Assembly (NCBI GenBank): GCA_018434355.1
Contig: JAHDPL010000020.1
Span: 182,255 to 246,254 of the forward strand
Source of the DNA: Sporomusaceae bacterium
Lineage (GTDB): Bacteria; Bacillota; Negativicutes; UBA1444
DNA length: 64,000 bases
Direction of reading: 5' to 3'
In this document: positions 1 to 64,000 of the stretch, piece by piece
How the letters are laid out: each line of letters opens with the position of its first letter
How positions within the stretch are numbered: position 1 is the stretch's first letter
Translations under genes and position numbers: made by a program
Notes under the pieces: generated by a model
The model's database searches: none
Seen by the model: only the letters and a program-made list of their open reading frames with translations
What the model was told of the DNA's origin: nothing

Positions 1-1362
1 CGTCTCAAGGTATTCGCCAGGCCGAACCGCTCCCTCGGTTAGAAACAGCAGCGCCGCATCCGACTGGCACAGGGCGTATTCCAGTTCATACGCCTTATAG
101 TTGGTGTTCAGCATCACCAGCGGCACGCCGACAAGGGCCGCGCCAAACTCCACCGGCAGGTATTCCGGCACATTCGGCGCCCAGATCGCCGCATGTTCAC
201 CGCGACCAACCCCCAGCGCCAGGATGGCCGCCGCCACTTGCCCGGCCTGTGCATTCAGTTCGGCGAAAGTGACCGTCAGATTGCGCAGCGGATACAATAG
301 CGCTGGTTTGTCCGGGAACAGCAAGGCCCGCCGCTGCAAAAACCCTCCCAATGTCCGGTCCGTCACCGAATGACGGTCTTGCCGCACCATATCCATGATT
401 TTTCGGGCCCGCCGCGTGAGCAGACAGATGCTGTCAAAATCCGGTTCCGCCAGTGTCTTTTGCATCAGCAACCCGTCCTCGTCAAACCAGCGCGGCAATG
501 CGCCGCCGAAGAAATAGCCCCGCGCGCGCAGCAAATCGACCGCAGCGCCGACCGCCGGCTCGCTGAGTCGCAAAAACAGCTGTTGCACGACGACGCCTGC
601 TGCCGAAGCTTCGCTTTCCAGCGCCGCCAGCCGAGCTTCAAAGTCAGCGCCGATTCGCTGCACGGTAATCCGACTGACAGCCGCGCCTGCAAAAATCGCG
701 ATTTCGGCCTGGGTTTCGCAGTCGTCGGGCAGTGGCGCCTTCGCCGGTTCAAAGCGGTGTCCGGCATTGATCGCCTCGTAAATGGTTCGCATTTGTTCCG
801 CGTATACCGGCGGCAGGTAAATAGTTTGCGTTTTGGCTTGGAACGAACGGAACACCAGCAGTGTAGAAACCCGCTTTGTCGAAGCCGCTTCCGGTCCAAA
901 CGCCTGTGTGTAGGACTCCGCCGGCATCAGGTCGACTTCCAGCCCGGTTTCGACATAACCGGTTTCCCGGGTCATCATCTGGGTAAACACATGGTTGCAG
1001 ACCGCCTCGCCCCAGATTTGCTCCAAACCATGCCGCTGCGGAATTTCCGCCAGCGCATAGTTCATCAGCGAAACTGCGATGTCCGTCTGCCGGTAATCAT
1101 GACGCACCATCAACTGTCCGTGTTCATACAGTTTGGGATTGGGCGGCGATGACCGATAAAAAGCCACATGGCCGACCACCTCGCCGCAGTCGGTCCGGGC
1201 CACCGCCCGCCAGCAATCGCCCTGCTGCTCCTGGCGGATGATCTCCTGCGGTTCGTAAACCGCTTTCACTGGATAATTGTCACCGTAAATCTCCCGGTAC
1301 AAATCGACGATCCCCGGCGCGTCAGCGGGCCGAAACTGGTCGAGTTTCCAACTCGGTTCCAT
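1..1362 (-). CDS. Partial CDS (5' part; continues past the window edge): N-terminal ~330-aa GNAT-like domain fused to an AMP-dependent synthetase/ligase domain
   Basis: Hand translation of the minus strand from ATG at 1362 stays open to position 1, so it is absent from the complete-ORF track. It gives ...FLQRRALLFPDKPALLY...TFAELNAQAGQVAAAILALGVGRGEHAAIWAPNVPEY..., typical of the N-terminal AMP-binding motif region, preceded by an acetyltransferase-like segment (VVGHVAFY...RHDYRQTDIAVSLMNYAL). Lies 8 nt upstream of the MATE gene. Confidence 0.45.
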   Translation of the reverse strand, partial: MEPSWKLDQFRPADAPGIVDLYREIYGDNYPVKAVYEPQEIIRQEQQGDCWRAVARTDCGEVVGHVAFYRSSPPNPKLYEHGQLMVRHDYRQTDIAVSLMNYALAEIPQRHGLEQIWGEAVCNHVFTQMMTRETGYVETGLEVDLMPAESYTQAFGPEAASTKRVSTLLVFRSFQAKTQTIYLPPVYAEQMRTIYEAINAGHRFEPAKAPLPDDCETQAEIAIFAGAAVSRITVQRIGADFEARLAALESEASAAGVVVQQLFLRLSEPAVGAAVDLLRARGYFFGGALPRWFDEDGLLMQKTLAEPDFDSICLLTRRARKIMDMVRQDRHSVTDRTLGGFLQRRALLFPDKPALLYPLRNLTVTFAELNAQAGQVAAAILALGVGRGEHAAIWAPNVPEYLPVEFGAALVGVPLVMLNTNYKAYELEYALCQSDAALLFLTEGAVRPGEYLET

Positions 1363-1370
1363 AACGATGT

Positions 1371-2750
1371 TCACGCTCCTTTTAGCTCCGACTTGGCCGG
1401 CGCAAGATTGCCTGTCGCCACCTGTTTACAGCAATCCCGCAGCAATCGGCGCAGTAAAACCAGCGCCAAAACAGCGGTTAAAGCGCTGGCAACCGGGTGA
1501 CTCCAGTAAACGCCTTGCTGGCCCCAGCGGTCGGCAAACCAGTCCGCCAGCGGCACTCGCAAACAGACCAGGTATACAAACATTTGCCCCATCATATAGA
1601 CCGGCCGTTTCATCCCCTGCGACATGCCGGCCACCGCCGACAGCAGCGGCATGAACAGGATCGACACCGCCGATGCCTGCATCGCGATGCCGCCGAGCAG
1701 TTTCAGTTCCGGAGTGGGCCGAAACAGGCCGATCGTCTGTTGCGGCAGGAAAAGGAACAGCAAGGACGCCGGAATAATCACGGCCCAGGAGACTTTCAGA
1801 AAAAACACCAACCCCTGCCGCACCCGTTCATAATCAAGCCGGCCCAGATTGAAACCGGTAAACGTCGCCAACGCATTGCCGAGACCCATGATCGGCAACA
1901 TCACCATCATTTCGCTGCGTGACATCAGATTCCAAGCGCCGACCGCCACCGCGCCGAAGCGGACCAAAATTCCGTTCAACAACATCAGCGCGATGGGACT
2001 GATAAGGTACGCCGCCGTAACAAACAACCCCTGTTTGAGGATTTGCCACCAGACCAGCAGATTGCCTGACGTCGGCAGCCATTGCAAACGCAAGCCAAAC
2101 ATCGCCTTGAGCCGATAACCGATATAAACCGCTGAAATGGATTGACCGACCAAGGTGGCCGCCGCTGCGCCGGCCACTCCCCAGTCAAGAACAAAAATGA
2201 ACAGCGGATCAAGTCCGATATTGAGGATATTCCCCAGCAGCATCGCCTTCATCGGCGTCACTGTGTCGCCGCGTGCCGTAAACAAGGCTTCCACCGCCAT
2301 CACATAGCCCATCGGAAAAAAACTTGCCGCCAGCCAGAAGATGAACCCCGTGCCATGAACCGCCGTGCCCGGGTCAGCGCCCAGCACCAGGTAGAAAGCC
2401 TGCCCGAGCGGCGCCAGCATCAACGGCGAAAACAAAGCCATACACAGCAGCATCAGCGGCAAAACAGCCGACGCAGTCTGTTGGGCGCCGTCCTCATCAC
2501 CGGACCCGCGGGAAAAACTCATCAATATCACACTGCCCATCGCCACGCCCTTGGCTAAAGACAGCGCCAGATAGGTCAATGGCAATGCCAGCGAAATCGC
2601 CGCCAACGGCGATTCTCCCAGCCAGGATACGAATACCGTATCAGCATAGGCGTACAAGTTTTGGAAAAACAGCGACACCATCAGCGGCAGCGCCAACCGG
2701 CCCAAAACGTGCGATACTTTGCCTTGCCCCATGTCAACCGCTTGCGGCAA
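1371..2750 (-). CDS. MATE family multidrug/oligosaccharidyl-lipid efflux transporter
   Basis: 459-aa polytopic membrane protein with the MATE-like N-terminus (LGRLALPLMVSLFFQNLYAYADTVFVSWLGESPLAAISLALPL) and a 12-TM hydrophobicity pattern. Confidence 0.8.
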   Translation of the reverse strand: MPQAVDMGQGKVSHVLGRLALPLMVSLFFQNLYAYADTVFVSWLGESPLAAISLALPLTYLALSLAKGVAMGSVILMSFSRGSGDEDGAQQTASAVLPLMLLCMALFSPLMLAPLGQAFYLVLGADPGTAVHGTGFIFWLAASFFPMGYVMAVEALFTARGDTVTPMKAMLLGNILNIGLDPLFIFVLDWGVAGAAAATLVGQSISAVYIGYRLKAMFGLRLQWLPTSGNLLVWWQILKQGLFVTAAYLISPIALMLLNGILVRFGAVAVGAWNLMSRSEMMVMLPIMGLGNALATFTGFNLGRLDYERVRQGLVFFLKVSWAVIIPASLLFLFLPQQTIGLFRPTPELKLLGGIAMQASAVSILFMPLLSAVAGMSQGMKRPVYMMGQMFVYLVCLRVPLADWFADRWGQQGVYWSHPVASALTAVLALVLLRRLLRDCCKQVATGNLAPAKSELKGA

Positions 2751-2888
2751 AACCCATCACTTCCTTACTCAGGTAAGTTTCGCCAGGCTCGCCGATTTAC
2801 CTGCAATCAAATGAAGTTTCGGCAGGATTTCCATAGTGGCTATCGTATTCTTAAATATGAAATGTGATTGTTGTGGAGATGAATTACA

Positions 2889-3989
2889 ATGCGCCGTCCA
2901 TTTCGCTTCGGTGTAATTAAGCGTTTCCTTATCACTATCGTTTGGATCGCTATTTATGCTTTGCTCCCTGCAAACGCAAGTGCCAGTCAGGTTTATGGCC
3001 ACCTGTATTTTGCTGAAATGATGCTGAGAACCGAACCTGGCAGTTATATTAACCGGCATGACAGCAGCCGCGCCGCTTTTCTGCTTGGCTCGCTTTCACC
3101 GGATTCTGCCTGGATTGCTCATATGCTAACCCAGCCTGAAGTTCGCTCTCGCTTGATGCAGCGCTATGAAGTCAAATTTCCGCGCAATCTGCCGGAACAC
3201 ACTTCTCATATCGAAGACATCCACCAGAAACTGCCCCGCCACTTCGCACTGCAACTTATCCGTGCTGCAGTCAGCGATAAAGAACAGGCATTCGCCATCG
3301 GCTGGTTATCGCATTATGCGGCTGACTCATACATGCATGACCTGATTAACCGGCATGGCGGCTTTGTTGAGGATTCAGACCATTTCGATTCGGCAGCGAT
3401 GAAGATGCACGATTATCTGGAAGCGCTGGAAATGCGGCATGTTTTTCAGCTTGATGGGGAGTTGCTGCGGAACGCTGCTGATGCAGCAAGTCACTCAAAA
3501 ATGCCGCTTAAGTTGTTGCAAGATGTTTTTGCCAATATCTATCCTAACAATCCCTATTTCACCGAACACAGTCAAGATTTCAACCGGTACATGACACTCT
3601 CGTCGAAGCTGATGCTCGACTCAACCCGTTGGTATGGTTATCAGTCCCAACACTCACCTATAGAAATTGAGCGGATCAAGCGACTGATCCGCCGGTTTCG
3701 CCCAAACCAGGGTAAATTGCTGGATATTTTGCCAAATCTGCCGACCATGCAACAATATGAAACAGAAAAGGCAAGTGGGCCATTTTTGCGGGCATGGCGA
3801 CAGCGATCACTTCAGCTTAATGAACGTTTTCATGCACTGCTTGTCAATGCAACTGCTTATTATTGGTGGCGGAGCCGCAGAAGTCCCCTGTCCCGGCAGA
3901 TTGCCGACCTCGCTATCGACCGTATTGACGCTGAACTGCAAGGGATGAATCCAGCCGATAACTTAATGCAACCGCGACAGGCGTATTAA
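2889..3989 (+). CDS. Secreted/membrane-anchored zinc-dependent phospholipase C-like protein
   Basis: N-terminal signal/TM segment (FLITIVWIAIYALLPANASA). GHLYFAEMML and SHYAADSYMHD resemble the H14 and HYxxD...MH zinc-ligand motifs of the Bacillus PLC/S1-P1 nuclease fold. Confidence 0.55.
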   Translation: MRRPFRFGVIKRFLITIVWIAIYALLPANASASQVYGHLYFAEMMLRTEPGSYINRHDSSRAAFLLGSLSPDSAWIAHMLTQPEVRSRLMQRYEVKFPRNLPEHTSHIEDIHQKLPRHFALQLIRAAVSDKEQAFAIGWLSHYAADSYMHDLINRHGGFVEDSDHFDSAAMKMHDYLEALEMRHVFQLDGELLRNAADAASHSKMPLKLLQDVFANIYPNNPYFTEHSQDFNRYMTLSSKLMLDSTRWYGYQSQHSPIEIERIKRLIRRFRPNQGKLLDILPNLPTMQQYETEKASGPFLRAWRQRSLQLNERFHALLVNATAYYWWRSRRSPLSRQIADLAIDRIDAELQGMNPADNLMQPRQAY

Positions 3990-4020
3990 TTCTGACGCCA
4001 AAATAGTCAGCGCAATAGAT

Positions 4021-4054
4021 AAAGGACGGAGCCGACAAAACGGCTCCGTCCTTT
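4021..4054. terminator. Bidirectional intrinsic-terminator hairpin between convergent genes
   Basis: Perfect inverted repeat aaaggacggagccg-acaaaa-cggctccgtccttt (14-bp stem, 6-nt loop), flanked by A/T runs on both sides. Confidence 0.6.
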
Positions 4055-4076
4055 ATCTGCAATGTTTTCCGTGCGT

Positions 4077-4832
4077 CTATTTGTCGAACAGCTTGCTCAG
4101 TGCAAACTTGTTCACCTGACGATTGAGTTTGGCGATGGAGGTGGTCAGCGGAATGCTCTTCGGACAGACTTCCACGCAGTTCTGCGCATTGCCGCAGCCG
4201 GCGATGCCGCCTGGGCCCATCAGGCCTTCCAGTCGGCCTTCCTTTTGCATCGCTCCGGTCGGATGCATATTCATCAGGTGCACCTGCGCCACCGGCGCAG
4301 GTCCGATGAACTCGGATTTGTCATTAAAATTAGGGCAGGCTTCCATGCAGCAACCACAGGTCATGCAGCGTGACAATGGATAGACCTCCTCTTGCTGCAC
4401 CCGCGACATACGCGGTCCCGGCCCCAGGTCGGCCGTCGTGTCGACCGCCACCCAGGCCTGGACTTTTTTCAGGTTGTCAAACATCTTCTGACGGTCGACA
4501 ATCAAGTCCCTGACTACCGGAAACTTGCTGAGCGGCGCCAGCGTAATCGGCTGCTCGATCTTATCGACCAGGCAGGAACAGGATTGACGGGGCTTGCCGT
4601 TGATCACCATCGCGCAGGCGCCGCAGACTTCTTCCAGACAGTTGCAGTCCCAGACCACCGGTTTGGTTTTTTTGCCTTCCTTGGTCACCGGGTTCTTCTG
4701 CACTTCCATCAAGGCGGATACCACATTCATCCCCAGCGACCAGGGAACGATGAATTCTTCGGTATACGGGGCGGAGTCCGGCGAATCCTGCCTTTGCACT
4801 ATCAGATGAACGGTTTTTTGTTGTTCGCTCAT
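4077..4832 (-). CDS. sdhB: Succinate dehydrogenase/fumarate reductase iron-sulfur subunit
   Basis: 251 aa with 2Fe-2S, 4Fe-4S and 3Fe-4S cysteine clusters (CNCLEEVCGAC, CMTCGCCMEACP, CGNAQNCVEVCP). Confidence 0.9.
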   Translation of the reverse strand: MSEQQKTVHLIVQRQDSPDSAPYTEEFIVPWSLGMNVVSALMEVQKNPVTKEGKKTKPVVWDCNCLEEVCGACAMVINGKPRQSCSCLVDKIEQPITLAPLSKFPVVRDLIVDRQKMFDNLKKVQAWVAVDTTADLGPGPRMSRVQQEEVYPLSRCMTCGCCMEACPNFNDKSEFIGPAPVAQVHLMNMHPTGAMQKEGRLEGLMGPGGIAGCGNAQNCVEVCPKSIPLTTSIAKLNRQVNKFALSKLFDK

Positions 4833-4833
4833 C

Positions 4834-6609
4834 TTATTTCGCCTCCTTTGCGGCCTGATCAGCGGCAGGTTTCTTGGTGTTGTCCACGTCGTAGCGACGG
4901 GCCCGCGGCTGAATCAGCGATGTGTCGACCGGATCATAACTGAACGACGGTCCGTCCGGAGTCCAGGCAGCCTTGGTCGTTTTCAGCCAGTTCTCGTCAT
5001 CCCGCTCAGGGAAGTCCGGCTTGAAGTGGCCGCCGCGACTCTCATTGCGGCGCAGGGCGCCCTGGGTGATCACGCGGGCCAGTTCCAGCATGTTCCACAG
5101 CTGGCGGGTGAACATCACTTCCTGGTTGGCGTGTTTCGACGAATCGCTGATGCCGATATGCTTCCAGCGCTCCTGCAGTTCCTGCAGTTTGTCGTCGGTT
5201 TCCTGCAACTTGTTGTTGTAGCGCTGAATCGTGACATTTTCGGTCATCCAGTCGCCCAGTTCACGATGAATCTTGAACGGATTCTCTTTGCCATCCATGC
5301 GGAGCAAGCTTTCGTATACGACTTCTTCCCGCTGTTTGGCCGACTGCACCGCACTGGATTCGATCGCCTTGCGTGCACCGCGTTCCTTGGCGAAATTGAC
5401 GGCCGAAGGACCGACCACCATGCCGCTGTAGGTCGCCGAAAGCAGCGAGTTACCACCGAGTCGGTTGGCGCCGTGGTACATGTAATCGCACTCGCCGGCG
5501 GCAAACAGGCCGGGGATGTTGGTCATGTGGCCATAGTCCGTCCACAGGCCGCCCATCGAATAGTGCATCGAGGGGAAGATCTTCATCGGCACTTTACGTG
5601 GATCTTCGCCGACGAAGTTTTCGTAGATTTCGATGATCGCACCCAGTTTGCGGTCGATTTCTTTTGGATCGAGATGCGTCAGGTCCAGGTTGACAAGGTT
5701 TTCCCCGTTCAAGCCGAGACCCATTTCGGTACAGACCTTGAAAATCGCCCGGGCGGCAATGTCGCGCGGCACCAAGTTGCCGTAGGCAGGGTACCATTCT
5801 TCAAGAAAATACCAGGGTTTGCCGTCTTTATAAGTCCAGATGCGGCCGCCTTCGCCGCGAGCCGATTCCGACATCAGGCGGCGTTTGTCTTCGCCTGGCA
5901 ATGCAGTCGGGTGAATCTGGATGAACTCGCCGTTACCAAATATCGATCCTTGCTGATAAGCGATCGAAGCGGCCGAGCCGGTCGAAATGGTGCCGTTGGT
6001 GCTGCGACCGAACACCATGCCCAGACCGCCGGTCGCCAAAATCACCGCGTCGGCGGTAAAGGCTTCCATTCGCATGTCGTACATGTTTTGGGCCACGATG
6101 CCGCGGCACTCGCCGTTATCGTCAAGAATCAGGCGGACAAATTCCCACTGCTCGAACTTTTTGACCTGTTTCTGCTCTTCATAGCGCCGCACTTGCTCAT
6201 CCAGTACATAGAGCAGCTGCTGGCCGGTACTGGCGCCGGAGAACGCGGTCCGGGTATGTTTGGTGCCGCCGAAGGGTCGCAGGTCAAGCAGTCCTTCCGG
6301 CGTACGGGTGAACATCATGCCCATGCGGTCCAGCAGATGAATCAGGCCGGGCGCCGCATCGCACATCGCCTTAACCGGCGGCTGGTTGGCCAGGAAGTCG
6401 CCGCCAAGCACCGTATCTTCAAAATGCTGGCGGGTCGAGTCGTTTTGCCCTTTGGTGTTGAGAGCGCCGTTGATGCCGCCCTGGGCGCAGGCCGTATGCG
6501 AACGCTTGACCGGCACCATCGAGAACAGTTCCACATTTTGTTTCAGTTCCGCGATGCGCACCGCCGCCATCAGGCCGGCTGCACCGCCGCCAACTATGAT
6601 AAATTTCAT
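4834..6609 (-). CDS. sdhA: Succinate dehydrogenase/fumarate reductase flavoprotein subunit
   Basis: 591 aa with the FAD-binding N-terminus MKFIIVGGGAAGLMAA and a covalent-FAD histidine context (RSHTACAQGGINGA). Its start lies 2 nt after the sdhB stop. Confidence 0.9.
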   Translation of the reverse strand: MKFIIVGGGAAGLMAAVRIAELKQNVELFSMVPVKRSHTACAQGGINGALNTKGQNDSTRQHFEDTVLGGDFLANQPPVKAMCDAAPGLIHLLDRMGMMFTRTPEGLLDLRPFGGTKHTRTAFSGASTGQQLLYVLDEQVRRYEEQKQVKKFEQWEFVRLILDDNGECRGIVAQNMYDMRMEAFTADAVILATGGLGMVFGRSTNGTISTGSAASIAYQQGSIFGNGEFIQIHPTALPGEDKRRLMSESARGEGGRIWTYKDGKPWYFLEEWYPAYGNLVPRDIAARAIFKVCTEMGLGLNGENLVNLDLTHLDPKEIDRKLGAIIEIYENFVGEDPRKVPMKIFPSMHYSMGGLWTDYGHMTNIPGLFAAGECDYMYHGANRLGGNSLLSATYSGMVVGPSAVNFAKERGARKAIESSAVQSAKQREEVVYESLLRMDGKENPFKIHRELGDWMTENVTIQRYNNKLQETDDKLQELQERWKHIGISDSSKHANQEVMFTRQLWNMLELARVITQGALRRNESRGGHFKPDFPERDDENWLKTTKAAWTPDGPSFSYDPVDTSLIQPRARRYDVDNTKKPAADQAAKEAK

Positions 6610-6624
6610 CTTCGCACCGTCCTC

Positions 6625-7236
6625 CTATACCCGGAAATAGGTGAGCGCCACGAGTCCGCTGACACTAAGCAGCGCACACAGGCCCCACGCAGCATACTGA
6701 CTGAACCTCTGGGCCCTCGGCCCGACGGTGATTCCCCAGGTGATCAGGAACGTCCACAGTCCGTTGGTCAGGTGGAATATCGCACAGACCAGACCCAGCG
6801 CGTGCAGGCCGAGAACAACCGGGTCGGCGAAGATCTTGGCCACCTTGTCAAAGGTCGTTACCTGTCCCAGCCCGGCGCCGCCGAAACGGAACAGCCAGAC
6901 ATGCCAGGAAACGAAAGCGATCGTGATGTAGGCCGTGATCCGTTGCAGGTAAAAATTCCAGTTACGAGCATAAGAATAGGCCAATACATTGTTTTTCGAC
7001 TCAAACGCAATCACAATTCCATACAAGCCATGAAACAACAGCGGCACGGCGATGAACAGGATTTCCAGCGCATACAACAGCGGCAAGCTTTGCAAAAAAG
7101 CCGTGGCCGCATCGAACGCTTTCGGGCCGACGATGGCCCGGCTGATTGTAAAAACATGCTCCAACAGGAAAAAGGTCAGTGGCACGACTCCCAGCAGGGA
7201 GTGTATCCGTTTCAGATAGAACTCATTGGTATTCAA
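6625..7236 (-). CDS. sdhC: Succinate dehydrogenase/fumarate reductase cytochrome b membrane anchor (Bacillus-type 5-TM SdhC)
   Basis: 203-aa, five-TM protein with conserved His residues, located immediately upstream of sdhA. Confidence 0.75.
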   Translation of the reverse strand: MNTNEFYLKRIHSLLGVVPLTFFLLEHVFTISRAIVGPKAFDAATAFLQSLPLLYALEILFIAVPLLFHGLYGIVIAFESKNNVLAYSYARNWNFYLQRITAYITIAFVSWHVWLFRFGGAGLGQVTTFDKVAKIFADPVVLGLHALGLVCAIFHLTNGLWTFLITWGITVGPRAQRFSQYAAWGLCALLSVSGLVALTYFRV

Positions 7237-7266
7237 CGCTGCATCCCCTCCTTGTTTTTGGGCCGA

Positions 7267-7827
7267 CTATTCCTGAACGTACGGGGCCTGGCCGACCTGA
7301 TAGAAATCCTTGCCGTCCGAGTCCATGACCACGATCGCCGGAAAATCTTCCACCGTCATGCTGGCGACCGCTTCCGGTCCCAGCTCGCCGTAGGCAAGGA
7401 CTTTGTATTCCTTGATCCGTTTGGCGATCAGGGCACCGGCGCCGCCGACCGCGGCAAAGTAAACTACGCCATGCTTTTTCATTGCGTCGATAACGGCCTG
7501 GCTGCGATTGCCTTTGCCAATCATGCCGCGCAGCCCCTGTTCAATCAGTCGCGGCGTGTAACTATCCATCCGACCGGAAGTGGTCGGTCCGGCGGAGCCG
7601 ATCGGCTCGCCCGGTTTGGCCGGCGACGGGCCGACATAATAAACGACCTGGTTTTTCAAGTCGACAGGCAGCGGCTGTCCCGCGTCCAGTGCTTCCACCA
7701 TCAGTTTGTGCGCAGCGTCGCGGGCAGCGATAATCGTGCCCGAAATCAACACGCTATCGCCGGCTTTCAGCGAGCGGGCGACGGATTCATCAAACGGCGC
7801 AGTGATACGAATCGGATGTTTTGCCAT
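7267..7827 (-). CDS. fumB: Class I (Fe-S) fumarate hydratase, beta subunit
   Basis: The track ORF is extended at the N-terminus. The true start is MAKHPIRITAPFDESVARSLKAGD, preceded by an aggagga RBS. Belongs to the Fe-S hydro-lyase tartrate/fumarate beta family. Confidence 0.85.
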   Translation of the reverse strand: MAKHPIRITAPFDESVARSLKAGDSVLISGTIIAARDAAHKLMVEALDAGQPLPVDLKNQVVYYVGPSPAKPGEPIGSAGPTTSGRMDSYTPRLIEQGLRGMIGKGNRSQAVIDAMKKHGVVYFAAVGGAGALIAKRIKEYKVLAYGELGPEAVASMTVEDFPAIVVMDSDGKDFYQVGQAPYVQE

Positions 7828-7841
7828 CTCTCCCACTCCTC

Positions 7842-8687
7842 CTACAACTCTACTTCGGCGTGCCGGGCCGCGTGACAGTTGATGTTGACCGCGACAGGCA
7901 AGCTGGCGATATGTGTGGGGTACCATTCAATATTCACTTTGAGAGCGGTAGTCCGGCCGCCCAAGCCTTGCGGACCGATGCCGGTCTTATTGATCAACTC
8001 GAGCAGTTCTTCTTCCAGCGCCGCATAACGCGGGTCGGCATTGCGACTTTCGATGTCGCGGGCTGCGGCGCGTTTGGCGCAAATCGCCGCCATTTCCATC
8101 GTGCCGCCAAGACCGACGCCGATGACCATCGGCGGGCAAGAGTTCGAACCGGCCGCCTTGACTACATCGACCACAAATTTTTTCACGCCGGCCACGCCAT
8201 CAGCCGGCACCATCATCTTCAGCGCACTCTTGTTTTCCGAGCCAGCCCCTTTGGGAGCCAGTTTGATTTTCACTTTGTCGCCGGGCACGATCCGGGTATG
8301 AATCACCGCCGGTGTGTTGTTCTTGGTGTTTGTGCGGTCAAACAGCGGCTCCGCCACGGCCGATTTACGCAAATAGTATTCGACATAACCCTTGGCGACT
8401 CCTGCATGGATGGCCTCGTCCAGCGCACCGCCGGTCAGGTGCACCTCCTGCCCGACATCGACAAACACGATGGCCAGACCGGTATCCTGGCAGATCGGCA
8501 TGTCCTCGTTTCGGGCAATGTCGGCATTCTCCAACAGTTGGCCCAAAATCTCCTGCCCGCTGGGGGAAGGTTCATTGGCGCGAGCTTTCTGAAACGCCTC
8601 ATAAACATCCTGCGGCAGATAACAGTTGGCCTGTTTGGCCAGTTGGGCAACGGCCTCCGTGATTGTCGACACCTGCAGCTCTCGCAT
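7842..8687 (-). CDS. fumA: Class I (Fe-S) fumarate hydratase, alpha subunit
   Basis: 281 aa containing ICQDTGLAIVFVDVGQEV and a C-terminal Cys ligand region (CHAARHAE), typical of the Fe-S hydro-lyase alpha subunit. Confidence 0.85.
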   Translation of the reverse strand: MRELQVSTITEAVAQLAKQANCYLPQDVYEAFQKARANEPSPSGQEILGQLLENADIARNEDMPICQDTGLAIVFVDVGQEVHLTGGALDEAIHAGVAKGYVEYYLRKSAVAEPLFDRTNTKNNTPAVIHTRIVPGDKVKIKLAPKGAGSENKSALKMMVPADGVAGVKKFVVDVVKAAGSNSCPPMVIGVGLGGTMEMAAICAKRAAARDIESRNADPRYAALEEELLELINKTGIGPQGLGGRTTALKVNIEWYPTHIASLPVAVNINCHAARHAEVEL

Positions 8688-8723
8688 ACGCTTCCCTTCT
8701 TTCCTGCTTATTTAATAATAAAT

Positions 8724-8783
8724 GACTATGCCTTTGACCGGAGGTTACTCACAACAAAAACTTTACCAGCCAAAGGCATAGTC
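8724..8783 (-). terminator. 13-bp perfect inverted repeat (gactatgcctttg ... caaaggcatagtc). Probable terminator of the DASS-transporter transcript and/or an operator in front of fumA.
   Basis: Seen directly in the sequence. In the minus sense it is followed by AUUUAUUAUUAAAU. It lies 36 nt upstream of the fumA start codon. Confidence 0.4.
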
Positions 8784-8792
8784 TATATTATT

Positions 8793-10196
8793 TTACCAGA
8801 GACCGACGATCTTCCACCAGAATGCGCCGAAGCCGATGAACACAACCAGGTTGACCAGCGAAATGATGAAACCGAGTTTCCACCAGGTCCCTTGCGGAAT
8901 ATAGCCCGAGCCGAAATAAATCGGCGCCGGTCCAGTCGCGTAGTGAGTGATGCCGCCGAACAGGGCGGAAATAACGCCCAGGCTCATCGCAGCCAAAAAC
9001 GGCGGCGCGCCGGCGCCCACCGCTACCGCCAGGAACGCGGCGTACATCGCGGTGACATGAGCCGACAGGCTGGCAAACGCATAATGCGAATACATATAGG
9101 CGATCAACAAAATCACCAGAGCGGTCATCCAGGGGATGCCGACGAGTGAACCGGCAATCAGCTTGGCGAACCAAGCGATGACGCCATACTTGGTCAGCGC
9201 ACTGGCTAGGCTGATCAGGCCGCCCATCCAGATTAGGGTATCCCAGGCGCCTTTTTCGGCCAGGATGTCTTTCCAGTCGATCGCCTTGCCGATCAGCATG
9301 ATGCCGACACCCAGCATGGCGACGATGGTTGCGTCGATTTTGGTGATGCTGCCGGTGGCCCAAAGGACCAGCGCCAACACGAACACGCCACTGACGATCT
9401 TTTCGCCGCTTGACATCGGTCCCATCTTTTCCAGTTCCTTGCGGGCGATTTCTTTCGCTTCCGGCGTCTTGTCGATTTCCGGCGGATAGATCTTATAAAG
9501 CAGATACGGCACAATTGCCAGCGAAATCAGGCCTGGCAGCACGGCAGCCAGCGCCCAGGTGCCCCAGCTGATCTGGACTTTGGCGGTTTGCAACGCCAGG
9601 ACCGCAACCAGCGTATTCGGCGCCACCGAAGTTAGAAACATCGCCGAAGTGATGGTGTTGCCCTGAAAAGCAGTCTTCATCAGATAAGCGCCGATTTTGC
9701 GCGACGAATCGCCCGGTTCGGAGCCGAAAGCCGAGCAGAGGCTGCGCACGATCGGATACATGATGCCGCCGGCACGGGCCGTGTTCGACGGGGTAGCCGG
9801 TGCGATGACCAGGTCGCTAAGTACCAGAGCGTAACCGAGTTTCAACGAGCTGTCGCCGATCGCGCCCATGATCTTGTAAGCGATCCGTTTACCGAGACCG
9901 GTTTTGATAAAGCCGAGCGCAAACAAAAACGCCGACACGATCAACCACATGATGCTCTGACCAAAGCCATTCAATGCTTCAGCCGGCGTCAGCGTCTTCG
10001 TCAAGCCGGCGATGCTGAGGGATATAAACGCAATCGCGCCAATGGGCAAAGGTTGAAGGATGAAACCGATGATGGTGGCGACAAAAATCGCCAGCAGATG
10101 CCAAGCCTGGGGCTTTAGCCCGGCCGGCGCAGGCAACAACCATAGGATAAGTCCGATAACAACCGCAATAAGTCCGTTTCTCAGGTCTTTGTTCAT
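8793..10196 (-). CDS. DASS-family (divalent anion:Na+ symporter / 2-oxoglutarate-malate translocator-like) dicarboxylate transporter
   Basis: 467-aa polytopic protein with two DASS-type SNT/ASN-like hairpin signatures (APATPSNTARAGG ... GPAPIYFGSGY). Confidence 0.8.
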   Translation of the reverse strand: MNKDLRNGLIAVVIGLILWLLPAPAGLKPQAWHLLAIFVATIIGFILQPLPIGAIAFISLSIAGLTKTLTPAEALNGFGQSIMWLIVSAFLFALGFIKTGLGKRIAYKIMGAIGDSSLKLGYALVLSDLVIAPATPSNTARAGGIMYPIVRSLCSAFGSEPGDSSRKIGAYLMKTAFQGNTITSAMFLTSVAPNTLVAVLALQTAKVQISWGTWALAAVLPGLISLAIVPYLLYKIYPPEIDKTPEAKEIARKELEKMGPMSSGEKIVSGVFVLALVLWATGSITKIDATIVAMLGVGIMLIGKAIDWKDILAEKGAWDTLIWMGGLISLASALTKYGVIAWFAKLIAGSLVGIPWMTALVILLIAYMYSHYAFASLSAHVTAMYAAFLAVAVGAGAPPFLAAMSLGVISALFGGITHYATGPAPIYFGSGYIPQGTWWKLGFIISLVNLVVFIGFGAFWWKIVGLW

Positions 10197-10371
10197 GAAT
10201 TCTCCCCCTTATATTTTTTCTTGTCCGTTTTGTTTCTTCGTTTGCCATGATATTTTTTTATCATGACAGGAAAAAACTGCAGAAAAAACTGGAATGAACC
10301 CCGAGGTAAAGACACCTGTCTACTGTTACTATAACATTCTGTCAGTTCAAATATCCAATAGATGACGAGAA

Positions 10372-10380
10372 TGATATAAT
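10372..10380 (+). promoter_or_regulatory. Extended -10 promoter element (TGaTATAAT) for the LysR gene, inside an AT-rich divergent intergenic region that is shared with the DASS transporter gene
   Basis: atgatataat lies 43 nt upstream of the ATG at 10423, and an RBS (agggaggga) follows it. Confidence 0.45.
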
Positions 10381-10422
10381 AAATAATTGTAATGATCCCA
10401 TGCTAACTTCAGGGAGGGACGT

Positions 10423-11325
10423 ATGGAAATCCGGCAATTGGAATACTTTGTTTCTGTGGTGGAAACCAATAGCTTTACCAAGGCGGCGGAAAAACAATAT
10501 GTCAGTCAGCCCTGCATCACTCACTCCATCCGCAAGCTGGAAGAAGAACTTGGCTTCGAACTGTTTGACCGCAGCCAGAAAAAGTCACCGTTGACGGATG
10601 AAGGCCGGCGATTCTATCTGCGCGCCTGCAATCTGCTGAATGAACTGCGCGACACGATGACGGAAATGAATGAACTGCGCAATCTGGCCCGTGGCACGAT
10701 CAACCTGGCCATCCCGCCGATGATCGGCAGTTGCCTGTTTCCGTATCTGTTCACCAGCTTTCAGACCCGCTACCCGCATCTGACGCTAAATGTCTGCGAA
10801 GAAGGGTCCTATTCGGCGCACCGGATGATCGAGCAGGAGGAGCTTGATCTCGGCATCATCATCTTGCCGCAGCACAATCCCGGCACGTTGGAAACCTTTT
10901 TCCTCACCCGGCAGGAAATCCTGCTGGCCGTCGCCAAAAACCATCGTCTGGCAAGTGCTTCTGCCGTGCCGTTTGCCGATTTGCGCCAGGAAAAATTCAT
11001 CCTGTTCAAGAGCAACTTTTTTCAACGGCACGCGATTTTGCAGCGCTGCCAGGACGAAGGAATCGAACCGGAAATCGTATTTAACTCCAGTCAGATCGAA
11101 ACGGTAAAATCGCTGGTTTCCCACGGCGTCGGCATCTCTTTCCTTATGCAGATGGCGTTGGAAGGACAGCCCGGCATCGCCGGCGTCTCGCTATATCCGC
11201 CGATCCATGTAAACATCGGCCTGGCCTGGAAAAAAGGCCGCCAGCTTTCTCCCTCGGCCAAGGCCTTTATCAATCTGGTATCGGCGCAGACAGAGGAAGC
11301 CCTGACCTTAAAAAAATGCCGCTGA
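10423..11325 (+). CDS. LysR-family transcriptional regulator
   Basis: The N-terminal HTH MEIRQLEYFVSVVETNSFTKAAEKQYVSQPCITHSIRKLEEELG is canonical for LysR. The gene is divergent from the transporter gene. Confidence 0.9.
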   Translation: MEIRQLEYFVSVVETNSFTKAAEKQYVSQPCITHSIRKLEEELGFELFDRSQKKSPLTDEGRRFYLRACNLLNELRDTMTEMNELRNLARGTINLAIPPMIGSCLFPYLFTSFQTRYPHLTLNVCEEGSYSAHRMIEQEELDLGIIILPQHNPGTLETFFLTRQEILLAVAKNHRLASASAVPFADLRQEKFILFKSNFFQRHAILQRCQDEGIEPEIVFNSSQIETVKSLVSHGVGISFLMQMALEGQPGIAGVSLYPPIHVNIGLAWKKGRQLSPSAKAFINLVSAQTEEALTLKKCR

Positions 11326-11326
11326 C

Positions 11327-11839
11327 TCAGCCCTGGCCGTACTGCTGTTTAATCAACGGCTTGATGCCGCCACTGGCCAGGATATTCATCACATACTCGG
11401 ATAGCGGCTGCGCCTGCATGGTTTCGCCGCTACTCAGGTTCGTGACCGTCCCTGTCGTCATGTCCAGGCTCAGGCTATCGCCCCGTTTGACTTTTTGACC
11501 GATACCGGGGCAGACAAGCAGCGGCACGCCTAGATTGATCGCATTGCGGTAAAAAATCCGTCCATAGGAATCGGCCAGGATCGCGCCGACGCCGGCGGCC
11601 TTCAGCGTCACCGCGGCGTGTTCACGGCTGGAGCCGCAGCCAAAGTTGGTGGAGGCAACGATCAAATCGCCTGGCTGAACTTCTTTGACAAAGTTTGGGT
11701 CAGCGCCTTCCATCGCATGTTTACCGACTTGGTCCGGGTCAGTGAGGTCGAGAAACCGGCCGGGATAAATTTGATCGGTATCGATGTTCGCTCCGTAAAC
11801 AAAGGCTTTGCCTTTCAATATCTGTTGCACGCTTTTCAC
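11327..11839 (-). CDS. Aconitase-family dehydratase small subunit (LeuD-like), paralog 1
   Basis: 170 aa containing DTDQIYPGRFL and [12 protein letters not shown]. Its start overlaps the large-subunit stop by 4 nt (ATGA). Confidence 0.85.
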   Translation of the reverse strand: MKSVQQILKGKAFVYGANIDTDQIYPGRFLDLTDPDQVGKHAMEGADPNFVKEVQPGDLIVASTNFGCGSSREHAAVTLKAAGVGAILADSYGRIFYRNAINLGVPLLVCPGIGQKVKRGDSLSLDMTTGTVTNLSSGETMQAQPLSEYVMNILASGGIKPLIKQQYGQG

Positions 11840-13095
11840 CCCTGCTTCAAGTATTCTGTCGGGTCAACGATTTTACCGGTCAGCGCAGCGGCAGCGACCG
11901 CCGCCGGCGAACCCAGGTAGATTTCGGCTTTGGGCGAACCCATGCGGCCGGGGAAATTGCGGCTTGATGCGGTGATACAGGTCTCGCCTGCCGCCAGCAT
12001 CCCTTCGTGCGTCCCCAGACAGGCGGCGCAGCCTGGCGTGACAAAGGTCGCCCCCGCTTCCACCAGCGTCTTCATCGTGCCGTTCGCCATTGCTTCCAGC
12101 AGCACTGCTTTGGACGCCGGCACCACGATGAACCGGGTGCGCGGGTTTATTTTTTTTCCCTGCAGGATTTTGGCCGCAATCGCCAGATCTTCGGCGCGGC
12201 CGCCGGTGCAGGTGCCAAGGAAGGCCTGGTTGACGGGAATCCCTGCGTATCTGGCCACCGGCGCTACGTTGTCGACGCTGTGCGGCGCGGCGATTTGCGG
12301 CGTCATGCCGGTTACGTCAAACGTGTGCTCCGCCGCATATTGATAGCCTGGGTCCGTCGTGAAAATTTCATATTCATGCTGCACTTTTCCCTGCAAAAAC
12401 TGCAGCGTGATCTCGTCTGGCTGGATATAGGCGGTTTTGGCGCCCAGTTCGGTGGTCATGTTGCAGAGGGCCATCCGCTCGGAAACGCTGAGTTGTTTCA
12501 GCACCGGCCCGGTAAATTCGACCCCGCGATACACGCCGTAGTCCGCGCCCAACGCGCCGATGACCTTAAGGATGATGTCTTTGGCGTAAACGCCCTGCGG
12601 CAACGTTCCTTCGAGATGAATCCGGATAATCTCGGGAATCCGGAACCATAGCTGTCCTGTCACCATGATGATCGCCAGGTCGGTGGCGCCGACGCCGGTG
12701 CCGAACGCACCGAACGCACCGTGAATCGTGGTGTGCGAATCGGTGATGACCAGTACCTGGCCGGGATAGACCAACCCTTTGTCGACCATGACCTGGTGGC
12801 AGACGCCCTGATCGACGTCCATCAGCAAGTCGATTCCCTGCTCCCAGCAAAATTCGCGGAACTGCTTCTGGTTGTCGGCCTGCATGATCGTGGACGCCGG
12901 CGCGTAGTGGTCGAGAAAAACCACGATCTTGTTCGGGTCATGGACTTTCTTGCCGCCCATCTCAAAAAACGAGCGCAGCGTCTGCAGATACAAATCGTTG
13001 ATTCCGGCCATATCGACCTTGCAATTGACAATCTCACCGGTTGTCACCGCCGCTTTGCCGGCGGCTTTGGCTAAGATTTTCTCTATCGCGTGCAT
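11836..13095 (-). CDS. Aconitase-family dehydratase large subunit (LeuC-like, short ~420-aa type), paralog 1
   Basis: The true start is MHAIEKILAKAAG, preceded by an AGGAGGG RBS; the track's N-terminal extension is rejected. Contains the DSHT, CNM and GCAACLG Fe-S motifs. Confidence 0.85.
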   Translation of the reverse strand: MHAIEKILAKAAGKAAVTTGEIVNCKVDMAGINDLYLQTLRSFFEMGGKKVHDPNKIVVFLDHYAPASTIMQADNQKQFREFCWEQGIDLLMDVDQGVCHQVMVDKGLVYPGQVLVITDSHTTIHGAFGAFGTGVGATDLAIIMVTGQLWFRIPEIIRIHLEGTLPQGVYAKDIILKVIGALGADYGVYRGVEFTGPVLKQLSVSERMALCNMTTELGAKTAYIQPDEITLQFLQGKVQHEYEIFTTDPGYQYAAEHTFDVTGMTPQIAAPHSVDNVAPVARYAGIPVNQAFLGTCTGGRAEDLAIAAKILQGKKINPRTRFIVVPASKAVLLEAMANGTMKTLVEAGATFVTPGCAACLGTHEGMLAAGETCITASSRNFPGRMGSPKAEIYLGSPAAVAAAALTGKIVDPTEYLKQG

Positions 13096-13195
13096 AACAA
13101 GCATCCCTCCTGACTTTTTTCCTGATTGGGGCGGGCAGTTCCGTTTCCTTTCCTGTCTACTCACACCTCCCCGCTTAATGTTCAACCACTATCTA

Positions 13196-13211
13196 TGCAA
13201 AAACAATGCCA
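13196..13211 (-). promoter_or_regulatory. Sigma-54 (-24/-12) promoter for the LeuCD-like operon
   Basis: Minus strand reads TGGCAT-tgttt-TTGCA, against the consensus TGGCAC-N5-TTGCA. It lies about 100 nt upstream of the start codon at 13095, and a sigma-54 activator gene is divergent from it. Confidence 0.7.
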
Positions 13212-13242
13212 ATCGTCAAAATCGGCTATTTTCGCAATACTC

Positions 13243-13278
13243 CGCAAAATTTTTGTTGCATTGAAACAATTTTTGCGG
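13243..13278. promoter_or_regulatory. Inverted repeat ccgcaaaa-N20-ttttgcgg; candidate enhancer (UAS) for the adjacent sigma-54 activator
   Basis: 8-bp arms seen directly, about 30-70 bp upstream of the -24 element. Confidence 0.35.
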
Positions 13279-13322
13279 TATTTTTGTTTTATAATGTTTT
13301 ATTTTGTTTCAGGAGGTAGCCG

Positions 13323-15203
13323 ATGATTAGCTTTCTTGCCCCTGACGGAAAAATATTCGCCACTGCCAAAACTACCCTTGCCGCCTCGCACCCTGACATT
13401 CGGATCGAACAGGGACTGCTCAGCGCCGGGGTCGAAAAAGCTGGAGAGCTGATTGACGCCGGAACAGAAATCATCATCAGTCGCGGCGGCACCGCCAAGG
13501 CGATCAAAGACGCCTTTCCGGCGATTATCGTGGTCGAACTGCCGATTACCGGCTTTGACATTCTGCGCACCGTCGACCAGGCTCGCAGGCTTGGCGGACG
13601 GATTGGCGTTGTCGCCTTTGCTTCGATGGTTGCCGGCATCGACTGCCTGCCGTCAATTCTCGGCGTTGAGCTATGTCAGTATCCGATTGAAAACGAATTC
13701 GAAGCCGAAGCCAAAGTACTGCAGGCCCGCCGCGATGGCGCCGAAGTCATTATCGGCGGTGTCATCACCGGCCAAACCGCCCGCAAACACAATCTGCCGC
13801 ACGTATTGATCGAGAGCGGCGGCGAAGGAATCCTGCAGGCAGCGCTGGAATCGAAGCGGATTTATGCAGCCCGCCTGGCCGAGAAAGTAAAAAGCAGCCT
13901 GTTCCGCACCGTGCTCGACTATTCCTACGAAGGCGTCATATCGATCAATCAGGACCGCCAGGTCGTCATCTGCAATCCGGCGGCAAGCAACCTCAGCGGT
14001 CGCAAGCAGGCGGAAACGCTCGGTCAGCCGATTGACAAGGTGTTGCCGCGGTTAAAATTGGAGCGAGTTCTGGCAACCGGCCAGCAAGAGTTGGGCCAGA
14101 TCATCGAGCTCGGCGGCAGCCAAATCCTCTGCAACAAAATTCCGATTCTGGTCGGCGGTCGCATCGCCGGCGCGGTGGCCACCTTTCAAGAAACTGGTAA
14201 GATCCAGCAATGGGAGGCCGCCATCCGCAAAAAAATCTATGCCGGTGGTCACATCGCTTCGTTTCAGTTCAGCGACATCATCGGCGCCAGCCCGGCAATC
14301 CAGGAAGCGATCAGCATGGCCCGCGAATTTGCCATCACCGACGCATCGGTGCTGATTACCGGTGAAACCGGCGTTGGCAAGGAAGTTTTCGCGCAAAGCA
14401 TCCACAACGCTAGTCCGCGCGCGCCAAAACCGTTTGTGGCAATCAACTGTGCAGCCTTGCCTGCTCAGATCCTTGAAAGCGAGTTGTTTGGTTACATGGG
14501 CGGCGCCTTCACCGGCGCCAACCCTAAAGGGAAATCCGGTTTGCTTGAAATCGCCCATGGCGGCAGTTTGTTTCTAGACGAAATCGCTGAAATGGATTAT
14601 GGCATCCAAAGCAAACTGCTGCGGGTGATCCAGGAAAAACGGGTGATGCGGCTTGGCAGCGACCGGGTCCTGCCGGTAGATGTCCGAATTATCGCCGCCA
14701 CCAACAAGAATCTCAAAACCCTAATTCTCGAGCAGAAATTTCGCGCCGACCTGTATTATCGGCTAAACGTACTTCGGCTCAACCTGCCGCCGCTACGGGA
14801 ACGCCGGCAGGATATCCCGCTGTTCGCCCGCCACCTGCTGAGTCGCAATGAAAAAGCAGCTCACCGCAAACTGCACTGGGGACCGGACGCCCTGGAACGA
14901 CTTGTCCGGAACGAATGGCCAGGCAATGTACGGGAGCTGCAAAATATCGTGGAACGGATCGTGGCGGTCTGCAAGCAGGATTACATCTCTGCCGAATTGA
15001 TCAGTCGCGTGATGCGGGATGACGACGATAAACCGGAAACCTCTGCCGCTGCCTGGTCGCCTTTCGACGAACACGAAACGATCCGGCAGGCGCTGGACCA
15101 AACCCATGGCCGATTGGCGGCCGCAGCCGAGTTGCTTGGCGTCAGTCGTTCGACGTTGTGGCGAAAAATGAAAACCCTGGGACTCAGTCCGCGCCGCCGC
15201 TGA
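13323..15203 (+). CDS. Sigma-54-dependent transcriptional activator with a PrpR-type N-terminal sensor domain, a PAS domain, an AAA+ domain and a C-terminal HTH
   Basis: 626 aa. The N-terminal 200 aa resemble the propionate-regulator sensor domain. AAA+ sigma-54 interaction motifs are present (GETGVGKE, GAFTGA, ESELFGY), and the C-terminus carries an HTH (LLGVSRSTLWRKMK). Confidence 0.85.
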   Translation: MISFLAPDGKIFATAKTTLAASHPDIRIEQGLLSAGVEKAGELIDAGTEIIISRGGTAKAIKDAFPAIIVVELPITGFDILRTVDQARRLGGRIGVVAFASMVAGIDCLPSILGVELCQYPIENEFEAEAKVLQARRDGAEVIIGGVITGQTARKHNLPHVLIESGGEGILQAALESKRIYAARLAEKVKSSLFRTVLDYSYEGVISINQDRQVVICNPAASNLSGRKQAETLGQPIDKVLPRLKLERVLATGQQELGQIIELGGSQILCNKIPILVGGRIAGAVATFQETGKIQQWEAAIRKKIYAGGHIASFQFSDIIGASPAIQEAISMAREFAITDASVLITGETGVGKEVFAQSIHNASPRAPKPFVAINCAALPAQILESELFGYMGGAFTGANPKGKSGLLEIAHGGSLFLDEIAEMDYGIQSKLLRVIQEKRVMRLGSDRVLPVDVRIIAATNKNLKTLILEQKFRADLYYRLNVLRLNLPPLRERRQDIPLFARHLLSRNEKAAHRKLHWGPDALERLVRNEWPGNVRELQNIVERIVAVCKQDYISAELISRVMRDDDDKPETSAAAWSPFDEHETIRQALDQTHGRLAAAAELLGVSRSTLWRKMKTLGLSPRRR

Positions 15204-16458
15204 CCAGCCGCGGCACAGTGAGGCTACCCATCGGCATCAGTGTGATCGACGGCGCCGGTCCGAGTTTGGCATACGCCAGCGCCAGCGCTTCCTGCATGTC
15301 TTTGGCCGGCGTAAACAGCAACATCCTGGCAAAATCGGGGTCCATACCGGAGACCAGAATGAATTCAGCCTTTTTCATCAAGCGGGTCACCGCATACGCC
15401 TTGTGAGCGCCGATCTGGAAGTCTTGCCGCACCGTAGCTTCCACTGCTTCCGGCGTGCCGCACTGCAGCATCATTTTTTCATACTGCGCCGAACCGGATC
15501 CTTCCTCACATTCGCCGAGGATGATCACTACGCCGCCTTCTCGGACAGCGCACCAAGCGTTGTCCATTGTTTTTTGCAGCTGATAGATGTTGATGTCTTT
15601 CGGATAGCCGCCGCAGGAAGCGATGACCAAGTCGGTTTCCTGCCGGATCGGCGCGCCGTAAACCTCATCGACGAAGGCGCAGGCTTCGCGGTGGGCGTTG
15701 ATGTAATGTCCGGCAAACACCTTCAGGAACTGTTTTTCTTCATTCAATACGACATTCAGCAAGAACGAAGGGCGACACATCTCGGCCCCCTCGATCTGGT
15801 CGTGATAGATCGGGTTGCCGTCAAGTTTGCCGATCACCGCGTTCGGATCAAACATCATGCTGTGATTCTTGCGGATGGTTTCGTAAGCCGCCACGCCGGG
15901 AAACAACGCCTTGCGTCCGCCGCCAAAGCCGGAAAAGAAATGGTGCACTACGCTGCCGGTCAGGATGATGTGGTCGGCTTCCGCCACTTTCTTATGGAAA
16001 TAGACCGGCGTCCCGCGCGAGGTCTCGCCAAAATACTGGAACTGCGACGGATCTTTGCAGTCGCTGTTGAACATTTTGATTTTCGCCGCGACATCGGCGC
16101 CGACTTCTTCGATCATCTCGGCTTCCGTCATCAAGCGGTGGCTGCCGAGCGCAAACACGATGCACATATCATCGTACGGCACGCCGACCGCATGGATTTC
16201 GTCAATCAAGACAGGCAGAAAGACATGGGTGTTTGCCACCCGGGTCGGGTCATTGACAATAAACGCGACGGTTTGCCCTGGACTCACGATCTCCCATAGC
16301 GGCGCCGCGCCGATCGGTTCGCGGATCGCCGCCTCCACCGCCGCGACCGGGTCCGCCAGCACCGGATAATCCTTGATTGCCAGTTCCGCCTTGACGAGTG
16401 CCGGGTCGAGCGAAAACTCCATCTGCCCATGACCATACTTGTAATGATACTGTTTCAT
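15184..16458 (-). CDS. LarA-family (nickel-pincer-nucleotide-dependent) 2-hydroxyacid racemase/epimerase homolog
   Basis: About 424 aa with a LarA-like N-terminal domain (DUF2088-type). The start was moved to MKQYHY. Its 3' end overlaps the convergent activator gene by 20 bp. Confidence 0.7.
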   Translation of the reverse strand: MKQYHYKYGHGQMEFSLDPALVKAELAIKDYPVLADPVAAVEAAIREPIGAAPLWEIVSPGQTVAFIVNDPTRVANTHVFLPVLIDEIHAVGVPYDDMCIVFALGSHRLMTEAEMIEEVGADVAAKIKMFNSDCKDPSQFQYFGETSRGTPVYFHKKVAEADHIILTGSVVHHFFSGFGGGRKALFPGVAAYETIRKNHSMMFDPNAVIGKLDGNPIYHDQIEGAEMCRPSFLLNVVLNEEKQFLKVFAGHYINAHREACAFVDEVYGAPIRQETDLVIASCGGYPKDINIYQLQKTMDNAWCAVREGGVVIILGECEEGSGSAQYEKMMLQCGTPEAVEATVRQDFQIGAHKAYAVTRLMKKAEFILVSGMDPDFARMLLFTPAKDMQEALALAYAKLGPAPSITLMPMGSLTVPRLVSGGAD

Positions 16459-16535
16459 GCGCACCGCCCCTTTTCGTTTTCATCAAGGGGTTACAATTAG
16501 TAACCCACCTAAACGCTTCTTCTGATTCCTGGTTA

Positions 16536-17273
16536 TTACGCCTCGTTCCGCCAGCCAATCAAGTCCTTGATCACTTCACCAGCCAAAATCAAGCCCGCCA
16601 CCGACGGCACAAATGAAATGCTGCCAGGAATCTGCCTACGTGAACTGCCGGCAGGAAATTGCTCCGTCGTTGCCAGCGGTTCCAGCGGCTTTTCCCGCGA
16701 ATATACCACTTTCAACGACTGTACGCCGCGGGCTCGCAGCTCATAACGCATCACTTTCGCCAGCGGACACATGCTGGTTTTATAAATATCCGCCACCTCG
16801 AACCGAGTCGGGTCCAGCTTATTGCCGGCGCCCATACAGCTAATTACAGGAATGCCTTTTGCCTGGCTTCGCACGATCAGGTCGATCTTGGCGCTGACCG
16901 TGTCAATCGCGTCCACGATGTAGTCATATTTTTCGCCGAAGAATTCCGCGGAATTCTCCGGCAAGTAGAACTTTTGAATGGTGGTGACCGCAGCCCGCGG
17001 ATTGATTTCCAGCACCCGCTCCCGCATCACCTCGACCTTCACTCGCCCCACCGTGCGCGTCGTAGCATGCAGTTGCCGGTTGAGATTGGTCAGGCAGATG
17101 CAGTCGTCATCAACCAGGGTCAATCCGCCTACGCCGGCGCGGGCCAGCGCTTCCACCGTAAAACTGCCGACGCCGCCGATGCCGAACACCGCCACCCGGC
17201 TGCCGACGAGTTTTTCCATCGCCGCCGCGCCAAGCAATAATTCGGTCCGTGAAAAAGCGTGCAATTCAGCCAT
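16536..17273 (-). CDS. tcdA: tRNA threonylcarbamoyladenosine dehydratase (ThiF/MoeB E1-like fold)
   Basis: Contains VAVFGIGGVGSFTVEALARAGVGGLTLVDDDCICLTNLNRQ. Confidence 0.75.
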   Translation of the reverse strand: MAELHAFSRTELLLGAAAMEKLVGSRVAVFGIGGVGSFTVEALARAGVGGLTLVDDDCICLTNLNRQLHATTRTVGRVKVEVMRERVLEINPRAAVTTIQKFYLPENSAEFFGEKYDYIVDAIDTVSAKIDLIVRSQAKGIPVISCMGAGNKLDPTRFEVADIYKTSMCPLAKVMRYELRARGVQSLKVVYSREKPLEPLATTEQFPAGSSRRQIPGSISFVPSVAGLILAGEVIKDLIGWRNEA

Positions 17274-17720
17274 TTACTCTTGCGCCCCGTTTGCCTTCTT
17301 ACGGGCATCGCCGGTAACATAAAACGTCGTTTTTCCTGCCGCGACCAGCGCCCCTTCACGGTTGCGGACTTCAACCGATCCGTTCGCAATCCGCTTCCCC
17401 TGAAAAACCACTCGCGCCGTGGCTGTCAGTTCGGTATCCAGCGCCACCTTGTCAAAATAATTCGTCGAAGTCTCGATTGTCACCAAATAAATCTGCAGCG
17501 TCCTCAGCGCCACCCCGGTCGCCATATCGACCAGCGCCGCCACCACGCCGCCATGGCCGATGCCATAGGTGTTGGCGTATTCCGGTCGCATCCTCAGCTT
17601 GACTTCGGCTTCGCCCCGCGCCAGCCGGACCACCCGCGCACCGAGAAACTGAAAAAACGGCACAGCGGCGTAATGCGCTTGCAAATCAGCCAAAAATTCC
17701 TTGTCATCCATTTGTTGCAC
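17274..17720 (-). CDS. PaaI/hotdog-fold acyl-CoA thioesterase
   Basis: 148 aa containing the YGIGHGGVVAALVDMATG motif. Directly abuts tcdA. Confidence 0.75.
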   Translation of the reverse strand: MQQMDDKEFLADLQAHYAAVPFFQFLGARVVRLARGEAEVKLRMRPEYANTYGIGHGGVVAALVDMATGVALRTLQIYLVTIETSTNYFDKVALDTELTATARVVFQGKRIANGSVEVRNREGALVAAGKTTFYVTGDARKKANGAQE

Positions 17721-17721
17721 C

Positions 17722-18624
17722 TTATTTCCCTCCTGTTGCAGCCGCGCGTGTTGTCAGCAGTACGCCCGACATAACGCATAGCATCCCTACGCCGTGAACC
17801 AGCGTCACCGGTTCGCCGTAAAACAAAACCGCAATCAGCACCGCACTGACCGGCATCAGGTTGATGTAGGCGCTGGCCTTGCTGGCGCCGATTTCACGAA
17901 CGCCGATATTGAAAATCAAGAAAGCGATGAATGTTGCCCCGACTGCCAGATACATCAGTTCCAGCATCACTTGCAGCGACACTCCCGGCAAGCGGTTCCA
18001 GCCCTGCTCCGGCAACGATGCCGCCGCCAGCAGCAAAGCGCCGAGCAGCATCGAAACCGCTGTAGATAAAAGCGGCGATACCTTGCGCATCACTAGCTTG
18101 CTCAGAATCGCATAGGTCGTCCAGAGCAATACCGCGCCAAGCAACAGCAAATCGCCGCGGTTTAGCGACAACCCCCGAAGCACGTCCATGTCGCCGCGAG
18201 TAATCACGACCAGCACGCCGCTCATTGACAGCGCCGCACCGATGCCCTGCCGCCAACTCCAACGTTCGCCAAAAAACAGCACCGCGACAAGCGAGGTCGT
18301 CACCGGGTTGATTACGATCACCAGTGCGCCATTGATTGCCGAAGTGTATTGCATACCGATGTTGAACAACGCATTATAGCCGAAGATGCCAAAGACGGCC
18401 AGCATCAGCAAAGCAAACCATGACTCGCGAATCGTCCGCCACTGCCACTCGCCGCGCCAGCAGGCCCAACCGCTCATCAGCAACCCGGCCAATAAAAAAC
18501 GCACCGCCGCCACAGTCAGCGGCGGCAACTCGGTCAACACATGCTTGGTCGAACCAAATGCGCCGCCCCAAAATAGCGGCGCCAATAACATCAACAGATA
18601 AATCCCCGCACGATTTTTCGCCAA
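17722..18624 (-). CDS. EamA/DMT-family transporter
   Basis: 300 aa with a ten-TM pattern and two EamA repeats. Confidence 0.8.
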   Translation of the reverse strand: MAKNRAGIYLLMLLAPLFWGGAFGSTKHVLTELPPLTVAAVRFLLAGLLMSGWACWRGEWQWRTIRESWFALLMLAVFGIFGYNALFNIGMQYTSAINGALVIVINPVTTSLVAVLFFGERWSWRQGIGAALSMSGVLVVITRGDMDVLRGLSLNRGDLLLLGAVLLWTTYAILSKLVMRKVSPLLSTAVSMLLGALLLAAASLPEQGWNRLPGVSLQVMLELMYLAVGATFIAFLIFNIGVREIGASKASAYINLMPVSAVLIAVLFYGEPVTLVHGVGMLCVMSGVLLTTRAAATGGK

Positions 18625-18658
18625 CCAAAACCTCTCTTTCCGCCGACTCCTCAGACAA

Positions 18659-19501
18659 TCACCGATTCCAGTCCAGCATCAAATATGACCCAAGATTCTT
18701 AAACCAAAGACTGCGCTGCTCGACAGCCTGCAGGACCGCTTGAATCCTCGCCTCGCCTAAGCCGCCTTCCATGTCCAAAAAGAACAGATAGGCGCCAAGT
18801 CCGGTTCGGGCCGGTCGAGACTCGATCTTGGTCAGGTTGACTTCCCGTTCGGCAAATTCGGCCAATATGTGGTAAAGGCTGCCGGGGCGAGAGCCGTCAA
18901 TCTGACAGACAATCGATGTTTTCCAGCGACCGGGCAGCCGGGAGTCCAGCGGCTGGATTTGCAGCGTGACAAACCGCGTACAGTTGCTACTGGTGTCCTG
19001 AATATCGGCGGCAACCATTTCCAGGCTATAGAGTGCAGCCGCACTGCGACTGCCGATCGCCGCCATGCCCGCTTCGCCCTCGGCGACCCGTCGGGCAGCT
19101 TCTGCGGTACTATCGACCGGCCTCAGTTCGGCGGCTGGATACAGCCGCGACAAAGTGCGCCGGCACTGCGCCAACGCTTGCGGATGCGACAACACCAACC
19201 GAATGTCCCTGCCAACCTCCCGGGCCAGCAAATTGTGCCGAATCGGCATAACTATTTCCCGTGAAATAAACAGTTCCACTTCATGCGCCAAGGTATCCAG
19301 CGTAACATTGACCGACCCTTCGACCGAGTTTTCGATCGGCACGACGCATTGCGAGATTTCTCCGCCGGCCACCGCCCGAATGGCCAGATCGATCGAACCA
19401 AACGGCGTCAAGCATGCTGATTCGCCAAACAGATTCTTTGCCACTTCTTCGCTATAGGTGCCCGGTGGCCCCAAAAAGCCGACTCGTTTCCCGTTAGCGG
19501 C
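18659..19501 (-). CDS. pheA: Prephenate dehydratase
   Basis: PDT domain (VGFLGPPGTYSEEVA ... TRF, ESRP) followed by a C-terminal ACT domain. Start taken at MAANGKRVGFLG. Confidence 0.8.
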   Translation of the reverse strand, partial: AANGKRVGFLGPPGTYSEEVAKNLFGESACLTPFGSIDLAIRAVAGGEISQCVVPIENSVEGSVNVTLDTLAHEVELFISREIVMPIRHNLLAREVGRDIRLVLSHPQALAQCRRTLSRLYPAAELRPVDSTAEAARRVAEGEAGMAAIGSRSAAALYSLEMVAADIQDTSSNCTRFVTLQIQPLDSRLPGRWKTSIVCQIDGSRPGSLYHILAEFAEREVNLTKIESRPARTGLGAYLFFLDMEGGLGEARIQAVLQAVEQRSLWFKNLGSYLMLDWNR

Positions 19502-19556
19502 CATTTCACTATTGTTCAAAGGCCCGTCGCCCCTTTCGTTTGCGGTATACAGGCCT

Positions 19557-20894
19557 CTATTTCGCCTCTTGCAGCCAAACGCCGCTCTCCCGTCCCATCA
19601 ACCGGGCATTGTTGATCAATGCCACCAGCGGCGTCAACTCCTTTGTGCTACTGCCATAAATGCCGACGTTCAGCACCTTGCCGTCCGCCACCCGGTATAC
19701 GGTCTGGTTCAGTGAGATATACCAGGTATTCTCATCGCGAACCCTGGTTGCCTGAATTTCCGGCACTACCAGCAGTTCGCAGCCGGCAGCGACTGCTTTG
19801 GCGATATCCGATTGCACCGACCCATCGCCCGGATCGCGGACAATCCCGGGAAACAGACTTTCATACTCATCCCAGAGCGCCTCTTGCATAAACGGCAACT
19901 CCGTTCGAAGCACCGGCGGCAAATTATTTTTGATCGACGCTACATAGAGCCGCGATTTTCCGGCTATTGGTTGCACCGGCGCAAGAAACCCCTCATTGAT
20001 TGCCTGGCGTCGCTTCGCATAGTAATTGCGCAGTGCCAAATCCAAATAAACCGGCACATTATGGGTAAAATAGTTCTTTAGCACGTCCGGCAATGGCCAG
20101 CGTTGTTCAACGCCAAGATGCCGATAGCCGCCAAACACTTTGCGCAAGGCATTTGGCACCGGATCATCCGGAGCCACGATCCGGGTTACCCGGATTTTTC
20201 CGTCGTACAGTTTTTCAAAGGTTTCGTTGCCTACAGCCGGTGCACCAAATGTGATCACTTCGATCTGCGCAGGATTGACTCCCATATCCAGCAACCGAGC
20301 GGCTACCAGCGTCACCACGGCCCCTCCCAGGCTATGACCGACCAGATACAGCTTATCCTGCTTGTCCTCTTGCAGGATGCTGCTGAGGAAGCGGGCGCCC
20401 ACCGGGTGATGGTCGTTGGACTGGGCCGTTTGCGCAGTTAGCAGAACCATCGACGCCTGGTTGAACCCCTCATGCACGCGAGGCACATCGGCCGGCAGAT
20501 CCTTTCGTGCGGCGTTCGCAGCGAATTGTTCCAGTGTGTTGCCGGCAAAATAGACTTTATTGGCACGCAGGTCAACTTTGATATCACGCACATTCTCTGT
20601 CCCCGCAACCGCCATGATATAGACATCCTGATCGATAATCGAATTGGCGTCCCAGGCCAGCAGATAGCGTGAATCGGCATTTTCGCCGGAAACCCGGAAT
20701 GGTTCTACCCGCCAGCCTTCCTGCTCAAACGCAGCAATAGCCAAACTGCCGGCCCGGTTGCTGTAGGCCGCCATGCAAGCGCCGGCTGCCATATATAATT
20801 TGCGGGCTGTCAGATATTCCTGCATCACCGCAGACGCCGAAGCCTGCCCGGTCAGCAGGCAAAGCAGGACAACCAGCTGAATCAACAGTTTCAT
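19557..20894 (-). CDS. Secreted class-3 (Rhizomucor-type) lipase-family protein
   Basis: Signal peptide MKLLIQLVVLLCLLTGQASA, the nucleophile elbow GHSLGGA, and a C-terminal extension. Confidence 0.75.
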   Translation of the reverse strand: MKLLIQLVVLLCLLTGQASASAVMQEYLTARKLYMAAGACMAAYSNRAGSLAIAAFEQEGWRVEPFRVSGENADSRYLLAWDANSIIDQDVYIMAVAGTENVRDIKVDLRANKVYFAGNTLEQFAANAARKDLPADVPRVHEGFNQASMVLLTAQTAQSNDHHPVGARFLSSILQEDKQDKLYLVGHSLGGAVVTLVAARLLDMGVNPAQIEVITFGAPAVGNETFEKLYDGKIRVTRIVAPDDPVPNALRKVFGGYRHLGVEQRWPLPDVLKNYFTHNVPVYLDLALRNYYAKRRQAINEGFLAPVQPIAGKSRLYVASIKNNLPPVLRTELPFMQEALWDEYESLFPGIVRDPGDGSVQSDIAKAVAAGCELLVVPEIQATRVRDENTWYISLNQTVYRVADGKVLNVGIYGSSTKELTPLVALINNARLMGRESGVWLQEAK

Positions 20895-20919
20895 GTTCTC
20901 ACGGTCCTTTATGATGGTC

Positions 20920-22443
20920 TCAGATTTCGCCCTCTGTCAACAATCCCTGCTGCTGCAGCACCTCACAGAAAATTTCCAGCAAATCGGGGTCAAATTGAAT
21001 CCCGCCAAACTTACGCAGTTCTTGCACCGCCTGAGCGGTTGGCATTGCTTTGCGATAAGGCCGGTCACTGGTCATTGCATCGAACGCATCGACAATCGAC
21101 AATATCCGGCATTCGACCGGAATCGCCTCGCCGACCAGGCCGATCGGATAGCCGCTACCGTCCCACCATTCATGATGCCGCAATATCCATTCGGCTATGT
21201 AAACCAAGTCAGAAGAAGCCAGGGCAATCCGGTAGCCAATTTCACTGTGGCGGCGCATCTCCGTCCGTTCTTCTTCGTTTAAAGGACCGGGTTTGAACAG
21301 GATCGCATCGCTGATGCCGACTTTGCCGATATCATGAAACTTGGCGAACAAACGCATCGCATCCAGCTGATTCGATGGAAAATCAAGGCGCTCGGCCAGA
21401 CTGCCGACCAGCATTTCCAGTCTCTCGGCATGACCTTCGGTGATGAAATCACGTGCTTCCAAGAGCGTCATCATCGTATTGACCAAGCCGCTGCGGGTGC
21501 TCTGCGAACGGAGCAGCTTCTCCCGCCGCACCATATTATCGGCGTCGCGCATCAGCCCACTCAGTTCGACCGGCTGTTTATCGGCTATCGCATAACCGAC
21601 TGACAAACTGAGAAACAGGTCGCGGTTTTCTTGATTAAACTGCTCGACACTGGTGCGCAGTTCACGGCACAATCGCTCGGCCTGCGCCTGATCGGCGCCG
21701 GGTCGGACCAACACAAACTCATCGCCACCGACCCGCGCCAAGATGTCGCCGCTCTTCACCCGTTCACTCAGCAACACGCCGGTCATGATCAATCGTTGGT
21801 CGCCGGCAGTATGTCCCAGCGTTTCATTGGTCATTTGCAAGCCATCAATATCGCAGGCGATCAATACGCAGGGCAGCGGCATCGAGTCGCGCCGTCGCTG
21901 GAACTCGTACTCCAGATACGTCCGGTTGTAAAGCCCTGTCAAGGAATCATGCGTGCTGGCGTGCTGCAACATCGCATTTGTCCTTTTCCGCTCCGAAATA
22001 TCACGCAAAATCGCGACAGCAAATATCTTTTCGCCTAACGCCGCAATATCAATTGCCACGTCAAGCGGCACCCGCGAGCCATCCACGCGGCGAAACTCGG
22101 TTGAAAAATCCTGCCGCCGTCCAGCTGCCTCGGCAGTCCGCCCCAGTTGCTGTAGTGCAGCTTCGACCGGTGGAAACAATTGCGGCAAATTCGCCGAAAA
22201 CAGCAATTCGCGTGACAGCCCCAGCATTCGGCAGGCCGCTTCATTCGCATCGACAATCCGCGAATTCGGCAGCTGAATCATCAGGATGCCGTCGGTGACT
22301 TTGTCCAGCAAATTGCGGAATGTTTCCAGCTCGCCGATCCTTTTTTGCAATTCGGGGTAGTAATTTTTGCGAATCGAATTTTCGCCCAGGCCAATCAGTT
22401 TGTCCCGGACAAATCCCGCTCCTCGCTCAGATGATTGCTGCAT
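20920..22443 (-). CDS. PAS-GGDEF-HD-GYP c-di-GMP signalling protein
   Basis: Contains RVGGDEF (a GGDEF domain with an intact GGDEF motif) together with HHEWWDGSGYP and HDIGK (HD-GYP). Confidence 0.8.
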   Translation of the reverse strand: MQQSSERGAGFVRDKLIGLGENSIRKNYYPELQKRIGELETFRNLLDKVTDGILMIQLPNSRIVDANEAACRMLGLSRELLFSANLPQLFPPVEAALQQLGRTAEAAGRRQDFSTEFRRVDGSRVPLDVAIDIAALGEKIFAVAILRDISERKRTNAMLQHASTHDSLTGLYNRTYLEYEFQRRRDSMPLPCVLIACDIDGLQMTNETLGHTAGDQRLIMTGVLLSERVKSGDILARVGGDEFVLVRPGADQAQAERLCRELRTSVEQFNQENRDLFLSLSVGYAIADKQPVELSGLMRDADNMVRREKLLRSQSTRSGLVNTMMTLLEARDFITEGHAERLEMLVGSLAERLDFPSNQLDAMRLFAKFHDIGKVGISDAILFKPGPLNEEERTEMRRHSEIGYRIALASSDLVYIAEWILRHHEWWDGSGYPIGLVGEAIPVECRILSIVDAFDAMTSDRPYRKAMPTAQAVQELRKFGGIQFDPDLLEIFCEVLQQQGLLTEGEI

Positions 22444-23587
22444 AAATCGCCTCAACATCACTGCGCTGCATCAATTTCGGATTCGTTGCCATACACGCGT
22501 CTTGCAGGGCAAATCCCGCCAAGCGGGCAACATCGGATTTTTCCACGCCGAACCGGCGCACATTGTCGCCAATTCCCACACTACTGCGCAGAGTAGCAAT
22601 CCTTCCCACAAGTTTTGCGGTCCGTTCTGCTGCAGGAACCTGTTCGACTGCGATTCCCATCGCCGCGGCCACCTGGTCGAAGCGCTGCGGGCAGGCGGAA
22701 TAATTGAACTCGACTACCCCCGGCAACAATATTGCGTTGCATTCGCCGTGCGGCAAATCAAAATAACCGCCCAGGCTATGCGCCATTGCGTGCACCGCGC
22801 CAAGAATCGCATTGGAAAACGCCAGACCCGCTTCGAGGCTGGCCAGCATCATCGGCCCTTGATGATCAATGGACTGCGGATTGGCCACCGCCCCCGGCAA
22901 ATGTGCGGCAATAAGGCGAATTGCCTCCAGCGCGTGCAAATCGGTAATCGGTGAATTGGCTGTCGACACATACGCCTCAATCGCATGCGTCAGTGCATCC
23001 ATGCCGGTGCAGGCAACCTGATGCGGCGAAAGCGTGGTCAGGGTTTGCGGATCGATCAGCGCCGCGTCCGGCACCACCGCTTTACTGACAATCGCCATTT
23101 TTGTCTTGCGCTCGGTATCGGCAATAATCGCGAACTGCGACACGTCGGCCGAACTGCCTGCGGTAGTAGGAACACACACCAGCGGCGGTATCGGATATTC
23201 GACCAGATCAACCCCTTCGAACTCCTCTATGCCGCGTTGATGGCTCACTTCAATTCCGATGCCTTTAGCGCAGTCCATCGGACTGCCGCCGCCTACTGCG
23301 ATAATCATATTACACCCGGCTGTCGCATAAAGCCTAGCTCCGGCCCGCACTTCCTGCATCTTGGGATTTTCGGTGACTCCGGTGAAAATCACATAGGGAA
23401 TCGACAGCCGGTTCAGACTGTCTGTCACTTGCCGCACCCAGCCGGCGGCTTCCACCCCGGGATCCGTCACCAGCAATACCTTTTGCGCACCCAAGTTTTT
23501 CGCATATTGCCCGCTCATATCGATGGCGCCGACCCCGAACAGAAATTCCGGCGCAACGAATTTTCGCAGTTCCCAGCGGTTCTGCAT
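22427..23587 (-). CDS. Iron-containing (group III) alcohol dehydrogenase
   Basis: The true start is MQNRWELRKFVAPEFLFGVGA after a gaggagggg RBS. Contains the GGGSPMDCAKGI motif and His metal ligands. Confidence 0.85.
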   Translation of the reverse strand: MQNRWELRKFVAPEFLFGVGAIDMSGQYAKNLGAQKVLLVTDPGVEAAGWVRQVTDSLNRLSIPYVIFTGVTENPKMQEVRAGARLYATAGCNMIIAVGGGSPMDCAKGIGIEVSHQRGIEEFEGVDLVEYPIPPLVCVPTTAGSSADVSQFAIIADTERKTKMAIVSKAVVPDAALIDPQTLTTLSPHQVACTGMDALTHAIEAYVSTANSPITDLHALEAIRLIAAHLPGAVANPQSIDHQGPMMLASLEAGLAFSNAILGAVHAMAHSLGGYFDLPHGECNAILLPGVVEFNYSACPQRFDQVAAAMGIAVEQVPAAERTAKLVGRIATLRSSVGIGDNVRRFGVEKSDVARLAGFALQDACMATNPKLMQRSDVEAIYAAII

Positions 23588-23732
23588 GAAAGCCCCTCCT
23601 CTTGCCTGAAATGAAGCATTTCTCTGCCGCGGACTACCGGTATTAACAAAATCACGCAAATTCAATGTAACTTATTGCTTGATTCGACAATAGCCTGACC
23701 AGCTCCTGCCGACTTTGCCATTGATGCCGGCC

Positions 23733-23765
23733 AAAAAAGAAAAGCCGGCTAAAATTTTAGCCGGC
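23733..23765 (-). terminator. Intrinsic terminator downstream of the MCP gene
   Basis: Perfect 11-bp stem gccggctaaaa/ttttagccggc, followed in the minus sense by UUUUCUUUUUU. Confidence 0.65.
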
Positions 23766-23777
23766 AAATGAGTTTTG

Positions 23778-24659
23778 CTATACTTTTTCTTCCGAAGCCT
23801 TCAACATTTCTTCGGAAACAACCGACAATGTGCTGGCCATCTCGGCAAGTTCCTGGCTGGCTTCAGCAATTTCCTGAATCGATTTGGCCTGATTCTCCAC
23901 ATTCACGTCAATCGACTGAATCTTGGTTGAAACCAGCGCCACTGATTCCTGTATTTTTTGCAGCAACTTGGTAATCCGGTTCACCGAATCGGCACTGGCA
24001 ACCGCCAACTTTCTAACTTCATCCGCCACCACGCCGAAGCCTCGGCCCATTTCACCGACCCGCGCCGCCTCGATCGCCGCATTCAGTCCGAGCAAGTTGG
24101 TCTGGTTGGCGACGTTGCGGATAAACGAAACGATTTCATCGGTTTGCTTGGTCGTCTGGTCAAGCTCCTTGCTCAGCCGGTCAATATCCCGACTGCTGCT
24201 GGCAAGCGTCGATGCGCTGGAACTCAATTCCTCCATGCCGGCCGTCATTTCCTCCGAAGAAGCAGCCAAACTGTGGGCAATCTTGTTCACCTTTTCCTGA
24301 TTTGAAATCATCTGGGTCGTCAGTATGCAACCGATGACCTGGCCGTTTTCCTTAACCGGAACACCGCAGACCAAATATGGAATGCCACCGAGCGCCATAT
24401 CACTGCCTACCGGTCGAATGATCCTCACCCCGTCGGCAATGCAGGTCTGGGCAGTTTTTCCGGTCACCGGGTCGCCGACTTTGAGCGGCAAGCTGTAGTG
24501 TTCGGGCTGCTCGCAGGCAACATAGCGATCCCCTTTAATCACCGAAATGCTCATGTCCTGTGGAACAACTGAGTTCAGGTAAGGCGCCACTTCACAAAAC
24601 AAGTCCAGGATTTCTTCTGCCGAGTGTTTTTTTGCCAACTTTTCCACCTGCCTGTTCAT
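23778..24659 (-). CDS. Soluble methyl-accepting chemotaxis protein. It has a roughly 130-aa N-terminal sensory domain and an MCP signalling domain, with no TM segments
   Basis: Highly conserved MCP hairpin region ([32 protein letters not shown]). The N-terminal domain is cysteine-rich and of unknown ligand. Confidence 0.8.
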
Positions 24660-24671
24660 TATTTCGTATCA

Positions 24672-24740
24672 GCAAAAATACCCGGCGACAAAACCAGCCC
24701 TGCTTTTCGCAGTGGCCTTGGCTTCGTTGCCGGGGTATTC
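24672..24740 (-). terminator. Imperfect compound hairpin plus U-tract after the nic operon; putative terminator/attenuator
   Basis: Arms aatacccggcgac and gttgccggggtatt contain a bulge, with an inner CTGC/GCAG stem. The minus sense ends in UUUUUG. Only about 20 bp separate it from the MCP start. Confidence 0.4.
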
Positions 24741-24753
24741 TCAATACCAGAAT

Positions 24754-25629
24754 CTAATTCCCTTTTACATAAATGTTCTCAATTTCCCGGATTTTTGTCA
24801 AGCCGATCAGGTCATTGAATTGTTCGAACGTGATCATTTCCGGAATCAGGCTTGCCGTCGTACCGGTTTCCTTCAGCACGGTCATCAAGCGGGTCAGCGC
24901 CTTGGTCACCAGGTACGTCGACGCTGTCGGGAAAATCACCAAATCGTAACCGAGGTCTTGGAGTTCTTTCACCGGCAGGAACGGCGTCCGGCCACCCTCC
25001 ACCATGTTGGCCAAAACCGGAACCTTGAACGAAGTGGTGATCTGTTTCATTTCTTCAACAGATTCCGGCGATTCAATGAACAGGATATCCGCGCCGGCTT
25101 CCTCATAAGCTTTGGCCCGTTCCAGCGCCTCACCGATTCCATGTACGGTCCGCGCGTCAGTCCGGGCAATGATCATTAGGTCGGGGTCTGTACGCACATC
25201 GGCTGCGGCCTTGATTTTGCCGACCATTTCTTCTTTGGAGACGACCTGGCGACCGGTCATGTGACCGCACTTCTTCGGCGCTACCTGGTCTTCCAGCTGT
25301 ATCGCCGCCACACCGGCCTTTTCATATTCGCGCAGCGTCCGCATCACATTGACGGCGTTGCCGAACCCGGTGTCCGCGTCGGCAATTACCGGCACATTCA
25401 CGGCTTCAACGATATTCGACGCCCGGGCCACCATCTCCGTCAGCGTCAGCAGACCAACGTCCGGTTTCCCCAGATGGCTGGCCGCCTGGCCGTAACCGGT
25501 CATATATACCGCCGAAAAGCCAACCTGCTCGATAATTTTCGCTGTCAGGGCGTCGTGCGCGCCTGGCGCGACGACGATCCGGTTTCCTGTCATCATTTGT
25601 CTCAGCATTGTAGTTTTTCTCATAGTCAT
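24754..25629 (-). CDS. dml: Isocitrate-lyase/PEP-mutase-superfamily C-C lyase; candidate (2R,3S)-2,3-dimethylmalate lyase
   Basis: 291 aa with the catalytic loop KKCGH, the lyase type with Cys (not the mutase type). It is the last gene of the nicotinate-fermentation operon. Confidence 0.7.
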   Translation of the reverse strand: MTMRKTTMLRQMMTGNRIVVAPGAHDALTAKIIEQVGFSAVYMTGYGQAASHLGKPDVGLLTLTEMVARASNIVEAVNVPVIADADTGFGNAVNVMRTLREYEKAGVAAIQLEDQVAPKKCGHMTGRQVVSKEEMVGKIKAAADVRTDPDLMIIARTDARTVHGIGEALERAKAYEEAGADILFIESPESVEEMKQITTSFKVPVLANMVEGGRTPFLPVKELQDLGYDLVIFPTASTYLVTKALTRLMTVLKETGTTASLIPEMITFEQFNDLIGLTKIREIENIYVKGN

Positions 25630-27071
25630 TTTTCGCCCCCAGCTAATAATCCAAATTGTTGTTTGGCAAACCGTAGCGCTGCATCGGGATATTGTTGCGA
25701 CAACGCCCCCACGGCAAACATCAGGTAATCTTTGTCCATGATAAACCGTGGCTCTTGCGGCAGCAGAGAAATTCCCGGATTTTTGAACGCCTGTTCCAGA
25801 ATAAACTGCCGATCCGCCGCCGAGCTATGAGTAAATATGCCGCCGACTGCAATCACATGGGTAACTCGACGCAAATCGCGACCAATCGGGGTTCCCGGCA
25901 CAATCCCCATCACAGGGTTGAATTCCTGCGAAATATAACCTGCGTGGCGTTTCAGCGCCACTTCGATCGCGCTGGCTGCCAGCGCCAGGTCGAACGACTT
26001 GTCCCGGTCACTGGTGCTAATATGTTCCGGATTCTTTTCCAGCCAGGCAACGTATTCGGTCAGTTCCGTCGCTTCCTCTTCGCTTTTTCGGCCAAGTTTG
26101 GCCAGCACTCCCGCCGGTCCTACTGTTTCAACAATGCCGGTGGCGCTGATTCGCAGTCCCAGATTGCCTTCCACCGTGCGATAGGAAGGTTGTTTTTCGT
26201 TGGTCACAACCAGTCCTTTTTCCTCGATTGTCAGGTTTTCCAGTTCCGGCAACACCGAATGAATGTCGGTAGTCGCGCCGCCGATATCGACGACCAGGAC
26301 ATCGCCCACTCCATCTTGAACATAAGTGCCTTTGGCAAGCAATTCCGCCCCCATCAGCACAGCGCCCGGCGTCGGCGTCACTTTTCGGTTGGAAACGATG
26401 TCAATCAGCTTGTGCAACCCTTTAGCCCGCGTGATTTGCCGGATGAACTGCTCATGAATCGCTTCACGGGCCGGCTTGACTTTCAGTTCGTGAATCGTCG
26501 GCATCACATTGGGGACCCGGATATGACCGATTCCTGCCTCAGCAAGGATTTCGGCCGCTTCAGCCTGGGCCTCCTTGTTGCCGGCCAGGATCACTACCGC
26601 TTTGCCCCGCGCCTGCACGATAATCCGGGCATTGCTGATGACCGAGTCCCGGTCGCCGCCATCGGTGCCGCCAGCCAGCAAGATAATGTCAGGCTGAATT
26701 TCCATCAACACCTGCAACCGGTACTCCGGCAGATCTTCGGAGCTGATGATTTCCAGCACCCTGGCGCCGGCGCTCATCGCCACTTCTTTGGCAGCTTTGG
26801 CCGTCACGCGCGGCATGTAGCCGAGCGCTACCATCCGCAGGCCGCCGGCGGCGCTGCTGGTGGAAAATATTTGCGGTTCGTCTGCGATTGCCACGCCGGT
26901 TGTGGCCAAATTTTGCTTCGCCGCGGCAATGCCGCGCTCGATATCGTCGACGGTCGTAGATGCTTGCGCCCTGCCGGCCAGGCAAAGTTGGTTCCCTGCC
27001 ATGTGAAAACCGGCTACTTTCGTGTAGGTGCTGCCGACATCGAATACAAGCAGATTTGTCTCCATCGTCAT
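25626..27071 (-). CDS. GlmL/MutL-family protein (B12-mutase-associated ASKHA-fold reactivase/chaperone); candidate MgmL
   Basis: ASKHA N-terminus LLVFDVGSTYTKV and a second phosphate motif VVDIGGATTDI, about 480 aa in length. Lies directly downstream of the B12 mutase and isomerase genes. Confidence 0.65.
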   Translation of the reverse strand: MTMETNLLVFDVGSTYTKVAGFHMAGNQLCLAGRAQASTTVDDIERGIAAAKQNLATTGVAIADEPQIFSTSSAAGGLRMVALGYMPRVTAKAAKEVAMSAGARVLEIISSEDLPEYRLQVLMEIQPDIILLAGGTDGGDRDSVISNARIIVQARGKAVVILAGNKEAQAEAAEILAEAGIGHIRVPNVMPTIHELKVKPAREAIHEQFIRQITRAKGLHKLIDIVSNRKVTPTPGAVLMGAELLAKGTYVQDGVGDVLVVDIGGATTDIHSVLPELENLTIEEKGLVVTNEKQPSYRTVEGNLGLRISATGIVETVGPAGVLAKLGRKSEEEATELTEYVAWLEKNPEHISTSDRDKSFDLALAASAIEVALKRHAGYISQEFNPVMGIVPGTPIGRDLRRVTHVIAVGGIFTHSSAADRQFILEQAFKNPGISLLPQEPRFIMDKDYLMFAVGALSQQYPDAALRFAKQQFGLLAGGEK

Positions 27072-27081
27072 TGCCCTCCGG

Positions 27082-28215
27082 TTAGCTGTTGCGAACGAAC
27101 GCATATCCTTCCATCAATCTGCGGGCAGTCCGTGAAAACGCCACCCTGGTCAGCTGGCCATCGGCAAACTTCGCTTCGACGTCGATTACGCCGGCTGGAT
27201 GGCCGATCCGAATCAAATCGATCGAGTCAATGTGCGGGATCGCCTCATGCACAATCGTGCCGGGAATCTTGGCGGCTGCGCCGGTGCAGGCGGTGCCGGT
27301 CCCCGGATATGTCTTGTGCAGCACCTGCATGAACATCATCCGCGACAGAAAATCAACCTGGTCCTGTTCGATGGTCTTGCCGGAAGTAAAGTCGGTATAG
27401 CTGGCGCGCGGCGCAACAAAAGCAATCATCGGAAACGCCGGATTCTTTTGTGAAGCTTCCGCAGGATCTTTGGCCATGCCAAACAGCACCCCCGCTTTGG
27501 CCCGAATCTCCTCCAGCAGTTTCAGCAACGCAGCGTTGGCATTGACTTCCTGCGGCGTTTCGCGTCCAGTCATGCCGACGTCTTTGGCCCGGATGAACAC
27601 GCAAGGATTGGACACGTCGACCAAGGAAGCCTGAATCGGGCCGGCGCTGGTTTCAATCGTATCAATCGGGTTGCCTGTCGGCAGCAGTTTGCCGCTGACC
27701 GCGCCGACCGTGCCGGAAAAATCCATCATGATCTTGGCGCCGGTTCCCGGTACGCCATCGATGCTGCAATCGCCGCAGACTTTCGCCATTCCGTCTTCAG
27801 TCGGAACGTCGGCAATCAGCAGTTTTCCGGTGTTGACATTGTGAATACGCACCCGGGTCATCGCGCCGGTTGCAGTCACCAGTCCCTCGTCGATCGCATA
27901 GGGTCCGACCGCAGAAGAAATGTTGCCGCAGTTGCCGGAGTAATCAATGTAAGGCTGATTGATGCTTACTTGACCGAAAGTATAGTCGACGTCGGCGTCC
28001 GGATGGGTCGAGCGGGCGATGATTGCCAGTTTGCTTGTCAGCGGGTCGGCGCCGCCGAGTCCGTCGATTTGCCGCACGTCCGGGCTACCGAAAATTTCCA
28101 AAATCATTTTGTCGCGCTCTGCAATATCCTGCGGCAAGTGGTTCGGTTTCAAAAAAACCGCTTTGCTGGTGCCGCCCCGCATCAGAGTGCAAGGAATCCG
28201 TCTTGAATCTCTCAT
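27082..28215 (-). CDS. mii: PrpF/AcnD-accessory-family isomerase; candidate 3-methylitaconate delta-isomerase
   Basis: 377 aa containing [17 protein letters not shown] and the second Cys motif [15 protein letters not shown] of the PrpF/Mii fold. Confidence 0.7.
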
Positions 28216-30062
28216 TGAAGTCCTCTCCTTTCCAGTTCGGCTTCCGCCCAGTTCACGCAGGCTTTGGGATCGCTGCCGGGGCCGAAGAAAGCATCGACGC
28301 CCAAGAAATCGGTCCCTTCCTGCTTCATCTTGGTTTCATAGAACGCATGCTCTTCTTCTTTTTCCGCCACGCGACCGCCAGCCATCAAAATCACGTCGTC
28401 GCGCAGGCCAAGTTCTTTAAGTCGTTGATCCACCCGCGGGAATAACACCATACCCATGCCGAGCAAGTTGCTGATCCCGATCATGTCGGCTTTTGCTTCA
28501 GCGGCGACTTCAGCCACCGTTTCCGGCAAATTCATCCCGCGCAGGTAAATGACTTCAAAGCCGGACTTTTCAAATGCTTCTTTAATGATATTGACTCCCA
28601 TCACATGAGCGTCTGCGCCGACTGTTGCCAAGACCAGCTTGTTTTTCTTGGTCGGTTTCTCGACTTTCGGCACTTCGACAGCCTCTTGGGTAACGGCGAC
28701 TTTGGTTTCATCGACGCCGAGCGGCGTGAATCCCGGCACATAGCGCTTGATTCCGTCCTTGTCGCGATGTGTCAGCACATGCCGCTTCAGGTCCCAACCG
28801 CCGGCCCGCGGGCAGTCGAGCACTCCCGCCTTGCCTGCCGTCACAACCTTATTCACCAAATCGTCCACACCATATTGCCGCCAGAACTTCTCGTTTATTT
28901 CATCCGGGGCCAGACTGCGCTCGAACTGCAACGTGCTTTTCAACACCGCCATCGCTTCGTCGAGGATTTCGTTTTTGCGCACTTCGATATATGGGTCTTG
29001 GATGTCGATCTGTACCGTGTTTTCAAACACATTGTGCGTCGCCCAGATTGCTTTGGCCATCGAGCCGCCGGTCGGGATCCCCACCGATTCGGCCGCTTTC
29101 GGTCGATAGAAATTGGCTTTGCCGAGTTTGGCGCTAATCGCCATCCTGGCAAAATGACCGGCTTCGGCAATCAGGTCAGGCGGCGGATTCTGGAAGGTTT
29201 CCGGCACGACAATCAGGCTCTTGCTCCACATCGTTTCGCGGAATGCTTTCATCACCGCCAGGTCGGCCAGTAAATTGTAGCCGGCCACATTCATCTGCAG
29301 CGCACTCAATTCCTTTGGCAGTCCGGACAGCACGCCCAGTCCTTCAGCCAATAAGCACATCGCCAGACCCATGCCGTCGGTGCCGCCGATATTATTCAAG
29401 TGCTTGTGCGATTCGATCTGGACAAACATTTTGTTTTCGGCGCAGATTTCCAACGCCTTGAATCCATTGACCACTTTGGTCTTGTAATCATGGATGCCGC
29501 GACCACCAAAGTGCACATGGATGACCGGACCGATATCCGTACCATCAAAACCGGCGATCAAAGCGTTAATAATCGACAGGTGCGGCGTGTCGCCGGTTGC
29601 GTTGATCCGCATCGGATGTACTGAACCGCCGCCTAGTTCAACTAATTTGCGCTCGCCCATCGGAGTGATGCCGCCCTTGCCTCGCGACTGCTCAATCAGC
29701 TCCCGGCCGGCCAGCGGGTCGATATGGCGGGTTGCTTCGGAGTGGACAAAATGAAAGATCTTGGTGCCGAGTTTTTCGGCCATCTCATACATTTCGCAAG
29801 ACTCTTTGTAGGTTTCTTCGGCAGTCAACCGACCAAGAATCGGGTTCTGGATCGGTATGCCCGTCTCTACCGCCTGCTGGCCCAGTTCGTAAATCCGGTA
29901 GCCGCTGCGGGTAACGCCGCAAACTTCGCGCGGATACGGCGCCGGCAATCCGTCAATCGAACCGTCTTTGCCCACTTTCGGCATCGGTGCGCTGAACGCT
30001 TCTTCATAGGCCGCTACCCGGTCATAATCCTCAACAATAATCTGCTTTGTTCTTTCTTGCAT
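28212..30062 (-). CDS. mgm: Coenzyme-B12-dependent 2-methyleneglutarate mutase (GlmE-like TIM-barrel domain fused to a C-terminal B12-binding domain)
   Basis: 616 aa. The N-terminal ~480 aa are like the glutamate-mutase E subunit. The C-terminal ~130 aa form a Rossmann-like B12-binding domain with DxHxxG ([10 protein letters not shown]). Confidence 0.75.
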
Positions 30063-30568
30063 TATGATTTCCTCCCGCTGCTAATGTTCAGTTCCTGACG
30101 AACCCGATTAATCAGACCGCCCGCTCGAATCGTCGCCAGAACGTTTTCCGACAACGGCTGTCCGTTTAACACACCGGTCGCAGTATGAATCTCGCCTGTT
30201 TCCAGGTCTACGCTCACGACTTCGCCATTCTGCAGTTTTGCGCCGACATCCGCCAACATCACCGGCAAACCGATATTGATCGAATTGCGCCGGAAAATCC
30301 GCGCGAACGAGTTGGCGATAATCATGCCGACCCCGGCGCTTTTCAGCGCAACCGGCGCTTGCTCGCGACTAGATCCGCAACCGAAGTTCTTGCCGGCCAC
30401 GATGATGTCCCCCGCTTGAACCTGTTTGGCAAAATCGGCAACCTTGCTGCCGGCCATGGCAAATGCAGCCAGTTTGGAAGCATCTTCGGCCATGGCATAT
30501 CCCGGCAGGATCTGATCGGTATCGACATTGTCGTCAAAAATCCATACCCTTCCCTGTAGCTTGTCCAT
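30062..30568 (-). CDS. dmdB: Aconitase-family dehydratase small subunit (LeuD-like), paralog 2; candidate dimethylmalate dehydratase small subunit
   Basis: The true start is [23 protein letters not shown] (the track's N-terminal extension is arginine-rich junk). Contains [12 protein letters not shown]. Confidence 0.8.
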
Positions 30569-30569
30569 T

Positions 30570-31772
30570 TCAGCCCACCTCCCGCTGCAAAGTGCCCGGC
30601 GTCGTAATTTTGCCGACCACAGCCGATTCCGCCGCCGTCGCAGGCGAGGCAAGATAAAGTTTCGCTGCGCGATGACCCATGCGACCAGGGAAGTTGCGGT
30701 TCGTCGTGGTAACTATCGTGTCGCGTTCTGTGCCCAGTCCCTGATGCGCGCCAAAACAGGGGCCGCAACCGGGATTGGCGACTACGGCGCCGGCGTCGCG
30801 CAAAATCTTGGTCCAGCCGCGTTCTTCCATCGCATCCAGCACCTGCTTTGACGCCGGGATGATCAGGCAGTTAACGTCCGGGTGAACTTTGTGACTACGC
30901 AGGACATTGACGACCTTTTCCATGTCGTTCAAACGACCATTGGTGCAACTGCCCACCACGACCTGGGTAACGGCAATGTCGCCAAGTTCGGCCACCGGTC
31001 GGACATTGGCCGGCGAAAATGGACAGGCAGCCATCGGTTCAATTTGAGTCAGATCGAGCGGGATTGAAGCTGCCACTCCTTCTTCCTTGGCTTCGCCGCC
31101 GAAGCAGGCAATCATCGCGCCCATTTCAATTCCCATGTTACAGACCGTCATCCGTTCTTCCACCGGCAACTGGGCAATACCAGGTCCGGTGAACAGCACC
31201 GCCTTGTCGGTCAGGCCATCGACGCCGAACTGCCGCATCAACGACAGCACGATATCCTTACCGCTGACATAAGGCCGCAATTCGCCAGTCATAAAGACTT
31301 CAATCGTCTCCGGAACTTCCAGGTCGATCGTACCGGTGGCCATCGCCGCCGCCAGTTCGGTTGATCCGACCGGAATCGCAATCACGCCATAGCCTCCAGC
31401 CGTACAGGTGTGCGAGTCGGCTCCGACCAAAATCTGTCCCGGTTGCAGCCGATGCCGCTCCGAAATCAGCTGATGACAGACGCCTTCACTTTTACTGTAC
31501 AGCGTGACGCCGTACTTGGCAGCAAAATCCTTCATGATCCAGTGCGAAGTCCGGGCCTGCACCGTCGCCGCCGGGAAAATATGGTCAATCACCAGCACCA
31601 CCTTGGCCGGGTCAAATACCCGATCGACGCCGATTTGTTCAAATTGTTGGATGGCAATCGGCGCCGTGACGTCGTGGCTTAATGCCAAGTCGACTCGGCA
31701 GCGCACATCCTGCCCTACGGTTACGGTTAGCAGTCCGGCTGCCTCAGCCAAAGACCGTTCAACAAAATTCAT
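30570..31772 (-). CDS. dmdA: Aconitase-family dehydratase large subunit (LeuC-like, 400 aa), paralog 2; candidate dimethylmalate dehydratase large subunit
   Basis: Contains GADSHTCTAGGYG, CNMGIEMGA and GCGPCFGAHQG Fe-S ligand motifs. Its stop lies 1 nt before the small-subunit start. Confidence 0.8.
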   Translation of the reverse strand: MNFVERSLAEAAGLLTVTVGQDVRCRVDLALSHDVTAPIAIQQFEQIGVDRVFDPAKVVLVIDHIFPAATVQARTSHWIMKDFAAKYGVTLYSKSEGVCHQLISERHRLQPGQILVGADSHTCTAGGYGVIAIPVGSTELAAAMATGTIDLEVPETIEVFMTGELRPYVSGKDIVLSLMRQFGVDGLTDKAVLFTGPGIAQLPVEERMTVCNMGIEMGAMIACFGGEAKEEGVAASIPLDLTQIEPMAACPFSPANVRPVAELGDIAVTQVVVGSCTNGRLNDMEKVVNVLRSHKVHPDVNCLIIPASKQVLDAMEERGWTKILRDAGAVVANPGCGPCFGAHQGLGTERDTIVTTTNRNFPGRMGHRAAKLYLASPATAAESAVVGKITTPGTLQREVG

Positions 31773-31790
31773 CTTCCCACCCCTGCCCGA

Positions 31791-33221
31791 CTAATCTACG
31801 ACTTCGATCTGCAACCGTTTGGCAACTGCCAGTGCTTCTTCCCGGCTGGGAATCGCGCTCTTCAGTGCCAACCTGCCGCCGCCGCGATTGTGCGCCGCCA
31901 CCTGGACCACACCGCCGGCGGCTTCAATCGTCACCCGTTGCATCTGCGGCTCATCCACCTGCAGGATTTCGACTTCAATTCCGGCCGCTTCGGCCATCTG
32001 CATCACATCGCGGTAAAGTTTGCTGTTATCCGTGCCGGCGCCGTACAAAGCCGCCATCAGGATTCCCGGCACGTTGATGCCCCGACGGGCGAACAGTTCC
32101 GGGTATAGCTCAATTTTCACCTTTTTGATTTCGCCCTGCGTCAGGAAGTGGGCGATACGGCCGGTATTGGTAGGCGAACCGACCGCCTGGCTGCTACCGC
32201 CGACTACCGCTTCGCCAAACGGTTTGATAATCGAATTGGCACGACGAGCCAGGTCCTTTGCCTCGCCGATCGCCTGCGACACGATTGTCTCGATCCGGGC
32301 CTTTTCTTCATGTTTGATTGCATCGCCGATATAGGATTCGACCGCCTGGTTCGTTTTAAAGAAAGGCTCCATGTATTGTATGACTGTCGGCACGATCGCT
32401 TTGGCAGAAACCGGATGCACCGCCGCCGCCATCGCCACCATTACATCGACCGGCACCGTCACCGGGATTGAAGTATGCATTGCCAGCTGAGCCGCTAGTT
32501 TGCCGATCATCACGCCGCCACCGATATGTGTGGCGCAAAGTCCAGCCACCATCACCCGCGGTGTACAGGGGTTGCCGATTGTCGGCGACAGGGCCAGCAC
32601 AATTGCTTTGCGCATCGCCTCCGGCGTACCGCCGGCCAGTTCGGTAAATGCCGCCGCCGAGGCCGCCGCTCCAGCTCCAAAACCTTCCATGTTGCAGCCG
32701 GTGGTCGTCTTGCCCACCCGGAATATCGTGCCAATCTTCAACATGACCGCCGCCACGCGGGCCACCAGTTCTCGGTCATCGCCAAACTCGTCCTGCATCG
32801 CCCGGACAAATCCGGTATAGGTGCAGGAATCGCCAGTGCCTGCGCATGGCTCCAGACCGACCGAATGGTTGCCGACCTGCGCGCTCAGCGTATAAGCCAA
32901 TACCTTGTTTAGAAAGGAATCTTCAACAATCCTGGCAGATTGATCGCCTACCAATTCTTTGCCGGCAGTTCCCATCAGAAAACTGGAGCCGCTGGTATGG
33001 CCGATTTCCACCGCACACAGGTTATGGGCAAAAGACGCCAGAACAGCGGACATGACCTCTTCGCGAGTCATCTGGTTCACTGCCATCGCTTCCGCCACGA
33101 CAATATCGCTGACTTTCAAGTCCGCCGCCTGCGCCAATCCGATACAGTCGCCGATTGTCAGCTGACCAGGCTTCAGGCCCTGTTTTTCCATGAGTTCCAG
33201 GACGTCTTTCAAATTCTCCAC
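31791..33221 (-). CDS. hmd: Fe-S L-serine-dehydratase-family protein (fused beta+alpha); candidate 2-(hydroxymethyl)glutarate dehydratase
   Basis: 476 aa. The C-terminal half has Cys-containing Gly-rich loops (TTGCNMEGFGAGAAA, AGLCATHIGGG) like the serine-dehydratase alpha domain. Sits between hgd and dmdA in the nicotinate-fermentation operon. Confidence 0.6.
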   Translation of the reverse strand: MENLKDVLELMEKQGLKPGQLTIGDCIGLAQAADLKVSDIVVAEAMAVNQMTREEVMSAVLASFAHNLCAVEIGHTSGSSFLMGTAGKELVGDQSARIVEDSFLNKVLAYTLSAQVGNHSVGLEPCAGTGDSCTYTGFVRAMQDEFGDDRELVARVAAVMLKIGTIFRVGKTTTGCNMEGFGAGAAASAAAFTELAGGTPEAMRKAIVLALSPTIGNPCTPRVMVAGLCATHIGGGVMIGKLAAQLAMHTSIPVTVPVDVMVAMAAAVHPVSAKAIVPTVIQYMEPFFKTNQAVESYIGDAIKHEEKARIETIVSQAIGEAKDLARRANSIIKPFGEAVVGGSSQAVGSPTNTGRIAHFLTQGEIKKVKIELYPELFARRGINVPGILMAALYGAGTDNSKLYRDVMQMAEAAGIEVEILQVDEPQMQRVTIEAAGGVVQVAAHNRGGGRLALKSAIPSREEALAVAKRLQIEVVD

Positions 33222-33222
33222 C

Positions 33223-34122
33223 TCATTTATTCTCTTCGGCCCGCACTTCCACGCCGGCCATTTCTTCCCACAGTTTGATCACGGCCGAAATATCTTCTCT
33301 ACCATACCCTTTGGCCCGGGCCATTTCAAAAATCTGCTGGGCCAAGGTCGCCATCGGTAATGGAATTGACAGGCTCTTCGCCGTCTCTGTCGCCAGTTCG
33401 AGGTCTTTATACTGTAAGTCAATCGCAAAACCAGCCGCGAACTGATTCTTCAGAATAAAATTGGCCGTTTTGGCTTCCAGCGCATAACTGTTGCCGGAAC
33501 TGCCCTTGATGATTTCCAGCATCATTTGCGGGTCGAGTCCCGATTTTACTCCCAGCACCAGTGCTTCCGCCACTGCCGCCATATTCGCGCCAAGCAGCAG
33601 ATTGTTGACCGCCTTCATTGCGTCGCCGGCGCCGACTCCGCCGACATGGTGGATTTTTTTGCCCATACATTGCAGTATCGGTTCAACCCGTTTAACATTT
33701 TCCAGTTCGCCGCCAACCATGATCGTCAAGGTTCCTGCCGCTGCGCCAACCACGCCGCCGCTGACCGGCGCATCAACATAGCCGATGCCTTTGGCCGCAG
33801 CCAGTTTAGCCATTTGCCGGGTACTGCCGGCTGCAACGCTGCTCATATCGATGATAACCTGTCCGGCGTTCCCGCCCGCCAGCAGTCCTGTCTCGCCGGT
33901 CAGCGTCGCTTCTACGATTTTGGAGTTGGGCAGCATGGTGATGATGGCTTCCGCCGCTTGCGCCAATTCTTTCGGCGACTGACATGCTTTCGCCCCTTGC
34001 GCCACCATATCGGCTACCGCTGCGGCGACAACGTCAAACACATATAAATCATGTCCGGCTTTTAACAGGTTGAGCGCCATCGGTTTTCCCATCGCGCCGA
34101 TTCCGATAAATCCTATTCGCAC
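33223..34122 (-). CDS. hgd: 3-hydroxyisobutyrate-dehydrogenase-family NAD(P) oxidoreductase; candidate 2-(hydroxymethyl)glutarate dehydrogenase
   Basis: GTG start after a ggggaggga RBS. The Rossmann N-terminus is IGFIGIGAMGKPMALNL, with beta-hydroxyacid dehydrogenase catalytic Lys context. Confidence 0.75.
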   Translation of the reverse strand: MRIGFIGIGAMGKPMALNLLKAGHDLYVFDVVAAAVADMVAQGAKACQSPKELAQAAEAIITMLPNSKIVEATLTGETGLLAGGNAGQVIIDMSSVAAGSTRQMAKLAAAKGIGYVDAPVSGGVVGAAAGTLTIMVGGELENVKRVEPILQCMGKKIHHVGGVGAGDAMKAVNNLLLGANMAAVAEALVLGVKSGLDPQMMLEIIKGSSGNSYALEAKTANFILKNQFAAGFAIDLQYKDLELATETAKSLSIPLPMATLAQQIFEMARAKGYGREDISAVIKLWEEMAGVEVRAEENK

Positions 34123-34261
34123 CCGATTCCCTCCCCAAAATTGATGTGAACAAGGAGGCGCCTATCGCGGTCGCCTCCGAGCGGACTGCCATAGTCCGAC
34201 TTGTTCTCCATCATTATTCTTATTACAAACTGTTGATGAATCGTCTACTCAGAAAACTGGG

Positions 34262-34840
34262 TCAGCGTTGTCCGTCTTCGCCTTTGATTTCGTGTTTTTG
34301 CAAACCGCCAATTCGGGGATGCGGGCGTCCGCCGGAAGTCACGACCACCGAAACCACAATCTCGTCGGCTTTCGGGGCATCATGCATCCGCACTTCCATC
34401 GCATCATAGTGCGAACGGACAAATGCAGCGTCTTTAAAATGAACCGGTACATCAAGCGGAGTTCCTGGTCCGCCAAGCTTCTTCGCCGAAGGAATGATCG
34501 CCTTGCCGCCATTCACTGCATCGCGCATCGGTTTGCCAAGTTTGGGATGCAGAATGGCTGCGCCGTGTTCCAGCTCGCCGTCAACACCAATAATTGCTCC
34601 CTTGCCGTAGCTTTCCGCTTCCGCCGGAGCGATTCCCATTGCTTCCACCGCTTTCTGCGCCAGGAAGCCGCCCAGATACTCTCCGACATCGGTTAGTTCG
34701 CTCAAGTCTTCCACATAGCGCCCGGCAAACGGGTTCTTTATCACGGCGGATGCCGAGCATTTCTTGATTGGTTTTTCCAGAGATTTCTGTCCGTCGGCCC
34801 GAACCTCTTCGACAACAACCACTACTTTTCTGATTTCCAT
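34262..34840 (-). CDS. Conserved hypothetical protein (about 190 aa; resembles the DUF1185 'amino-acid synthesis' family) embedded in the nicotinate-fermentation operon
   Basis: Good aagggggaag RBS, non-repetitive globular composition, and co-directional with hgd (downstream) and the ApbE-like gene (upstream). Confidence 0.5.
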   Translation of the reverse strand: MEIRKVVVVVEEVRADGQKSLEKPIKKCSASAVIKNPFAGRYVEDLSELTDVGEYLGGFLAQKAVEAMGIAPAEAESYGKGAIIGVDGELEHGAAILHPKLGKPMRDAVNGGKAIIPSAKKLGGPGTPLDVPVHFKDAAFVRSHYDAMEVRMHDAPKADEIVVSVVVTSGGRPHPRIGGLQKHEIKGEDGQR

Positions 34841-34883
34841 TTTACTTCCCCCTTATTTGTTGACATTGCACTTGCACATCCAT

Positions 34884-35723
34884 TTAACTAAACAACGTTT
34901 CCGGATACGACCGGTTCGCCCCTTGCAGATGCAGTGTTGCGCCCTTGATGATCCGCTTGTCCACGTTGTCGCGCAATCTGGTCATCACCTGCTGCATGCT
35001 TTGCTGCACTTCCTGCGGCGTCAGTCTGCCGACTGACTCGGTCACCATCAGCTCGGGGATGTCCGTTTCCGGATCAATCAAACGGGCTAAACCACGAACA
35101 ACCGCCGAACTATCGATATAACTGGCGTTTGCCAGTGAAGTGGCGAACGCGTCGGCAATAGCGCATGATTTTGCCAACACCGTCACCGATTCCATGACGC
35201 CGCAGGTAAAACTGCGACCGCCCAAGCCGCTGGTGGCGATTCCGCCGATTCCGTCACCGGACGAAAGCTGAACCAGTTTGCTGAATCCTTCACCGCCAAT
35301 TTCCGGCATTACCCCGACTTTTGTCGTTTCTTCCGCCAGCAGGCGGATGGCGACATCGCCGCCATTATTCACCAGCACTTTGGTTGCCCCTTGTTGTTGC
35401 AACCAATCGGCGACCTTGTCGGCAAACGCGCCGGCCACTGCCGCCATCGGCGTCAATTCCTTGTCTGTGGTGGCTTGCACCGCCTGCCACATCGTAACGG
35501 CGACCCCGGATAGTTCTCCCGGTTCGCATTGGGTCCAGCTCCGTTTCAGAAACTTCAGCTGCGGCCCCAGTTCAGTCAGGCAATCAACCGCTATCTGACT
35601 CGCATCGCGACACAACTCAGTCAGCGGCTCACCATCCCGTGATGCGGCAATCACCATCGATATCGGTCCGTAGTCCAAAAACAGCTTGCCTGGACCCACT
35701 TCGGTCAACCACTGCGAATCCAC
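34884..35723 (-). CDS. ApbE-superfamily (UPF0280-like) protein; candidate flavin transferase/maturase
   Basis: The track ORF overlaps hnr by 123 nt and was trimmed to the GTG 8 nt after the hnr stop, preceded by a GGGAGA RBS. An alternative ATG lies at 35657. Contains GIATSGLGG and AIADAFATSLAN, which resemble the ApbE ATSG and ADAxATA signatures. Confidence 0.5.
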   Translation of the reverse strand: MDSQWLTEVGPGKLFLDYGPISMVIAASRDGEPLTELCRDASQIAVDCLTELGPQLKFLKRSWTQCEPGELSGVAVTMWQAVQATTDKELTPMAAVAGAFADKVADWLQQQGATKVLVNNGGDVAIRLLAEETTKVGVMPEIGGEGFSKLVQLSSGDGIGGIATSGLGGRSFTCGVMESVTVLAKSCAIADAFATSLANASYIDSSAVVRGLARLIDPETDIPELMVTESVGRLTPQEVQQSMQQVMTRLRDNVDKRIIKGATLHLQGANRSYPETLFS

Positions 35724-35728
35724 CGGGA

Positions 35729-37222
35729 TTATGCTTTCTCCCTTATTTGATCCACGGTTCTGATCTGACTCATATGGCCACCGATTGCCTCGTAATCGGA
35801 TTTTCGCAGCGTGTATTCCACCGGCGCCACCGTTGCCGGGGTCGGCACCCAAGTAAACGCTTTGGAAACGACTTTTTCCGCATCAACCATGAAATTGATG
35901 CCGCCGCCTGGCAGCACATAGGTCGGTGCGCCGCCAATCGTCAGGTTTACTATGCCGGCGTGAACCGCCCGCGTCAACGCCAACGGCTGGGTCGTAACCC
36001 CTGCCCGTGCGCTACCGCCGGTCCCGCCGGTGTAAATCACCGAAACCCTTGACTCTTCACAGTTGTCGGCAATCCGGTTCACCAGACGTTTTACCGGATC
36101 GCTCATTTCCAGCGAAGCCACAGTTCCGTCCGGCTGCACTTCAAACAATGCCGCTTTTTGTCCGGTAGTTTCCGTGACCAGTATTTTCATCCCCGCTTTG
36201 GCAATTGTCATATCGACCGATTTAATTGCTTCGATCGGGTGCTCGATATGAGTGCCGCCCCAGCCATGACCGTGTTCGCCAAAGTAGCGACTGCGGGTGC
36301 TCTTGCGGGCGTTTGGCACAACCCCGCTCCAGCTCATGCCGACTTCCGCGCCGGCCAAATGCTCCGAAAACAATCCGACAACATGGTGATCCAGTATAAT
36401 CGCTTCATCCACCACACCGACGAAATCCTTGGCAAACAGGCCGATTGTCGCACTGCCGCAGCCGACCCGCATCTTGGTGTCGGCAACGCCATTGATCACC
36501 GGCCGTTCTCCAGCCTGCAGTTCCAGTGTCGCGCCGTCCACCACCGTCAACTTGACTTTTTCGCCGTTGGCAAAGTCGACGATGGTACGGGCCACGATAA
36601 ATCCATCAGCGCCGGTCAACAAATTGGCTCCGCCGATGGAAAGCATCTTCGAGCCATATTCCTCGGTATCGACCATGCCGACAACCTTGCCGTCTCGCTT
36701 GATTTTTGCCCCTTCGGCGCCGATATGGTAATTGGTGTCGATTTTGACCTTAACGCCGCTATAGCTGAGCGGCGCTTCAGTCACAACAGTCACGACCTCA
36801 ACCCCGTCGACGACGCCGGAGACAATGTGCGGCGCCGGTTTGCAGCAAGGATAGGCTGTTCCGGCCCCTGCCGCCGTAATCAAAGGTTGGGCAATCGTGC
36901 CGTCAGATTTTTGACCAACGTAGTCGATCACCAACGCGCGATTACGAACAAGTTTTCCCTGACGGTTTTCATAACGGCGGCATGCGCCGGTAAATCCGTC
37001 CTGGATTTCACACTGCACCGGACAGGAACTGCATTTGATCGTGCCGGTTGCCTGTTCGGAGCGGGAAATCGCCTGAAATTTACAAACGCGGATGCAGATA
37101 TTACATTGGACGCAACGATCGCTGGCGACAGCCTTGCGCTCAATGAGGCTCAGCGCGCCGACCGGGCACTCCCGGACGCACATGCCGCAACCGACGCAGG
37201 TCGCGAGATTTATTTTCACCAT
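35729..37222 (-). CDS. hnr: Ferredoxin-domain oxidoreductase; candidate 6-hydroxynicotinate reductase
   Basis: 497 aa. The N-terminus has 2x[4Fe-4S] ferredoxin motifs (CVGCGMCVRECP, CVQCNICIRVC) plus a third Cys cluster (CSSCPVQCE). Sits between enamidase and the ndh genes, as in E. barkeri. Confidence 0.6.
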   Translation of the reverse strand: MVKINLATCVGCGMCVRECPVGALSLIERKAVASDRCVQCNICIRVCKFQAISRSEQATGTIKCSSCPVQCEIQDGFTGACRRYENRQGKLVRNRALVIDYVGQKSDGTIAQPLITAAGAGTAYPCCKPAPHIVSGVVDGVEVVTVVTEAPLSYSGVKVKIDTNYHIGAEGAKIKRDGKVVGMVDTEEYGSKMLSIGGANLLTGADGFIVARTIVDFANGEKVKLTVVDGATLELQAGERPVINGVADTKMRVGCGSATIGLFAKDFVGVVDEAIILDHHVVGLFSEHLAGAEVGMSWSGVVPNARKSTRSRYFGEHGHGWGGTHIEHPIEAIKSVDMTIAKAGMKILVTETTGQKAALFEVQPDGTVASLEMSDPVKRLVNRIADNCEESRVSVIYTGGTGGSARAGVTTQPLALTRAVHAGIVNLTIGGAPTYVLPGGGINFMVDAEKVVSKAFTWVPTPATVAPVEYTLRKSDYEAIGGHMSQIRTVDQIREKA

Positions 37223-37249
37223 AACGGTTCACCTCATTCTTCCGCTCGC

Positions 37250-38407
37250 TTACATTTTGGGGTTGCGCACGGCCGGCGGCGTATTGCGGCTGACCTTCAC
37301 CTTGATTTCTCCGTCGATAATGACCATCGCGACGCCAGGAACATCGCCGGCTTCGATCGCAGTCAACGCATCAGTGCCAATCGAACCCATCGGCGCATCC
37401 ATAATAACAAAATCCGCCTCTTTGCCGACTTCAATCATCGCGGTATTTAGTCCATAAGCTTTTGCTGTATTGCCGGTAGCCATCGCAATGCATTCGGCGG
37501 CGGCAATGCCGGAAACGCTGGAAATTTGGCAGATGTTGCGCAAGATGCCCAGCGGAATAATGCCGGTACCAGAAGGTGAGTCATTGCCAAAAACCAGACG
37601 ACCCAACTGATTCTTCACTTTCAATTGCCGCGCCACATAATCAGCCACTTTAGGATTGCCGCACTGGACAATCTCCAGCATGAAGTCGGTCTCATTAATC
37701 AGTCGGTCCACTTCGGACGGAGCAATCGCCGTAGGTCCGCCATTGATATGCGAAACGACCGTCGGTTTGGTTTTCATTACATCGTCGGCGGTAACGGTAG
37801 AGCTGCCGGGAATCGAGGTCCCGCCGCAGTGCATCTGGACCTTGAAGCCATGCTTTTTGGCCCATTCGACCATCGGCGCAGCATCAGCCGGTTTCTTCAC
37901 GCCGCCCAGACCCACTTCGCCAACCAGCCAAACGCCATTGGCCGCCATTTCAGCAAAATCGGCTTCGGTCAGCCCCGGTTCCAAAATTACTGCTCCAGCA
38001 TGCATCTTGACACCGGACGGGCGCGCATTATAGTACGATTTACTGGCTACAACCGCCAACGCCTTGACGCCTGCGGGATCTTTCGGACGACCGGGAAAAT
38101 GGGCTTCCCCTGCGGAAATCATCGTCGTGACGCCGCCATGTAGAGAACTGTCAATATAATCAAGCGTCTTTTGCCGGGGTGTAAAATCGCCAATCACCGG
38201 ATGCACATGCGAATCAATCAAGCCGGGCGTAACTGTGGCGCCATTGGCGTCAATCACTTTCAGCTCGGGATTTTGCGCAACCAGTTCCGCACCGCCGATA
38301 GCGGCGATTTTTTTGTCAACAACAACGATTGTGTTGCCTGCCAGCACCGGACACTCTATTTTTCCACTTACAATTGTCCCAATATTGGTGATAACCATCG
38401 AGCTCAT
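37250..38407 (-). CDS. ena: Amidohydrolase-superfamily enamidase (1,4,5,6-tetrahydro-6-oxonicotinate hydrolase)
   Basis: The true start is MSSMVITNIGTIVSG after an aagggggaag RBS. Contains TPGLIDSHVHP, MHCGG and VSHINGG metal-ligand motifs of the bimetal amidohydrolase fold. Confidence 0.75.
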   Translation of the reverse strand: MSSMVITNIGTIVSGKIECPVLAGNTIVVVDKKIAAIGGAELVAQNPELKVIDANGATVTPGLIDSHVHPVIGDFTPRQKTLDYIDSSLHGGVTTMISAGEAHFPGRPKDPAGVKALAVVASKSYYNARPSGVKMHAGAVILEPGLTEADFAEMAANGVWLVGEVGLGGVKKPADAAPMVEWAKKHGFKVQMHCGGTSIPGSSTVTADDVMKTKPTVVSHINGGPTAIAPSEVDRLINETDFMLEIVQCGNPKVADYVARQLKVKNQLGRLVFGNDSPSGTGIIPLGILRNICQISSVSGIAAAECIAMATGNTAKAYGLNTAMIEVGKEADFVIMDAPMGSIGTDALTAIEAGDVPGVAMVIIDGEIKVKVSRNTPPAVRNPKM

Positions 38408-38475
38408 CATTTCTTCCCCCTTCGAAGTGTGGGCGGGTCTGTCCCCACAGACCCGCACCATCGCATTGAATTTAA

Positions 38476-39510
38476 TTAGTTGTCTAGTTTCATGTCACCG
38501 TATTTGATCATGCCTTTTTTCCGCATGAATTCAGAAATCAACAGAGTCAGGATTGCCGGTAAAACAAAGTGCAACATGACAACCTTAAATATCACGTCTC
38601 CACCCATACCCATGGCTTCAAAAGTGCCGAACTGACCTACAAGACCGCTGGTCCCCATACCGGCGCCTGCCGGCACGTTTTTCATCGGCCAGATCGTTGT
38701 GGCAATCGGGCCCAGTATCGCCCCAGCCAAAGTGGGAGGCACCAGAATCATCGGACTACGCACTATATTGGGCACCTGCAGCATCGAAGTTCCCAGTCCT
38801 TGAGAAATCAGTCCGCCCCAGCCATTCTCACGATAACTGGCCACAGCAAAACCAACCATTTGCGCCGCACAACCGACGGTCGCAGCACCGGCCGCCAGCC
38901 CGCCCAATTTCAGCATCATCGCCAACGCGGCGCTGGAGATCGGCGCGGTGAGGATCAGGCCCATCATAACCGAGACAAGGATTCCCATCGGAATCGGATG
39001 CAGTTCGGTCGCTTTCATGATCAACGCACCCAAGGCAACCATCAAGGTGTTAATGGTCGGACCGATGAATACGCCGGTTGCGACGCCGGTGATAATCGTG
39101 ACCATTGGGGTAACGATGATGTCAACTTTGGTTTCTTTGGATACCAGCTTGCCGAACTCAGCGCCGATAACAGCGGCTACGAAACAACCAGCAGGTCCGC
39201 CGAGCTTGGCGCCGGCCATACCGGTGATGGTCGAGGCAAACAGGACCAGCGGAGGCGCTTTTAGGCCAAACGCAACCGACACGCCGATAGCGGGTCCCAT
39301 CATCGCCATGGCTTGCAGACCGTAATCCGTCAGAAGTTTGATGCCAGTCTTATCGCCAATGACTTTGAGAATAAGGCCGACGATAAGGGACGAAAAGAGT
39401 CCGAGCGCCATTGCGCCAAGTGCTTCGATACCATACCGATGCAAAGAGAACACGATGTTCTTCCGCTGAAGGAAACTTTGCTTTTCAGCTGCCGCAGGTG
39501 TAGTTGACAT
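38476..39510 (-). CDS. Polytopic membrane protein, PTS-EIIC-like/PfoR-type permease; candidate nicotinate (or intermediate) transporter
   Basis: 344 aa with about 10 TM segments rich in Gly/Ala. Lies inside the nicotinate-fermentation operon between ena and ndhM. Confidence 0.45.
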   Translation of the reverse strand: MSTTPAAAEKQSFLQRKNIVFSLHRYGIEALGAMALGLFSSLIVGLILKVIGDKTGIKLLTDYGLQAMAMMGPAIGVSVAFGLKAPPLVLFASTITGMAGAKLGGPAGCFVAAVIGAEFGKLVSKETKVDIIVTPMVTIITGVATGVFIGPTINTLMVALGALIMKATELHPIPMGILVSVMMGLILTAPISSAALAMMLKLGGLAAGAATVGCAAQMVGFAVASYRENGWGGLISQGLGTSMLQVPNIVRSPMILVPPTLAGAILGPIATTIWPMKNVPAGAGMGTSGLVGQFGTFEAMGMGGDVIFKVVMLHFVLPAILTLLISEFMRKKGMIKYGDMKLDN

Positions 39511-39549
39511 GGATTCATCCTCCTCTTTTTGTGTGGCTGTTGGCTCTGG

Positions 39550-40605
39550 TTATCCCTGGAGTTGTAGTTTAGCCAATACTTTGTCCGCGGTAATGGGGAG
39601 GTCGGTAATTCTGACACCGACTGCATTGTAAACGGCATTGGCAATAGCAGCAGCCGTTGGAATCAGAGCCGGTTCACCGACGCCCTTTGCTCCGAAAGGC
39701 CCGGTCACGGCAGGGTCTTCCACAATGATCGACTGAATCGGCGGCACGTCGAGCGATGTGGGCAGAACATACGTGGTAAAGTTTGCTGTCGCCACGTTCC
39801 CCTGCTTGACCTGGACTTCTTCCATCAATGCATAACCTAATCCGATTGCACACCCCCCTTCAATTTGGCCTTCCACGTTTTGCGGGTGAATGGCCTTGCC
39901 CACATCGTGGGCCGCAACGATTTGTATCACATCAACAACTCCGGTCTCCGTATCGACTTCCACTTCCACCACCTGTGTAGCATAAGCATAGGTCGCATAC
40001 GGCCTGCCTTGACCTGTTTCCATGTCAAGACCGGTAGTGTCGGGGTTGAACCAGCCATGCCCGAGCGATAGTTTTCCTTTGGCCCGGCATTTGGCGATGC
40101 AATCTACAATACTGATCGATTTGGCGTCGGTCCCCGGCGTCAGACCCAGCGCGATTTGGCACTCGGCCTGGCAATCGACCAGATCTTTGGATTTGTCGGA
40201 CTGGGTTCGCACGGTCAACATCCGATCCGCTGCAACAATATCGGCTACACCAACGCCGAGCGCCTCGGCTGCAGCTTCCACTATGACGGATTTGGCCTGT
40301 TGCGCTGCCATCCGCACCGCATTGCCGGAGATATAGGTCTGGCGGCTGGCCGACGATGCCCCCGCATCCGGCGTTACACCCGTATCGGCAGAAACGACCC
40401 GGACATCGCCGATTTTGACGCCTAGCTCTTCGGCGGCAATCTGGGCCAGCGCGGTAGTCGAACCTTGTCCGATATCGGCGCACCCTGTCAGCACCAGCAC
40501 AGTGCCGTCATCCAGTAAATCCACATAAGCGCCTGCCGGATTTGGCAAGCCGGTGTTTCCGATTCCATACCACATGGAGGCCATGCCGATTCCTCGTTTT
40601 TTCAT
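39550..40605 (-). CDS. ndhM: Molybdenum-hydroxylase Mo-binding subunit, C-terminal half (split large subunit); candidate nicotinate dehydrogenase medium subunit
   Basis: 351 aa of the XDH/CODH family C-terminal region (GQGSTTALAQIAAEELG ... GEPALIPTAAAIANAV). Confidence 0.8.
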   Translation of the reverse strand: MKKRGIGMASMWYGIGNTGLPNPAGAYVDLLDDGTVLVLTGCADIGQGSTTALAQIAAEELGVKIGDVRVVSADTGVTPDAGASSASRQTYISGNAVRMAAQQAKSVIVEAAAEALGVGVADIVAADRMLTVRTQSDKSKDLVDCQAECQIALGLTPGTDAKSISIVDCIAKCRAKGKLSLGHGWFNPDTTGLDMETGQGRPYATYAYATQVVEVEVDTETGVVDVIQIVAAHDVGKAIHPQNVEGQIEGGCAIGLGYALMEEVQVKQGNVATANFTTYVLPTSLDVPPIQSIIVEDPAVTGPFGAKGVGEPALIPTAAAIANAVYNAVGVRITDLPITADKVLAKLQLQG

Positions 40606-40615
40606 GTTCTCCCTC

Positions 40616-41887
40616 CTACCAGTTCAGTTCCATAGTCTTCTTCGCACCTGCGGTTGCGGCTTCCAGGGTTTCTACGATGCCCACACTGTCTTTCAGCTCA
40701 GTTCCCGTTCCAGTGAACGAGCCTGGGCGCAGGGCATTGATCAAACGAATTTTCAGCGGCGAAACGCCGAGTTTTTCAGCCAGGATATCCATCTGGCTTT
40801 CATGGGCGAATGCGACCTGCGGCACGCCAAAGCCGCGCATCGCGCCAGCCTGGGGATTGTTGGTATAGACGGTATAGGCGTCGACTTTCACGTTGGGGAC
40901 TTCATACGGCCCCATCACGTGAACTGCCGAGCGGGTCAAAGTACCTGGACCGTAGGAGGCGTAAGCGCCGGTGTCGCCGATGATGCTTGCTTCGAACGCC
41001 AGCAGTTTTCCATTGGCATCGCTGCCGCTCTTCAGTTTCATAATGAAGGGATGACGCTTTACACTGTTGGCAATCGACTCGTGCCGACTGTAAATCATTT
41101 TGACCGGACGCCGCGTCGCCACCGCCAACAAGCCTAGATGCACCTGAACCGAAACATCCAATTTGCCGCCGAAGCCGCCGCCGGTCGTCGCTTGGATCAC
41201 CCGGACCCGGTTAAGGCCGATGTTGAGATTGCGGGCGATTTCTTTCGCGTCATAATGGGGGTTTTGCGTACAGACCCAAACTGTGACAATATCGCCATCC
41301 AGCTTTGCCACGCCCGCTTCCGGCTCGATATAGGCATGTTCGGCCATTTGTGTCTGGTAGTCTTGTTCGACGATGACCGCACACTCGGCAAAGGCTTTTT
41401 CCACGTCGCCGCGGCGAATTTTTCGGACGGCCAGCACATTGCCTTTTTCATAGATTTTCGGCGCATCATCCTTCATCGCTGCGACCGGATCAAACACCGC
41501 CGGCAATTCATCCACCTTGACTTCGATCAAACGCAGAGCTTGTTCAGCAATTTCTTCGGTTTCCGCAGCGACCAGTGCAATCGGGTCACCGATTTTACGG
41601 ATTTTCTGACCATTTTTCACCAAGACCGGCTCATCTTTAATGATGATGCCGCTGCTGTTCGAACCGGGGATATCGTCGCCCGTCAATACGGAGACAACTC
41701 CAGGCAGCGCTTTTGCCTTGCCCGTGTCGACCGACAGCAGAACGCCGTGGGCAACCTTGCTGCGCAGTGTCTTGCCGTAAATCATGCCGGGGAACTGAAT
41801 GTCGGCAGCGTATTTTGCCACGCCGAGAACTTTTTCGACGGCATCCAGTTTTTGGACGGAATGGCCGATGACTTTGTAATCACTCAC
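40616..41887 (-). CDS. ndhL: Molybdenum-hydroxylase Mo-binding subunit, N-terminal half; candidate nicotinate dehydrogenase large subunit
   Basis: The start was re-placed at a GTG that overlaps the ndhS stop (GTGAGTGA), after a GGAGG RBS. The protein begins VSDYKVIGHSVQKLDAVEKVLG. Confidence 0.8.
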   Translation of the reverse strand: MSDYKVIGHSVQKLDAVEKVLGVAKYAADIQFPGMIYGKTLRSKVAHGVLLSVDTGKAKALPGVVSVLTGDDIPGSNSSGIIIKDEPVLVKNGQKIRKIGDPIALVAAETEEIAEQALRLIEVKVDELPAVFDPVAAMKDDAPKIYEKGNVLAVRKIRRGDVEKAFAECAVIVEQDYQTQMAEHAYIEPEAGVAKLDGDIVTVWVCTQNPHYDAKEIARNLNIGLNRVRVIQATTGGGFGGKLDVSVQVHLGLLAVATRRPVKMIYSRHESIANSVKRHPFIMKLKSGSDANGKLLAFEASIIGDTGAYASYGPGTLTRSAVHVMGPYEVPNVKVDAYTVYTNNPQAGAMRGFGVPQVAFAHESQMDILAEKLGVSPLKIRLINALRPGSFTGTGTELKDSVGIVETLEAATAGAKKTMELNW

Positions 41888-42353
41888 GGTCTTCACCTCC
41901 ACCTTGGCAGGCCACTTTTTCAATGGCGTTGACGATTTTGGTATAACCGGTGCAACGGCAGAGATTGCCGGAAATATGCCGGGAAATTTCTTCGCGTTTT
42001 GGATGCGGATTGACATCCAGCAACGATTTGGCGCTGAGCAACATTCCTGGCGTACAAAAGCCGCACTGTACCGCTCCCTCGGCGATAAACGCCTCTTGCA
42101 GCGGATGCAGTTTGTCATAGTCGCCAAGTCCTTCAACGGTTACGATATCATGCCCGTCGGCTTTTACCGCCAACATCAGGCAGGAATTCACATTTTTCCC
42201 GTCGACCAAAACGGTGCAGGCGCCACAGTCTCCTTCGCCGCAACCGACTTTGGTTCCTGTCAGTCCCAGCCGTTCCCGCAGCAAATCGACAAATAGCAAC
42301 TCCGGCTCGACTTCCAGTTCAATCGGTTTACCATTCAAAACAAATTTAATCAT
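41880..42353 (-). CDS. ndhS: [2Fe-2S] small subunit of the molybdenum hydroxylase
   Basis: The true start is MIKFVLNGKPIELEV. Contains CGEGDCGACTV and CGFCTPG ... CRCTGY motifs. Confidence 0.85.
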   Translation of the reverse strand: MIKFVLNGKPIELEVEPELLFVDLLRERLGLTGTKVGCGEGDCGACTVLVDGKNVNSCLMLAVKADGHDIVTVEGLGDYDKLHPLQEAFIAEGAVQCGFCTPGMLLSAKSLLDVNPHPKREEISRHISGNLCRCTGYTKIVNAIEKVACQGGGEDRE

Positions 42354-42357
42354 TCGT

Positions 42358-43230
42358 TTACTCACAAACGCACACCTCCATAGCCTGCTTCGTCGCCGCT
42401 TCCAAACACCGCTGCACAGTAACTCGCGCCAATTTTCCCCGGTGCGTTGCAGTACAACGGACGTCATCAATCGGTCGGACGCTTTGTTCGGCTTGCAACC
42501 CGGCTTCGGCAAACACTGCCGGTTCCGGTTTGCGACCGACCAACCACTTTTCTGTCTCGTACAGACGAACCGGCGTCGGACCGACCGATCCCAAAGCAAT
42601 GCGCGCTGCAGTAATTACGCCGCCCTGCACGCGTACCCAGGCCGCTCCATTGACAATCGAGCAGGCCAGCGCCTTGCGTTTGCCAAATTTGGCGAATGCC
42701 GCGCCTTCCCCTGCAGCAACCGGCGAAACATGGATTCCGGCGATATATTGGCCCGATTTTAGGCAAGTCCTGCCAGGTCCGACAAAAACTTTATCCAAAG
42801 GCAGATTTTCTGAGCCATTCGCGCTATTTAGCTGTACTTTTGCGTCAAGCGCCAACAATGCCGGTACAGTATCGGCCGCCGGCGAAGCATTGCCGATATT
42901 GCCGCCTACGGTTCCTGCATTGCGGATTTGCGGCGATCCCACTTCCGAAGCCGCCAGGCAGAGCGCGGCTGTTTTTTTGTTCATCACAGGCGAATCCATC
43001 AATTCCCTGTGCGTGACCAGCGGCCCGATCCAAAGAGAGCCGGCTGTTTCGCGAATCCCCTTGAGACTTTCAATCCCGCTGACGTCGACCAAATTGCGCG
43101 GAGAAATCAACTTCTCCTTCATCTTGACCATGACGTCGGTCCCGCCCGCCAAAAGGCAGTAGTCTTCCATCCCGTTCAAAAGAGCCGCCAATTCAGTTTC
43201 GCTTTTGGGACTGTGGTAATTGAACTGCAT
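42358..43230 (-). CDS. ndhF: FAD-binding subunit (CoxM/XdhB-like) of the molybdenum hydroxylase
   Basis: The true start is MQFNYHSPKS. Contains the FAD motif LLAGGTDVMV and AGTVGGNIGNASP. Confidence 0.85.
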   Translation of the reverse strand: MQFNYHSPKSETELAALLNGMEDYCLLAGGTDVMVKMKEKLISPRNLVDVSGIESLKGIRETAGSLWIGPLVTHRELMDSPVMNKKTAALCLAASEVGSPQIRNAGTVGGNIGNASPAADTVPALLALDAKVQLNSANGSENLPLDKVFVGPGRTCLKSGQYIAGIHVSPVAAGEGAAFAKFGKRKALACSIVNGAAWVRVQGGVITAARIALGSVGPTPVRLYETEKWLVGRKPEPAVFAEAGLQAEQSVRPIDDVRCTATHRGKLARVTVQRCLEAATKQAMEVCVCE

Positions 43231-43297
43231 TTTGTCACCCCACAACTACTTTTTTTGTTTTTACTGTTTTGTCCATTTTGACTCGTTCTGTTAATAT

Positions 43298-43313
43298 TGC
43301 AAATAGCGTGCCA
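43298..43313 (-). promoter_or_regulatory. Sigma-54 promoter (perfect -24/-12 consensus) for the nicotinate-fermentation operon
   Basis: Minus strand reads TGGCAC-gctat-TTGCA, about 70 nt upstream of the ndhF start. Confidence 0.8.
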
Positions 43314-43330
43314 ATCGGGTCATCACATCA

Positions 43331-43359
43331 ATGTCCGAAAAAAAATAACGCCCGGACAT
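43331..43359. promoter_or_regulatory. Inverted repeat atgtccg-N15-cggacat about 20-60 bp upstream of the -24 element; candidate activator or IHF-region site
   Basis: Seen directly. The spacer is A-rich. Confidence 0.3.
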
Positions 43360-43555
43360 GTTTCAAACATAGCCCAGACGCCTTTGTCTTTAAGCGTTTC
43401 TTCAATTTCCGCCCCGATGTAATTTTGTGGTTGTTGTCATTATAAAACAGTTTTTCGCAAAGCTCAAGAGGGACGGCTTTAAAAGCAACAAGGCCATTCC
43501 ATTTCATTTTTGCAATGTTTTACCACTACATCGACTGGCATGCAGTAAAATCAAG

Positions 43556-43613
43556 TCCGACCGAACATTTCAATTTTGCAACAGCAATTTCAAAATTGAA
43601 ATGCTCGGTCGGA
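43556..43613 (-). terminator. Long 22-bp-arm inverted repeat (one mismatch) immediately downstream of the sigma-54 activator gene. Either a terminator hairpin or a large palindromic operator
   Basis: Sequence tccgaccgaacatttcaatttt-N14-aaaattgaaatgctcggtcgga. The minus sense continues CUUGAUUUUACUG. Each arm contains TTGCAA-like cores. Confidence 0.45.
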
Positions 43614-43633
43614 TGCGGAAAAATATTTTTGTT

Positions 43634-45214
43634 CTAGGACGATTCCAGGCCCATTTCCACCATTTTTCGCCACAAAGTCGTTGTACTGATTCCCAACAGG
43701 CGAGCTGTTTCCTGCCGCGATCCGCCGCTAGCTTTGAGCGCCCGCAAAACACAGTCGCGCTCAGTTGCCCGCACCGCCTCAGCCAGTGACAAAATCGTTT
43801 GTTTCGCTCCGGCCCCGCCATGACCGGCTTGCAAGTACTGCGGCAAATGCTCGATTTCGATGCAATTTTCATTGATACTGATCACATTCATCGCATACTC
43901 AATGCAGTTTTGCAGTTCCCGCACATTGCCTGGCCAGTTATGCAACTGAAAGCGTTTTCGGCACTCGCCCGAGACGCCCATGACAAACTTGCCCAGCAGC
44001 TTATTGTAACGATTGACAAACACGCGGATAAAATCCGGGATATCATCGAGTCGGTCGCGCAGCGGCGGCACTTTGATCTGCACAACATTGAGCCGGTAGT
44101 AAAGGTCTTCACGAAACTTGCCATTGCGGACCATATCCAGCAAATCACGATTGGTCGAGGCAATCACCCGGACATCGACCTGAATCGGCTTCGACCCACC
44201 GATACGGGTCACTTCGCGTTCCTGCAACACCCGCAGCAATTTGCTTTGCAATGTGAAATCCGTTTCTCCTAGTTCATCGAGAAAGATCGTTCCGCCATCG
44301 GCTTGTTCAAACGCGCCGGGATTGCCGCTTTTTTTCGCGCCGGTGAACGCGCCCTCATCATAACCGAATAGATAGCTCTCGATAATAGTTGCGGGAATCG
44401 CACCGCAATTAATCGCAACAAACGGCTTGCTGGCCCGGTCACTGGCGTTGTGGATGCTTTGGGCGAAAAGCTCCTTGCCGGTTCCAGTCTCGCCGGTGAT
44501 CAGTACGGACGAAACGCCCTTGGAAACATAGGAAGCCATATTGCTGACTTTTTTTATCGCCTCGCTGCTACCGACAATATCAGAAAAGCTGTAACGGGCG
44601 TACTGGAACTTTTTGAACTCCTCAATCAGTTTCTGCTGGCGCTGGACGCCGTGAAGGTTGTTGAAGCCAAAACCAAAGCGCTTGGTGATTGGAATCCTAA
44701 CCGCCACTGCGCCGATATCGGACATTGACTGGCCGATAACCGGTCGTTGCGTTTGCATCGCTTCCCTCGCCGCCACGCTGACTTTGCCAATGAATTTGTT
44801 TTCTTCGCCGGTCGGGTCATAGCTAGCTAAACGCTGGCCTTCCGCATCAAAAATGACCGCTTCGCCGCCGGCCACCCTGGCAATGAACGGCAATGCCTGT
44901 TTCAAAGATTCCTGTAGCTGATCGTCCCGCAACACCCGTTCCAAATTGCTGGCCGACAATACATAGTCGCCAATCGGTAAACTCCACGCTTCGGCGCTTT
45001 CAACAATTTGCGAAGGACCCGCCGTCAAAGTCCCGCTCTCAGAAGCCTGCCGGGCCAAGTCAAATACCAGCCCCTTCAATTCGGCGATCTCTTCCCCTTC
45101 GGAATCAACTGTTTTGATCCTTACACCGCAGCGGTCGGTTAGCGTCGCGTAGCCGCCGGTGATGCGGGCAATAATTGGCAATGCCTCCAGCAGCATCCGG
45201 GTCGAATTGTCCAT
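43634..45214 (-). CDS. Sigma-54-dependent transcriptional activator with a novel ~200-aa N-terminal sensor domain; candidate nic-cluster regulator
   Basis: 526 aa with AAA+ motifs [14 protein letters not shown] and ESYLFGY, and a C-terminal [16 protein letters not shown]. Immediately upstream of the sigma-54 promoter of ndhF. Confidence 0.85.
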
Positions 45215-45295
45215 CCGGCGCTCCCCCTTTGCGTATCCTACCTCCTCATTTTGCCCGGGTTTGCCGGTGTTGTCAACACACTGTCGCCGTGACTG

Positions 45296-45829
45296 TTATT
45301 TGCGACTCTCCACCAAAGATAACACACCAACATGCTTGCGCAACTTGCCGACGACGGGCAGCACAACTGCCGACGCCACGCCGATCTGAACCAGATTGCC
45401 GGGAATCGACGTCAGCGGAGCCAGCCAGTTGCCGTAAATAAGCCCTTCGGCAGCATAATAGCCGACCACTTTGATCAGGCACGCTACTGTTAAAGCCACG
45501 GCATACGCCGTCAGGCTGCGGCGGTTCTCACAAATCGTGCCGACGCTATAGCCCATCAGGCCGACGATGACCAGCGTAAACGGCGCCCACAACAGCCAGC
45601 CGCCTACCACGTCAAACAAAGCCATGCCCAGGCCGCCAGCCAGAGCACCCAGCCGGCGCCCGTAAAGAATCGCGATAATAAACAGCGGCACATTGCCCAG
45701 ATGAATCAATCCGCCATTAGCGGCAATCGGCAGCCGCACATTGACAAAGGACGTAAAGGCAAAGACGAGCGCAATCCCCAAGGCTGCAGTAACAATTTGC
45801 CGGGTTGGACTAAAATTGTGCTGATCCAT
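45296..45829 (-). CDS. ECF-transporter substrate-specific (S) component; likely pyridoxine/vitamin-type
   Basis: About 177 aa with five or six TM segments. Start taken at MDQHNFSPTRQIV, 5 nt after the pdxK stop. The track's N-terminal extension is rejected. Confidence 0.55.
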   Translation of the reverse strand: MDQHNFSPTRQIVTAALGIALVFAFTSFVNVRLPIAANGGLIHLGNVPLFIIAILYGRRLGALAGGLGMALFDVVGGWLLWAPFTLVIVGLMGYSVGTICENRRSLTAYAVALTVACLIKVVGYYAAEGLIYGNWLAPLTSIPGNLVQIGVASAVVLPVVGKLRKHVGVLSLVESRK

Positions 45830-45834
45830 CGCCG

Positions 45835-46644
45835 TCACGCTTTCGCCAAGCGGTGGGCAGCATGGTATGTCGGACCCACGTAGGAATTGATTGGGAATCC
45901 ATGCTGAATGGCTTGAGTTACAAACTTTTTCGCTTTGGCGACAGCATCCGGCACGCCGAGGCCCTGGGCCAATCCGGCCGAAATCGCCGCGGCATAGGTG
46001 CAACCGGCGCCATGCGTATACTCGGTATTGATTTTCGGTGATTCAAACATAGTAAATTCCTTTCCGTCATACAGCAGGTCAACCGCACTCTCCGTCCCCA
46101 GTTTGGCGCCGCCCTTGATCAGCACATACTTGGGTCCGAGCGCGAAAATCTTGATCGCCGCCTGCTTCATCGTCTCGACCGACTGAATACGAATCCCGCT
46201 CAATTGGCTGGCCTCAAACACATTCGGCGTAATCACGGTCGCCAACGGAGCAAGCTGCTCACTGATCGCCACCGCCGATTCCGGATGCAGCACTTCATCG
46301 GTGCCTTTGCAGATCATAACCGGGTCAATCACGATGTTTTTTACTTGATACTGTTTCAGTTTTCTGGCAACCAGCGCAATGATCTCCACCGTACCGAGCA
46401 TGCCGGTCTTCATCGCATCTACACCAATACCGCCCAGCACGGTATCAATCTGTGCTTCCAGCGCATTCAGCGGCAACGGATAAACATCATGGGCCCAGTT
46501 GTTGGTTGGATTCTGCGCAACCAGCACAGTAATGGCCGTCATGCCGTATACGCCATATTCCTGAAAGGTTTTGATATCCGCCTGCAAGCCGGCGCCGCCG
46601 CTGGTGTCCGACCCCGCTATCGTGAGAGCCTTTGGTACATTCAT
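45835..46644 (-). CDS. pdxK: Pyridoxal/pyridoxine/pyridoxamine kinase of the ThiD/HMPP-kinase family (Bacillus PdxK type)
   Basis: Start at MNVPKALTIAGSDTSGGAGLQADIKTF. Contains YTHGAGCT and a ribokinase-fold anion hole. Confidence 0.8.
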   Translation of the reverse strand: MNVPKALTIAGSDTSGGAGLQADIKTFQEYGVYGMTAITVLVAQNPTNNWAHDVYPLPLNALEAQIDTVLGGIGVDAMKTGMLGTVEIIALVARKLKQYQVKNIVIDPVMICKGTDEVLHPESAVAISEQLAPLATVITPNVFEASQLSGIRIQSVETMKQAAIKIFALGPKYVLIKGGAKLGTESAVDLLYDGKEFTMFESPKINTEYTHGAGCTYAAAISAGLAQGLGVPDAVAKAKKFVTQAIQHGFPINSYVGPTYHAAHRLAKA

Positions 46645-46792
46645 TTCTAAAAATCCTCCTGTCAACCGAATAATATTTTTTGCATCGCTACTCGGCGAAA
46701 CATGGTTGTATTATAAAATAAATCTGGTACTATTGAAATGTACAGAATTTAATTTTTAAACAATGACAGTTGTAAAAGGTGGACAGATTTAC

Positions 46793-48193
46793 ATGAGCAT
46801 GCCGAACCTGATTCTGCTTGATCCGGCCAGCAAGCAGCCGCTATATTTGCAGCTGTACCAGCACTTTCGTCGCGAAATAGAACAAAACCAGCTGAAGGAA
46901 GGGCAAAAACTGCCCTCGATCCGCTGGCTTGCCCGCAGCTTATCCATCAGTAAGATCACCGTCGAAAAAGCCTACCAGCAACTCTTGTGCGAAGGCTATT
47001 TGAATAATGGAAACCGAACGCGGTACGAGGTCAACCGCTTCAGCGAAAACGCCTGGCCCGCTCCTGCTTCGCCTGCCACAACATTGCCGCAGCCTAGTCC
47101 GCTGCCGCCGATCCGCTATGACCTGGCCAGCGGCGAAATGGACATGGACGGTTTCGATTTTCCCCTGTGGAAACGATACATCAACAAGGCGTTTAGCGAT
47201 CAAGACCGCCTGATGCGCTATGGCGACTTGCAAGGCGAACTGGAATTGCGCCGACAGATCGCCGGTTATGTCCGCTCGCGCGGCGTCAATTGCCGTCACG
47301 AACAGGTCATCGTCGGACCCGGCGTGCAAAGCTTGCTCAACGTGCTGGTCAGCATGTTGAAACCATCCCATAACGGCATCGCCTTCGAAGAGCCGGGATT
47401 TAAAATCGGCAGGCGCATCTGGGAAGATCGCGATTACAGGATCATTCCCGTTCGGCTTCGACAGGGCGGCATCGATACCGACGAGCTGGCCGCCAGTGGC
47501 GCGCGGCTGGTTTATGTCACCCCGTCCCATCAGTTTCCCACCGGTTACATCATGCCGATCGGCGAGAGGATCCGGCTGCTGAAATGGGCCCGCGAAACCG
47601 GCGCCACAATCATCGAAGACGATTATGACAGCGAGTTCCGCTACTTCGGCCGACCGCTTCCCGCATTAAAAGCGCTGGATAGCGAGGGAACCGTCATTTA
47701 TATGGGCTCCTTTTCCAAAGTGATTCCGCCCTCGATTCGGATCAGTTATATGGTATTGCCGGACCGGTTGCTGGAAACTTACCAGCAACGAGTGCGACTA
47801 TATAATCAGGCAGCATCGACCATCGAACAACTGGCGCTGGCCCGCTACATGGCCGACGGTCATCTGGAGCGGCAAATCCGCCGACTGAGAAAACTATACA
47901 ATGAGAAGCACGCGTTATTTTTGGACAGCATTCGCAGCATCCTCGGCCAACAGGTGGAAATCAACGAAACAGAGTCGGGCCTGCACATGGTGCTGACCGT
48001 GAAATCAGACCTGACACCTAAGGAACTGTACGATAGGGCGCTGGCCAAAGGCTGCCGGATTGCGCTTTTGCAGGACTATTACCTGGGTGAAGCGCCGGCG
48101 GCGCCGTCTCAAATCATCCTGTATTTTTCCCGGATTCCTACTGCAGAGATGATCCCTGCGATTCAGTTGCTGAAAGAAGCCTGGTTTTCATGA
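46793..48193 (+). CDS. MocR/GabR-family regulator (GntR-type HTH plus a fold-I aminotransferase-like domain); PdxR-like
   Basis: Start at MSMPNLILLD after an AAGGTGGA RBS. Has a winged HTH (LPSIRWLARSLSISKITVEKAYQQL) and a PLP-lysine region (GSFSKVIPPSIRISY). Divergent from pdxK. Confidence 0.85.
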   Translation: MSMPNLILLDPASKQPLYLQLYQHFRREIEQNQLKEGQKLPSIRWLARSLSISKITVEKAYQQLLCEGYLNNGNRTRYEVNRFSENAWPAPASPATTLPQPSPLPPIRYDLASGEMDMDGFDFPLWKRYINKAFSDQDRLMRYGDLQGELELRRQIAGYVRSRGVNCRHEQVIVGPGVQSLLNVLVSMLKPSHNGIAFEEPGFKIGRRIWEDRDYRIIPVRLRQGGIDTDELAASGARLVYVTPSHQFPTGYIMPIGERIRLLKWARETGATIIEDDYDSEFRYFGRPLPALKALDSEGTVIYMGSFSKVIPPSIRISYMVLPDRLLETYQQRVRLYNQAASTIEQLALARYMADGHLERQIRRLRKLYNEKHALFLDSIRSILGQQVEINETESGLHMVLTVKSDLTPKELYDRALAKGCRIALLQDYYLGEAPAAPSQIILYFSRIPTAEMIPAIQLLKEAWFS

Positions 48194-48238
48194 AAAAACC
48201 GGTCAGTCCGATCGATACAATCGGCTGGCCGGTTTTGC
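48194..48238. terminator. Bidirectional intrinsic terminator between convergent genes
   Basis: Stem aaccggtcag/ctggccggtt, flanked by A6 on the left and T4 on the right. Confidence 0.6.
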
Positions 48239-48249
48239 ACTTCTTGAAG

Positions 48250-49017
48250 TTACAGTCCGTATAGCTTCTTTAGATCAGCGACCACAGCGGGAATGCGGGT
48301 AGACAGCTGAGGAATCGCATAGCCAACAAAAATTGGCGATGTGACGAACCGCGGCATAACCTTGGCGGTAATTTGACCGTTTATATTGTAGAAGAAGATA
48401 TTGTAACTGTTGCAATATCGATTGAAGTGGTTGAGCAAATAGTGGGAGCAAATCTGCAAATAATCAGCCATGTAGTCGATTTGCGAAAGATCGTTTAGCC
48501 TGACGTTGAGTTCCACGAAGCCGATCAGCGGTTTGTCGGCAATGGAGAGCGTGACGCCACCATTAGAACTGATCACGCTGCCGGCCAGACTGTCCGGCGG
48601 TATGTTGGCGGTGTAGTCGATATGTCGCAGACCGACGATCTGCATGTGCGGGTGACATATGGTGCCGCCCGAATTGGGGCCGTGATTTTTGAAGAACAAC
48701 ACCGAGGTGAATTCCCCGCCGGCGATCATATCCAGCCAATTCCTGATACCAAAGCGAACCAGGCGATACAAGTGGTCCTTCGGATACAACGACAGCTCGC
48801 CGGCACAGTCCTCGGTTTCGATAAGGACCGTCTGATATGTTTCCTGCAACACCGGATATTTGTTGGCAATGAGCAAGAGCGGTCCGTCTGCGGCGATAAT
48901 GCCGGTCAGTTCGTCGCGATTGCAAAAGGGGCATTTATGTCCAACATCTACAACCGTCACCGGTTTGGTCCCGCCGATTTTACTGTCAAAAACGAGGTGG
49001 GTATGCCTTGCGGTCAT
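48250..49017 (-). CDS. HIT/GalT-like nucleotidyltransferase-fold protein (DUF4931-like)
   Basis: 255 aa with a CPFC zinc-knuckle and a histidine triad-like motif (HPHMQ). RBS aaggagac. Confidence 0.5.
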   Translation of the reverse strand: MTARHTHLVFDSKIGGTKPVTVVDVGHKCPFCNRDELTGIIAADGPLLLIANKYPVLQETYQTVLIETEDCAGELSLYPKDHLYRLVRFGIRNWLDMIAGGEFTSVLFFKNHGPNSGGTICHPHMQIVGLRHIDYTANIPPDSLAGSVISSNGGVTLSIADKPLIGFVELNVRLNDLSQIDYMADYLQICSHYLLNHFNRYCNSYNIFFYNINGQITAKVMPRFVTSPIFVGYAIPQLSTRIPAVVADLKKLYGL

Positions 49018-49102
49018 GTAACAGTCTCCTTGCGGTCTAAGAGTATCTTGCTATCATTATAATATAGCGTGATCTATCAATCTACTGATTTTAATCAACC
49101 AT

Positions 49103-52100
49103 CTACTCCCCGAACAGCCCTCGTATCTCAGCTTCCGTCATCTTGCCGATGAAGCTTTCGCCCGGCTGAATCAGCGAGTCAACCAGTTCGCGCTTGCGTT
49201 CCTGCAGCGCCAAGATTTTTTCTTCGATCGTGCCTTTGGCTACCAGTTTAAACACCTGCACCACATTTTTCTGGCCGATGCGATACGCCCGATCCGTCGC
49301 CTGATCCTCGACCGCCGGATTCCACCACGGGTCGCAGTGGATCACCATATCGGCACCGGTCAGATTCAGCCCTGCCCCGCCCGCCTTCAACGAAATCAGA
49401 AAGGCGTCCCGCTCGCCGCGGTTAAATGCGTTGACCCGCTGAATCCGGTCCTGGGCCGAGGTCCCGCCGTCCAGATAATGCCAGGATACCTCCAGTTCAT
49501 CCAGCACCGGTTTGATCAAATCAAGCATGCCGGTGAACTGCGAAAAGATCAGCAGACGGTGCCCCGCCGCCACCGCATCGCGGACCACATCGGCGATCAG
49601 TTCCATTTTGCCGCTGCCACCGCTGTAGTTTTCGACAAACAGCGCCGGGTGACAGCAGAGTTGCCGCAGGCGGGTCAAGATCGCCAAAATCTCGATTCGG
49701 CTCTGGTCAAATCCTTTGGTTTCGATTTCCTGTTCAAATTCCTGCCGCGCACTCATCAACCACGCCGTATAGAGCCGGGTCTGTTCTGCCGTCATCGGCG
49801 CGCTCAGCTGGCTCTCGATTTTTTCCGGCAGCTCCTGCAGCACGGTATGCTTCATCCGGCGCAGCAGGAACGGATGGATATGCCGCGACAGTTCGCGCAG
49901 CACCGGCGAGTTGGGGTCTTTGGCGACCGGCGCTTCAAACCGCTTGACAAACGAGGCGTGATGCCGCAGATAACCGGGCATGACATAATCAAAGATCGAC
50001 CACAGCTCGGTCAGCGAGTTTTCAATCGGCGTGCCGGTCAGCGCAAAGCAGCAACCGGCCCGAATCCGTTTCACGGCTTGGGCGTTCAGCGTCTGCGGAT
50101 TTTTTATATTTTGCGCTTCGTCGAGGAAGCAGGTTTTCCACTCCAGTTGTTCATACAGTTCGATATCGCGTTTCAGCAGCCCATAAGAAGTAATGACCAG
50201 ATCGACTGCCTCCAGGTCTGCAAGCGCGGCCTGCCGTTCCCCTTGTTGCCCGGTAACTACCAACGTGCGTAGCTCCGGTGTAAATTTGGCGGCTTCCTCC
50301 TGCCAGTTGTAGACGAGCGAAGTCGGCGCCACCACCAGCGACGGTCTCCCTTCTTGCCGCACCGACATCAGGTAGGCCAGCACCTGCAGCGTTTTTCCCA
50401 GGCCCATATCATCAGCCAAGATCCCGCCCATTCCATGACGGGCCAAGGCTTTCAACCATTTAAAGCCGGTCTTTTGATAGTCGCGCAGCGTGGCCTGAAT
50501 GCCGGCCGGTAGTTCATCTTCGCTATCCTGCGGTTCGCGCAGCTCCTGCAGCATGCGCCGGACGGCGCCGCTGCGCTCCACCACCAACGTTTCATTCATC
50601 CGGGCCAGGTTGTCCAGCGTCAGCGCCCGGTATTTGGGCAGACGGATCACCGCCTGTTTCATATCGGCCGCCGCCAGTCCCAGCTGTTCGACCAGTTGGG
50701 CCGCAGCCGCGAACTCCGGTTGGTCCAGTCCCAAAAATCTGCCGTCACCCAGGCGATGATAGCGTTTTTTCAGCCGATAGGCTGCCAGCAGTTCCTGTAG
50801 TTCCTCCGGCTGCAGGCCGCCGCAGTCCAGTGTCAGTTCCAGCCAGTCAAAGTCATCACTCAACCGAACCGCCGCCCTCACCCGCAGTTTGCGGTTCGAG
50901 TGCAACGCGGCGAATTCATCCGACAGGTACACTTCAAACTGGTCGAGCAGCTCCGGTAATCCTTCCTGAATAAAATCATAGGTAGCCTCTTCGTCCGGTT
51001 GCAGCAACGTTTCCCCCTGCGGCATAAACCGATGGTCAAGAAAAATTTGCAACAGACGCACCTCGGCCTGCGAGTCGCGCACCAGATAGCGGCCCGATTC
51101 ATCTACGGTCTTACTGCTGGTCGACAGGGCCGGGTTGATCACGATGTCGCCATAGCGAAACTCTACCCGTGCACTGACGCCCATTTCGTAGCGATCCAAA
51201 AATACCACAGCCGCCAGCGGTTCGCGATACAGTTTGTCGCGCACCGTTTCCGCCAACACGACTTCGCCGACAGTCTCCAGCGCCGGTAGCACGTCCGAAG
51301 CAAAATCGGACACCGAGGCTGGCGGCAGCAAAATCTCGCCTTGCCTGCCGTCACGGAAAGCCTGGCTCATCGGCGCAACTGCCTGGGAAAATTCCGCATC
51401 GACCTGATAAATCACGCCTTGATGATAAACATGACGCCAGTCCGCCTCAAGGCCGCACAGCTGCTCCGCCGGATCGGCGTAACGCAGCCGAAACCCGCCG
51501 GGATCACCATCAATCGCAAACCGTACCGACGGACGCCCCAATCGAACTGGTGTCGGTTCGGTCGGTCGGTACTGAATCGACGCCAGAACGGACTGATTCT
51601 GATACAACTGCAGAAACTCCGCCAATGAAGCCCGAGTCAGCCGAAACCGTCGTCCTGTCTCAAACACCGAAGCGCCGACGCCGGAGTAGGACCAACCGGC
51701 CCGTTCCTGTTCCTCGTCATAGGCCAGTTGCAACATGTGGAGCAGGTGCAGCGAAACCGTGTCAAGCTCCGACTGCGAACGCCGCAACGAACACTGTTTG
51801 CCCAGCACGATTTCCGCATCGGCCTGCCAGTCGCGCAAAAACTCGGGGATATTTTTCACCACATACAGTCGGTCGTTGCCCAGCGAAAACTCTAGCCAGT
51901 TCGCCCCTGCACCACGATGGCTGTCGTGCACATGGAACAGGGTCGGTTCCAGCCGCACCGCTTGTTTTTCCTTTTGCCGCAGACTTGGCGCCGGACGCAC
52001 CCGAAAATGCGCCAGCAATTGCTGCACCGAGGCGTTGGATCGATCTTCCGCGGGAACCCGTGGCGCTGGTGGCAAATATCTGGGCATTGCGCTGTCGCGG

Positions 52101-52402
52101 CTTACTTGCGGCGGGTAATAATTCCACCAGTCTCGTTGAATCGTTTTTAGCACAGCCACGATATGTTTGCAGGCCCCGTCAAATTTGGCAAAAGCCGGAC
52201 AATCGCAAAAATTGTGCAACACCTGTCCCGCTGTATCGAGTTTCAATTCTACGTAATACAGTTCGCCGCCGCGCACTTCCGCTTCAAAGGTGCCGGAGTC
52301 GCGCTGATGCAGTGTTTTTACGTTGCCGGCAAGATAATAGCTGCAACCTTTGCTGTATGCCGGTCCCGCCGCCAATTGCCGAATCGTGTTTTCCGTCAAC
52401 AT
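49103..52402 (-). CDS. SWIM-zinc-finger SNF2-family DNA-dependent ATPase/helicase (YwqA/RapA-like)
   Basis: Start taken at MLTENTIRQLAAG. The N-terminus has a SWIM motif (CDCPAFAKFDGACKHIVAV). The C-terminal SNF2 core carries a DEAQ box (FLDEAQNIKN), and helicase-C motifs. Confidence 0.85.
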   Translation of the reverse strand: MLTENTIRQLAAGPAYSKGCSYYLAGNVKTLHQRDSGTFEAEVRGGELYYVELKLDTAGQVLHNFCDCPAFAKFDGACKHIVAVLKTIQRDWWNYYPPQVSRDSAMPRYLPPAPRVPAEDRSNASVQQLLAHFRVRPAPSLRQKEKQAVRLEPTLFHVHDSHRGAGANWLEFSLGNDRLYVVKNIPEFLRDWQADAEIVLGKQCSLRRSQSELDTVSLHLLHMLQLAYDEEQERAGWSYSGVGASVFETGRRFRLTRASLAEFLQLYQNQSVLASIQYRPTEPTPVRLGRPSVRFAIDGDPGGFRLRYADPAEQLCGLEADWRHVYHQGVIYQVDAEFSQAVAPMSQAFRDGRQGEILLPPASVSDFASDVLPALETVGEVVLAETVRDKLYREPLAAVVFLDRYEMGVSARVEFRYGDIVINPALSTSSKTVDESGRYLVRDSQAEVRLLQIFLDHRFMPQGETLLQPDEEATYDFIQEGLPELLDQFEVYLSDEFAALHSNRKLRVRAAVRLSDDFDWLELTLDCGGLQPEELQELLAAYRLKKRYHRLGDGRFLGLDQPEFAAAAQLVEQLGLAAADMKQAVIRLPKYRALTLDNLARMNETLVVERSGAVRRMLQELREPQDSEDELPAGIQATLRDYQKTGFKWLKALARHGMGGILADDMGLGKTLQVLAYLMSVRQEGRPSLVVAPTSLVYNWQEEAAKFTPELRTLVVTGQQGERQAALADLEAVDLVITSYGLLKRDIELYEQLEWKTCFLDEAQNIKNPQTLNAQAVKRIRAGCCFALTGTPIENSLTELWSIFDYVMPGYLRHHASFVKRFEAPVAKDPNSPVLRELSRHIHPFLLRRMKHTVLQELPEKIESQLSAPMTAEQTRLYTAWLMSARQEFEQEIETKGFDQSRIEILAILTRLRQLCCHPALFVENYSGGSGKMELIADVVRDAVAAGHRLLIFSQFTGMLDLIKPVLDELEVSWHYLDGGTSAQDRIQRVNAFNRGERDAFLISLKAGGAGLNLTGADMVIHCDPWWNPAVEDQATDRAYRIGQKNVVQVFKLVAKGTIEEKILALQERKRELVDSLIQPGESFIGKMTEAEIRGLFGE

Positions 52403-52449
52403 TGAATAGTATCCCTCGTATTTCCATCTCAAAATAAAGCTTTCCCAAG

Positions 52450-52492
52450 TTATGCCCATGTTATGCGCAAGTTATCCACAGATTAATCCACA
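52450..52492 (+). promoter_or_regulatory. Array of four head-to-tail DnaA-box-like 9-mers at an 11-bp period
   Basis: The four boxes are ttatgccca, ttatgcgca, TTATCCACA (perfect consensus) and taatccaca. The array lies 50-90 bp upstream of the SNF2 helicase start. Confidence 0.5.
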
Positions 52493-52645
52493 GACCAGGA
52501 CTTCAACCCAATCGTTTCCACCAGTTCGCCAAAGTCCTCCAAACGTCGCTATTTCGACGTTAAATCGACTACGCTTCACCACGAACGTTCATCGGTCGCG
52601 GACCATCACCTTATTATTTCAGTGGATGCCTGTGCATAACTTTAT

Positions 52646-52693
52646 AAAAGGGGTTGCGGGCAAACTTATGAAAAGTTTTCCCCAACCCCTTCT
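52646..52693 (-). terminator. Putative terminator of the amino-acid-catabolic operon
   Basis: Stem aaggggttg/caacccctt with a long loop; the minus sense is followed by UUUUAU. Confidence 0.45.
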
Positions 52694-52740
52694 ATTATAC
52701 AGATATTATGACTGTCTACCTAGTTCGACTTTGGCAACAG

Positions 52741-54099
52741 CTATTCCCCTCGCTGTGCCAGGATTTTATGGTTGTACGGCGCCACTTTCGCGTACTCTGC
52801 TTCCCAGAACGCCTGGTCCTGCATGCTGTCCAGATAGGCCTGCGTGTAACCGAACTTCAGCCAGTCCGATTCTTTTTGGCGGAACAACCGCTGTTTTGCG
52901 GCGGGACGACGCACATCGTAGATGTGCTGTTCATCGGCCTGGATGAAAATATCCTGGGTCCAGCGGCTCAGCACATTCTCGGTCAGTTCCAGATACCGCG
53001 CGTTTAATTCTTCCAGCACCGAGTCGTAGCGGTCAAATCCGTCGGTGGCAATCGTCACCACATTGTCGCCAGGACCGAACCGCATGTGTTTGGCCAGTTT
53101 GATCGCGCCAATAATGTTGCAGATGCCCGAAGGTCCGACAGCATAAGTCAGGATTTTGGCCAGTGCGGGATCGATACCCATTTTCAGCAGCAAATCGGTC
53201 CCGTCATGAAACACTTTGACGCCCTGGACGGTTTCTTCGTCTTTGATCAGGATAATGAAATCGGTGGTCAGCACGTTGTGGATCAGCGTGCACATCTTGT
53301 CGCCGATCCCCTCGATCCGGTGCTGTCCCAGTCCGCCATTGGCGAGGGTAGAACACTCATACGGCTCCAGTGCGGCCACTTTTGCTTCAGGGAAAGCAAC
53401 TTTGATTTGGTCGCCAGCCGCCAAGGTCCCCGCCGAACCGGGAGCGGAGGTAAATCCGGCGATGCGGCCGTTGCCAACACCTTTTACCGCTTCGATGGCA
53501 CTGCCGCCGGTGACATGGCGATGGAAACGATAGTTGGCCATCAGTTCAAACTGGGCCAACGCTTTATTTTTCGGGTTCTTCATCATTTCATGGGTCCGTT
53601 CCAGCGTCAGGATGACATCAGACTCGGAACCCGGCGTCAACTCCAATTCGCCGCCGTATCTGCGAATCCGCTCGTAACGTTCCTTGCTCATGTTGTCCGG
53701 CATGATCACGACCGCCTTCAGGCCGAGCAGCTTGGAGATATAGGCAGTGCCAATACCGAAGTTGCCTGTCGAGGGGCCGAGAATCGTATGCTCCGCTGAG
53801 ATCTCGCCATCGACCAGGCCTTCGATCAACGTGCTGTATGCCGGCCCCACCTTGTGCGAGCCGGACGGGAATCCACACCCCAGCATAACCACGATATTGG
53901 CATCCACGCCGGTCAGCTCCGGTGGCAGCACAATCTTGCGCACTTTATTGTCGGCATCTTTCCAGTTGATATTGAAAAGATTGATTGGATCCATTTCATT
54001 GTCATGCAGTTGTTTCAGCGCCGTCGCACGCACATCCGGCGAGATTGTTTCAGGATGCAGCATTTCATCGTAAGTCGGTCCGAACGGAACCTTATTCAT
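52741..54099 (-). CDS. Fold-type-II PLP-dependent enzyme (cysteine-synthase/diaminopropionate-ammonia-lyase-like) with a ~100-aa C-terminal extension
   Basis: Start at MNKVPFGPTYDEM. Contains a PALP Lys motif region (GSHKVGPAYS) and a Gly-rich loop (GPSTGNFGIG). Confidence 0.7.
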   Translation of the reverse strand: MNKVPFGPTYDEMLHPETISPDVRATALKQLHDNEMDPINLFNINWKDADNKVRKIVLPPELTGVDANIVVMLGCGFPSGSHKVGPAYSTLIEGLVDGEISAEHTILGPSTGNFGIGTAYISKLLGLKAVVIMPDNMSKERYERIRRYGGELELTPGSESDVILTLERTHEMMKNPKNKALAQFELMANYRFHRHVTGGSAIEAVKGVGNGRIAGFTSAPGSAGTLAAGDQIKVAFPEAKVAALEPYECSTLANGGLGQHRIEGIGDKMCTLIHNVLTTDFIILIKDEETVQGVKVFHDGTDLLLKMGIDPALAKILTYAVGPSGICNIIGAIKLAKHMRFGPGDNVVTIATDGFDRYDSVLEELNARYLELTENVLSRWTQDIFIQADEQHIYDVRRPAAKQRLFRQKESDWLKFGYTQAYLDSMQDQAFWEAEYAKVAPYNHKILAQRGE

Positions 54100-54117
54100 C
54101 AAATTTCCCTCCAAGGT

Positions 54118-55326
54118 TTATTTGGTCAAAAACTGGGCGGCAATTGCCTGATAGCCGAGCGCAGCCTGCGTGACCTGGCTGATTTCGATGCTCTCATTCA
54201 CGACATGCGCTCCATCTTCGGCGCCCGGGCCGAAACCGATCGTCGGAATGCCAGCAATACCAGCGGAATAGCTGCCGTTGGTGCAAAAACTGTATTTTGT
54301 CACTTCCGGCGCCAGTCCGGCCCGCCGCGTGGCGGCCAGAGCTCCGGCGACAAGTGGATGGGACTCTGCCAGCACCCAGGCCGGAAAGAACCGTTTGCCG
54401 GCCATGACAGCCCCGGTATGACAAACCTGGCTTGCTTCCGCAATTTCAATCTCCGCTTCAAACTGCGGATCACGGCGTTTTAAGTCCTGAACGCACTGTT
54501 TCAATGGGGCCAGAACTGATTCCTCGGTCTCGCCGACCAACAATCGGCGGTCAAACGTCACCCGGCACTTGTGCGGCACGACTGACGCACCTGGATACGG
54601 CGCGGAAACAATGTCGGTCAGTTCCAGAATCCCCTCGCCCAAGAACGCTTCCTGCAAAACTGGCAGGGCGCGAATTGCGCTCACCAGTTCCAGCATCATG
54701 TACACGGCATTTTTGCCGACTGCGGGATTGGAAGAATGCGCCGCCTTGCCGCTGGTGGTCACCACGATTTCGGCCCGACCGCGTTGGCCGCGTTTCAAAT
54801 TCAGCGCCGAAGCTTCGCCAATCACGACAAAATCGGGCTTGATCGCATCCACGACCTTGGACAGGCCCAGCCCTTCGAACGTTTCTTCGCATACGGTACC
54901 GGACACAAACACCGAACCGGCCAGTTGGTCACGACAGGCTGCAAGTGAGGCAACGCCGCAAATCATCGCCGCCAGGGCGCATTTCATGTCACTGGCGCCG
55001 CGTCCATAAATCCGGCCATCTTTGATTATCCCCGCAAACGGCGGCACTGTCCAGTCCTCGGCATCACTGACATCCACCGTGTCCATGTGTCCGTCGAATA
55101 AAATCGCCGGCCCAACCGACACGCCCCTGATTTCGCCGATCACGTTGCCAAAGTCGTCGATCCAGGCCCGATCATAACCGAGCGCCAGCATTGTCTTTTG
55201 CAGTTCTTGAGCCAGGTCGCCTTCCGCCCCCGTATAGCTCTGCAACTGGATCATCCGCTGACACAGCGCGAGTAACCCCGCTTCATCCGGCGTCGCCAGC
55301 GCTATTTTTGCCTCTGATTGTCCCAT
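54118..55326 (-). CDS. M20-family metallohydrolase of the YgeY type
   Basis: 402 aa. Contains FDGHMDTV, GRGASDMK and the EETxEG motif (CEETFEGLG) typical of M20/DapE/YgeY. Confidence 0.8.
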   Translation of the reverse strand: MGQSEAKIALATPDEAGLLALCQRMIQLQSYTGAEGDLAQELQKTMLALGYDRAWIDDFGNVIGEIRGVSVGPAILFDGHMDTVDVSDAEDWTVPPFAGIIKDGRIYGRGASDMKCALAAMICGVASLAACRDQLAGSVFVSGTVCEETFEGLGLSKVVDAIKPDFVVIGEASALNLKRGQRGRAEIVVTTSGKAAHSSNPAVGKNAVYMMLELVSAIRALPVLQEAFLGEGILELTDIVSAPYPGASVVPHKCRVTFDRRLLVGETEESVLAPLKQCVQDLKRRDPQFEAEIEIAEASQVCHTGAVMAGKRFFPAWVLAESHPLVAGALAATRRAGLAPEVTKYSFCTNGSYSAGIAGIPTIGFGPGAEDGAHVVNESIEISQVTQAALGYQAIAAQFLTK

Positions 55327-55358
55327 ACTATCCCTCCCCCGGTAATCATCGCTTGCTG

Positions 55359-56951
55359 TTATCTTTTACGCAACACCCGTCCGGCTAGTGCGCCGGTTTC
55401 CCGGCCCTGGCTAACTGCCGCCACGCCATTCACAAACACGTACTCAATGCCTGAAGGATGCCTACACGGATCAATAAACGAATTGCCTTCCTGAATATTG
55501 GCGGCGTCAAACAATACCAAATCCGCTTTCGCACCGAGCGCAATCCGGCCGCGATCCCTCAGACCAAGCCTACGGACTGGACGACCGGTCATCCGTTCAA
55601 CAGCTTGCTCTAGTGTCAGCAATTTTTCTTCACGCACATAGCGAGACAAAATCCGCGCCGTCGAGGCATAGGCCCGTGGGTGCGGTTTGCCAATCAGGAG
55701 TCCATCGGTGCCGAGCATGCCGCGTGAATGCTTGATGATTTCGGCAACATCCGCCTCAGACATGCTGAAGTTCACCATCGAAACCTGCAGATTCTCTTGC
55801 AGCAGTAAATCGAACACGACTTCCTGCGGCGAAATTTTCCACTCATCAGCGATTGCGGTCAGTGACTTGCCTTCGCAGGCCTTGTTCGGGCCGCCGGGGA
55901 TGCCGGTTACGATCACGCCGTCCCAGCCGGCGGCGGTCGCGATATTTTCCCAGCCAGGCAGACCCTGCCTCATTTCTGCCGCCAGACGCTCGCGCATCGC
56001 CGGGTCGCGCAGGCGCTCCAGCAATTTTTCCGATCCACCGGCATGTGCATGTGGCGGCACCAGAATACTCAACATCGTACTGCCGGCAGGATAAGGATAT
56101 TGGTCGAAGGAAGCGTCCAGCCCCTCGTCAATTGCCATATCAAACAACTTCAACATCCGGCCCGCCGTACCCCAGTTTTCCTTGCCAATTACTTTCAGGT
56201 GGGAAATATGCGGGATCACGCCGGTTTTTCGCGCCAGATCAAAAATTTCACCGATCGATTCGACGACCAGACCGCGTTCGTTGCGCACATGCACGACAAA
56301 AAGTCCTTGGTTGCGGGCGCTGACCGAGGTCAACGCGACCAGTTCGTCAGACGCGGCAAAAATACAGGGAGGGTAAATCAATCCTGTAGAAAGGCCGAAC
56401 GCCCCCTGATCGTAACTCTGCTGCAATAAATCGCACATCCGGGCCAACTCCGCTGATGTCAGAGCACGTTCTTCCATTCCAGCTACGGCAATCCGCAGCG
56501 GTCCATGGCTGACCAACGCCGCCAGATTCGTCGCCGTACCGTCGCGCTGCAAACGGTCCAGATACTCACTAAAACTGCGCCAGGTCCAAGCCAGGTCGGG
56601 ATCGCCCAACAGACCCGACACATGCCGTCGGTAAGAGTCGATATGCCCATCGGTCAGCGGCGCTAACCCCAGACCGTCCTGTCCCAGCAATTCGGTCGTG
56701 ATACCTTGGCAAATCTTTGCGGCGGCCTGCGGTTTGACCATCTGCAACAAATCGGAATGACTGTGCATATCGATAAAACCCGGCGTCAACGTCAAACCCC
56801 GGGCATCGATCACCCGGGAAAAACTGCCGGTTTCCGCTGGAATCCGGCCAATTTCGCTGATCAGACAATCATTAACCGCCACATCGGCAACAAACGCTTT
56901 TTTACCTGTTCCATCAACAATCGAAGCCCCCTGGATCAGTAGACCGCTCAT
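55359..56951 (-). CDS. N-acyl-D-amino-acid deacylase (D-aminoacylase) family amidohydrolase
   Basis: 530 aa. Contains the HxH motif region PGFIDMHSHSD and has the Amidohydro_3 architecture. Confidence 0.8.
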   Translation of the reverse strand: MSGLLIQGASIVDGTGKKAFVADVAVNDCLISEIGRIPAETGSFSRVIDARGLTLTPGFIDMHSHSDLLQMVKPQAAAKICQGITTELLGQDGLGLAPLTDGHIDSYRRHVSGLLGDPDLAWTWRSFSEYLDRLQRDGTATNLAALVSHGPLRIAVAGMEERALTSAELARMCDLLQQSYDQGAFGLSTGLIYPPCIFAASDELVALTSVSARNQGLFVVHVRNERGLVVESIGEIFDLARKTGVIPHISHLKVIGKENWGTAGRMLKLFDMAIDEGLDASFDQYPYPAGSTMLSILVPPHAHAGGSEKLLERLRDPAMRERLAAEMRQGLPGWENIATAAGWDGVIVTGIPGGPNKACEGKSLTAIADEWKISPQEVVFDLLLQENLQVSMVNFSMSEADVAEIIKHSRGMLGTDGLLIGKPHPRAYASTARILSRYVREEKLLTLEQAVERMTGRPVRRLGLRDRGRIALGAKADLVLFDAANIQEGNSFIDPCRHPSGIEYVFVNGVAAVSQGRETGALAGRVLRKR

Positions 56952-58201
56952 CGCAAACCTCCCAGCGCCGCTTTCACCGCAGCTAGGGTCGGTTCGACAA
57001 AGTTGGGCGAGCCGGCGGCCTTCACCGCGGACTGAATATCTTTCAGGCCATTTCCGGTAACTAGTAGCGCCACTGTTTCATTGCCGCCAAGTATCCCCTG
57101 TGCCACCGCTTTGCGGATGCCAGCCACACCGGCCACACCGGCCGGTTCGCCAAATACGGCCGCTTTGCGGGCCAGCGTCGTGATTGAAACAAGAATTTCC
57201 GCATCCGGCACGCTGATAAACGCCCCGCCGGACTCGACAATTGCCTTCATGCCTTTTTGGAAATTTCGCGGATGACCGACGGCAATCGAATCGGCGATCG
57301 TGTTATCCTCGGTCGGCTCTAGCGGCGCACCGGTTTTCCAGGCAGTCAAAAAAGGCTGGCATCCCTCGGCCTGCACGCCGAGAATTTTCGGCAACCGCGG
57401 CAGGAAGCCGAGCTTGTGCATCTCGACCAACCCTTTCCAGACGCCGCCCACTGTGCAACCGTCGCCGACCGACACCACGACCCAGTCGGGACAGACTCCG
57501 CCGTATTGGCCGCGCAGTTGGTCAACCAACTCCAGCGAGACCGTTTTCTTCCCTTCGATCAAATAGGGATTGATTGCACAATTCCGGTTGTACCAGCCAA
57601 ATTCCGCTGCCGCTTCCATACACAGCTCCCATGCCTGATCATAAGTCCCCTTCACGGCAAAAACCCGGGCGCCAAATACCAGTAGTTGGGCTACCTTGGC
57701 CTGCGGGGCTCGTTCCGGCACAAAAATCGTCGCCGGCAATCCAGCCGCGGCCGAAAATCCAGCCAAAGACGAAGCTGCGTTACCGGTAGACGCGCAGGTG
57801 ATGCTGTTGGCGCCTTTTTCCAGCGCTTTGATTACTCCGAGCGAACTGGCCCGATCTTTAAATGAAGCCGTCGGGTTACGGCCTTCATCTTTGACAAACA
57901 AGCGAGCCACACCTAATTCGTCCGCAAGTCGCGCCGCATCGTACAGCGGCGTCCAGCCGACCTGCAGATGCTGTATTTTTGTTGTATCCTCGATCGGCAA
58001 TAACGGGAGATAGCGCCACATCGAAAAGGTGCGGCTGCCGGACAGCGCAGCCGGGTTGAACACTGTGGCCAAGGCTGCATAGTCGTATTCGACATCCAAA
58101 ATCCCGTCTTCGTAGCCGCAGGCAGGACAATAATAATCCACTTCCGTCACCGCATACTGCCGGTCGCAATGAATGCAGCGCAAGCCTGTCACATAACTCA
58201 A
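56948..58201 (-). CDS. Threonine-synthase-like fold-II PLP enzyme with an N-terminal zinc ribbon
   Basis: Zinc ribbon CIHC-x17-CPAC, followed by a ThrC-like core with the PLP-Lys motif (ASFKDRASS). Overlaps the downstream gene by 4 nt. Confidence 0.7.
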   Translation of the reverse strand: MSYVTGLRCIHCDRQYAVTEVDYYCPACGYEDGILDVEYDYAALATVFNPAALSGSRTFSMWRYLPLLPIEDTTKIQHLQVGWTPLYDAARLADELGVARLFVKDEGRNPTASFKDRASSLGVIKALEKGANSITCASTGNAASSLAGFSAAAGLPATIFVPERAPQAKVAQLLVFGARVFAVKGTYDQAWELCMEAAAEFGWYNRNCAINPYLIEGKKTVSLELVDQLRGQYGGVCPDWVVVSVGDGCTVGGVWKGLVEMHKLGFLPRLPKILGVQAEGCQPFLTAWKTGAPLEPTEDNTIADSIAVGHPRNFQKGMKAIVESGGAFISVPDAEILVSITTLARKAAVFGEPAGVAGVAGIRKAVAQGILGGNETVALLVTGNGLKDIQSAVKAAGSPNFVEPTLAAVKAALGGLR

Positions 58202-58217
58202 CCTGCCACCCCTTTTC

Positions 58218-58949
58218 TTAGTGCCGAATTCGTTTCAGAAATTGTTGGGTCCGTTCCTGCGACGGAGTTTCAAAAATATCCGCCGGGGTACCCTCTTCCA
58301 CAATTACGCCGCCATCCATGAAAATGACGCGGTCGGCCACATCTTTGGCAAACGCCATTTCATGGGTTACGACGACCATCGTCATGCCTTCGGTCGCCAA
58401 ATCTTTCATCACGACCAGTACTTCCCCCACCAACTCCGGGTCCAGAGCCGAGGTTGGTTCGTCAAACAGCAAAATCTTCGGATTCATCGCTAGCGCCCGG
58501 GCGATTGCCACCCGTTGCTGTTGCCCACCGGACAGTTCGCGCGGATAACTGTCTCTTTTATCCGCCAGCCCGACCCGGGTCAATAATTCTTCTCCTATTG
58601 TTTCGGCATCCGCCCTTGACATTCCTTTTACCACCAGCGGCGCTTCGACAATGTTTTCCAACGCCGTTTTGTGGGGAAACAGATTGAACCGCTGAAACAC
58701 CATGCCGATATGAGTTCGCAAGTCGCATAGATCGGTCTGTTCATCGACTTTCTTGCCTTCAAAAAAAATCTCGCCGGACTGGATCGGCTCCAGTTTGTTG
58801 ATACAACGCAGCACAGTGCTTTTACCCGAGCCACTTGGGCCGATGATGACGACTTTCTCACCTTCCAGCAACTGTATGTTGAAATCTTTCAGCACTTCCA
58901 CCGGACCGAATGATTTATAGACGTTCTTCATTTCTACAATATAGTTCAT
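58218..58949 (-). CDS. Polar-amino-acid ABC transporter ATP-binding protein
   Basis: Walker [10 protein letters not shown], the signature [15 protein letters not shown], and Walker [13 protein letters not shown]. Confidence 0.9.
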
Positions 58950-59599
58950 TGTCGCGCCATCTTCCTTTCCAGTCTGTCTGCGATGACCATAAACACCGAG
59001 TTCATGATCAGGTACAGCACCGCTACTGCCGTGTAGACTTCAAAACTGCGGAATGTCGTATAGATGATCTGCTCACCGGTACGGAACAATTCGGTAATCG
59101 TCACCAGCGAAGCGATCGAAGAATTTTTCAACGTCATGATAAATTGATTTACCAGCGGCGGAATACAGATTTTTGTCGCCTGCGGACCGATAATCCGCAC
59201 CATTGCCTGTCGAAAACTCATTCCCACCGACAACGCCGCTTCCATCTGTCCTTTGTCAACTGCCTGGATTCCGGCCCGGATGATTTCGGTAACATAAGCG
59301 CCGGTATTGATTGCCAAGCCCAGTACGCCGGCCACCATGCTCGGCAATTTGATGCCCAGCTGCGGCAGGCCAAAGTAGAGAATAAATAGTTGCACCATCA
59401 CCGGTGTTCCCCGGATGACCCACACATACATAAAAGCGATTGAATTCAGCGCCCGGTTGGAAGAAATTCGGCACAGCGCACCCGCTATGCCGAAGATCAT
59501 TCCCAACAACAGGGCGAAGAAGGAGATTTGAAGGGTGACCACGCACCCTTCAAGCAATATCGGAATCTTCGTCAATACAACTGAAAAGTCGAGATTCAT
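58946..59599 (-). CDS. Polar-amino-acid ABC transporter permease (HisM/GlnP type)
   Basis: 217 aa, five TM segments and an EAA-like loop. Overlaps the ATPase gene by 4 nt. Confidence 0.85.
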
Positions 59600-59623
59600 C
59601 AGCGTTCCCTCTTCCCCAAAACC

Positions 59624-60454
59624 TTATTTCGTTCCGATCAACCATTTCTTATACATTTTCTCCGCTTCGCCGGATTGTTTCAATTCTTTCAGCACAGCAT
59701 TCGTCAGGTCGAGCAGTTCCTTGTCGCCTTTTTTCACGGCGATTCCCAGTTGGGCTTTAGTGAACGGTTCGCCGACAATTTTCACATTCGGGTTGGCTTT
59801 GTTGTATTCCAACTGATTGAGCAAGTCATTGATCGCGGCGTCCAGACGACCATTTTGCAAGTCGAGCAAATAATCAACGGTTTCTTTATAGCTCTTGATT
59901 TCGATCTTGGCGCCTTTTTCTTTCATTTCCTGGGCTACTTTTTCGCTGGTGGCGCCGGTTTTTACACCGACCACTTTTCCGTCGAGGTCCTTGGTGCTTT
60001 TGATCGTGGTGTTATCTTTGCGGACCGCCAACACCATACCGGTATCCATATAGGGGTCGGCAAAGTCTACAACCTCTTTACGAGCCGGGGTGATATACAT
60101 CGCAGCGATCACCAGGTCGGCTTGGCCGTTTTGCAGCGTCGGAATCAGCCCAGTGAACTGCATTTCCTTAATTTCCAGCGGCACGCCGATTTTTTTTGCG
60201 ATGGCTTCGGCGACATCAATATCATAGCCGATGATTTTGTTGGTTTTTTCGTCGTGATATTCAAACGGGCGATAGTTGCCGGTCGCAAGAATTAGTTTGC
60301 CATTTTTCTTGATCTGGTCGATTCGGCTAACCGCCGCCGGTTTGGTCTCGGGTTTTGCTTCCGGTTTGGCCGGAGCGCTGCCGCAACCGGCGGCAACTAG
60401 GGCGAGCATTAACAGGGCGAGCAGCAGAGTCAGGTTTTTTTTCAGCATTTTCAT
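59624..60454 (-). CDS. Amino-acid ABC transporter substrate-binding lipoprotein
   Basis: Start at MKMLKKNLTLLLALLMLALVAAGCGS (lipobox). SBP_bac_3-like. RBS aaagaggga. Confidence 0.8.
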   Translation of the reverse strand: MKMLKKNLTLLLALLMLALVAAGCGSAPAKPEAKPETKPAAVSRIDQIKKNGKLILATGNYRPFEYHDEKTNKIIGYDIDVAEAIAKKIGVPLEIKEMQFTGLIPTLQNGQADLVIAAMYITPARKEVVDFADPYMDTGMVLAVRKDNTTIKSTKDLDGKVVGVKTGATSEKVAQEMKEKGAKIEIKSYKETVDYLLDLQNGRLDAAINDLLNQLEYNKANPNVKIVGEPFTKAQLGIAVKKGDKELLDLTNAVLKELKQSGEAEKMYKKWLIGTK

Positions 60455-60480
60455 TACAATCCCTCTTTCATTTATTTTTA

Positions 60481-60522
60481 TATAACAAAAAAGAGCCCAC
60501 GCATCGTGTGATGCATAGGCTC
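60481..60522 (-). terminator. Intrinsic terminator after the CdsB-like gene
   Basis: Two-tier GC stem gagcc-GCATC-gtgt-GATGC-ggctc, followed in the minus sense by UUUUUUGUU. Confidence 0.65.
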
Positions 60523-60650
60523 CATTGCCATCCGAAGACTGTTCGGGCAAAATCGCTGATATTATATTGCTGTTCTAGACCAAATTGTCTTGTATGGATG
60601 AAAATTTACCACATTCAACAGCAAAAAGCAAGCCGCTTTCCAAAAACTGT

Positions 60651-61952
60651 TCATGATACGGCTGGCGTTTTACTCTTTTCCAACATGATTTCCAGAATCA
60701 CTTTGTCGGTTTCAAGCATGCCCGGGCTGCTTACCATTCCCAAATTACGGATTGAATCATCCGTTGACTGAAAGATAATCCCGTTGCTGTCCGGTACCAG
60801 GACATTTTTCAGCGTCAACAGGGCCGTTTCAACCGCCACGCCGGCCGCTGTAGACAATTTCAGCGCACAGCCAACTTTGCCGCCATCGCAGATCATGCCG
60901 GTCAGATTGGCAATCATGTTTTTAATCGTTCCATCAATCTGTTCGCGACTGCCGCCCAGCATCCAGACAATGGCCGCACTCGCCCCGGTTGCCGCCGCCA
61001 CTGCGCAACCGCATAAGGCGGACAGGCTGCCGGTATAAGTTTTGATGTAAAGCGTCGTCAACGCGCTGATTGCCAGCGCCCGGTGCAACTTTTCCTGCGG
61101 CACGTTCAGTCGTTCCGCCACCGCCACTACCGGCAATATCGCAGTCAGACCATGGTTGCCGCTGCCGGCTACGCTCATCACCGGAACATTTTCGCCTGAC
61201 ATTCTCGCATCCGCCGCTGCTGCGGTGAGGATTTTCGCATACAACACCAGGTCGTCGGTGAGGATCTTTTCATTGATCATATCCTGAAAGTTTGCGCCGA
61301 TCGCCATGCCCAGACGCCCGTTCAACCCCGCCTGCGCTGCCGCCCGATTCATCCGGATGCTCTCGGCAAAAAAGGAAAACTCCTCGTCTGGCATTTCTTC
61401 CACCGCCGCAATTATTCCCGCTAGCGTAACTTCGGCGTTATTCATGATTGCCACGCTTTTTGCCGCGGCAGCAGCCGCTTTGCAGGAAAGGGTCTTTCCA
61501 TCACGCTCCAGCAGGATCAGATTGGTATGGCTACCATCAATTACTGCGCGGGCCGAGCTTGTGACACCGCTGACCTTGACCTCGATATGCAGTCCCTGAT
61601 GATCGTTCAATCGAATGTCGACCTTATCCCCGGCCAGCATCGTATCGGCCATCGTCAGCAATTCCGGCGTAATCCTGCTGAGCACCGACAATTCCAGCGC
61701 CGGTTCCTTGATCAGTGATCCCAAAGCAGCCGCAATCGCCAACCCGACCTTGCCGGTACCGGGAATGCCCACGGCAACTCCATTTTTATAAACGTTAGAA
61801 TCCACAGAGACTTCGACTTTTGTCGGAATCTCAGTCCCTAACGCCTGTCCGGCATAAGCAGCCGCCAGCGCTACAGCTCCTGGTTCAGTGCAACCAAGCG
61901 CCGGCTTGACCCCGGCCTGAATCAACGTAATCACTTCATCACGAAATTTCAT
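60651..61952 (-). CDS. YhaM/CdsB-family (UPF0597) Fe-S L-cysteine-desulfidase-like protein
   Basis: Start at MKFRDEVITLIQAGVKPALGCTEPGAVAL after an AGGAGG RBS. Contains the conserved SVAGSGNHGLTAILP motif. Confidence 0.8.
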   Translation of the reverse strand: MKFRDEVITLIQAGVKPALGCTEPGAVALAAAYAGQALGTEIPTKVEVSVDSNVYKNGVAVGIPGTGKVGLAIAAALGSLIKEPALELSVLSRITPELLTMADTMLAGDKVDIRLNDHQGLHIEVKVSGVTSSARAVIDGSHTNLILLERDGKTLSCKAAAAAAKSVAIMNNAEVTLAGIIAAVEEMPDEEFSFFAESIRMNRAAAQAGLNGRLGMAIGANFQDMINEKILTDDLVLYAKILTAAAADARMSGENVPVMSVAGSGNHGLTAILPVVAVAERLNVPQEKLHRALAISALTTLYIKTYTGSLSALCGCAVAAATGASAAIVWMLGGSREQIDGTIKNMIANLTGMICDGGKVGCALKLSTAAGVAVETALLTLKNVLVPDSNGIIFQSTDDSIRNLGMVSSPGMLETDKVILEIMLEKSKTPAVS

Positions 61953-61991
61953 GTTTTTTCCTCCTGACATGCATACTACATTCTATGCTTT

Positions 61992-62007
61992 TGCAAGATG
62001 CATGCCA
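61992..62007 (-). promoter_or_regulatory. Sigma-54 promoter for the CdsB-like gene
   Basis: Minus strand reads TGGCAT-gcatc-TTGCA, about 40 nt upstream of the start codon. Confidence 0.7.
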
Positions 62008-62056
62008 AAAAAAAGCGGTTGATTCGCTACAAATCAATCGCTTTTTCGTCACAATT

Positions 62057-62130
62057 TCTCATTTTGATTCAGTTGCTTTCTTGTAGTATCGCCAACAGGC
62101 CTAAAAATTAACTATTCTCATTTTGATTCA
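62057..62130. repeat. Two identical 15-mers tctcattttgattca 59 bp apart, plus a third partial copy at 62134-62144. Candidate enhancer sites
   Basis: Direct repeats about 60 and 120 bp upstream of the sigma-54 promoter. The distal copies overlap the last codons of the activator gene. Confidence 0.45.
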
Positions 62131-63950
62131 TCATTCTCATTTTGAGACGAATCAATTGAAATTTTATACTGCTTCAATTTCCGGTACAAAGTTGCCTTGC
62201 TGATTCCCAGCGCCTTAGTCAGTTGGGCTTTGCCGCGCATGCTCAGGCCAAATGTTTCGATTGCGTTCAAGATTGCGTTCTTTTCCAGTTCGGCGATCGT
62301 GAGCAGGCGATTCGGTTGCGCCTCAACCGCCGAACCCGGTCGCGCGGGTTTGCCGGCTATCATTATCCGCGGCGGGATGTGCCGCTGCTCAATAATTTTA
62401 CTGTCCGCAATACTGACCAGATATTCAATTGTATTCTCCAATTCGCGAATATTGCCGGGCCAGTCGTACTCCAGCAGACAAGCGTAAGCTCCGGAATCGA
62501 TGCTCTCGACGTTCTTCGCCATTTTTTCGCGATAACGTGCCAAAAAACGGTCGATCAACAAAGGCAGATCCTGCCGACGATCACGCAGGGCAGGAATCTG
62601 CAATGGAAAAACATTGATCCGATAGTACAGGTCCTGGCGAAACTCACCCTGGCGAACCATCGCCTCGATATCCTTGTGCGTAGCCGCGATAATCCGCACA
62701 TCAATTTCCGTGGTTTGCGTACTACCAACTCTTTCGATCCGTCTTTCCTGCAACACGCGCAAAAGTTTAGCCTGCAATGTCAGCGACATGTCGCCAATTT
62801 CATCAAGAAAGACCGTTCCGCCATCAGCCAGTTCAAATTTTCCGGGTTTGCCGCCGCGTCTGGCGCCGGTAAACGCCCCTTCTTCATAGCCAAACAATTC
62901 GCTTTCCAGCAAGGCTTCGGGAATCGCCGCGCAATTGATTGCAATGATCGGTTTTTCCCGCCTGGCGCTGGCATTGTGAATCGCACGGGCGAACAGCTCC
63001 TTGCCTGTTCCGCTTTCACCCAGTATCAGCACTGTCACGCTGCCGGTCGCCGCCTGCGTAGCTTCCTGTTTCGCCCTGGCCAAAGCAGGGCTTTCGCCAA
63101 GAATCATCTCAAAACTGAAGCAGTGTTCCTGGGTAGACAGATTGGAAACTATTTTTTTTACTTCGGCCATTTCCCGCAAAGTTACGACAGCACCCAAAAC
63201 TTCCGTCCCGCCCAACCAGGTTTTAACGGTTGCTACATAATAAACGCGCTGCCCCCGGATCAAGCGGAACGCTTCCCGATTAAAAACATCATGGCCGGTT
63301 GACAGACTGTCCGCCAACGGCAAGCCGGAAAGCAGAGCAGCCAATTCCTTGCCCATCACCGACTTCTGCGCAACTTGCAACATTTTCGCTGCCGCTGCGT
63401 TGATATTGACGATTCGTCCGTTACGATCTACTGCGACAATTCCTTCCTGCACCGTATCAAACAAGGTCGTCAGTTGCTGCTGGATGGCATGCAGTTGTTC
63501 CAGCCGTTCTCGCCCGGCGATCTTGCCGGCCAACAAATCCGCCATTCGCTGCAAAAAATCAAATAATCCCTCAGGGTTCGCCAAGAGAATCCGATATTGC
63601 GTCTCATCGCAGGCAATCAGAGCAATCACGCCGATCACCTGGCCGTCCAGCATGATCGGGCAACAGACCTCGGCCCGCTCCTCACAGCTTTGTTTGCCTT
63701 CGCAGGTATTGCAGACCTGATGTTCGCGCGGATTCGCAATGATAAATCCGCGGCCTTCCCGCAACACTGCAGCAAAAGCCGAGTCCTTCACCAGGCGGTC
63801 ACCAATTTTTCCCGCATAACGCCCGGTTCCGGCAATGCGATGCAAGCGTTCATCGGCAATCGTCACTTCCACCGTCAGAACACTGGCAATCGCTTCTGCC
63901 ACTTGCTGCACATCGAGTTGGTTCTTGTTCAGAAAGGTATCCTGCAACAT
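62118..63950 (-). CDS. Sigma-54-dependent activator with N-terminal GAF and PAS sensor domains (Fis-family HTH)
   Basis: 610 aa. The sensor has a Cys cluster ([19 protein letters not shown]). AAA+ motifs [14 protein letters not shown] and ESELFGY are present, and the C-terminus carries an HTH ([13 protein letters not shown]). Confidence 0.85.
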
Positions 63951-64000
63951 GGTTTCCCTTATGCTCCCTTGTTAAAAAATCACGAGTCAGGCTTTTTCCA

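What the first reader, a model, noticed from the sequence alone, without database searches (positions are those of the whole stretch)
10197..16464. Second, sigma-54/PrpR-controlled LeuCD-like dehydratase pair next to a LarA-like racemase, a LysR regulator and a dicarboxylate module
A paralogous LeuC(420 aa)/LeuD(170 aa) pair is driven by a near-consensus sigma-54 promoter, TGGCAT-N5-TTGCA. Divergent to it is an activator with a PrpR-type sensor domain, which in PrpR binds 2-methylcitrate-like ligands. Downstream of the activator lies a LarA homolog; members of that family racemise or epimerise diverse 2-hydroxy acids, including malate. On the other side are a LysR regulator, a DASS dicarboxylate transporter, a class I fumarase (whose relatives also act as mesaconase) and sdhCAB. 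No leuA or leuB is present, so this is not leucine biosynthesis. The arrangement suggests an undescribed route for a hydroxy/unsaturated dicarboxylate (for example maleate or citraconate to D-malate/citramalate, then racemisation and fumarate or mesaconate metabolism). Another possibility is a salvage branch for the 2,3-dimethylmalate or 2-methyleneglutarate-derived acids of the nic pathway.
Basis: inference. Interest (0 to 1): 0.7.

Follow-up and report, generated by a model that had tools for sequence, protein, structure and literature searches.

The report
Inducible dehydratase operon for unusual dicarboxylates
A two-gene iron-sulfur dehydratase operon with its own sigma-54 activator, evolutionarily tied to a nickel-dependent malate-type racemase, most likely feeds unusual four-carbon acids (meso-tartrate, or maleate/D-malate) into fumarate respiration; it is not leucine biosynthesis, and this enzyme subfamily has never been characterised.

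Summary

The LeuCD-like pair is not biosynthetic LeuCD and not the nic-pathway DmdAB. It belongs to a sharply defined, uncharacterised subfamily with two signatures: large subunit AG[IV]ND[LI]YLQT, and a small-subunit specificity loop [FY][LV][D/E]x. Members are 65-96% identical across Negativicutes, Campylobacterota, Desulfovibrionaceae, Synergistota and Clostridia.

In 62 loci the pair always sits in carboxylate-catabolic contexts:
- transporters of the DASS, TctABC or 2HCT types;
- orthologous PrpR_N/sigma-54 activators with a conserved promoter;
- malate-racemase-type LarA genes from two independent lineages;
- class I fumarase/tartrate-dehydratase-like genes, fumarate reductase, malate dehydrogenase and oxaloacetate decarboxylase.

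Close relatives carry a second LarA paralog inside the operon. The window lacks it and keeps only the convergent copy.

Best reading (about 0.4): a meso-tartrate dehydratase making oxaloacetate, with LarA as tartrate epimerase. Citramalate racemisation is chemically impossible for LarA enzymes, and a nic salvage role is unsupported. No paper found describes this operon.

The parts
11836..13095 (-). LeuC-like large subunit (419 aa) of an aconitase-family [4Fe-4S] hydro-lyase. Family signature AGINDLYLQT replaces the xxHD[IV]T(G/A)P of canonical LeuC, HacA and DmdA.
   Evidence: Pfam Aconitase 321 bits. NCBIfam PRK00402 529.8 (>385), but LEU2 equivalog 423 < 610.65 and HacA_Meth 419 < 550. The closest solved structure is the M. 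jannaschii IPMI large subunit, 377 bits; the DSHT motif and the three Cys ligands (GTCTGGR, GCAACLG) are conserved. Signature conservation.
11327..11839 (-). LeuD-like small subunit (170 aa). Its GTG start overlaps the leuC stop codon. The specificity loop is F-L-D-L, where IPMI has Y-L-V-Y and homoaconitase has Y-L-R-T.
   Evidence: Pfam Aconitase_C. TIGR02087 182.7 (>108.95), but leuD equivalog 172.4 < 245.85. Alignments to 3VBA and 2PKP show the loop and the conserved GCGSSREHA motif. Across the orthogroup the loop is [FY][LV][DEQAS]x.
13196..13211 (-). Sigma-54 (-24/-12) promoter TGGCAT-N5-TTGCA driving leuC-leuD.
   Evidence: Exact match. The same element lies between the activator gene and the first operon gene in L001, L003, L004, L006, L007, L009, L010, L014, L015, L035 and L050. 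L005, L043 and L063 carry a one-mismatch version.
13255..13311 (.). Probable activator-binding region (UAS): three TGAAAC/TAAAAC repeats in 10-nt phase (13311-13286) and GTTTCAATGCAAC (13267-13255).
   Evidence: These motifs are conserved in the alignment of the intergenic regions of 15 orthologous loci. Binding itself is inferred, not shown.
13323..15203 (+). Sigma-54-dependent activator (626 aa): PrpR_N sensor, PAS, AAA+ and Fis-type HTH. Divergent from leuCD.
   Evidence: Pfam. Below both PrpR equivalog cut-offs. Orthologs at 54-62% full-length identity sit in the same position in Sporolituus and Anaerospora. An activator is present in 23 of 62 loci.
15184..16458 (-). LarA-family nickel-pincer 2-hydroxyacid racemase/epimerase of the malate-racemase type (424 aa). 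Convergent with the activator, overlapping it by 20 bp.
   Evidence: Lar_N and LarA_C. Best solved match is Mar2 (6D6Z), 330 bits, with the catalytic His/His/Lys and the cofactor-binding Arg/Lys/His conserved. It has the 'H + K' signature at the LarA W358/T359 positions and Gln before the catalytic Lys. It is 70% identical to P0212, whose N-terminus matches the cloning primer of the characterised malate racemase LarAH62.
10423..11325 (+). LysR-type regulator. Divergent from the DASS-fumarase-frd operon (probable target) and convergent with leuD.
   Evidence: Pfam HTH_1 and LysR_substrate. No equivalog cut-off is met. It is kept in this position in close relatives.
8793..10196 (-). DASS-family di/tricarboxylate transporter; first gene of the neighbouring operon.
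   Evidence: Na_sulph_symp 556.6 bits, TIGR00785. It is 76% identical to the DASS that lies inside the LeuCD operon of L010, and 63-69% identical to those of L050, Sporolituus and Thermosinus. It is 39-40% identical to each of E. coli TtdT, CitT and YbhI.
7267..8687 (-). Two-subunit class I (Fe-S) fumarate hydratase: alpha 7842-8687; beta within 7267-7926 (the true beta start is probably later, since relatives aa).
   Evidence: Fumerase and Fumerase_C. NF004885 412.7 > 276 and NF005310 273.7 > 238. Gene calls in L064.
4077..7236 (-). Succinate dehydrogenase / fumarate reductase CAB (cytochrome b 6625-7236, flavoprotein 4834-6609, Fe-S subunit 4077-4832).
   Evidence: Pfam. The same order is conserved next to the module in L005, L007, L009, L043 and L063-L066, and it lies inside one operon with LeuCD in L047.

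Best explanation
What is shown. leuC-leuD form a two-gene operon read from a conserved sigma-54 promoter. The divergently encoded PrpR_N-PAS-AAA+ activator very probably switches it on when its sensor binds the pathway acid. The enzyme is an intact two-subunit [4Fe-4S] hydro-lyase of the archaeal-type IPMI/homoaconitase branch. It belongs to its own subfamily, with changed residues at the sites that set side-chain specificity in relatives.

Inferred mechanism. Aconitase-family enzymes remove water, by anti elimination, from (2R,3S)-2-hydroxy-3-substituted succinates and give cis (maleate-type) alkenes. Here the 3-substituent is proposed to be a hydroxyl group. The substrate would then be meso-tartrate, (2R,3S). 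The product would be cis-enol-oxaloacetate, which tautomerises to oxaloacetate.

Role of LarA. The malate-racemase-type LarA enzyme (nickel-pincer cofactor, C2 inversion) would act as tartrate epimerase, converting L- and D-tartrate to meso-tartrate. One dehydratase could then serve all three isomers.

Fate of the product. Oxaloacetate is reduced to malate. Malate goes through the neighbouring class I fumarase and fumarate reductase to succinate, and the DASS carrier exchanges substrate for succinate, as in enterobacterial tartrate fermentation. In other genomes oxaloacetate is decarboxylated instead.

The window's organism has lost the LarA copy that relatives keep as the first gene of the operon. 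It must rely on the paralog encoded tail to tail with the activator.

Confidence. The general claim (an inducible catabolic C4-dicarboxylate hydro-lyase coupled to a malate-racemase-type LarA) deserves about 0.7. The specific meso-tartrate assignment deserves about 0.4.
For: (1) The pair is not LeuCD, HacAB or DmdAB.
- It fails the equivalog cut-offs.
- The small-subunit loop is F-L-D-L, and D/E in most orthologs, where IPMI has Val and homoaconitase has Arg.
- The large-subunit motif AGINDLYLQT is invariant.
- It is 37%/42% identical to the window's DmdAB-like pair.
- Polar Asn, Tyr and Asp/Glu replace His, Thr and Val/Arg. This fits a hydroxyl substituent (inference).

(2) Regulation. The sigma-54 promoter and upstream repeats are conserved. 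Activators are orthologous across operons of differing composition.

(3) Partners in 62 loci.
- Transporters: DASS 26, TctA 3, 2HCT 4.
- LarA family: 23.
- Class I fumarase/tartrate-dehydratase-like: 18.
- Fumarate reductase: 10.

(4) Operons that are complete only if the product is oxaloacetate.
- L050: DASS-LeuC-LeuD-OadA. Next to it lies activator2, then a class I fumarase-like pair, DASS and OadA.
- Anaerospora hongkongensis L070: OadA-DASS-FumC-HAD type II hydrolase-LeuC-LeuD.
- Desulfovibrio L047: LeuC-LeuD-hydrolase-Mdh/Ldh family-DASS-malate racemase (LarAH6 type)-FumA-FumB-FrdAB. This encodes every step of a tartrate to oxaloacetate to malate to fumarate to succinate route.
- Minimal operons consisting of a transporter plus LeuCD only: L015 and L022.

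(5) Neighbouring tartrate-type modules.
- A genuine TtdAB (479 > 365 bits) plus DASS lies directly upstream in L017.
- Class I fumarase-like pairs plus DASS lie next door in Veillonella and in L014/L050.
- Enolase-superfamily acid-sugar dehydratase homologs occur in L015 and L070.

(6) Chemistry. Class I fumarase and L-tartrate dehydratase act on (S,S)- and (R,R)-tartrate respectively. Both are only inhibited by meso-tartrate (bioRxiv 10.1101/2023.06.17.545066). Salmonella uses TtdAB and DtuAB, does not ferment meso-tartrate, and channels tartrate into fumarate respiration plus oxaloacetate decarboxylase.

(7) Malate racemases, including LarAH62 from Sporomusa, epimerise L- and D-tartrate to meso-tartrate (3.5e3 and 1.1e4 M-1 s-1; PMC11770544).

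(8) Asp-nucleophile hydrolases of two unrelated folds accompany the pair: the fluoroacetate-dehalogenase/epoxide-hydrolase type in 16 loci and HAD type II in 3 loci. Both folds include epoxide hydrolases; in particular, a cis-epoxysuccinate hydrolase is among the HAD type II hits. Such enzymes could yield tartrate from epoxysuccinate (inference).
Against: - No aconitase-family enzyme is known to dehydrate tartrate. The assignment rests on context and stereochemical analogy only.
- The characterised relative LarAH62 prefers malate over tartrate by 60- to 180-fold. Its likely ortholog sits beside a malic enzyme. The LarA link is therefore explained at least as simply by D-malate.
- meso-Tartrate is a rare natural compound, yet the subfamily is widespread.
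- D-2-hydroxyacid dehydrogenase genes directly upstream in five loci fit D-malate better.
- One locus, L052, has citrate-lyase genes directly upstream.
- The acidic loop residue is Q, A or S in some members.
- The window itself has no malate dehydrogenase gene, no oadA and no larBCE cofactor genes.
- Whether the convergent LarA gene is co-regulated is unknown: no sigma-54 promoter lies upstream of it.
- Many of the 62 loci are close relatives, so the counts are not independent.
Confidence: 0.4

Rival explanations
1. Maleate hydratase plus malate racemase. The LeuCD-like enzyme hydrates imported maleate to D-malate. LarA racemises D-malate to L-malate. Fumarase and fumarate reductase, or malic enzyme, finish the route.
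For: - Maleate hydration to D-malate is a documented activity of LeuCD-type enzymes. The closest solved homolog, M. jannaschii IPMI, was shown to have it (Drevland 2007, as cited in PMC8307300). EC 4.2.1.31/HbzIJ is recalled from my own knowledge.
- The LarA here carries the malate-racemase signature. It is 70% identical to the proxy for LarAH62, whose best substrate is D-malate at 6.3e5 M-1 s-1.
- Two independent malate-racemase lineages are linked to the pair.
- With this route the L047 and window-clade gene sets (LeuCD, LarA, FumAB, Frd, DASS) form an unbroken chain.
- D-2-hydroxyacid dehydrogenase (plus RraA-like decarboxylase) upstream in L029, L037 and L057 would oxidise D-malate.
Against: - Operons with OadA or with only a transporter, and with no D-malate-converting enzyme, would be incomplete: L050, L070, L015, L022 and the Sulfurospirillum/Veillonella type.
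- The Mdh-family gene in L047 is not required.
- The recurrent adjacency to tartrate-dehydratase-type modules is unexplained.
- Maleate is not a known common substrate in gut, oral or sewage anaerobic habitats (my own knowledge).
- The conserved polar residues at the side-chain site have no obvious role when the substituent is H.
Confidence: 0.25
2. A C5 branched-acid enzyme. The pair would act as a citraconate/(R)-citramalate/3-methylmalate isomerase-hydratase for catabolism of citraconate, citramalate or itaconate-derived acids. LarA would epimerise 3-methylmalate at C2, and class I fumarase would act as mesaconase.
For: - The closest solved homolog is the isopropylmalate/citramalate isomerase of M. 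jannaschii.
- JGI annotations call relatives '(R)-2-methylmalate dehydratase'.
- Class I fumarases can act as mesaconases, and L-threo-3-methylmalate is a known C5 substrate of that route (abstract of PMC4682846).
- L052 has citrate/citramalate-lyase-type genes (CitE, CitF) directly upstream.
- The LarA loop is Phe-Phe, more hydrophobic than the Tyr-Lys of Mar2.
Against: - The hydrophobic Val/Tyr of the IPMI specificity loop is replaced by Asp/Glu plus Leu/Phe.
- Except in L052, no lyase or CoA-transferase genes accompany the pair.
- OadA, Mdh and Frd partners point to C4 products.
- Citramalate itself cannot be a LarA substrate, because it is a tertiary alcohol.
Confidence: 0.1
3. A two-subunit aconitase for citrate, isocitrate or aconitate utilisation.
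For: - Partner transporters (DASS, TctABC, 2HCT) include classic citrate carriers.
- OadA is typical of citrate fermentation.
- Citrate lyase genes lie upstream in L052.
- Sporolituus is, from my own recollection, a citrate fermenter.
- E. coli has an analogous uncharacterised cluster, LysR-PrpF-like-DASS-aconitase-family hydratase (ybhDHIJ).
Against: - An acidic residue sits at the small-subunit position where homoaconitase has the Arg proposed to bind the distal carboxylate (role of the Arg from my own knowledge). This should repel a tricarboxylate.
- The pair scores far below every aconitase equivalog cut-off.
- The LarA link is unexplained.
- Apart from L052, no citrate lyase or isocitrate dehydrogenase genes are present.
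Confidence: 0.07
4. Ordinary biosynthetic LeuCD (leucine or isoleucine), or a salvage enzyme for intermediates of the nicotinate fermentation pathway encoded 11 kb away.
For: - Public annotations name relatives 3-isopropylmalate dehydratase.
- The window holds a complete E. barkeri-type nic cluster, itself under sigma-54 control.
Against: - It fails the LeuC and LeuD equivalog cut-offs.
- No leuA or leuB was found among the annotated ORFs.
- Regulation by an activator-dependent sigma-54 promoter, and co-transcription with transporters, LarA and OadA in relatives.
- It is only 37%/42% identical to the DmdAB-like pair.
- The module occurs in Sulfurospirillum, Veillonella, Desulfovibrio and Synergistota with no nic genes nearby.
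- The tertiary-alcohol nic intermediates cannot be LarA substrates.
Confidence: 0.05

Closest known systems
Methanocaldococcus jannaschii isopropylmalate/citramalate isomerase (LeuCD; PDB 4KP1/4NQY and 3VBA) and homoaconitase (4KP2, 2PKP)
   Same: Same two-subunit archaeal-type architecture (about 420 + 170 aa). The Fe-S cysteine ligands, the DSHT motif and the GSSRE catalytic-serine motif are conserved. These are the best solved matches, at 377 and 191 bits. The M. jannaschii enzyme also hydrates maleate (cited in PMC8307300).
   Different: The specificity loop is F-L-D-L rather than Y-L-V-Y or Y-L-R-T. The large-subunit motif is AGINDLYLQT rather than AMVHDITGP. The pair is below the LeuC, LeuD and HacAB equivalog cut-offs. 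Its genomic setting is catabolic, inducible and transporter-linked rather than biosynthetic.
Maleate hydratase (EC 4.2.1.31; HbzIJ of Pseudomonas alcaligenes, recalled from my own knowledge)
   Same: A LeuCD-like two-subunit hydro-lyase acting on an unsubstituted C4 cis-dicarboxylate and giving a (2R)-hydroxy acid. It would explain the link to a malate racemase.
   Different: From my own recollection, HbzIJ is the long bacterial LeuCD type and belongs to the aerobic gentisate pathway. No sequence was available, so orthology was not tested. The partners seen here (OadA, Mdh, Ttd-like modules) are not explained by it.
Enterobacterial tartrate fermentation systems (E. coli ttdR-ttdAB-ttdT; Salmonella ttdBAU and dtuAB with oadGAB)
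   Same: Same pathway logic and the same accessory parts: a DASS-type carrier (TtdT is annotated as an L-tartrate:succinate antiporter), a dedicated regulator, an Fe-S dehydratase giving oxaloacetate, then malate, fumarate and succinate, and/or oxaloacetate decarboxylase.
   Different: The dehydratase belongs to a different superfamily (aconitase/LeuCD rather than class I fumarase/TtdAB). It would take the isomer those enzymes cannot use, meso-tartrate, which inhibits both. Regulation is by a sigma-54 activator rather than LysR-type TtdR. A LarA epimerase is an added element. The DASS proteins are only 38-40% identical to TtdT, no closer than to CitT or YbhI.
Malate racemases of the LarA superfamily (Mar2/LarAH6, PDB 6D6Z; LarAH62 of Sporomusa termitida)
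   Same: Catalytic His/His/Lys and cofactor-binding residues are conserved. So are Gln before the catalytic Lys and the His-Lys pair at the LarA W358/T359 positions. The window protein is 70% identical to the S. aerivorans protein whose N-terminus matches the LarAH62 primer.
   Different: It is 39% identical to Mar2, and its loop is His-Phe-Phe instead of His-Tyr-Lys. It is below the NCBIfam malate-racemase cut-off (446 < 500), as is the LarAH62 proxy (456). Relatives carry a second paralog (Thr-His-Arg type) inside the LeuCD operon. The native substrate of these copies is untested.
PrpR, the 2-methylcitrate-responsive sigma-54 activator of propionate catabolism
   Same: PrpR_N sensor plus AAA+ sigma-54 interaction domain plus Fis-type HTH. 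It is divergent from its target operon, which has a -24/-12 promoter.
   Different: An extra PAS domain is present. It is below both PrpR equivalog cut-offs. There are no prpBCD genes, and the target is LeuCD-like. The ligand is unknown.
2,3-Dimethylmalate dehydratase DmdAB of nicotinate fermentation (Eubacterium barkeri type; the window's own copy is at 30062-31772)
   Same: Also a small LeuCD-like pair in the same genome, and also downstream of a sigma-54-controlled catabolic cluster.
   Different: Only 37% (large subunit) and 42% (small subunit) identical. Its loop is Y-A-M-A, and it keeps the canonical SHDVTAP motif. The genomic context is different.

Membership tests
Aconitase superfamily, archaeal-type IPMI/homoaconitase branch (two-subunit Fe-S hydro-lyases) | Large-subunit Aconitase domain with three cluster-ligating Cys and the D-S-H-T motif; small-subunit swivel domain with G-S-S-R-E. 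Scores above the subfamily cut-offs. | tested here: met
   PRK00402 529.8 > 385; TIGR01343 505.5 > 385.7; TIGR02086 501 > 410.15; TIGR02087 182.7 > 108.95. The motifs are visible in the alignments.
Biosynthetic 3-isopropylmalate dehydratase LeuCD | Score at or above the NCBIfam equivalog cut-offs for LeuC and LeuD. | tested here: not met
   TIGR02083 423.3 < 610.65; TIGR00170 244.9 < 560.25; TIGR02084 172.4 < 245.85; TIGR00171 58.9 < 116.25.
Biosynthetic 3-isopropylmalate dehydratase LeuCD | Hydrophobic small-subunit specificity loop (Y-L-V-Y in M. jannaschii IPMI). | tested here: not met
   F-L-D-L in the window; [FY][LV][DEQAS]x across the orthogroup.
Biosynthetic 3-isopropylmalate dehydratase LeuCD | Genomic association with leuA/leuB or other branched-chain amino-acid genes. 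| tested here: not met
   None in the annotated parts of the window. Across 62 loci the neighbours are transporters, regulators, LarA, fumarase-like genes and OadA.
Maleate hydratase (EC 4.2.1.31) | Sequence orthology to a characterised maleate hydratase (HbzIJ), and specific hydration of maleate to D-malate. | not testable with these tools
   No HbzIJ sequence or profile was available, and literature searches for it returned nothing. Only family-level resemblance and the promiscuous activity of the M. jannaschii homolog are on record.
2,3-Dimethylmalate dehydratase DmdAB (nic pathway) | Close similarity to DmdAB and location inside a nicotinate fermentation cluster. | tested here: not met
   37%/42% identity to the window's DmdAB-like pair. 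The module is found in many taxa with no nic genes in the fetched flanks.
LarA superfamily (nickel-pincer-dependent 2-hydroxyacid racemases/epimerases) | Lar_N and LarA_C domains; two catalytic His, catalytic Lys, and cofactor-binding Arg/Lys/His. | tested here: met
   Pfam 208.6 and 78.6 bits. The alignments to Mar2 and LarA show the equivalents of R75, H108, H174, K184, H200 and K298.
Malate racemase group within the LarA superfamily | His/Gln and Lys at the positions of LarA W358/T359 (published signature, PMC11770544); Gln before the catalytic Lys (PMC7583248). | tested here: met
   G-A-H-K-A and Y-Q-L-Q-K in the window protein. In-operon paralogs have T-H-R or A-H-K.
Malate racemase group within the LarA superfamily | Score at or above the NCBIfam malate-racemase equivalog cut-off. 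| tested here: inconclusive
   446 < 500 (LarAH6 family) and 377 < 462 (LarAH5 family). However, P0212, the proxy for the experimentally verified LarAH62, scores the same way (456), so the cut-off does not cover this clade.
Malate racemase group within the LarA superfamily | Presence of the cofactor biosynthesis genes larB, larC and larE. | tested here: inconclusive
   None in the 64-kb window. The rest of the genome is not available.
PrpR (propionate catabolism activator) | Equivalog-level similarity and adjacency to prpBCD. | tested here: not met
   TIGR02329 358.7 < 499.2; NF011953 332.2 < 703. No prp genes are nearby. Only the domain architecture matches.
Sigma-54-dependent promoter | -24 GG and -12 GC elements with canonical spacing, upstream activator sites, and conservation in orthologous loci. 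| tested here: met
   Exact TGGCAT-N5-TTGCA, conserved in 11 loci, with conserved upstream repeats. Dependence on RpoN was not tested.
TtdAB/DtuAB-type tartrate dehydratases (class I fumarase superfamily) | Fumerase and Fumerase_C domains. | tested here: not met
   The proposed dehydratase belongs to the aconitase superfamily. If it is a tartrate dehydratase, it is an analog and not a member.

The most novel reading that the evidence does not exclude
The pair founds an uncharacterised branch of the aconitase superfamily that dehydrates meso-tartrate to oxaloacetate. This is the one tartrate isomer that the known Fe-S tartrate dehydratases and class I fumarases cannot process. Together with a nickel-pincer LarA enzyme acting as tartrate epimerase, it would form a stereo-convergent third route of anaerobic tartrate fermentation. 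Dehalogenase/epoxide-hydrolase-like feeder enzymes in other lineages may extend the route to epoxysuccinate.
Probability: 0.35. Interest if true: 0.75.

Novelty: new variant of a known kind. Interest (0 to 1): 0.58.

Why it matters
Thousands of database proteins in this subfamily are currently labelled '3-isopropylmalate dehydratase'. They occur in gut, oral, sewage and sediment anaerobes such as Veillonella, Pyramidobacter, Sulfurospirillum, Desulfovibrio and Sporomusaceae. Showing that they form a separate, inducible catabolic enzyme would correct a systematic mis-annotation.

It would also give the widespread malate-racemase-type LarA enzymes a physiological pathway. Their cellular role is still an open question in the papers that characterised them.

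If the substrate is meso-tartrate, this fills a long-standing gap. Genes are known for L- and D-tartrate dehydratases. I know of none for meso-tartrate, and the literature searches found none. It would also add a new reaction type to the aconitase family. If the substrate is maleate, it defines an anaerobic maleate/D-malate respiration route.

Either way the hypothesis is directly testable, because cultured strains carry the operon: Sporolituus thermophilus, Thermosinus carboxydivorans, Anaerospora hongkongensis and Veillonella ratti.

Tried and rejected
- Leucine biosynthesis. Rejected on equivalog cut-offs, specificity residues and context.
- Nic-pathway salvage or a second DmdAB. Rejected on 37%/42% identity and occurrence without nic genes.
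- Citramalate or dimethylmalate racemisation by LarA. Rejected on mechanism: these are tertiary alcohols with no C2-H.
- True PrpR/2-methylcitrate regulation. Rejected.
- Assigning the LarA to the hydrophobic 2-hydroxyacid racemase group (LarAH10/LarAH66). I considered this because the NCBIfam scores are nearly equal (441 against 446). I rejected it because the H-K signature and the LarAH62 primer N-terminus match this clade, while the LarAH66 primer (M-A-E-T-V-F-E-F) does not.
- Using the DASS carrier to name the substrate. It is equidistant from E. coli TtdT, CitT and YbhI, so it is uninformative.
- Comparing the LysR regulator with TtdR: 24% identity over 120 residues, uninformative.
- Comparing the PrpR_N sensor of the activator with that of the co-operonic chemoreceptor: only 26-27% identity, so no support for a shared ligand.
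- Sigma-70 promoter and terminator scans of 10.1-16.7 kb: not above chance.
- No sigma-54 site upstream of the LarA gene.
- Ten literature searches (malate racemase, maleate hydratase, HbzIJ, meso-tartrate dehydratase, trans-epoxysuccinate, and combinations with isopropylmalate dehydratase or lactate racemase). None found a paper describing this operon or enzyme. Drevland 2007 (PMC1913355) is not held.
- 3-Hydroxyaspartate, with an ammonium group paired to the acidic loop residue, was considered as a substrate. It was left as a minor possibility with no supporting context.

Full report
**1. What is in the window**

On the minus strand lies an operon made of:
- a DASS transporter (8793-10196);
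- two-subunit class I fumarase (7842-8687 and 7267-7926);
- sdh/frdCAB (4077-7236).

A LysR gene (10423-11325, +) is divergent from that operon. Convergent with the LysR gene is a two-gene unit:
- leuC-like (11836-13095, 419 aa, ATG behind AGGAGGG);
- leuD-like (11327-11839, 170 aa, start overlapping the leuC stop).

One hundred nucleotides upstream of leuC lies TGGCATTGTTTTTGCA (13211-13196), an exact -24/-12 sigma-54 promoter.

Divergent from it is a 626-aa activator with PrpR_N, PAS, AAA+/sigma-54-interaction and Fis-HTH domains (13323-15203). A LarA homolog (15184-16458, -) is convergent with the activator and overlaps its 3' end by 20 bp. It is the last gene of a different minus-strand run: pheA, eamA, hotdog thioesterase, tcdA-like.

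The rest of the window holds an E. barkeri-type nicotinate fermentation cluster, about 24.7-45 kb. It includes a second LeuCD-like (DmdAB-like) pair and its own sigma-54 activator and promoter. The organism belongs to the Negativicutes (Sporomusaceae-like sewage lineage).

**2. The promoter and the regulator are real**

With one mismatch allowed the promoter pattern is no commoner than chance (7 against 6.55). However, the three exact matches in the window are all intergenic and upstream of minus-strand operons. In 11 orthologous loci from other genomes the same element sits between the activator gene and the first operon gene.

The intergenic alignment also shows conserved TGAAAC-type repeats in 10-nt phase and a GTTTCAATGCAAC element (window 13311-13255). 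These are the likely activator sites.

Activators in Sporolituus and Anaerospora are full-length orthologs, 62% and 54% identical. The protein is PrpR-like only in architecture. It fails both PrpR equivalog cut-offs, and no prp genes are near.

**3. The LeuCD-like pair is a distinct subfamily**

It passes the broad IPMI/homoaconitase subfamily models but fails every equivalog model for LeuC, LeuD, HacA and HacB. It is only 37% and 42% identical to the DmdAB-like pair of the same window.

Cluster ligands and catalytic motifs are intact, so it should be an active Fe-S hydro-lyase.

Two sites differ from all characterised relatives:
- In the small subunit, the loop that reads Y-L-V-Y in M. jannaschii IPMI and Y-L-R-T in homoaconitase reads F-L-D-L here. 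From my own knowledge of the published mutagenesis work, this loop selects the side chain. Across orthologs it reads [FY][LV][D/E, rarely Q/A/S]x.
- In the large subunit, the stretch A-M-V-H-D-I-T-G-P of IPMI is A-G-I-N-D-L-Y-L-Q-T. This was found in 47 of 49 locus copies (46 of them orthogroup members) and in all 116 of the 120 best database hits where the stretch was located. The exceptions among the locus copies were one where the motif was not located and two 43%-identical outliers that belong to another family.

Homologs of 65-96% identity occur in Negativicutes, Sulfurospirillum and other Campylobacterota, Desulfovibrionaceae, Nitrospirota, Synergistota, Veillonella, and Clostridia such as Geosporobacter. 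That spread suggests a mobile catabolic module.

**4. Genomic context across 62 loci**

Within 8 kb of the pair I found the following. The counts are not phylogenetically independent.

| Partner | Loci |
|---|---|
| PrpR_N sigma-54 activator | 23 |
| LysR regulator | 26 |
| DASS transporter | 26 |
| TctA | 3 |
| 2HCT | 4 |
| LarA-family gene | 23 |
| Class I fumarase/tartrate-dehydratase-like pair | 18 |
| Fumarate reductase | 10 |
| Fluoroacetate-dehalogenase/epoxide-hydrolase-type alpha/beta hydrolase | 16 |
| HAD type II hydrolase | 3 |
| D-2-hydroxyacid dehydrogenase | 7 |
| OadA-like oxaloacetate decarboxylase alpha | 3 |
| RraA-like | 3 |
| Malic-enzyme family | 2 |
| Enolase-superfamily dehydratase homolog | 3 |
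| Mdh/Ldh family | 1 |

Key architectures ('<->' marks divergent transcription):
- Sewage relatives of the window: tcdA-LarA-activator(-) | LarA'-LeuC-LeuD-LysR(-) | DASS-FumAB-SdhCAB.
- Sporolituus thermophilus and Thermosinus carboxydivorans: activator <-> DASS-LarA-LeuC-LeuD-DASS.
- L050: activator <-> DASS-LeuC-LeuD-OadA, followed by a second activator, then a fumarase-like pair, DASS and OadA.
- Anaerospora hongkongensis: activator <-> OadA-DASS-FumC-HAD type II-LeuC-LeuD-(PrpR_N chemoreceptor), with LysR <-> DASS-enolase-superfamily dehydratase-HPP-OadA next door.
- Desulfovibrio L047: LeuC-LeuD-alpha/beta hydrolase-Mdh/Ldh-DASS-LarA (LarAH6 type, 494 bits against a cut-off of 500)-FumA-FumB-FrdAB.
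- L015: activator <-> TctBA-LeuCD-TctC-enolase-superfamily protein.
- L022: activator, then LeuCD-2HCT.
- L017: DASS, genuine TtdAB (479 > 365 bits), one divergent gene, then LeuCD.
- Veillonella: LysR <-> fumarase-like pair-DASS, then LysR <-> LeuCD-alpha/beta hydrolase.
- L052: CitE-CitF-LeuCD.

**5. The LarA link**

Relatives show it is real.

A LarA paralog, 72-74% identical to the window's, is the first gene of the sigma-54 operon in all close relatives. Alignment shows that the window simply lacks the 1335 nt that hold it in L001; homology resumes exactly at the leuC start.

Both paralogs, and all Negativicutes copies, form one family, 67-80% identical to each other and 39% to Mar2. They share the published malate-racemase signature: His plus Lys/Arg at the LarA W358/T359 positions, and Gln before the catalytic Lys. 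The loop, however, is His-Phe-Phe rather than His-Tyr-Lys.

The cloning primer for LarAH62 encodes M-S-QKKYTYKYG. LarAH62 is the Sporomusa termitida malate racemase, with 6.3e5 M-1 s-1 for D-malate and 3.5e3-1.1e4 for the tartrate epimerisations. That N-terminus matches P0212 of S. aerivorans, which is 70% identical to the window LarA and sits in an MFS-LarA-malic enzyme unit.

P0212 misses the NCBIfam malate-racemase cut-off by the same margin as the window protein, so that failure is uninformative. In Desulfovibrionaceae a different malate-racemase lineage (LarAH6 type) is linked to the pair. The coupling therefore arose at least twice.

**6. Which substrate?**

Established chemistry of the family (my own knowledge) is anti elimination from (2R,3S)-2-hydroxy-3-X-succinates to cis (maleate-type) alkenes. 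Known X groups are isopropyl, CH2COO-, CH2CH2COO- and methyl, and X = H for maleate/D-malate.

Replacing X by OH gives (2R,3S)-tartrate, which is meso-tartrate. Its dehydration gives enol-oxaloacetate. I checked that the CIP descriptors are preserved on this substitution.

Class I fumarase and L-tartrate dehydratase form trans alkenes. They use (S,S)- and (R,R)-tartrate and are merely inhibited by meso-tartrate. Salmonella, which has both enzymes, does not ferment meso-tartrate.

The meso-tartrate reading explains several things:
- Operons that contain only a transporter, LeuCD and OadA, or a transporter and LeuCD alone.
- The Mdh-family gene in L047.
- The adjacency to TtdAB, fumarase-like and enolase-type dehydratase modules.
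- LarA as a feeder, since tartrate epimerase is a measured side activity of this enzyme group.
- Possibly the two unrelated Asp-nucleophile hydrolase families as feeders from epoxysuccinate. Both folds have epoxide-hydrolase members, including a cis-epoxysuccinate hydrolase among the HAD type II hits.
- The polar Asn, Tyr and Asp/Glu substitutions.

It also reproduces the known logic of tartrate fermentation: carrier, dehydratase, oxaloacetate, then fumarate respiration and/or oxaloacetate decarboxylase.

Points against it:
- The chemistry has no precedent in this family.
- meso-Tartrate is rare in nature.
- LarAH62 prefers malate by 60- to 180-fold.
- D-2-hydroxyacid dehydrogenase partners suit D-malate better.

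The maleate to D-malate to L-malate route uses LarA's best activity and a documented family activity. It makes the LeuCD-LarA-FumAB-Frd sets an unbroken chain. But it leaves the OadA-type and minimal operons incomplete.

My probability estimates:

| Reading | Probability |
|---|---|
| meso-Tartrate dehydratase | ~0.4 |
| Maleate hydratase | ~0.25 |
| C5 acids | ~0.1 |
| Aconitase-like | ~0.07 |
| Biosynthetic LeuCD or nic salvage | ~0.05 |
| Something else | remainder |

The enzyme may well do both C4 reactions, just as class I fumarase and TtdAB each take one malate and one tartrate isomer.

**7. Comparison with known systems, and novelty**

The parts are all of known kinds: an aconitase-family hydro-lyase, a LarA racemase, a sigma-54 enhancer-binding protein and a DASS carrier. 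The subfamily, its signature residues, its conserved operon and its coupling to malate-racemase-type LarA enzymes are not described in any paper the ten searches reached. Public annotation calls the proteins isopropylmalate dehydratase and lactate racemase.

I therefore rate it a new variant of a known kind, of moderate to good interest. The question can be tested directly with cultured strains.

Features peculiar to the window are the loss of the in-operon LarA copy and the proximity to the nic cluster. The proximity appears coincidental.

Noticed in passing
window 13096-13192, compared with L001 3192-4526: The window lacks the 1335-nt segment that in its closest relatives encodes a second LarA paralog, the first gene of the sigma-54 operon. 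Homology stops just after the promoter and resumes exactly at the leuC start codon. The window's operon is therefore a reduced form.
   Followed up: yes
window 24754-45214; promoter at 43298-43313 (-): A complete Eubacterium barkeri-type nicotinate fermentation cluster. It includes dimethylmalate lyase-like, MutL-like, PrpF-like, B12 mutase, DmdAB-like, a serine-dehydratase-like hydratase, a dehydrogenase, enamidase-like, an Fe-S reductase and a four-part molybdenum hydroxylase. It has its own sigma-54 activator (43634-45214) and an exact sigma-54 promoter.
   Followed up: partly
window 61992-62007 (-), upstream of 60651-61970: A third exact sigma-54 promoter match, in front of a serine-dehydratase-alpha-like gene. 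Downstream lie PLP enzymes, an M20 peptidase and an amidohydrolase (52741-58201). This looks like another sigma-54-controlled catabolic operon.
   Followed up: no
L070 10999-12084; L005 8867-9934: A soluble chemoreceptor made of a PrpR_N sensor domain fused to an MCP signalling domain is encoded inside the LeuCD operon of Anaerospora hongkongensis and of one sewage relative. Its sensor is only 26-27% identical to that of the activator.
   Followed up: partly
L016, L018, L019, L021, L025, L026, L031-L034, L039-L041, L045-L047 (directly after leuD); L048, L051, L070 (directly before leuC): Two unrelated Asp-nucleophile hydrolase families accompany the LeuCD-like pair in different lineages. One is the alpha/beta fluoroacetate-dehalogenase/epoxide-hydrolase type, which keeps the carboxylate-binding Arg pair. 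The other is HAD type II haloacid dehalogenase, in which the halide-site residues appear altered. Their substrate is unknown.
   Followed up: partly
L050 13777-20073; L014 12343-17211; L039 4795-8730; L045 91-4057: A distinct class I fumarase-like paralog family: 74% identity between Sporomusaceae and Veillonella copies, 48-49% to the window's fumarase, with the beta subunit below the equivalog cut-off. It sits with its own DASS, with OadA in L050, and with a second PrpR_N activator or a LysR regulator. It may be a D-tartrate (DtuAB-like) module.
   Followed up: partly
L052 5280-9381: In a Synergistaceae genome, citrate-lyase-type genes (CitE, CitF and a small CitD-sized ORF) lie directly upstream of the LeuCD-like pair, whose loop reads F-L-S-E. 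This is the one context pointing to a citrate- or citramalate-type substrate.
   Followed up: no
L073 (E. coli K-12, 799622-805764): E. coli ybhD-ybhH-ybhI-ybhJ (LysR, PrpF-family isomerase, DASS carrier, aconitase-family 'putative hydratase') is an uncharacterised cluster built on the same plan: regulator, dicarboxylate carrier and aconitase-superfamily enzyme.
   Followed up: no
window 15184-15203: The activator and LarA genes overlap tail to tail by 20 bp. No terminator-like structure separates them, so transcription of one may interfere with the other.
   Followed up: no
window 16536-19519 (-): The LarA gene follows tcdA-like (ThiF family), a hotdog thioesterase, an EamA transporter and prephenate dehydratase on the same strand. 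This order is conserved in relatives, whether or not the outer LarA copy is present (it is absent in L003, L004, L006, L007 and L035).
   Followed up: partly

Follow-up and report, generated by a model that had tools for sequence, protein, structure and literature searches.

We found that the whole stretch of DNA analyzed here, a 64-kb window from an uncultured Negativicutes bacterium, very probably carries a complete and intact anaerobic nicotinate pathway of the Eubacterium barkeri type within one sigma-54-dependent transcription unit. In this known pathway, nicotinate (vitamin B3) is fermented, with propionate, pyruvate, and ammonia as products. Seventeen co-directional genes lie on the minus strand between 23.7 and 45.2 kb of the window (Table 1). 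BLASTP searches against the full protein set of the E. barkeri locus (L084, GCA_900107125.1), as an earlier sequence-only reading had suggested, gave a one-to-one match for 17/17 genes, with identities of 35–68% and E-values from 1e-43 to 0. Judged by sequence comparison, this 17-gene agreement is far above chance. All nine pathway enzymes (NdhFSLM, Hnr, Ena, Hgd, Hmd, Mgm, Mii, DmdAB, and Dml) are intact, as is the GlmL-like MgmL, and for five proteins (NdhL, NdhM, Ena, Hgd, and Mii), the best PDB match is the solved E. barkeri enzyme. The proposal of a complete nicotinate fermentation cluster is borne out by the one-to-one matches and these five structures, and the families assigned in the sequence-only reading fit the domain searches and PDB matches; its listing of hnr before ena has to be reversed, ena being transcribed first. 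Close homologs are already named "2-methyleneglutarate mutase," "mgm," "enamidase," and "ena" in the source databases. The evidence consists of orthology and synteny, and activity of the pathway in the host is a prediction from the genes.

Table 1. Features of the nicotinate locus, in window coordinates
Feature	Position	Strand	Evidence and remarks
Sigma-54 enhancer-binding activator, 526 aa	43634..45214	-	Sigma54_activat 8.2e-70, AAA_lid_14, HTH_8 (Pfam)
Candidate upstream activator sites, 14-mer GCAAAAWTGAAATG	43500-43513, 43566-43579, 43590-43603	-, -, +	Three exact copies
Sigma-54 promoter TGGCACgctatTTGCA	43298-43313	-	TGGCAC-N5-TTGCA; 67 nt upstream of ndhF ATG
ndhF, FAD subunit of nicotinate dehydrogenase	42358..43230	-	PF00941/PF03450; 35% identity to E. 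barkeri NdhF, 1.3e-43
ndhS, [2Fe-2S] subunit	41880..42365	-	Fer2/Fer2_2; 54% to E. barkeri NdhS
ndhL, large (N-terminal) molybdopterin subunit	40616..41887	-	PDB 3hrd_A 1.5e-131; 50% to E. barkeri NdhL
ndhM, medium (C-terminal) molybdopterin subunit	39550..40605	-	PDB 3hrd_B 2.9e-92; 47% to E. barkeri NdhM; Tyr13
PTS_EIIC_2-family membrane protein	38476..39510	-	PF13303 2.6e-94; 47% to E. barkeri protein
ena, enamidase	37250..38410	-	PDB 2vun 1.2e-172; 68% to E. barkeri Ena; HxH at residue 68
hnr, 6-hydroxynicotinate reductase	35729..37222	-	59% full-length identity to E. barkeri Hnr; Fer4 motifs
ApbE-like / UPF0280 protein	34884..35657	-	PF27030 AbpE_bact; PF02424 ApbE, 31 bits, above cutoff; NCBIfam PRK04334
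DUF1185 / "AA_synth" protein, conserved cluster member	34262..34840	-	PF06684 1.4e-73; 63% to E. barkeri copy
hgd, 2-(hydroxymethyl)glutarate dehydrogenase	33223..34122	-	PDB 3cky 1.5e-104; 60% to E. barkeri
hmd, Fe-S serine-dehydratase-like 2-(hydroxymethyl)glutarate dehydratase	31791..33221	-	Weak SDH_alpha match; 52% to E. barkeri Hmd
dmdA, LeuC/HacA-type large subunit	30570..31772	-	NCBIfam NF001614, 447 bits; 37% to E. barkeri DmdA
dmdB, LeuD/DmdB-family small subunit	30062..30568	-	TIGR02087 "LeuD/DmdB family," 178 bits, above cutoff; 47% to E. barkeri DmdB
mgm, single-chain adenosylcobalamin-dependent 2-methyleneglutarate mutase	28212..30062	-	67% over 603 aa to E. barkeri Mgm
mii, 3-methylitaconate isomerase (PrpF fold)	27082..28215	-	PDB 3g7k 4.3e-157; 64% to E. 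barkeri
mgmL, GlmL/MutL-family putative mutase reactivase or chaperone	25626..27065	-	PF13941 2e-137; TIGR01319 above cutoff
dml, 2,3-dimethylmalate lyase (ICL/PEP-mutase family)	24754..25629	-	PEP_mutase/ICL; 68% to E. barkeri Dml
Soluble protein with MCP signaling domain	23778..24659	-	PF00015 1.2e-29; N-terminal ~130 aa unclassified
Intrinsic terminator GCCGGCTAAAATTTTAGCCGGC, then T-run	23744..23765	-	12 nt after MCP-like gene

The interval first described, 24754–43313, reaches from the dml stop codon to the first base of the exact sigma-54 −24/−12 element, and all ORFs described within it are real, intact, and on the minus strand. The transcription unit probably extends past these limits, to the upstream activator gene (43634–45214) on one side and through the downstream MCP-like gene and terminator to 23744 on the other; a single sigma-54-dependent unit bounded by the promoter (43313) and the terminator (23744) would measure ~19.6 kb. 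Intergenic gaps computed from the gene calls range from −8 to 139 nt, on one strand throughout, and the called starts of hmd and dml are 33212 and 25608. The nearest species representatives show 87–88% nucleotide identity to the host, and Sporomusa proteins are ~70–80% identical to the host proteins. A silent or decaying acquisition, unused by the organism, has a next to negligible probability as an explanation of the cluster, given that all 17 ORFs are undisrupted and run the full length of their E. barkeri counterparts, that the GC content (0.53–0.58) and GC skew of the cluster match the remainder of the window, and that most nic genes keep 92–99% protein identity in congeneric MAGs at 87–88% nucleotide identity. 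The high protein identity fits purifying selection; in the same MAGs, the ApbE-like and MCP-like proteins are lower, at 82–83%.

The reactions proposed for the locus follow the chemistry that Alhapel and coworkers are said to have described for E. barkeri in PNAS in 2006. Nicotinate would be taken up, probably via the EIIC_2-family membrane protein, and converted to 6-hydroxynicotinate by the four-subunit molybdenum enzyme NdhFSLM. The membrane protein occupies the same position in E. barkeri (ndhM-X-ena) and is a candidate transporter for nicotinate or 6-hydroxynicotinate. The Fe-S flavoprotein Hnr would reduce the hydroxylated product to 1,4,5,6-tetrahydro-6-oxonicotinate, which Ena would convert, by ring opening and deamination, to 2-formylglutarate and NH3. 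Hnr starts with a ferredoxin module containing two CxxCxxCxxxC motifs (2x[4Fe-4S]), and its GCGSAT motif (residues 254–259) is invariant among 41 homologs. The ApbE-like gene stands directly after hnr in 35/35 loci, E. barkeri included, and its product, which has weak PDB matches to FAD:protein FMN transferase, is a candidate for the flavin transferase that would attach the covalent flavin to Hnr. The PDB matches of the DUF1185 protein, 2qtp and 3byq, are both labeled "uncharacterized protein"; the E. barkeri copy of this gene adjoins ena.

The split L and M subunits and the best PDB match to 3hrd agree with the earlier assignment of a four-subunit molybdenum hydroxylase of the nicotinate dehydrogenase type, and the best PDB match of the molybdenum subunits is not a xanthine dehydrogenase. 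The same enzyme chain could in principle be fed by another pyridine or N-heterocyclic carboxylate, if the specificity of the Ndh-like hydroxylase had shifted and an analogous intermediate were processed downstream. The hydroxylase subunits are the least conserved of the core proteins (NdhF 35%, NdhM 47%, and NdhL 50%), in contrast to identities of 59–68% for Hnr, Hgd, Mii, Mgm, Ena, and Dml, and modules of Ena, Hgd, Hmd, and DUF1185 lacking ndh, hnr, or mgm are found in gut Clostridia, showing that pieces of the pathway also serve other substrates. A different entry substrate is nevertheless highly improbable. Among the PDB matches of NdhL, nicotinate dehydrogenase leads by an E-value margin of over 60 orders of magnitude, and among those of NdhM by ~40, and the L/M split is accompanied by a conserved Tyr13 of NdhM, a residue with a modeled contact to the ring nitrogen of nicotinate (PMC5746545). 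Furthermore, Hnr and Ena, which would act on the Ndh product, are 59–68% identical to the E. barkeri enzymes, and the full 17-gene inventory is kept. Two comparisons with E. barkeri call for caution, NdhF being just 35% and DmdA just 37% identical to their namesakes.

With nicotinate as the entry substrate, 2-formylglutarate would be reduced by Hgd to 2-(hydroxymethyl)glutarate and dehydrated by Hmd to 2-methyleneglutarate; Cys126, Cys176, Cys219, and Cys229 of Hmd are invariant among 14 homologs. Mgm, a B12 enzyme, would rearrange 2-methyleneglutarate to 3-methylitaconate, its activity assumed to be maintained by the GlmL-like MgmL, which shares 51% identity with its positional counterpart in E. 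barkeri. The mutase combines a TIM barrel with a C-terminal B12-binding domain, where DAHVMG at residues 484–489 matches DxHxxG. In the AlphaFold model (pLDDT 84.6), the barrel superposes best on GlmE (1cb7_B; TM 0.64, rmsd 4.5 Å) and the C-terminal domain on GlmS (1cb7_A; TM 0.82), supporting the GlmE-like barrel with a C-terminal DxHxxG domain proposed from the sequence; the fold matches also include methylmalonyl-CoA mutase. The 67% full-length identity to E. barkeri 2-methyleneglutarate mutase speaks against the protein being a glutamate mutase. Mii would then isomerize 3-methylitaconate to dimethylmaleate, DmdAB would hydrate this to (2R,3S)-dimethylmalate, and Dml, with the predicted KKCGH present at residue 119, would cleave it to propionate and pyruvate.

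DmdAB is the weakest assignment in the cluster. Its role as dimethylmalate dehydratase comes from gene position, without clear orthology, because a second LeuCD-like pair, at ~11.3–13.2 kb, is at least as similar to E. barkeri DmdAB as the cluster pair is. For E. barkeri DmdA, identity is 38.6% (303 bits) with the distal large subunit versus 37.5% (281 bits) with the cluster copy, the scores for DmdB are 166 and 134 bits, respectively, and the distal pair has its own sigma-54-like promoter and activator. The cluster pair (30062–31772) might therefore not be the dehydratase, the step being performed by the distal pair or the roles being swapped or overlapping. We consider this unlikely, as the cluster pair is flanked by hmd and mgm, with gaps or overlaps of 1–18 nt, and its small subunit passes the cutoff of the "LeuD/DmdB family" model. 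Moreover, dmdA is kept at the same cluster position in most related nic clusters, where the pair belongs to the cluster lineage (51–84% identity), whereas the distal pair has fumarase, Sdh/Frd, and dicarboxylate-transporter genes as neighbors and is under a different activator.

The sigma-54 promoter that had been proposed for the cluster was confirmed as an exact element adjoining the gene of a GAFTGA activator. TGGCACgctatTTGCA is the sole exact −24/−12 match in the window, and 19 related loci have an equivalent promoter ahead of their first nic gene. The activator has an AAA+ domain at residues 213–381, with GAFTGA at 288, and a Fis-type HTH at 481–518, while a Pfam search of residues 1–200 gave no match; on reading the sequence, an internal duplication is apparent in these N-terminal ~200 aa. 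Homologs with 51–58% identity adjoin nic genes in more than 12 related loci, and the protein is likely the regulator of the nic operon. The three exact copies of GCAAAAWTGAAATG are all within one intergenic region, 187–290 bp upstream of the −24 element, the window containing no further exact copies, and those at 43566–43579 and 43590–43603 form a long inverted repeat. With at most one mismatch, the 14-mer is also present in loci L025, L029, L037, L053, L057, L066, and L074, where it lies in the interval separating the activator gene from the nic operon. We infer that the activator binds at these sites: the enhancer-binding protein would occupy the three copies and activate transcription from TGGCAC-N5-TTGCA, its unclassified N-terminal domain presumably sensing nicotinate or an intermediate.

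At the other end, the unit probably closes with the MCP-like gene, after which comes a single clean terminator. In Sporomusa, Desulfosporosinus, and Desulfitobacterium loci, dml is directly followed by a homolog of this gene (31–38% identity; 83% in the close relative L015). The MCP-like gene may be only partly cotranscribed with the nic genes, as a weak hairpin with a T-run (24682–24697) separates it from dml.

Compared with E. barkeri, the EIIC_2, ApbE-like, and DUF1185/AA_synth genes are not additions, as the sequence-only reading had supposed, but belong to the E. barkeri cluster too, whereas the MCP-like gene is present here and absent there. The reported difference in gene order holds for hmd-dmdAB, and extends to hnr-apbE and hgd, but mii precedes mgmL in E. 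barkeri as well; the order in the window is the majority order among relatives. The locus is a regulatory variant insofar as it has a sigma-54 activator in place of the LysR regulator of E. barkeri, but the sigma-54 form is widespread: the activator, the upstream 14-mer, and the sigma-54 promoters recur in many related nic loci, distant relatives included. Nor is the pathway rare at the genome level, all 13 core genes being present in at least 21 of the 80 sampled species representatives. The full gene set and order are also found in Sporomusa-related MAGs, Desulfosporosinus, Desulfitobacterium, Dehalobacterium, Thermacetogenium, and others, and Sporomusa malonica has the same set and order with only ndhF cut off by the locus end. 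The identification is correct but fairly ordinary: this is a known E. barkeri-type operon, shared with dozens of other anaerobe genomes.

The cluster for nicotinate fermentation (predicted products: propionate, acetate/pyruvate, CO2 and NH3) that the sequence-only reading placed at 24754-43313, and described as complete and of the Eubacterium barkeri type, was reproduced in its whole inventory. The open reading frames of this region are closely packed on the minus strand and run in one direction, within a window of even composition (GC 0.53-0.58, GC skew negative all along). Family searches recovered FAD, 2Fe-2S and two molybdopterin ORFs, an amidohydrolase, a ferredoxin-headed protein of 497 aa, a HIBADH-type dehydrogenase, a serine-dehydratase-alpha-like protein, a LeuC/LeuD pair, a 616-aa protein with a C-terminal B12 domain, and proteins of the PrpF, GlmL/MutL and PEP-mutase/ICL families. 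For five of the products, the top PDB match was the solved E. barkeri enzyme, by wide margins. The E. barkeri locus, whose nic cluster was reportedly described by Alhapel et al. in 2006, was recovered by searching with the 2vun enamidase sequence, which led to a protein cluster containing Q0QLE9 and from there to contig FNOU01000012.1 of assembly GCA_900107125.1 (L084). BLASTP against this locus gave one match per gene for 17 genes, at 35-68% identity.

Features of the window, with BLASTP identity to the E. barkeri locus (L084) and top PDB matches
Feature	Position	Strand	Identity	Remark
Second LeuCD-like pair, small gene	~11330-11833	-
Second LeuCD-like pair, large gene	~11836-13100	-
Sigma-54-like promoter, second pair	13196-13211			TGGCATtgtttTTGCA
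PrpR_N-PAS sigma-54 activator	13323-15203	+
ErcA-type and PAS-GGDEF-HD-GYP genes	20920-23587
Intrinsic terminator	23744-23765			strong
MCP-like gene	23778-24659
dml		-	68%
mgmL		-	51%
mii		-	64%	3g7k, 4.3e-157
mgm		-	67%	full-length
dmdB	within 30062-31772	-	47%
dmdA	within 30062-31772	-	37%
hmd		-	52%
hgd		-	60%	3cky, 1.5e-104
DUF1185-hgd gap	34123-34261			139 nt
DUF1185		-	63%
ApbE-like	34884-35657	-	39%
hnr	35729-37222	-	59%	over 499 aa
ena (enamidase)		-	68%	2vun, 1.2e-172; runner-up 6e-08
EIIC_2		-	47%
ndhM		-	47%	3hrd_B, 2.9e-92
ndhL		-	50%	3hrd_A, 1.5e-131
ndhS		-	54%
ndhF		-	35%
-24/-12 promoter	43298-43313	-		TGGCACgctatTTGCA
14-mer, three copies	43500-43603			GCAAAAWTGAAATG
Activator (526 aa)	43634-45214	-
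Kinase-family and ECF S component genes	45296-46665
MocR-type regulator	46763-48193
Third sigma-54 unit	54118-63950
Amidohydrolase of third unit	55359-56951
Promoter of third unit	61992-62007			TGGCATgcatcTTGCA
GAF-PAS activator	62118-63950	-

Nicotinate dehydrogenase is encoded by four adjacent ORFs, with separate FAD and 2Fe-2S subunits and the molybdopterin subunit split into L and M. A xanthine dehydrogenase in its place is out, as family searches and the best PDB matches of NdhL and NdhM, to the two chains of the nicotinate-type 3hrd, agree; their next-best matches are unsplit enzymes. NdhM has Tyr13, a residue modelled as touching the nicotinate ring nitrogen (PMC5746545). The KKCGH motif that had been read in Dml was found at residue 119, Ena contains HxH, Hnr has two CxxCxxCxxxC motifs in its N-terminal 2x[4Fe-4S] module, and cysteines of Hmd are invariant across homologues. 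By their matches, Hnr is 6-hydroxynicotinate reductase, Hgd 2-(hydroxymethyl)glutarate dehydrogenase, Hmd an Fe-S dehydratase, Mgm a single-chain B12-dependent 2-methyleneglutarate mutase, Mii 3-methylitaconate isomerase and Dml a 2,3-dimethylmalate lyase of the ICL family; the LeuCD-family pair is the candidate dimethylmalate dehydratase, DmdAB. The sequence-only reading was right in what it observed and in its main interpretation, and the nic cluster is a fresh instance of the known E. barkeri-type system, in an uncultured Negativicutes species.

The sigma-54 promoter that had been proposed was found as an exact element at the upstream limit of the cluster, 67 nt 5' of ndhF, and it is the sole exact match to the pattern (TGGCAC-N5-TTGCW) within the 64-kb window. 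Upstream lies the gene of a sigma-54 enhancer-binding protein (PF00158, 8.2e-70) with GAFTGA at residue 288 and a Fis-type HTH (HTH_8). A 14-mer stands three times between this activator gene and the promoter, with a long inverted repeat made by two of its copies, and it has no other exact copy in the window. When up to one mismatch is allowed, it recurs in at least seven orthologous intergenic regions of distant loci, and by our own estimate its recurrence by chance in regions of ~250 bp is very unlikely; the copies are candidate upstream activator sites for the activator. Activators homologous to it (51-58% identity) are encoded beside nic genes in over a dozen loci, and in 19 loci a sigma-54 promoter precedes the first nic gene, be it ndhF, ndhS, hgd or hmd. 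Neither E. barkeri nor its close relative L083 has such a promoter; both have a LysR gene instead. The shared activator, promoter and 14-mer mark the sigma-54 arrangement as a real, conserved variant relative to E. barkeri, as had been suggested, though it is widespread among relatives and no peculiarity of the window. Nicotinate is absent from a sigma-54 regulon survey of Clostridiales (PMC6615313). In most lineages the pathway may be under a dedicated sigma-54 activator that has a duplicated N-terminal sensor of a new type and recognises the 14-mer.

A sensor fold shared by the N-termini of the activator and the MCP-like protein was sought, and the two showed no BLASTP similarity and no Pfam match even at E<=10; a single-sequence AlphaFold model of the activator N-terminus was unusable (pLDDT 36.6). 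The MCP-like protein, encoded directly after dml, is short and soluble, and in it an unclassified N-terminal part of ~130 aa accompanies an MCP signalling domain. Homologues hold the same position in the nic clusters of Sporomusa, Desulfosporosinus and Desulfitobacterium, not in that of E. barkeri, and the protein may be a nicotinate-linked component of chemotaxis or signalling. Since the intergenic gaps computed from the gene calls are tight (-8 to 139 nt), and the strong intrinsic terminator lies 3' of the MCP-like gene, with a weak hairpin only between that gene and dml, the unit would span ~19.6 kb. The largest internal gap, at the junction of DUF1185 (AA_synth) and hgd, contains two GC-rich hairpins; neither a sigma-54 promoter nor a T-tract terminator was found in it, and other lineages have a second sigma-54 promoter there. 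Searches of the window for Rfam families, such as the cobalamin riboswitch, and for tRNAs gave no hits.

Two further sigma-54 activators with plausible promoters are found in the window, so this organism uses sigma-54 generally in its catabolism. No rpoN lies within the 64 kb; with three such activators, its presence in the genome is very likely. One of the two belongs to a third sigma-54 unit, in which the GAF-PAS activator and its promoter stand ahead of genes for an SDH_alpha-like protein, an amino-acid ABC transporter, two PALP enzymes, an amidohydrolase and an M20 peptidase; this looks like an uncharacterised N-compound catabolic operon. Just downstream of the nic operon lie genes for an ErcA-type Fe-alcohol-dehydrogenase-like regulatory protein (NCBIfam NF041833, above cut-off), present also in the congeneric MAG L015, and for a PAS-GGDEF-HD-GYP protein. 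Directly upstream of the activator, a pyridoxal/phosphomethylpyrimidine-kinase-family gene and an ECF-transporter S component, with a divergent GntR-aminotransferase (MocR-type) regulator farther upstream, form a separate vitamin-related locus adjoining the operon for vitamin B3 catabolism.

The ApbE-like/UPF0280 gene directly follows hnr in each of the 35 scorable loci, whichever of the two gene orders they have. Its product scores above the Pfam ApbE threshold, with weak matches to FAD:protein FMN transferases, and the flavin of E. barkeri Hnr is reportedly bound covalently. Together these points make it reasonable to infer a flavin transferase dedicated to Hnr. Residues 251-259 of Hnr (MRVGCGSAT) are invariant across 41 homologues, and the ApbE-like protein could act in the cytoplasm to install the covalent flavin, possibly at Thr259 of GCGSAT. 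A literature search for UPF0280 with ApbE found no paper. DUF1185 has two crystal structures, both without assigned function, and its neighbours are mostly hgd, ApbE and ena. It also stands alongside ena, hgd and hmd homologues in loci of gut Clostridia that are without ndh, hnr and mgm, and it may make up a tenth functional component, with a link to the enamidase, Hgd and Hmd steps. That the ApbE-like flavin transferase, DUF1185 and the dedicated sigma-54 activator are, taken jointly, unrecognised conserved components of the cluster is a tentative proposal, to which we give somewhat less than an even chance. The gut loci (L043-L049 and L055, from Anaerotruncus, Dorea, Lachnospiraceae and Mediterraneibacter) contain genes similar to hgd and hmd, a pair of DUF1185 genes and one enamidase-like gene. 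They also encode an RraA-like aldolase, a LarA-like protein, an SDR, a Zn-ADH and a sugar-type ABC transporter; ndh, hnr, mgm, mii and dml are all missing. From this gene content, part of the nicotinate pathway seems to serve there, as a module, for another substrate.

The pathway had been called rare, which our searches do not bear out. Mgm has more than 600 distinct relatives (clustered at 90%), the best 120 of which are all at least 69% identical and near full-length and come from Sporomusa, Anaeroselena, Peptococcaceae, Desulfitobacterium, Desulfosporosinus, Dehalobacterium, Desulfovibrio aminophilus, Bilophila and Desulforhopalus; several relatives already bear the name "2-methyleneglutarate mutase" or "mgm" in the source databases. 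An Hmd profile run against a single genome of each GTDB species gave a relative in 205 species. We compared the loci of the best 80 of these, E. barkeri ranking below them and L084 being added separately. All 13 core genes occur within ~21 kb in at least 21 of the 80, and in many more the missing genes are solely those beyond the flank or contig end. Some Desulfobulbaceae and delta-proteobacterial MAGs have partial sets that include mgm. Among anaerobic Firmicutes the complete pathway is common, while the searchable literature names essentially one model organism. A full-text search for the pathway enzymes, which returned few and mostly peripheral papers, gave no report of the cluster in Sporomusa or other Negativicutes. 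Given this breadth, anaerobic degradation of vitamin B3 may be an under-appreciated trait of soils, sediments and digesters. The suggestion of a new host stands, in that a Negativicutes species is added. Its nearest species representatives, the MAGs "Negativicutes bacterium JTS-AC173" and an "uncultured Veillonellaceae" bin, show 87-88% nucleotide identity, which points to the same genus but another species. The exact sequence of the window is found on a contig of 154 kb assembled from SRR13787006.

The LeuCD pair of the cluster passes the cut-off of the DmdB-family model, but E. barkeri DmdAB is just as similar to a second pair of LeuCD type in the window, at ~11.3-13.2 kb (38.6% and 46%). 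The assignment of the cluster pair as the putative DmdAB therefore relies on its conserved position in related clusters. Among the sampled loci, a DmdA of the E. barkeri type (63%) was found in Neomoorella carbonis (L073) only, all others having the type of the window, so that the dehydratase was either recruited twice from the LeuCD family or has deeply diverged. The second pair has a sigma-54-like promoter in front and a divergent PrpR_N-PAS activator beside it, and downstream follow a LysR gene, a Na+/dicarboxylate-type transporter, a two-subunit fumarase and Sdh/Frd genes.

The mutase had been described as a GlmE-like barrel with a C-terminal DxHxxG domain. A sequence search found no solved relative of its catalytic domain. 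An AlphaFold model (27 homologues in the input, pLDDT 84.6) combines a TIM barrel with a Rossmann-type B12 domain, and the protein carries DAHVMG. The barrel superposes best on GlmE (1cb7_B; TM 0.64, rmsd 4.5 A) and the C-terminal domain on GlmS (TM 0.82), which upholds that description; whole-chain matches are to methylmalonyl-CoA mutase. Compared with GlmE/GlmS and GlmL of Clostridium cochlearium and C. tetanomorphum, Mgm is a single-chain equivalent, and here too a GlmL-family gene lies near the mutase, with only mii between mgm and mgmL. A glutamate mutase is nevertheless ruled out by the full-length identity to E. barkeri Mgm; identity to GlmE is ~16%, the Pfam Met_asp_mut_E match is under threshold, and the genomic context is that of nicotinate catabolism rather than of glutamate catabolism.

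The window order, ndhFSLM-EIIC-ena / hnr-apbE-DUF1185-hgd-hmd-dmdAB / mgm-mii-mgmL-dml-mcp, is the commonest among the sampled loci. Sporomusa, Desulfosporosinus, Desulfitobacterium, Dehalobacterium, Thermacetogenium and related MAGs share it together with the DmdAB lineage of the window, their nic proteins being ~38-84% identical to those studied here, and many also have the MCP-like gene after dml, a sigma-54 activator or promoter, and the 14-mer. EIIC_2 is present in some of their clusters only, and in several the operon is split, hgd being preceded by a second sigma-54 promoter. In E. barkeri the genes run LysR(-) / hnr-ApbE-hgd-ndhFSLM-EIIC_2-ena-DUF1185-mgm-mii-mgmL-dml-hmd-dmdA-dmdB, an order that has the blocks ndhFSLM-EIIC-ena, hnr-apbE, mgm-mii-mgmL-dml and dmdA-dmdB in common with the window. 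The claimed difference in order holds for the placement of hnr-ApbE, hgd and hmd-dmdAB, but not for mii and the glmL-like gene, which follow each other identically in both organisms; nor are there extra genes, as EIIC_2, ApbE-like and DUF1185 all occur in E. barkeri. The three conserved accessory genes and the sigma-54 module are concrete, testable gaps in what passes for a completely solved pathway. With the breadth of distribution and the two DmdAB lineages, they are comparative by-products, and the interest lies in these more than in the cluster itself. E. barkeri differs from the window in its divergent LysR-type gene without a sigma-54 promoter, where the window has the activator, candidate upstream sites and -24/-12 promoter, in having no MCP-like gene at the 3' end, and in a DmdAB from a different LeuCD lineage. 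Comparison with the relatives shows that it is E. barkeri that is atypical in gene order and regulator.

Follow-up and report, generated by a model that had tools for sequence, protein, structure and literature searches.

The FAD:protein FMN transferases ApbE, Ftp, and FmnB (Pfam PF02424; PDB entries 6nxi, 7mgt, 7esa, and 1vrm) are among the closest described systems, and their conserved catalytic residues are Ser241, His257, and Asp285 in V. cholerae numbering (PMC12052999). All validated ApbE substrates carry the motif D-x-x-[S/T]-G-A-[S/T]. Cytoplasmic ApbEs exist, and the cytoplasmic ApbE of the Klebsiella pneumoniae fumarate reductase, together with the ApbE domains fused to trypanosomatid fumarate reductases, offers a precedent for intracellular flavinylation (PMC12052999). 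The client in these cases is a soluble reductase acting on an alpha,beta-unsaturated carboxylate, and the transferase is encoded beside it or fused to it. Both the ApbE and the target motif, which lies in an FMN_bind domain, are canonical there, whereas the enzyme and the client are both non-canonical in the locus described here. Succinate dehydrogenase relies on a dedicated accessory protein for covalent flavin attachment, SdhE/SDHAF2. This one-client accessory factor resembles the role proposed below, but its fold is unrelated, and it aids an autocatalytic 8-alpha-histidyl-FAD link, not the transfer of FMN from FAD.

The UPF0280 family (COG2122, DUF375) is widespread and structurally solved (DVU1097, PDB 2o34), with no known biochemical activity. 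Genetic work on the family is limited to DvMF_0044 of Desulfovibrio and MA1715 of Methanosarcina, where it points to homocysteine synthesis and sulfide assimilation together with DUF39, with no flavin; the methanogen COG2122 protein carries a Cys-rich C-terminal motif (PMC9431491). A 2025 review of ApbE (PMC12052999) names neither 6-hydroxynicotinate reductase (Hnr) nor UPF0280, and the flavinylation of Hnr by a UPF0280 protein is therefore not established knowledge.

Here, we describe a UPF0280 protein encoded directly behind an Hnr homolog in the window, the whole 64,000-nucleotide stretch analyzed. The hnr gene is located in a nicotinate fermentation cluster of the E. barkeri type, and its product is 62-98% identical to proteins named 6-hydroxynicotinate reductase in the sources. 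The genes concerned are as follows.

35729..37222, minus strand: Hnr homolog, 497 aa, the presumed client
35724..35731, minus strand: hnr stop codon TAA (35731-35729) and the 5-nt spacer before the UPF0280 GTG
34884..35723, minus strand: UPF0280 ("AbpE_bact") ApbE-fold protein, 279 aa, GTG start, predicted to be cytoplasmic
34262..34840, minus strand: AA_synth/DUF1185 protein, 192 aa, 43 nt downstream of the UPF0280 gene (PF06684, 246.5 bits)

The initial annotation correctly placed an open reading frame of about 280 aa after hnr but gave the distance between the two as 8 nt. Since the hnr TAA lies at 35731-35729 and the GTG at 35723-35721, the spacer is 5 nt. The UPF0280 gene ends with a TAA at 34886-34884, and a GGGAG is found 15-19 nt upstream of its start.

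The proposed coupling of this gene to hnr proved to be tight and almost universal. Of 80 hnr loci, which come from at least six phyla, 77 have a UPF0280 gene immediately after hnr on the hnr strand. In two of the other three the contig ends there; with contig ends excluded, the arrangement holds for 77 of 78 evaluable loci, including Firmicutes, Desulfobacterota, Proteobacteria, and Acidobacteria. Across these 77 loci, the predicted UPF0280 start follows the hnr stop at a median distance of 5 nt, 65 fall within +/-40 nt, and overlaps of 1 or 4 nt between the hnr stop and the nearest UPF0280 start codon are frequent. Conversely, hnr is just upstream in 49 of 57 metagenome UPF0280 loci. The two genes are probably co-transcribed and translationally coupled. 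Because UPF0280 sits behind hnr in almost every hnr-bearing bacterium, a dedicated Hnr helper is probable, and we regard a dedicated accessory role as well supported. The sole hnr locus with room for a UPF0280 gene but without one (L044, Granulosicoccaceae) contains in that space, as read by eye, a short open reading frame that includes hydrophobic stretches, along with what looks like a gene on the other strand. The AA_synth gene follows UPF0280 in most loci, which makes it the third gene conserved in the hnr module; the PDB entries that match it (2qtp and 3byq) are uncharacterized.

Membership in the ApbE/UPF0280 superfamily, as initially annotated, is borne out by Pfam, NCBIfam, and hhalign, none of which returned a match to an unrelated family. 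The profile check suggested at that stage gave 30.7 bits against Pfam ApbE (PF02424), above the gathering cut-off of 25.6 and covering only positions 125-248 of the 266 in the model. In precomputed tables, the ApbE match of the homologs is graded "faint" or "weak" beside PF27030, which all close homologs of the window protein carry. The strongest match is to NCBIfam NF003322 (E = 2.6e-66, residues 10-275), at 223.7 bits against an equivalog cut-off of 290, and alphaproteobacterial members reach 384-418 bits. The short UPF0280 models NF003321, NF003323, and NF003324 (238-250 aa) score only 65-70 bits here, with cut-offs of 262-275. As judged from the sequence, the family match of the protein and its motifs is far above chance.

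The window protein contains every invariant of the Hnr-linked subfamily (G19, P20, G98, G121, G122, D123, S165, G166, R170, S171, D191, T195, and D221), and the following segments bear on its relationship to ApbE.

35355..35369, minus strand: NNGGD, residues 119-123, invariant, equivalent to the GG(D/E/N) strand of ApbE
35217..35243, minus strand: GIATSGLGG, residues 161-169, in which S165 corresponds to ApbE Ser241 of the TSG motif (hhalign)
35211..35216, minus strand: R170-S171, labeled invariant, where UPF0280 lacks the 19-residue ApbE loop that holds the catalytic His257
35133..35162, minus strand: AIADAFATSL, residues 188-197, aligned to ApbE ADAxsT, in which D191 corresponds to ApbE Asp285

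Both signatures named in the initial annotation, GIATSGLGG and AIADAFATSL, are present, and across 156 members no other part of the family is better conserved. S165, G166, D191, and T195 are each kept in at least 95% of these, with individual values of 99% for S165, 99% for D191, and 98% for T195; R170 and S171 are kept in 96% and 97%, respectively. A profile-profile comparison by hhalign aligns UPF0280 with ApbE at a probability of 97.1% (E = 5e-11), over residues 93-203 only, and places TS165G on TSG and AD191AFAT on ADAxsT. An earlier HMMER pairwise alignment that had placed ApbE ATSGDY on SSGDG is superseded, as the profile-profile alignment and the strand pattern of the model pair ATSG with ATSG. 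UPF0280 thus retains counterparts of two of the three ApbE catalytic residues (S165 and D191) and shows the double T-fold architecture of ApbE, and D191 and T195 form a putative Mg2+/pyrophosphate site.

The third catalytic residue sets UPF0280 apart from ApbE, Ftp, and FmnB. The ApbE loop Y-x-H-I-x-D-P-x-T-G, which holds the general base His257, is replaced by a 19-residue gap in the profile alignment, and a search for a conserved His in the 156 subfamily members found none (best column, 26%). UPF0280 is also about 50 residues shorter than the ApbE-type enzymes, and its helical insertion is cut to about 30 residues in our reading of the secondary structure of the predicted model. Its N-terminus (VDSQWLTEVGPGKLF) shows no hydrophobic signal and no lipobox Cys, whereas an LxxC lipobox is visible in several canonical ApbEs in the alignment, a family whose members are usually, though not always, secreted lipoproteins. 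The lack of a signal peptide and lipobox suits a cytoplasmic client.

The Hnr-linked proteins also form a different subfamily from the UPF0280/COG2122 proteins of homocysteine and sulfide metabolism (DVU1097, DvMF_0044, and MA1715). They run on for about 45 residues more at the C-terminus and lack a conserved Cys, and the structure of 2o34 has a His where the Hnr-linked subfamily has R170. Their probable partner is Hnr, and that of the COG2122 type is DUF39 (COG1900) with NIL/ferredoxin; homologue searches across the 163 related loci recovered nicotinate-cluster proteins only, and none of the few other neighbors scanned against Pfam was DUF39.

Hnr itself is a ferredoxin-dependent flavoenzyme with no recognizable flavin domain and no solved relative. 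The E. barkeri enzyme reportedly contains a covalently bound flavin. Our literature search found no published link type or origin for this flavin. Beyond the Fe-S region, residues 64-497 have no Pfam match even at E <= 10, the DUF39 family PF01837 included, and hence no known flavin-binding domain, and the predicted model (pLDDT 92.9) has no solved structural neighbor outside the Fe-S region. This combination makes a special cofactor-insertion helper plausible. A helper role would also suit the E. barkeri pathway, in which all nine enzymes have reportedly been assigned without a UPF0280 gene. The segments of Hnr considered here are listed below.

36980..37222, minus strand: Fe-S region, a 2x[4Fe-4S] ferredoxin domain (residues 1-58) and a four-Cys motif (C64, C67, C71, and C81)
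36527..36538, minus strand: D229-G-A-T232 within VVDGATLELQ (residues 227-236), the site proposed earlier and rejected here
36446..36463, minus strand: G254-C-G-S-A-T259, a Gly-rich loop before helix 256-267 of the model, a candidate phosphate-binding or flavin-attachment loop
35999..36019, minus strand: G402-G-S-A-R-A-G408, a second invariant Gly-rich loop, with S404 at a helix N-terminus

The initial annotation had likened VVDGATLELQ to the (S/T)GAT target of ApbE and proposed its Thr as the flavinylation site. The segment is present, but it falls outside the minimal motif [S/T]GA[S/T] because Asp fills the first position, and it is not conserved: among 81 Hnr homologs, 26 have Thr232 (32%) and 10 have the Asp (12%), so the resemblance is no more than chance. 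The full motif D-x-x-[ST]-G-A-[ST] occurs in none of the 81 Hnr sequences, and [ST]GA[ST] occurs anywhere in only one of them. The canonical target motif is likewise absent from the window open reading frames of at least 100 aa, and a search for a canonical ApbE near hnr found none, either in the window or at about 160 related loci. Unlike the clients of ApbE, Ftp, and FmnB, Hnr has no FMN_bind, DUF2271, or DUF3570 domain. GCGSAT is invariant in 81 of 81 Hnr homologs, a count that is biased because this pattern was one of the two used to fetch the loci.

We tentatively favor the explanation that the UPF0280 protein is a maturation factor for Hnr, one that binds a nucleotide cofactor, likely FAD, and installs the covalent flavin at a non-canonical site. 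The protein would bind the cofactor at a Mg2+/pyrophosphate site made up of S165, D191, T195, and D123 and would then install the flavin reported for the E. barkeri enzyme. Hnr would receive the flavin at a site other than the canonical ApbE motif, and a residue other than the ApbE histidine would serve as the catalytic base. Candidate residues for a phosphoester link are the invariant S257 and T259 of GCGSAT and S404, while C255, C388, H280, and H288 are candidates for an 8-alpha or C6 link. We infer Hnr as the client, FAD as the ligand, and a covalent flavin as the product. The suggestion of a new accessory function for Hnr therefore survives in part: the family assignment and the near-universal coupling argue for a dedicated accessory factor, but the DGAT site proposed with it is not conserved. 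A flavin transferase role, which we infer from these patterns, is plausible and would require a site and a mechanism that depart from the canonical ones. The lack of a canonical motif in Hnr, the deleted His257 loop, and the lack of a conserved His in UPF0280 count against flavin transfer, as do the short reach of the profile alignment (residues 93-203), the reduced helical insertion, and the COG2122 genetics, in which no flavin figures. Many covalent flavoproteins also flavinylate themselves, which counts against the need for a transferase.

The gene-coupling data also fit a Hnr-specific partner of another kind, a reading that we consider somewhat unlikely. This could be an assembly chaperone, a transient or loose subunit, or a protein that inserts a cofactor other than a flavin or inserts one non-covalently. 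Such a protein could, for example, use an ApbE-like nucleotide/Mg2+ site for the nucleotide-dependent loading of FMN/FAD or of the Fe-S domain, with no covalent bond formed. This would agree with the retention of the Mg2+/pyrophosphate motifs alongside the loss of the catalytic His loop, with the lack of a canonical target motif in Hnr, and with the conserved AA_synth gene that travels with the hnr-UPF0280 pair and suggests a multi-component module. Against this reading, purification of Hnr from E. barkeri is said to have yielded a single polypeptide species, and the apparent Hnr-UPF0280 fusions considered as Rosetta-stone evidence (P0420, P0471, P0490, P0491, and P0498) are out-of-frame, Arg/Ala-rich frameshift artifacts in high-GC contigs.

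It is less likely still that the protein is an enzyme or binding protein for a small molecule of nicotinate catabolism, in which the T-fold pocket would hold 6-hydroxynicotinate, THON, or a nucleotide. A tautomerase or isomerase, a substrate delivery protein, or an FAD pyrophosphatase like Ftp of T. pallidum would be possible roles. However, the published pathway from nicotinate to 2-formylglutarate reportedly needs no extra enzyme. The adjacency is also specific to hnr, with stop and start codons that often overlap, and the conserved residues are those of the phosphoryl-transfer site of ApbE. Finally, the protein could act in sulfur trafficking or persulfide relay for the Fe-S clusters of Hnr, in the manner of MA1715 and DvMF_0044 of COG2122. 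This reading draws on the shared UPF0280 family and would suit both the Fe-S nature of Hnr and the COG2122 genetics of sulfide assimilation and homocysteine synthesis with a ferredoxin-domain protein, but we judge it highly improbable given that no Cys is conserved in the 156 Hnr-linked members (best column, 17%), the methanogen-type Cys-rich C-terminal motif is absent, and the subfamily belongs to a separate NCBIfam model (190-418 bits for NF003322 versus 52-97 bits for the three shorter models).

Returning to the maturation factor that we favor, the one-to-one operon pairing could test ApbE-type flavinylation of cytoplasmic clients without [S/T]GA[S/T]. The hnr-UPF0280 pair could further reveal what chemistry UPF0280 proteins in general perform, among them the homocysteine-synthesis members of methanogens and sulfate reducers. 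In practical terms, heterologous Hnr function, and thus anaerobic and hybrid nicotinate pathways, may need co-expression of UPF0280. A much broader reading, which we think very unlikely, is that UPF0280/COG2122 constitutes a second, cytoplasmic, His-less branch of ApbE-fold cofactor transferases that mature ferredoxin-dependent reductases without a classical flavin domain. If so, Hnr would receive FMN from its linked subfamily on a non-canonical Ser/Thr, with the invariant GCGSAT and GGSxRxG loops as examples. The subfamilies of archaea and Desulfovibrio would play the equivalent part for the DUF39/COG1900 enzymes that make homocysteine and coenzyme M, and the "sulfur trafficking" phenotype would be a cofactor-maturation defect.

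Eight of the 57 subfamily genes are located away from hnr, which counts against a Hnr-dedicated role. All eight keep every invariant residue, and for the seven that are comparable at full length, the closest relatives (49-79% identical) are Hnr-linked.

The UPF0280 protein encoded directly behind hnr probably serves Hnr, the 6-hydroxynicotinate reductase homolog, as a dedicated accessory or maturation protein. Every gene of the hnr region lies on the minus strand of the window, in a neighborhood matching the nicotinate fermentation cluster of Eubacterium barkeri, and homologs 62-70% identical to the window Hnr bear the name 6-hydroxynicotinate reductase in several sources. The genes are arranged as follows.

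39550-43245, minus strand: ndhFSLM-like genes (E. barkeri-type cluster)
38476-39510, minus strand: PTS_EIIC_2 membrane protein gene, between ndhM and enamidase
37250-38461, minus strand: amidohydrolase (enamidase; E. barkeri-type cluster)
35729-37222, minus strand: hnr homolog, 497 aa, TAA stop at 35731-35729
34884-35723, minus strand: UPF0280 ORF, 279 aa, GTG start at 35723, end at 34884
34262-34840, minus strand: AA_synth/DUF1185 (PF06684) gene, after the UPF0280 gene
Minus strand, after AA_synth/DUF1185: 3-hydroxyisobutyrate-dehydrogenase-like gene (hgd)
Minus strand, after hgd: serine-dehydratase-like gene (hmd)
Minus strand, after hmd: aconitase-type dmdAB, B12-dependent mutase, and isomerase (E. 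barkeri-type cluster)

The initial annotation rightly placed an ORF directly behind the hnr stop, but the gap to its start is 5 nt and not the claimed 8 nt. A GGGAG sequence precedes the GTG start by 15-19 nt, and gene callers also report the 279-aa product for the nearest UPF0280 homologs (95% identical).

An Hnr profile scan of one genome per species yielded 80 loci from Firmicutes, Desulfobacterota, Alpha- and Gammaproteobacteria, Acidobacteria, Myxococcota, and other groups, and a same-strand UPF0280 gene lies downstream of hnr in 77 of them. In 65 of these 77 loci, the predicted UPF0280 start falls no more than 40 nt to either side of the hnr stop (median, 5 nt); commonly, the stop and the closest start codon share 4 or 1 nt. 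Two of the three remaining loci are contig ends, and the third has other DNA at this position. This locus (L044, Granulosicoccaceae, 9440-11160) is the sole one with space for a UPF0280 gene yet none; inspection by eye suggests a short ORF containing hydrophobic stretches, together with what looks like an opposite-strand gene, between hnr and AA_synth. Proteobacterial UPF0280 members score 384-418 bits on the NCBIfam model NF003322, above its cut-off, which identifies NF003322 as the Hnr-linked equivalog; the other three UPF0280 models (238-250 aa) give less than 100 bits.

In the reverse scan, a UPF0280 profile was run against metagenome contigs, and hnr lies immediately upstream in 49 of the 57 loci with sufficient upstream sequence. 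The other eight proteins (L155, L116, L091, L098, L102, L104, L143, and L152) keep all invariant residues, and full-length comparison places seven of them nearest to Hnr-linked relatives (49-79% identity); the eight probably represent this same protein, encoded in clusters that have been rearranged. Neighbors of some include NdhLM, an isochorismatase-like protein with a TRAP transporter, CN_hydrolase, and an amidohydrolase (Amidohydro_3). AA_synth/DUF1185, encoded behind the UPF0280 gene in the window and in the majority of Hnr loci across all phyla, makes up a third conserved component of the hnr module; the homologs with solved structures, 2qtp and 3byq, are uncharacterized. In the 50% identity library, many of the cluster representatives matched as "Hnr" are Arg/Ala-rich mistranslations produced by frameshifts on high-GC contigs, and the apparent Hnr-UPF0280 fusions (representatives P0420, P0471, P0490, P0491, P0498, P0404, and P0440) only mimic fusions in this way, a caution for inference from fusions.

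Membership in the ApbE/UPF0280 superfamily, first proposed from two motifs, was confirmed by HMM searches. The match to Pfam ApbE (PF02424) is barely above threshold (30.7 versus 25.6 bits) and covers model positions 125-248 only, while NF003322 matches end to end (E = 2.6e-66); precomputed annotations of homologs also include PF27030 ("AbpE_bact"). The assignment is sound because hhalign matches residues 93-203 to a canonical profile built from nine ApbE sequences of plasmid records (97.1% probability, E = 5e-11). The GIATSGLGG and AIADAFATSL signatures are real and fall on the correct elements of the profile alignment: GIATS165G on the TS*G motif and AD191AFAT195 on AD*AxsT, with NNGGD123 on the GGD/N strand. 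ApbE has conserved catalytic residues Ser241, His257, and Asp285 (V. cholerae numbering), and its Mg2+ sits at the FAD pyrophosphate (PMC12052999). The 19-residue His257 loop (Y-x-H-I-x-D-P-x-T-G-x-P) is absent from the aligned UPF0280 protein, which thus lacks one of three hallmark residues. Polar residues conserved among 156 subfamily members comprise D102, D123, D191, D221, R170, S165, S171, T91, T164, and T195; no column exceeds 26% His or 17% Cys. The helical insertion that separates the two T-fold halves appears reduced to roughly 30 residues, as we read the secondary structure of the model. Several canonical ApbEs in our alignment carry a signal peptide or lipobox, whereas the N-terminus of the UPF0280 protein has neither.

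The observation of an ApbE-like gene behind hnr holds, except for the proposed target motif, which is refuted. VVDGATLELQ (Hnr residues 227-236) is poorly conserved among 81 Hnr sequences: Thr fills position 232 in 26 of them, with Arg in 14, Lys in 9, and Glu in 8, whereas at position 229 there are 41 with Gly and 10 with Asp. The validated ApbE substrate classes (FMN_bind, DUF2271, and DUF3570) all have [S/T]GA[S/T]. [ST]GA[ST] occurs once among all 81 sequences, D-x-x-[ST]-G-A-[ST] in none, and no window ORF of at least 100 aa contains the full motif. Any phosphoester flavinylation of Hnr would therefore necessarily use a non-canonical site. Invariant Gly-rich loops, G254-C-G-S-A-T259 (GCGSAT being one search pattern used in collecting the loci) and G402-G-S-x-R-x-G408, precede helices in the Hnr model, and we infer that these would be the first places to seek a flavin site.

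Hnr combines a 2x[4Fe-4S] domain with a four-Cys motif (C64, C67, C71, and C81). Its model is confident (pLDDT 92.9); even at E ≤ 10, Pfam has no family matching residues 64-497, and the model has no solved structural neighbors except for Fe-S domains. Hnr thus has no recognizable flavin-binding domain, which makes a dedicated cofactor-insertion factor more plausible. An exhaustive profile search returned only 1359 cluster representatives, indicating a compact family. Proteobacterial Hnr proteins (L043-L080, Alphaproteobacteria and others) keep the four-Cys motif but lack the N-terminal ferredoxin domain, the match beginning at residue ~50-62, which implies a different electron donor in aerobes. 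In P0368 (982 aa) and P0371 (969 aa), the Hnr catalytic domain is naturally fused to an NAD(P)H module (Fer4_20 + Pyr_redox_2) resembling GltD/dihydropyrimidine dehydrogenase, an architecture that parallels dihydropyrimidine dehydrogenase.

We tentatively favor a mechanism in which the UPF0280 protein, with Mg2+, would take flavin from a nucleotide donor and put it onto a non-canonical Hnr site. In its favor are the ApbE fold, retention of the Ser/Asp/Thr site, the coupling of the two genes, and the covalent flavin that E. barkeri Hnr reportedly carries; against it stand the missing His loop and target motif and genetic work tying sister subfamilies to sulfur metabolism. In that published work, the COG2122/UPF0280 proteins DvMF_0044 (Desulfovibrio) and MA1715 (Methanosarcina) are genetically needed for homocysteine synthesis and efficient sulfide assimilation, along with DUF39 and a NIL/ferredoxin protein; a sulfur trafficking role has been proposed for them, and the authors state that ApbE homology stops short of the flavin-binding region. 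A persulfide relay is unlikely in the Hnr-linked subfamily, which has no conserved Cys. Both cases set a UPF0280 protein beside a ferredoxin-dependent reductive enzyme of obscure cofactor chemistry, a suggestive parallel. We found no literature linking Hnr or UPF0280 to flavinylation, including the 2025 ApbE review (PMC12052999). If correct, flavin transfer to Hnr would add a new variant to ApbE-type flavinylation and give UPF0280 its first biochemical function.

Two other genes of the cluster merit mention. The PTS_EIIC_2 membrane protein (38476-39510), whose gene recurs in Firmicutes nicotinate clusters (L003, L007, L010, L011, L039, and L082), may be a nicotinate transporter. The gene at 25626-27104 (minus strand), adjoining those for methylitaconate isomerase and B12-dependent 2-methyleneglutarate mutase, encodes 492 aa that include a DIGGATTD motif; by our reading of the sequence, its product resembles MutL-type partners of B12 mutases and could act as a reactivase or chaperone.
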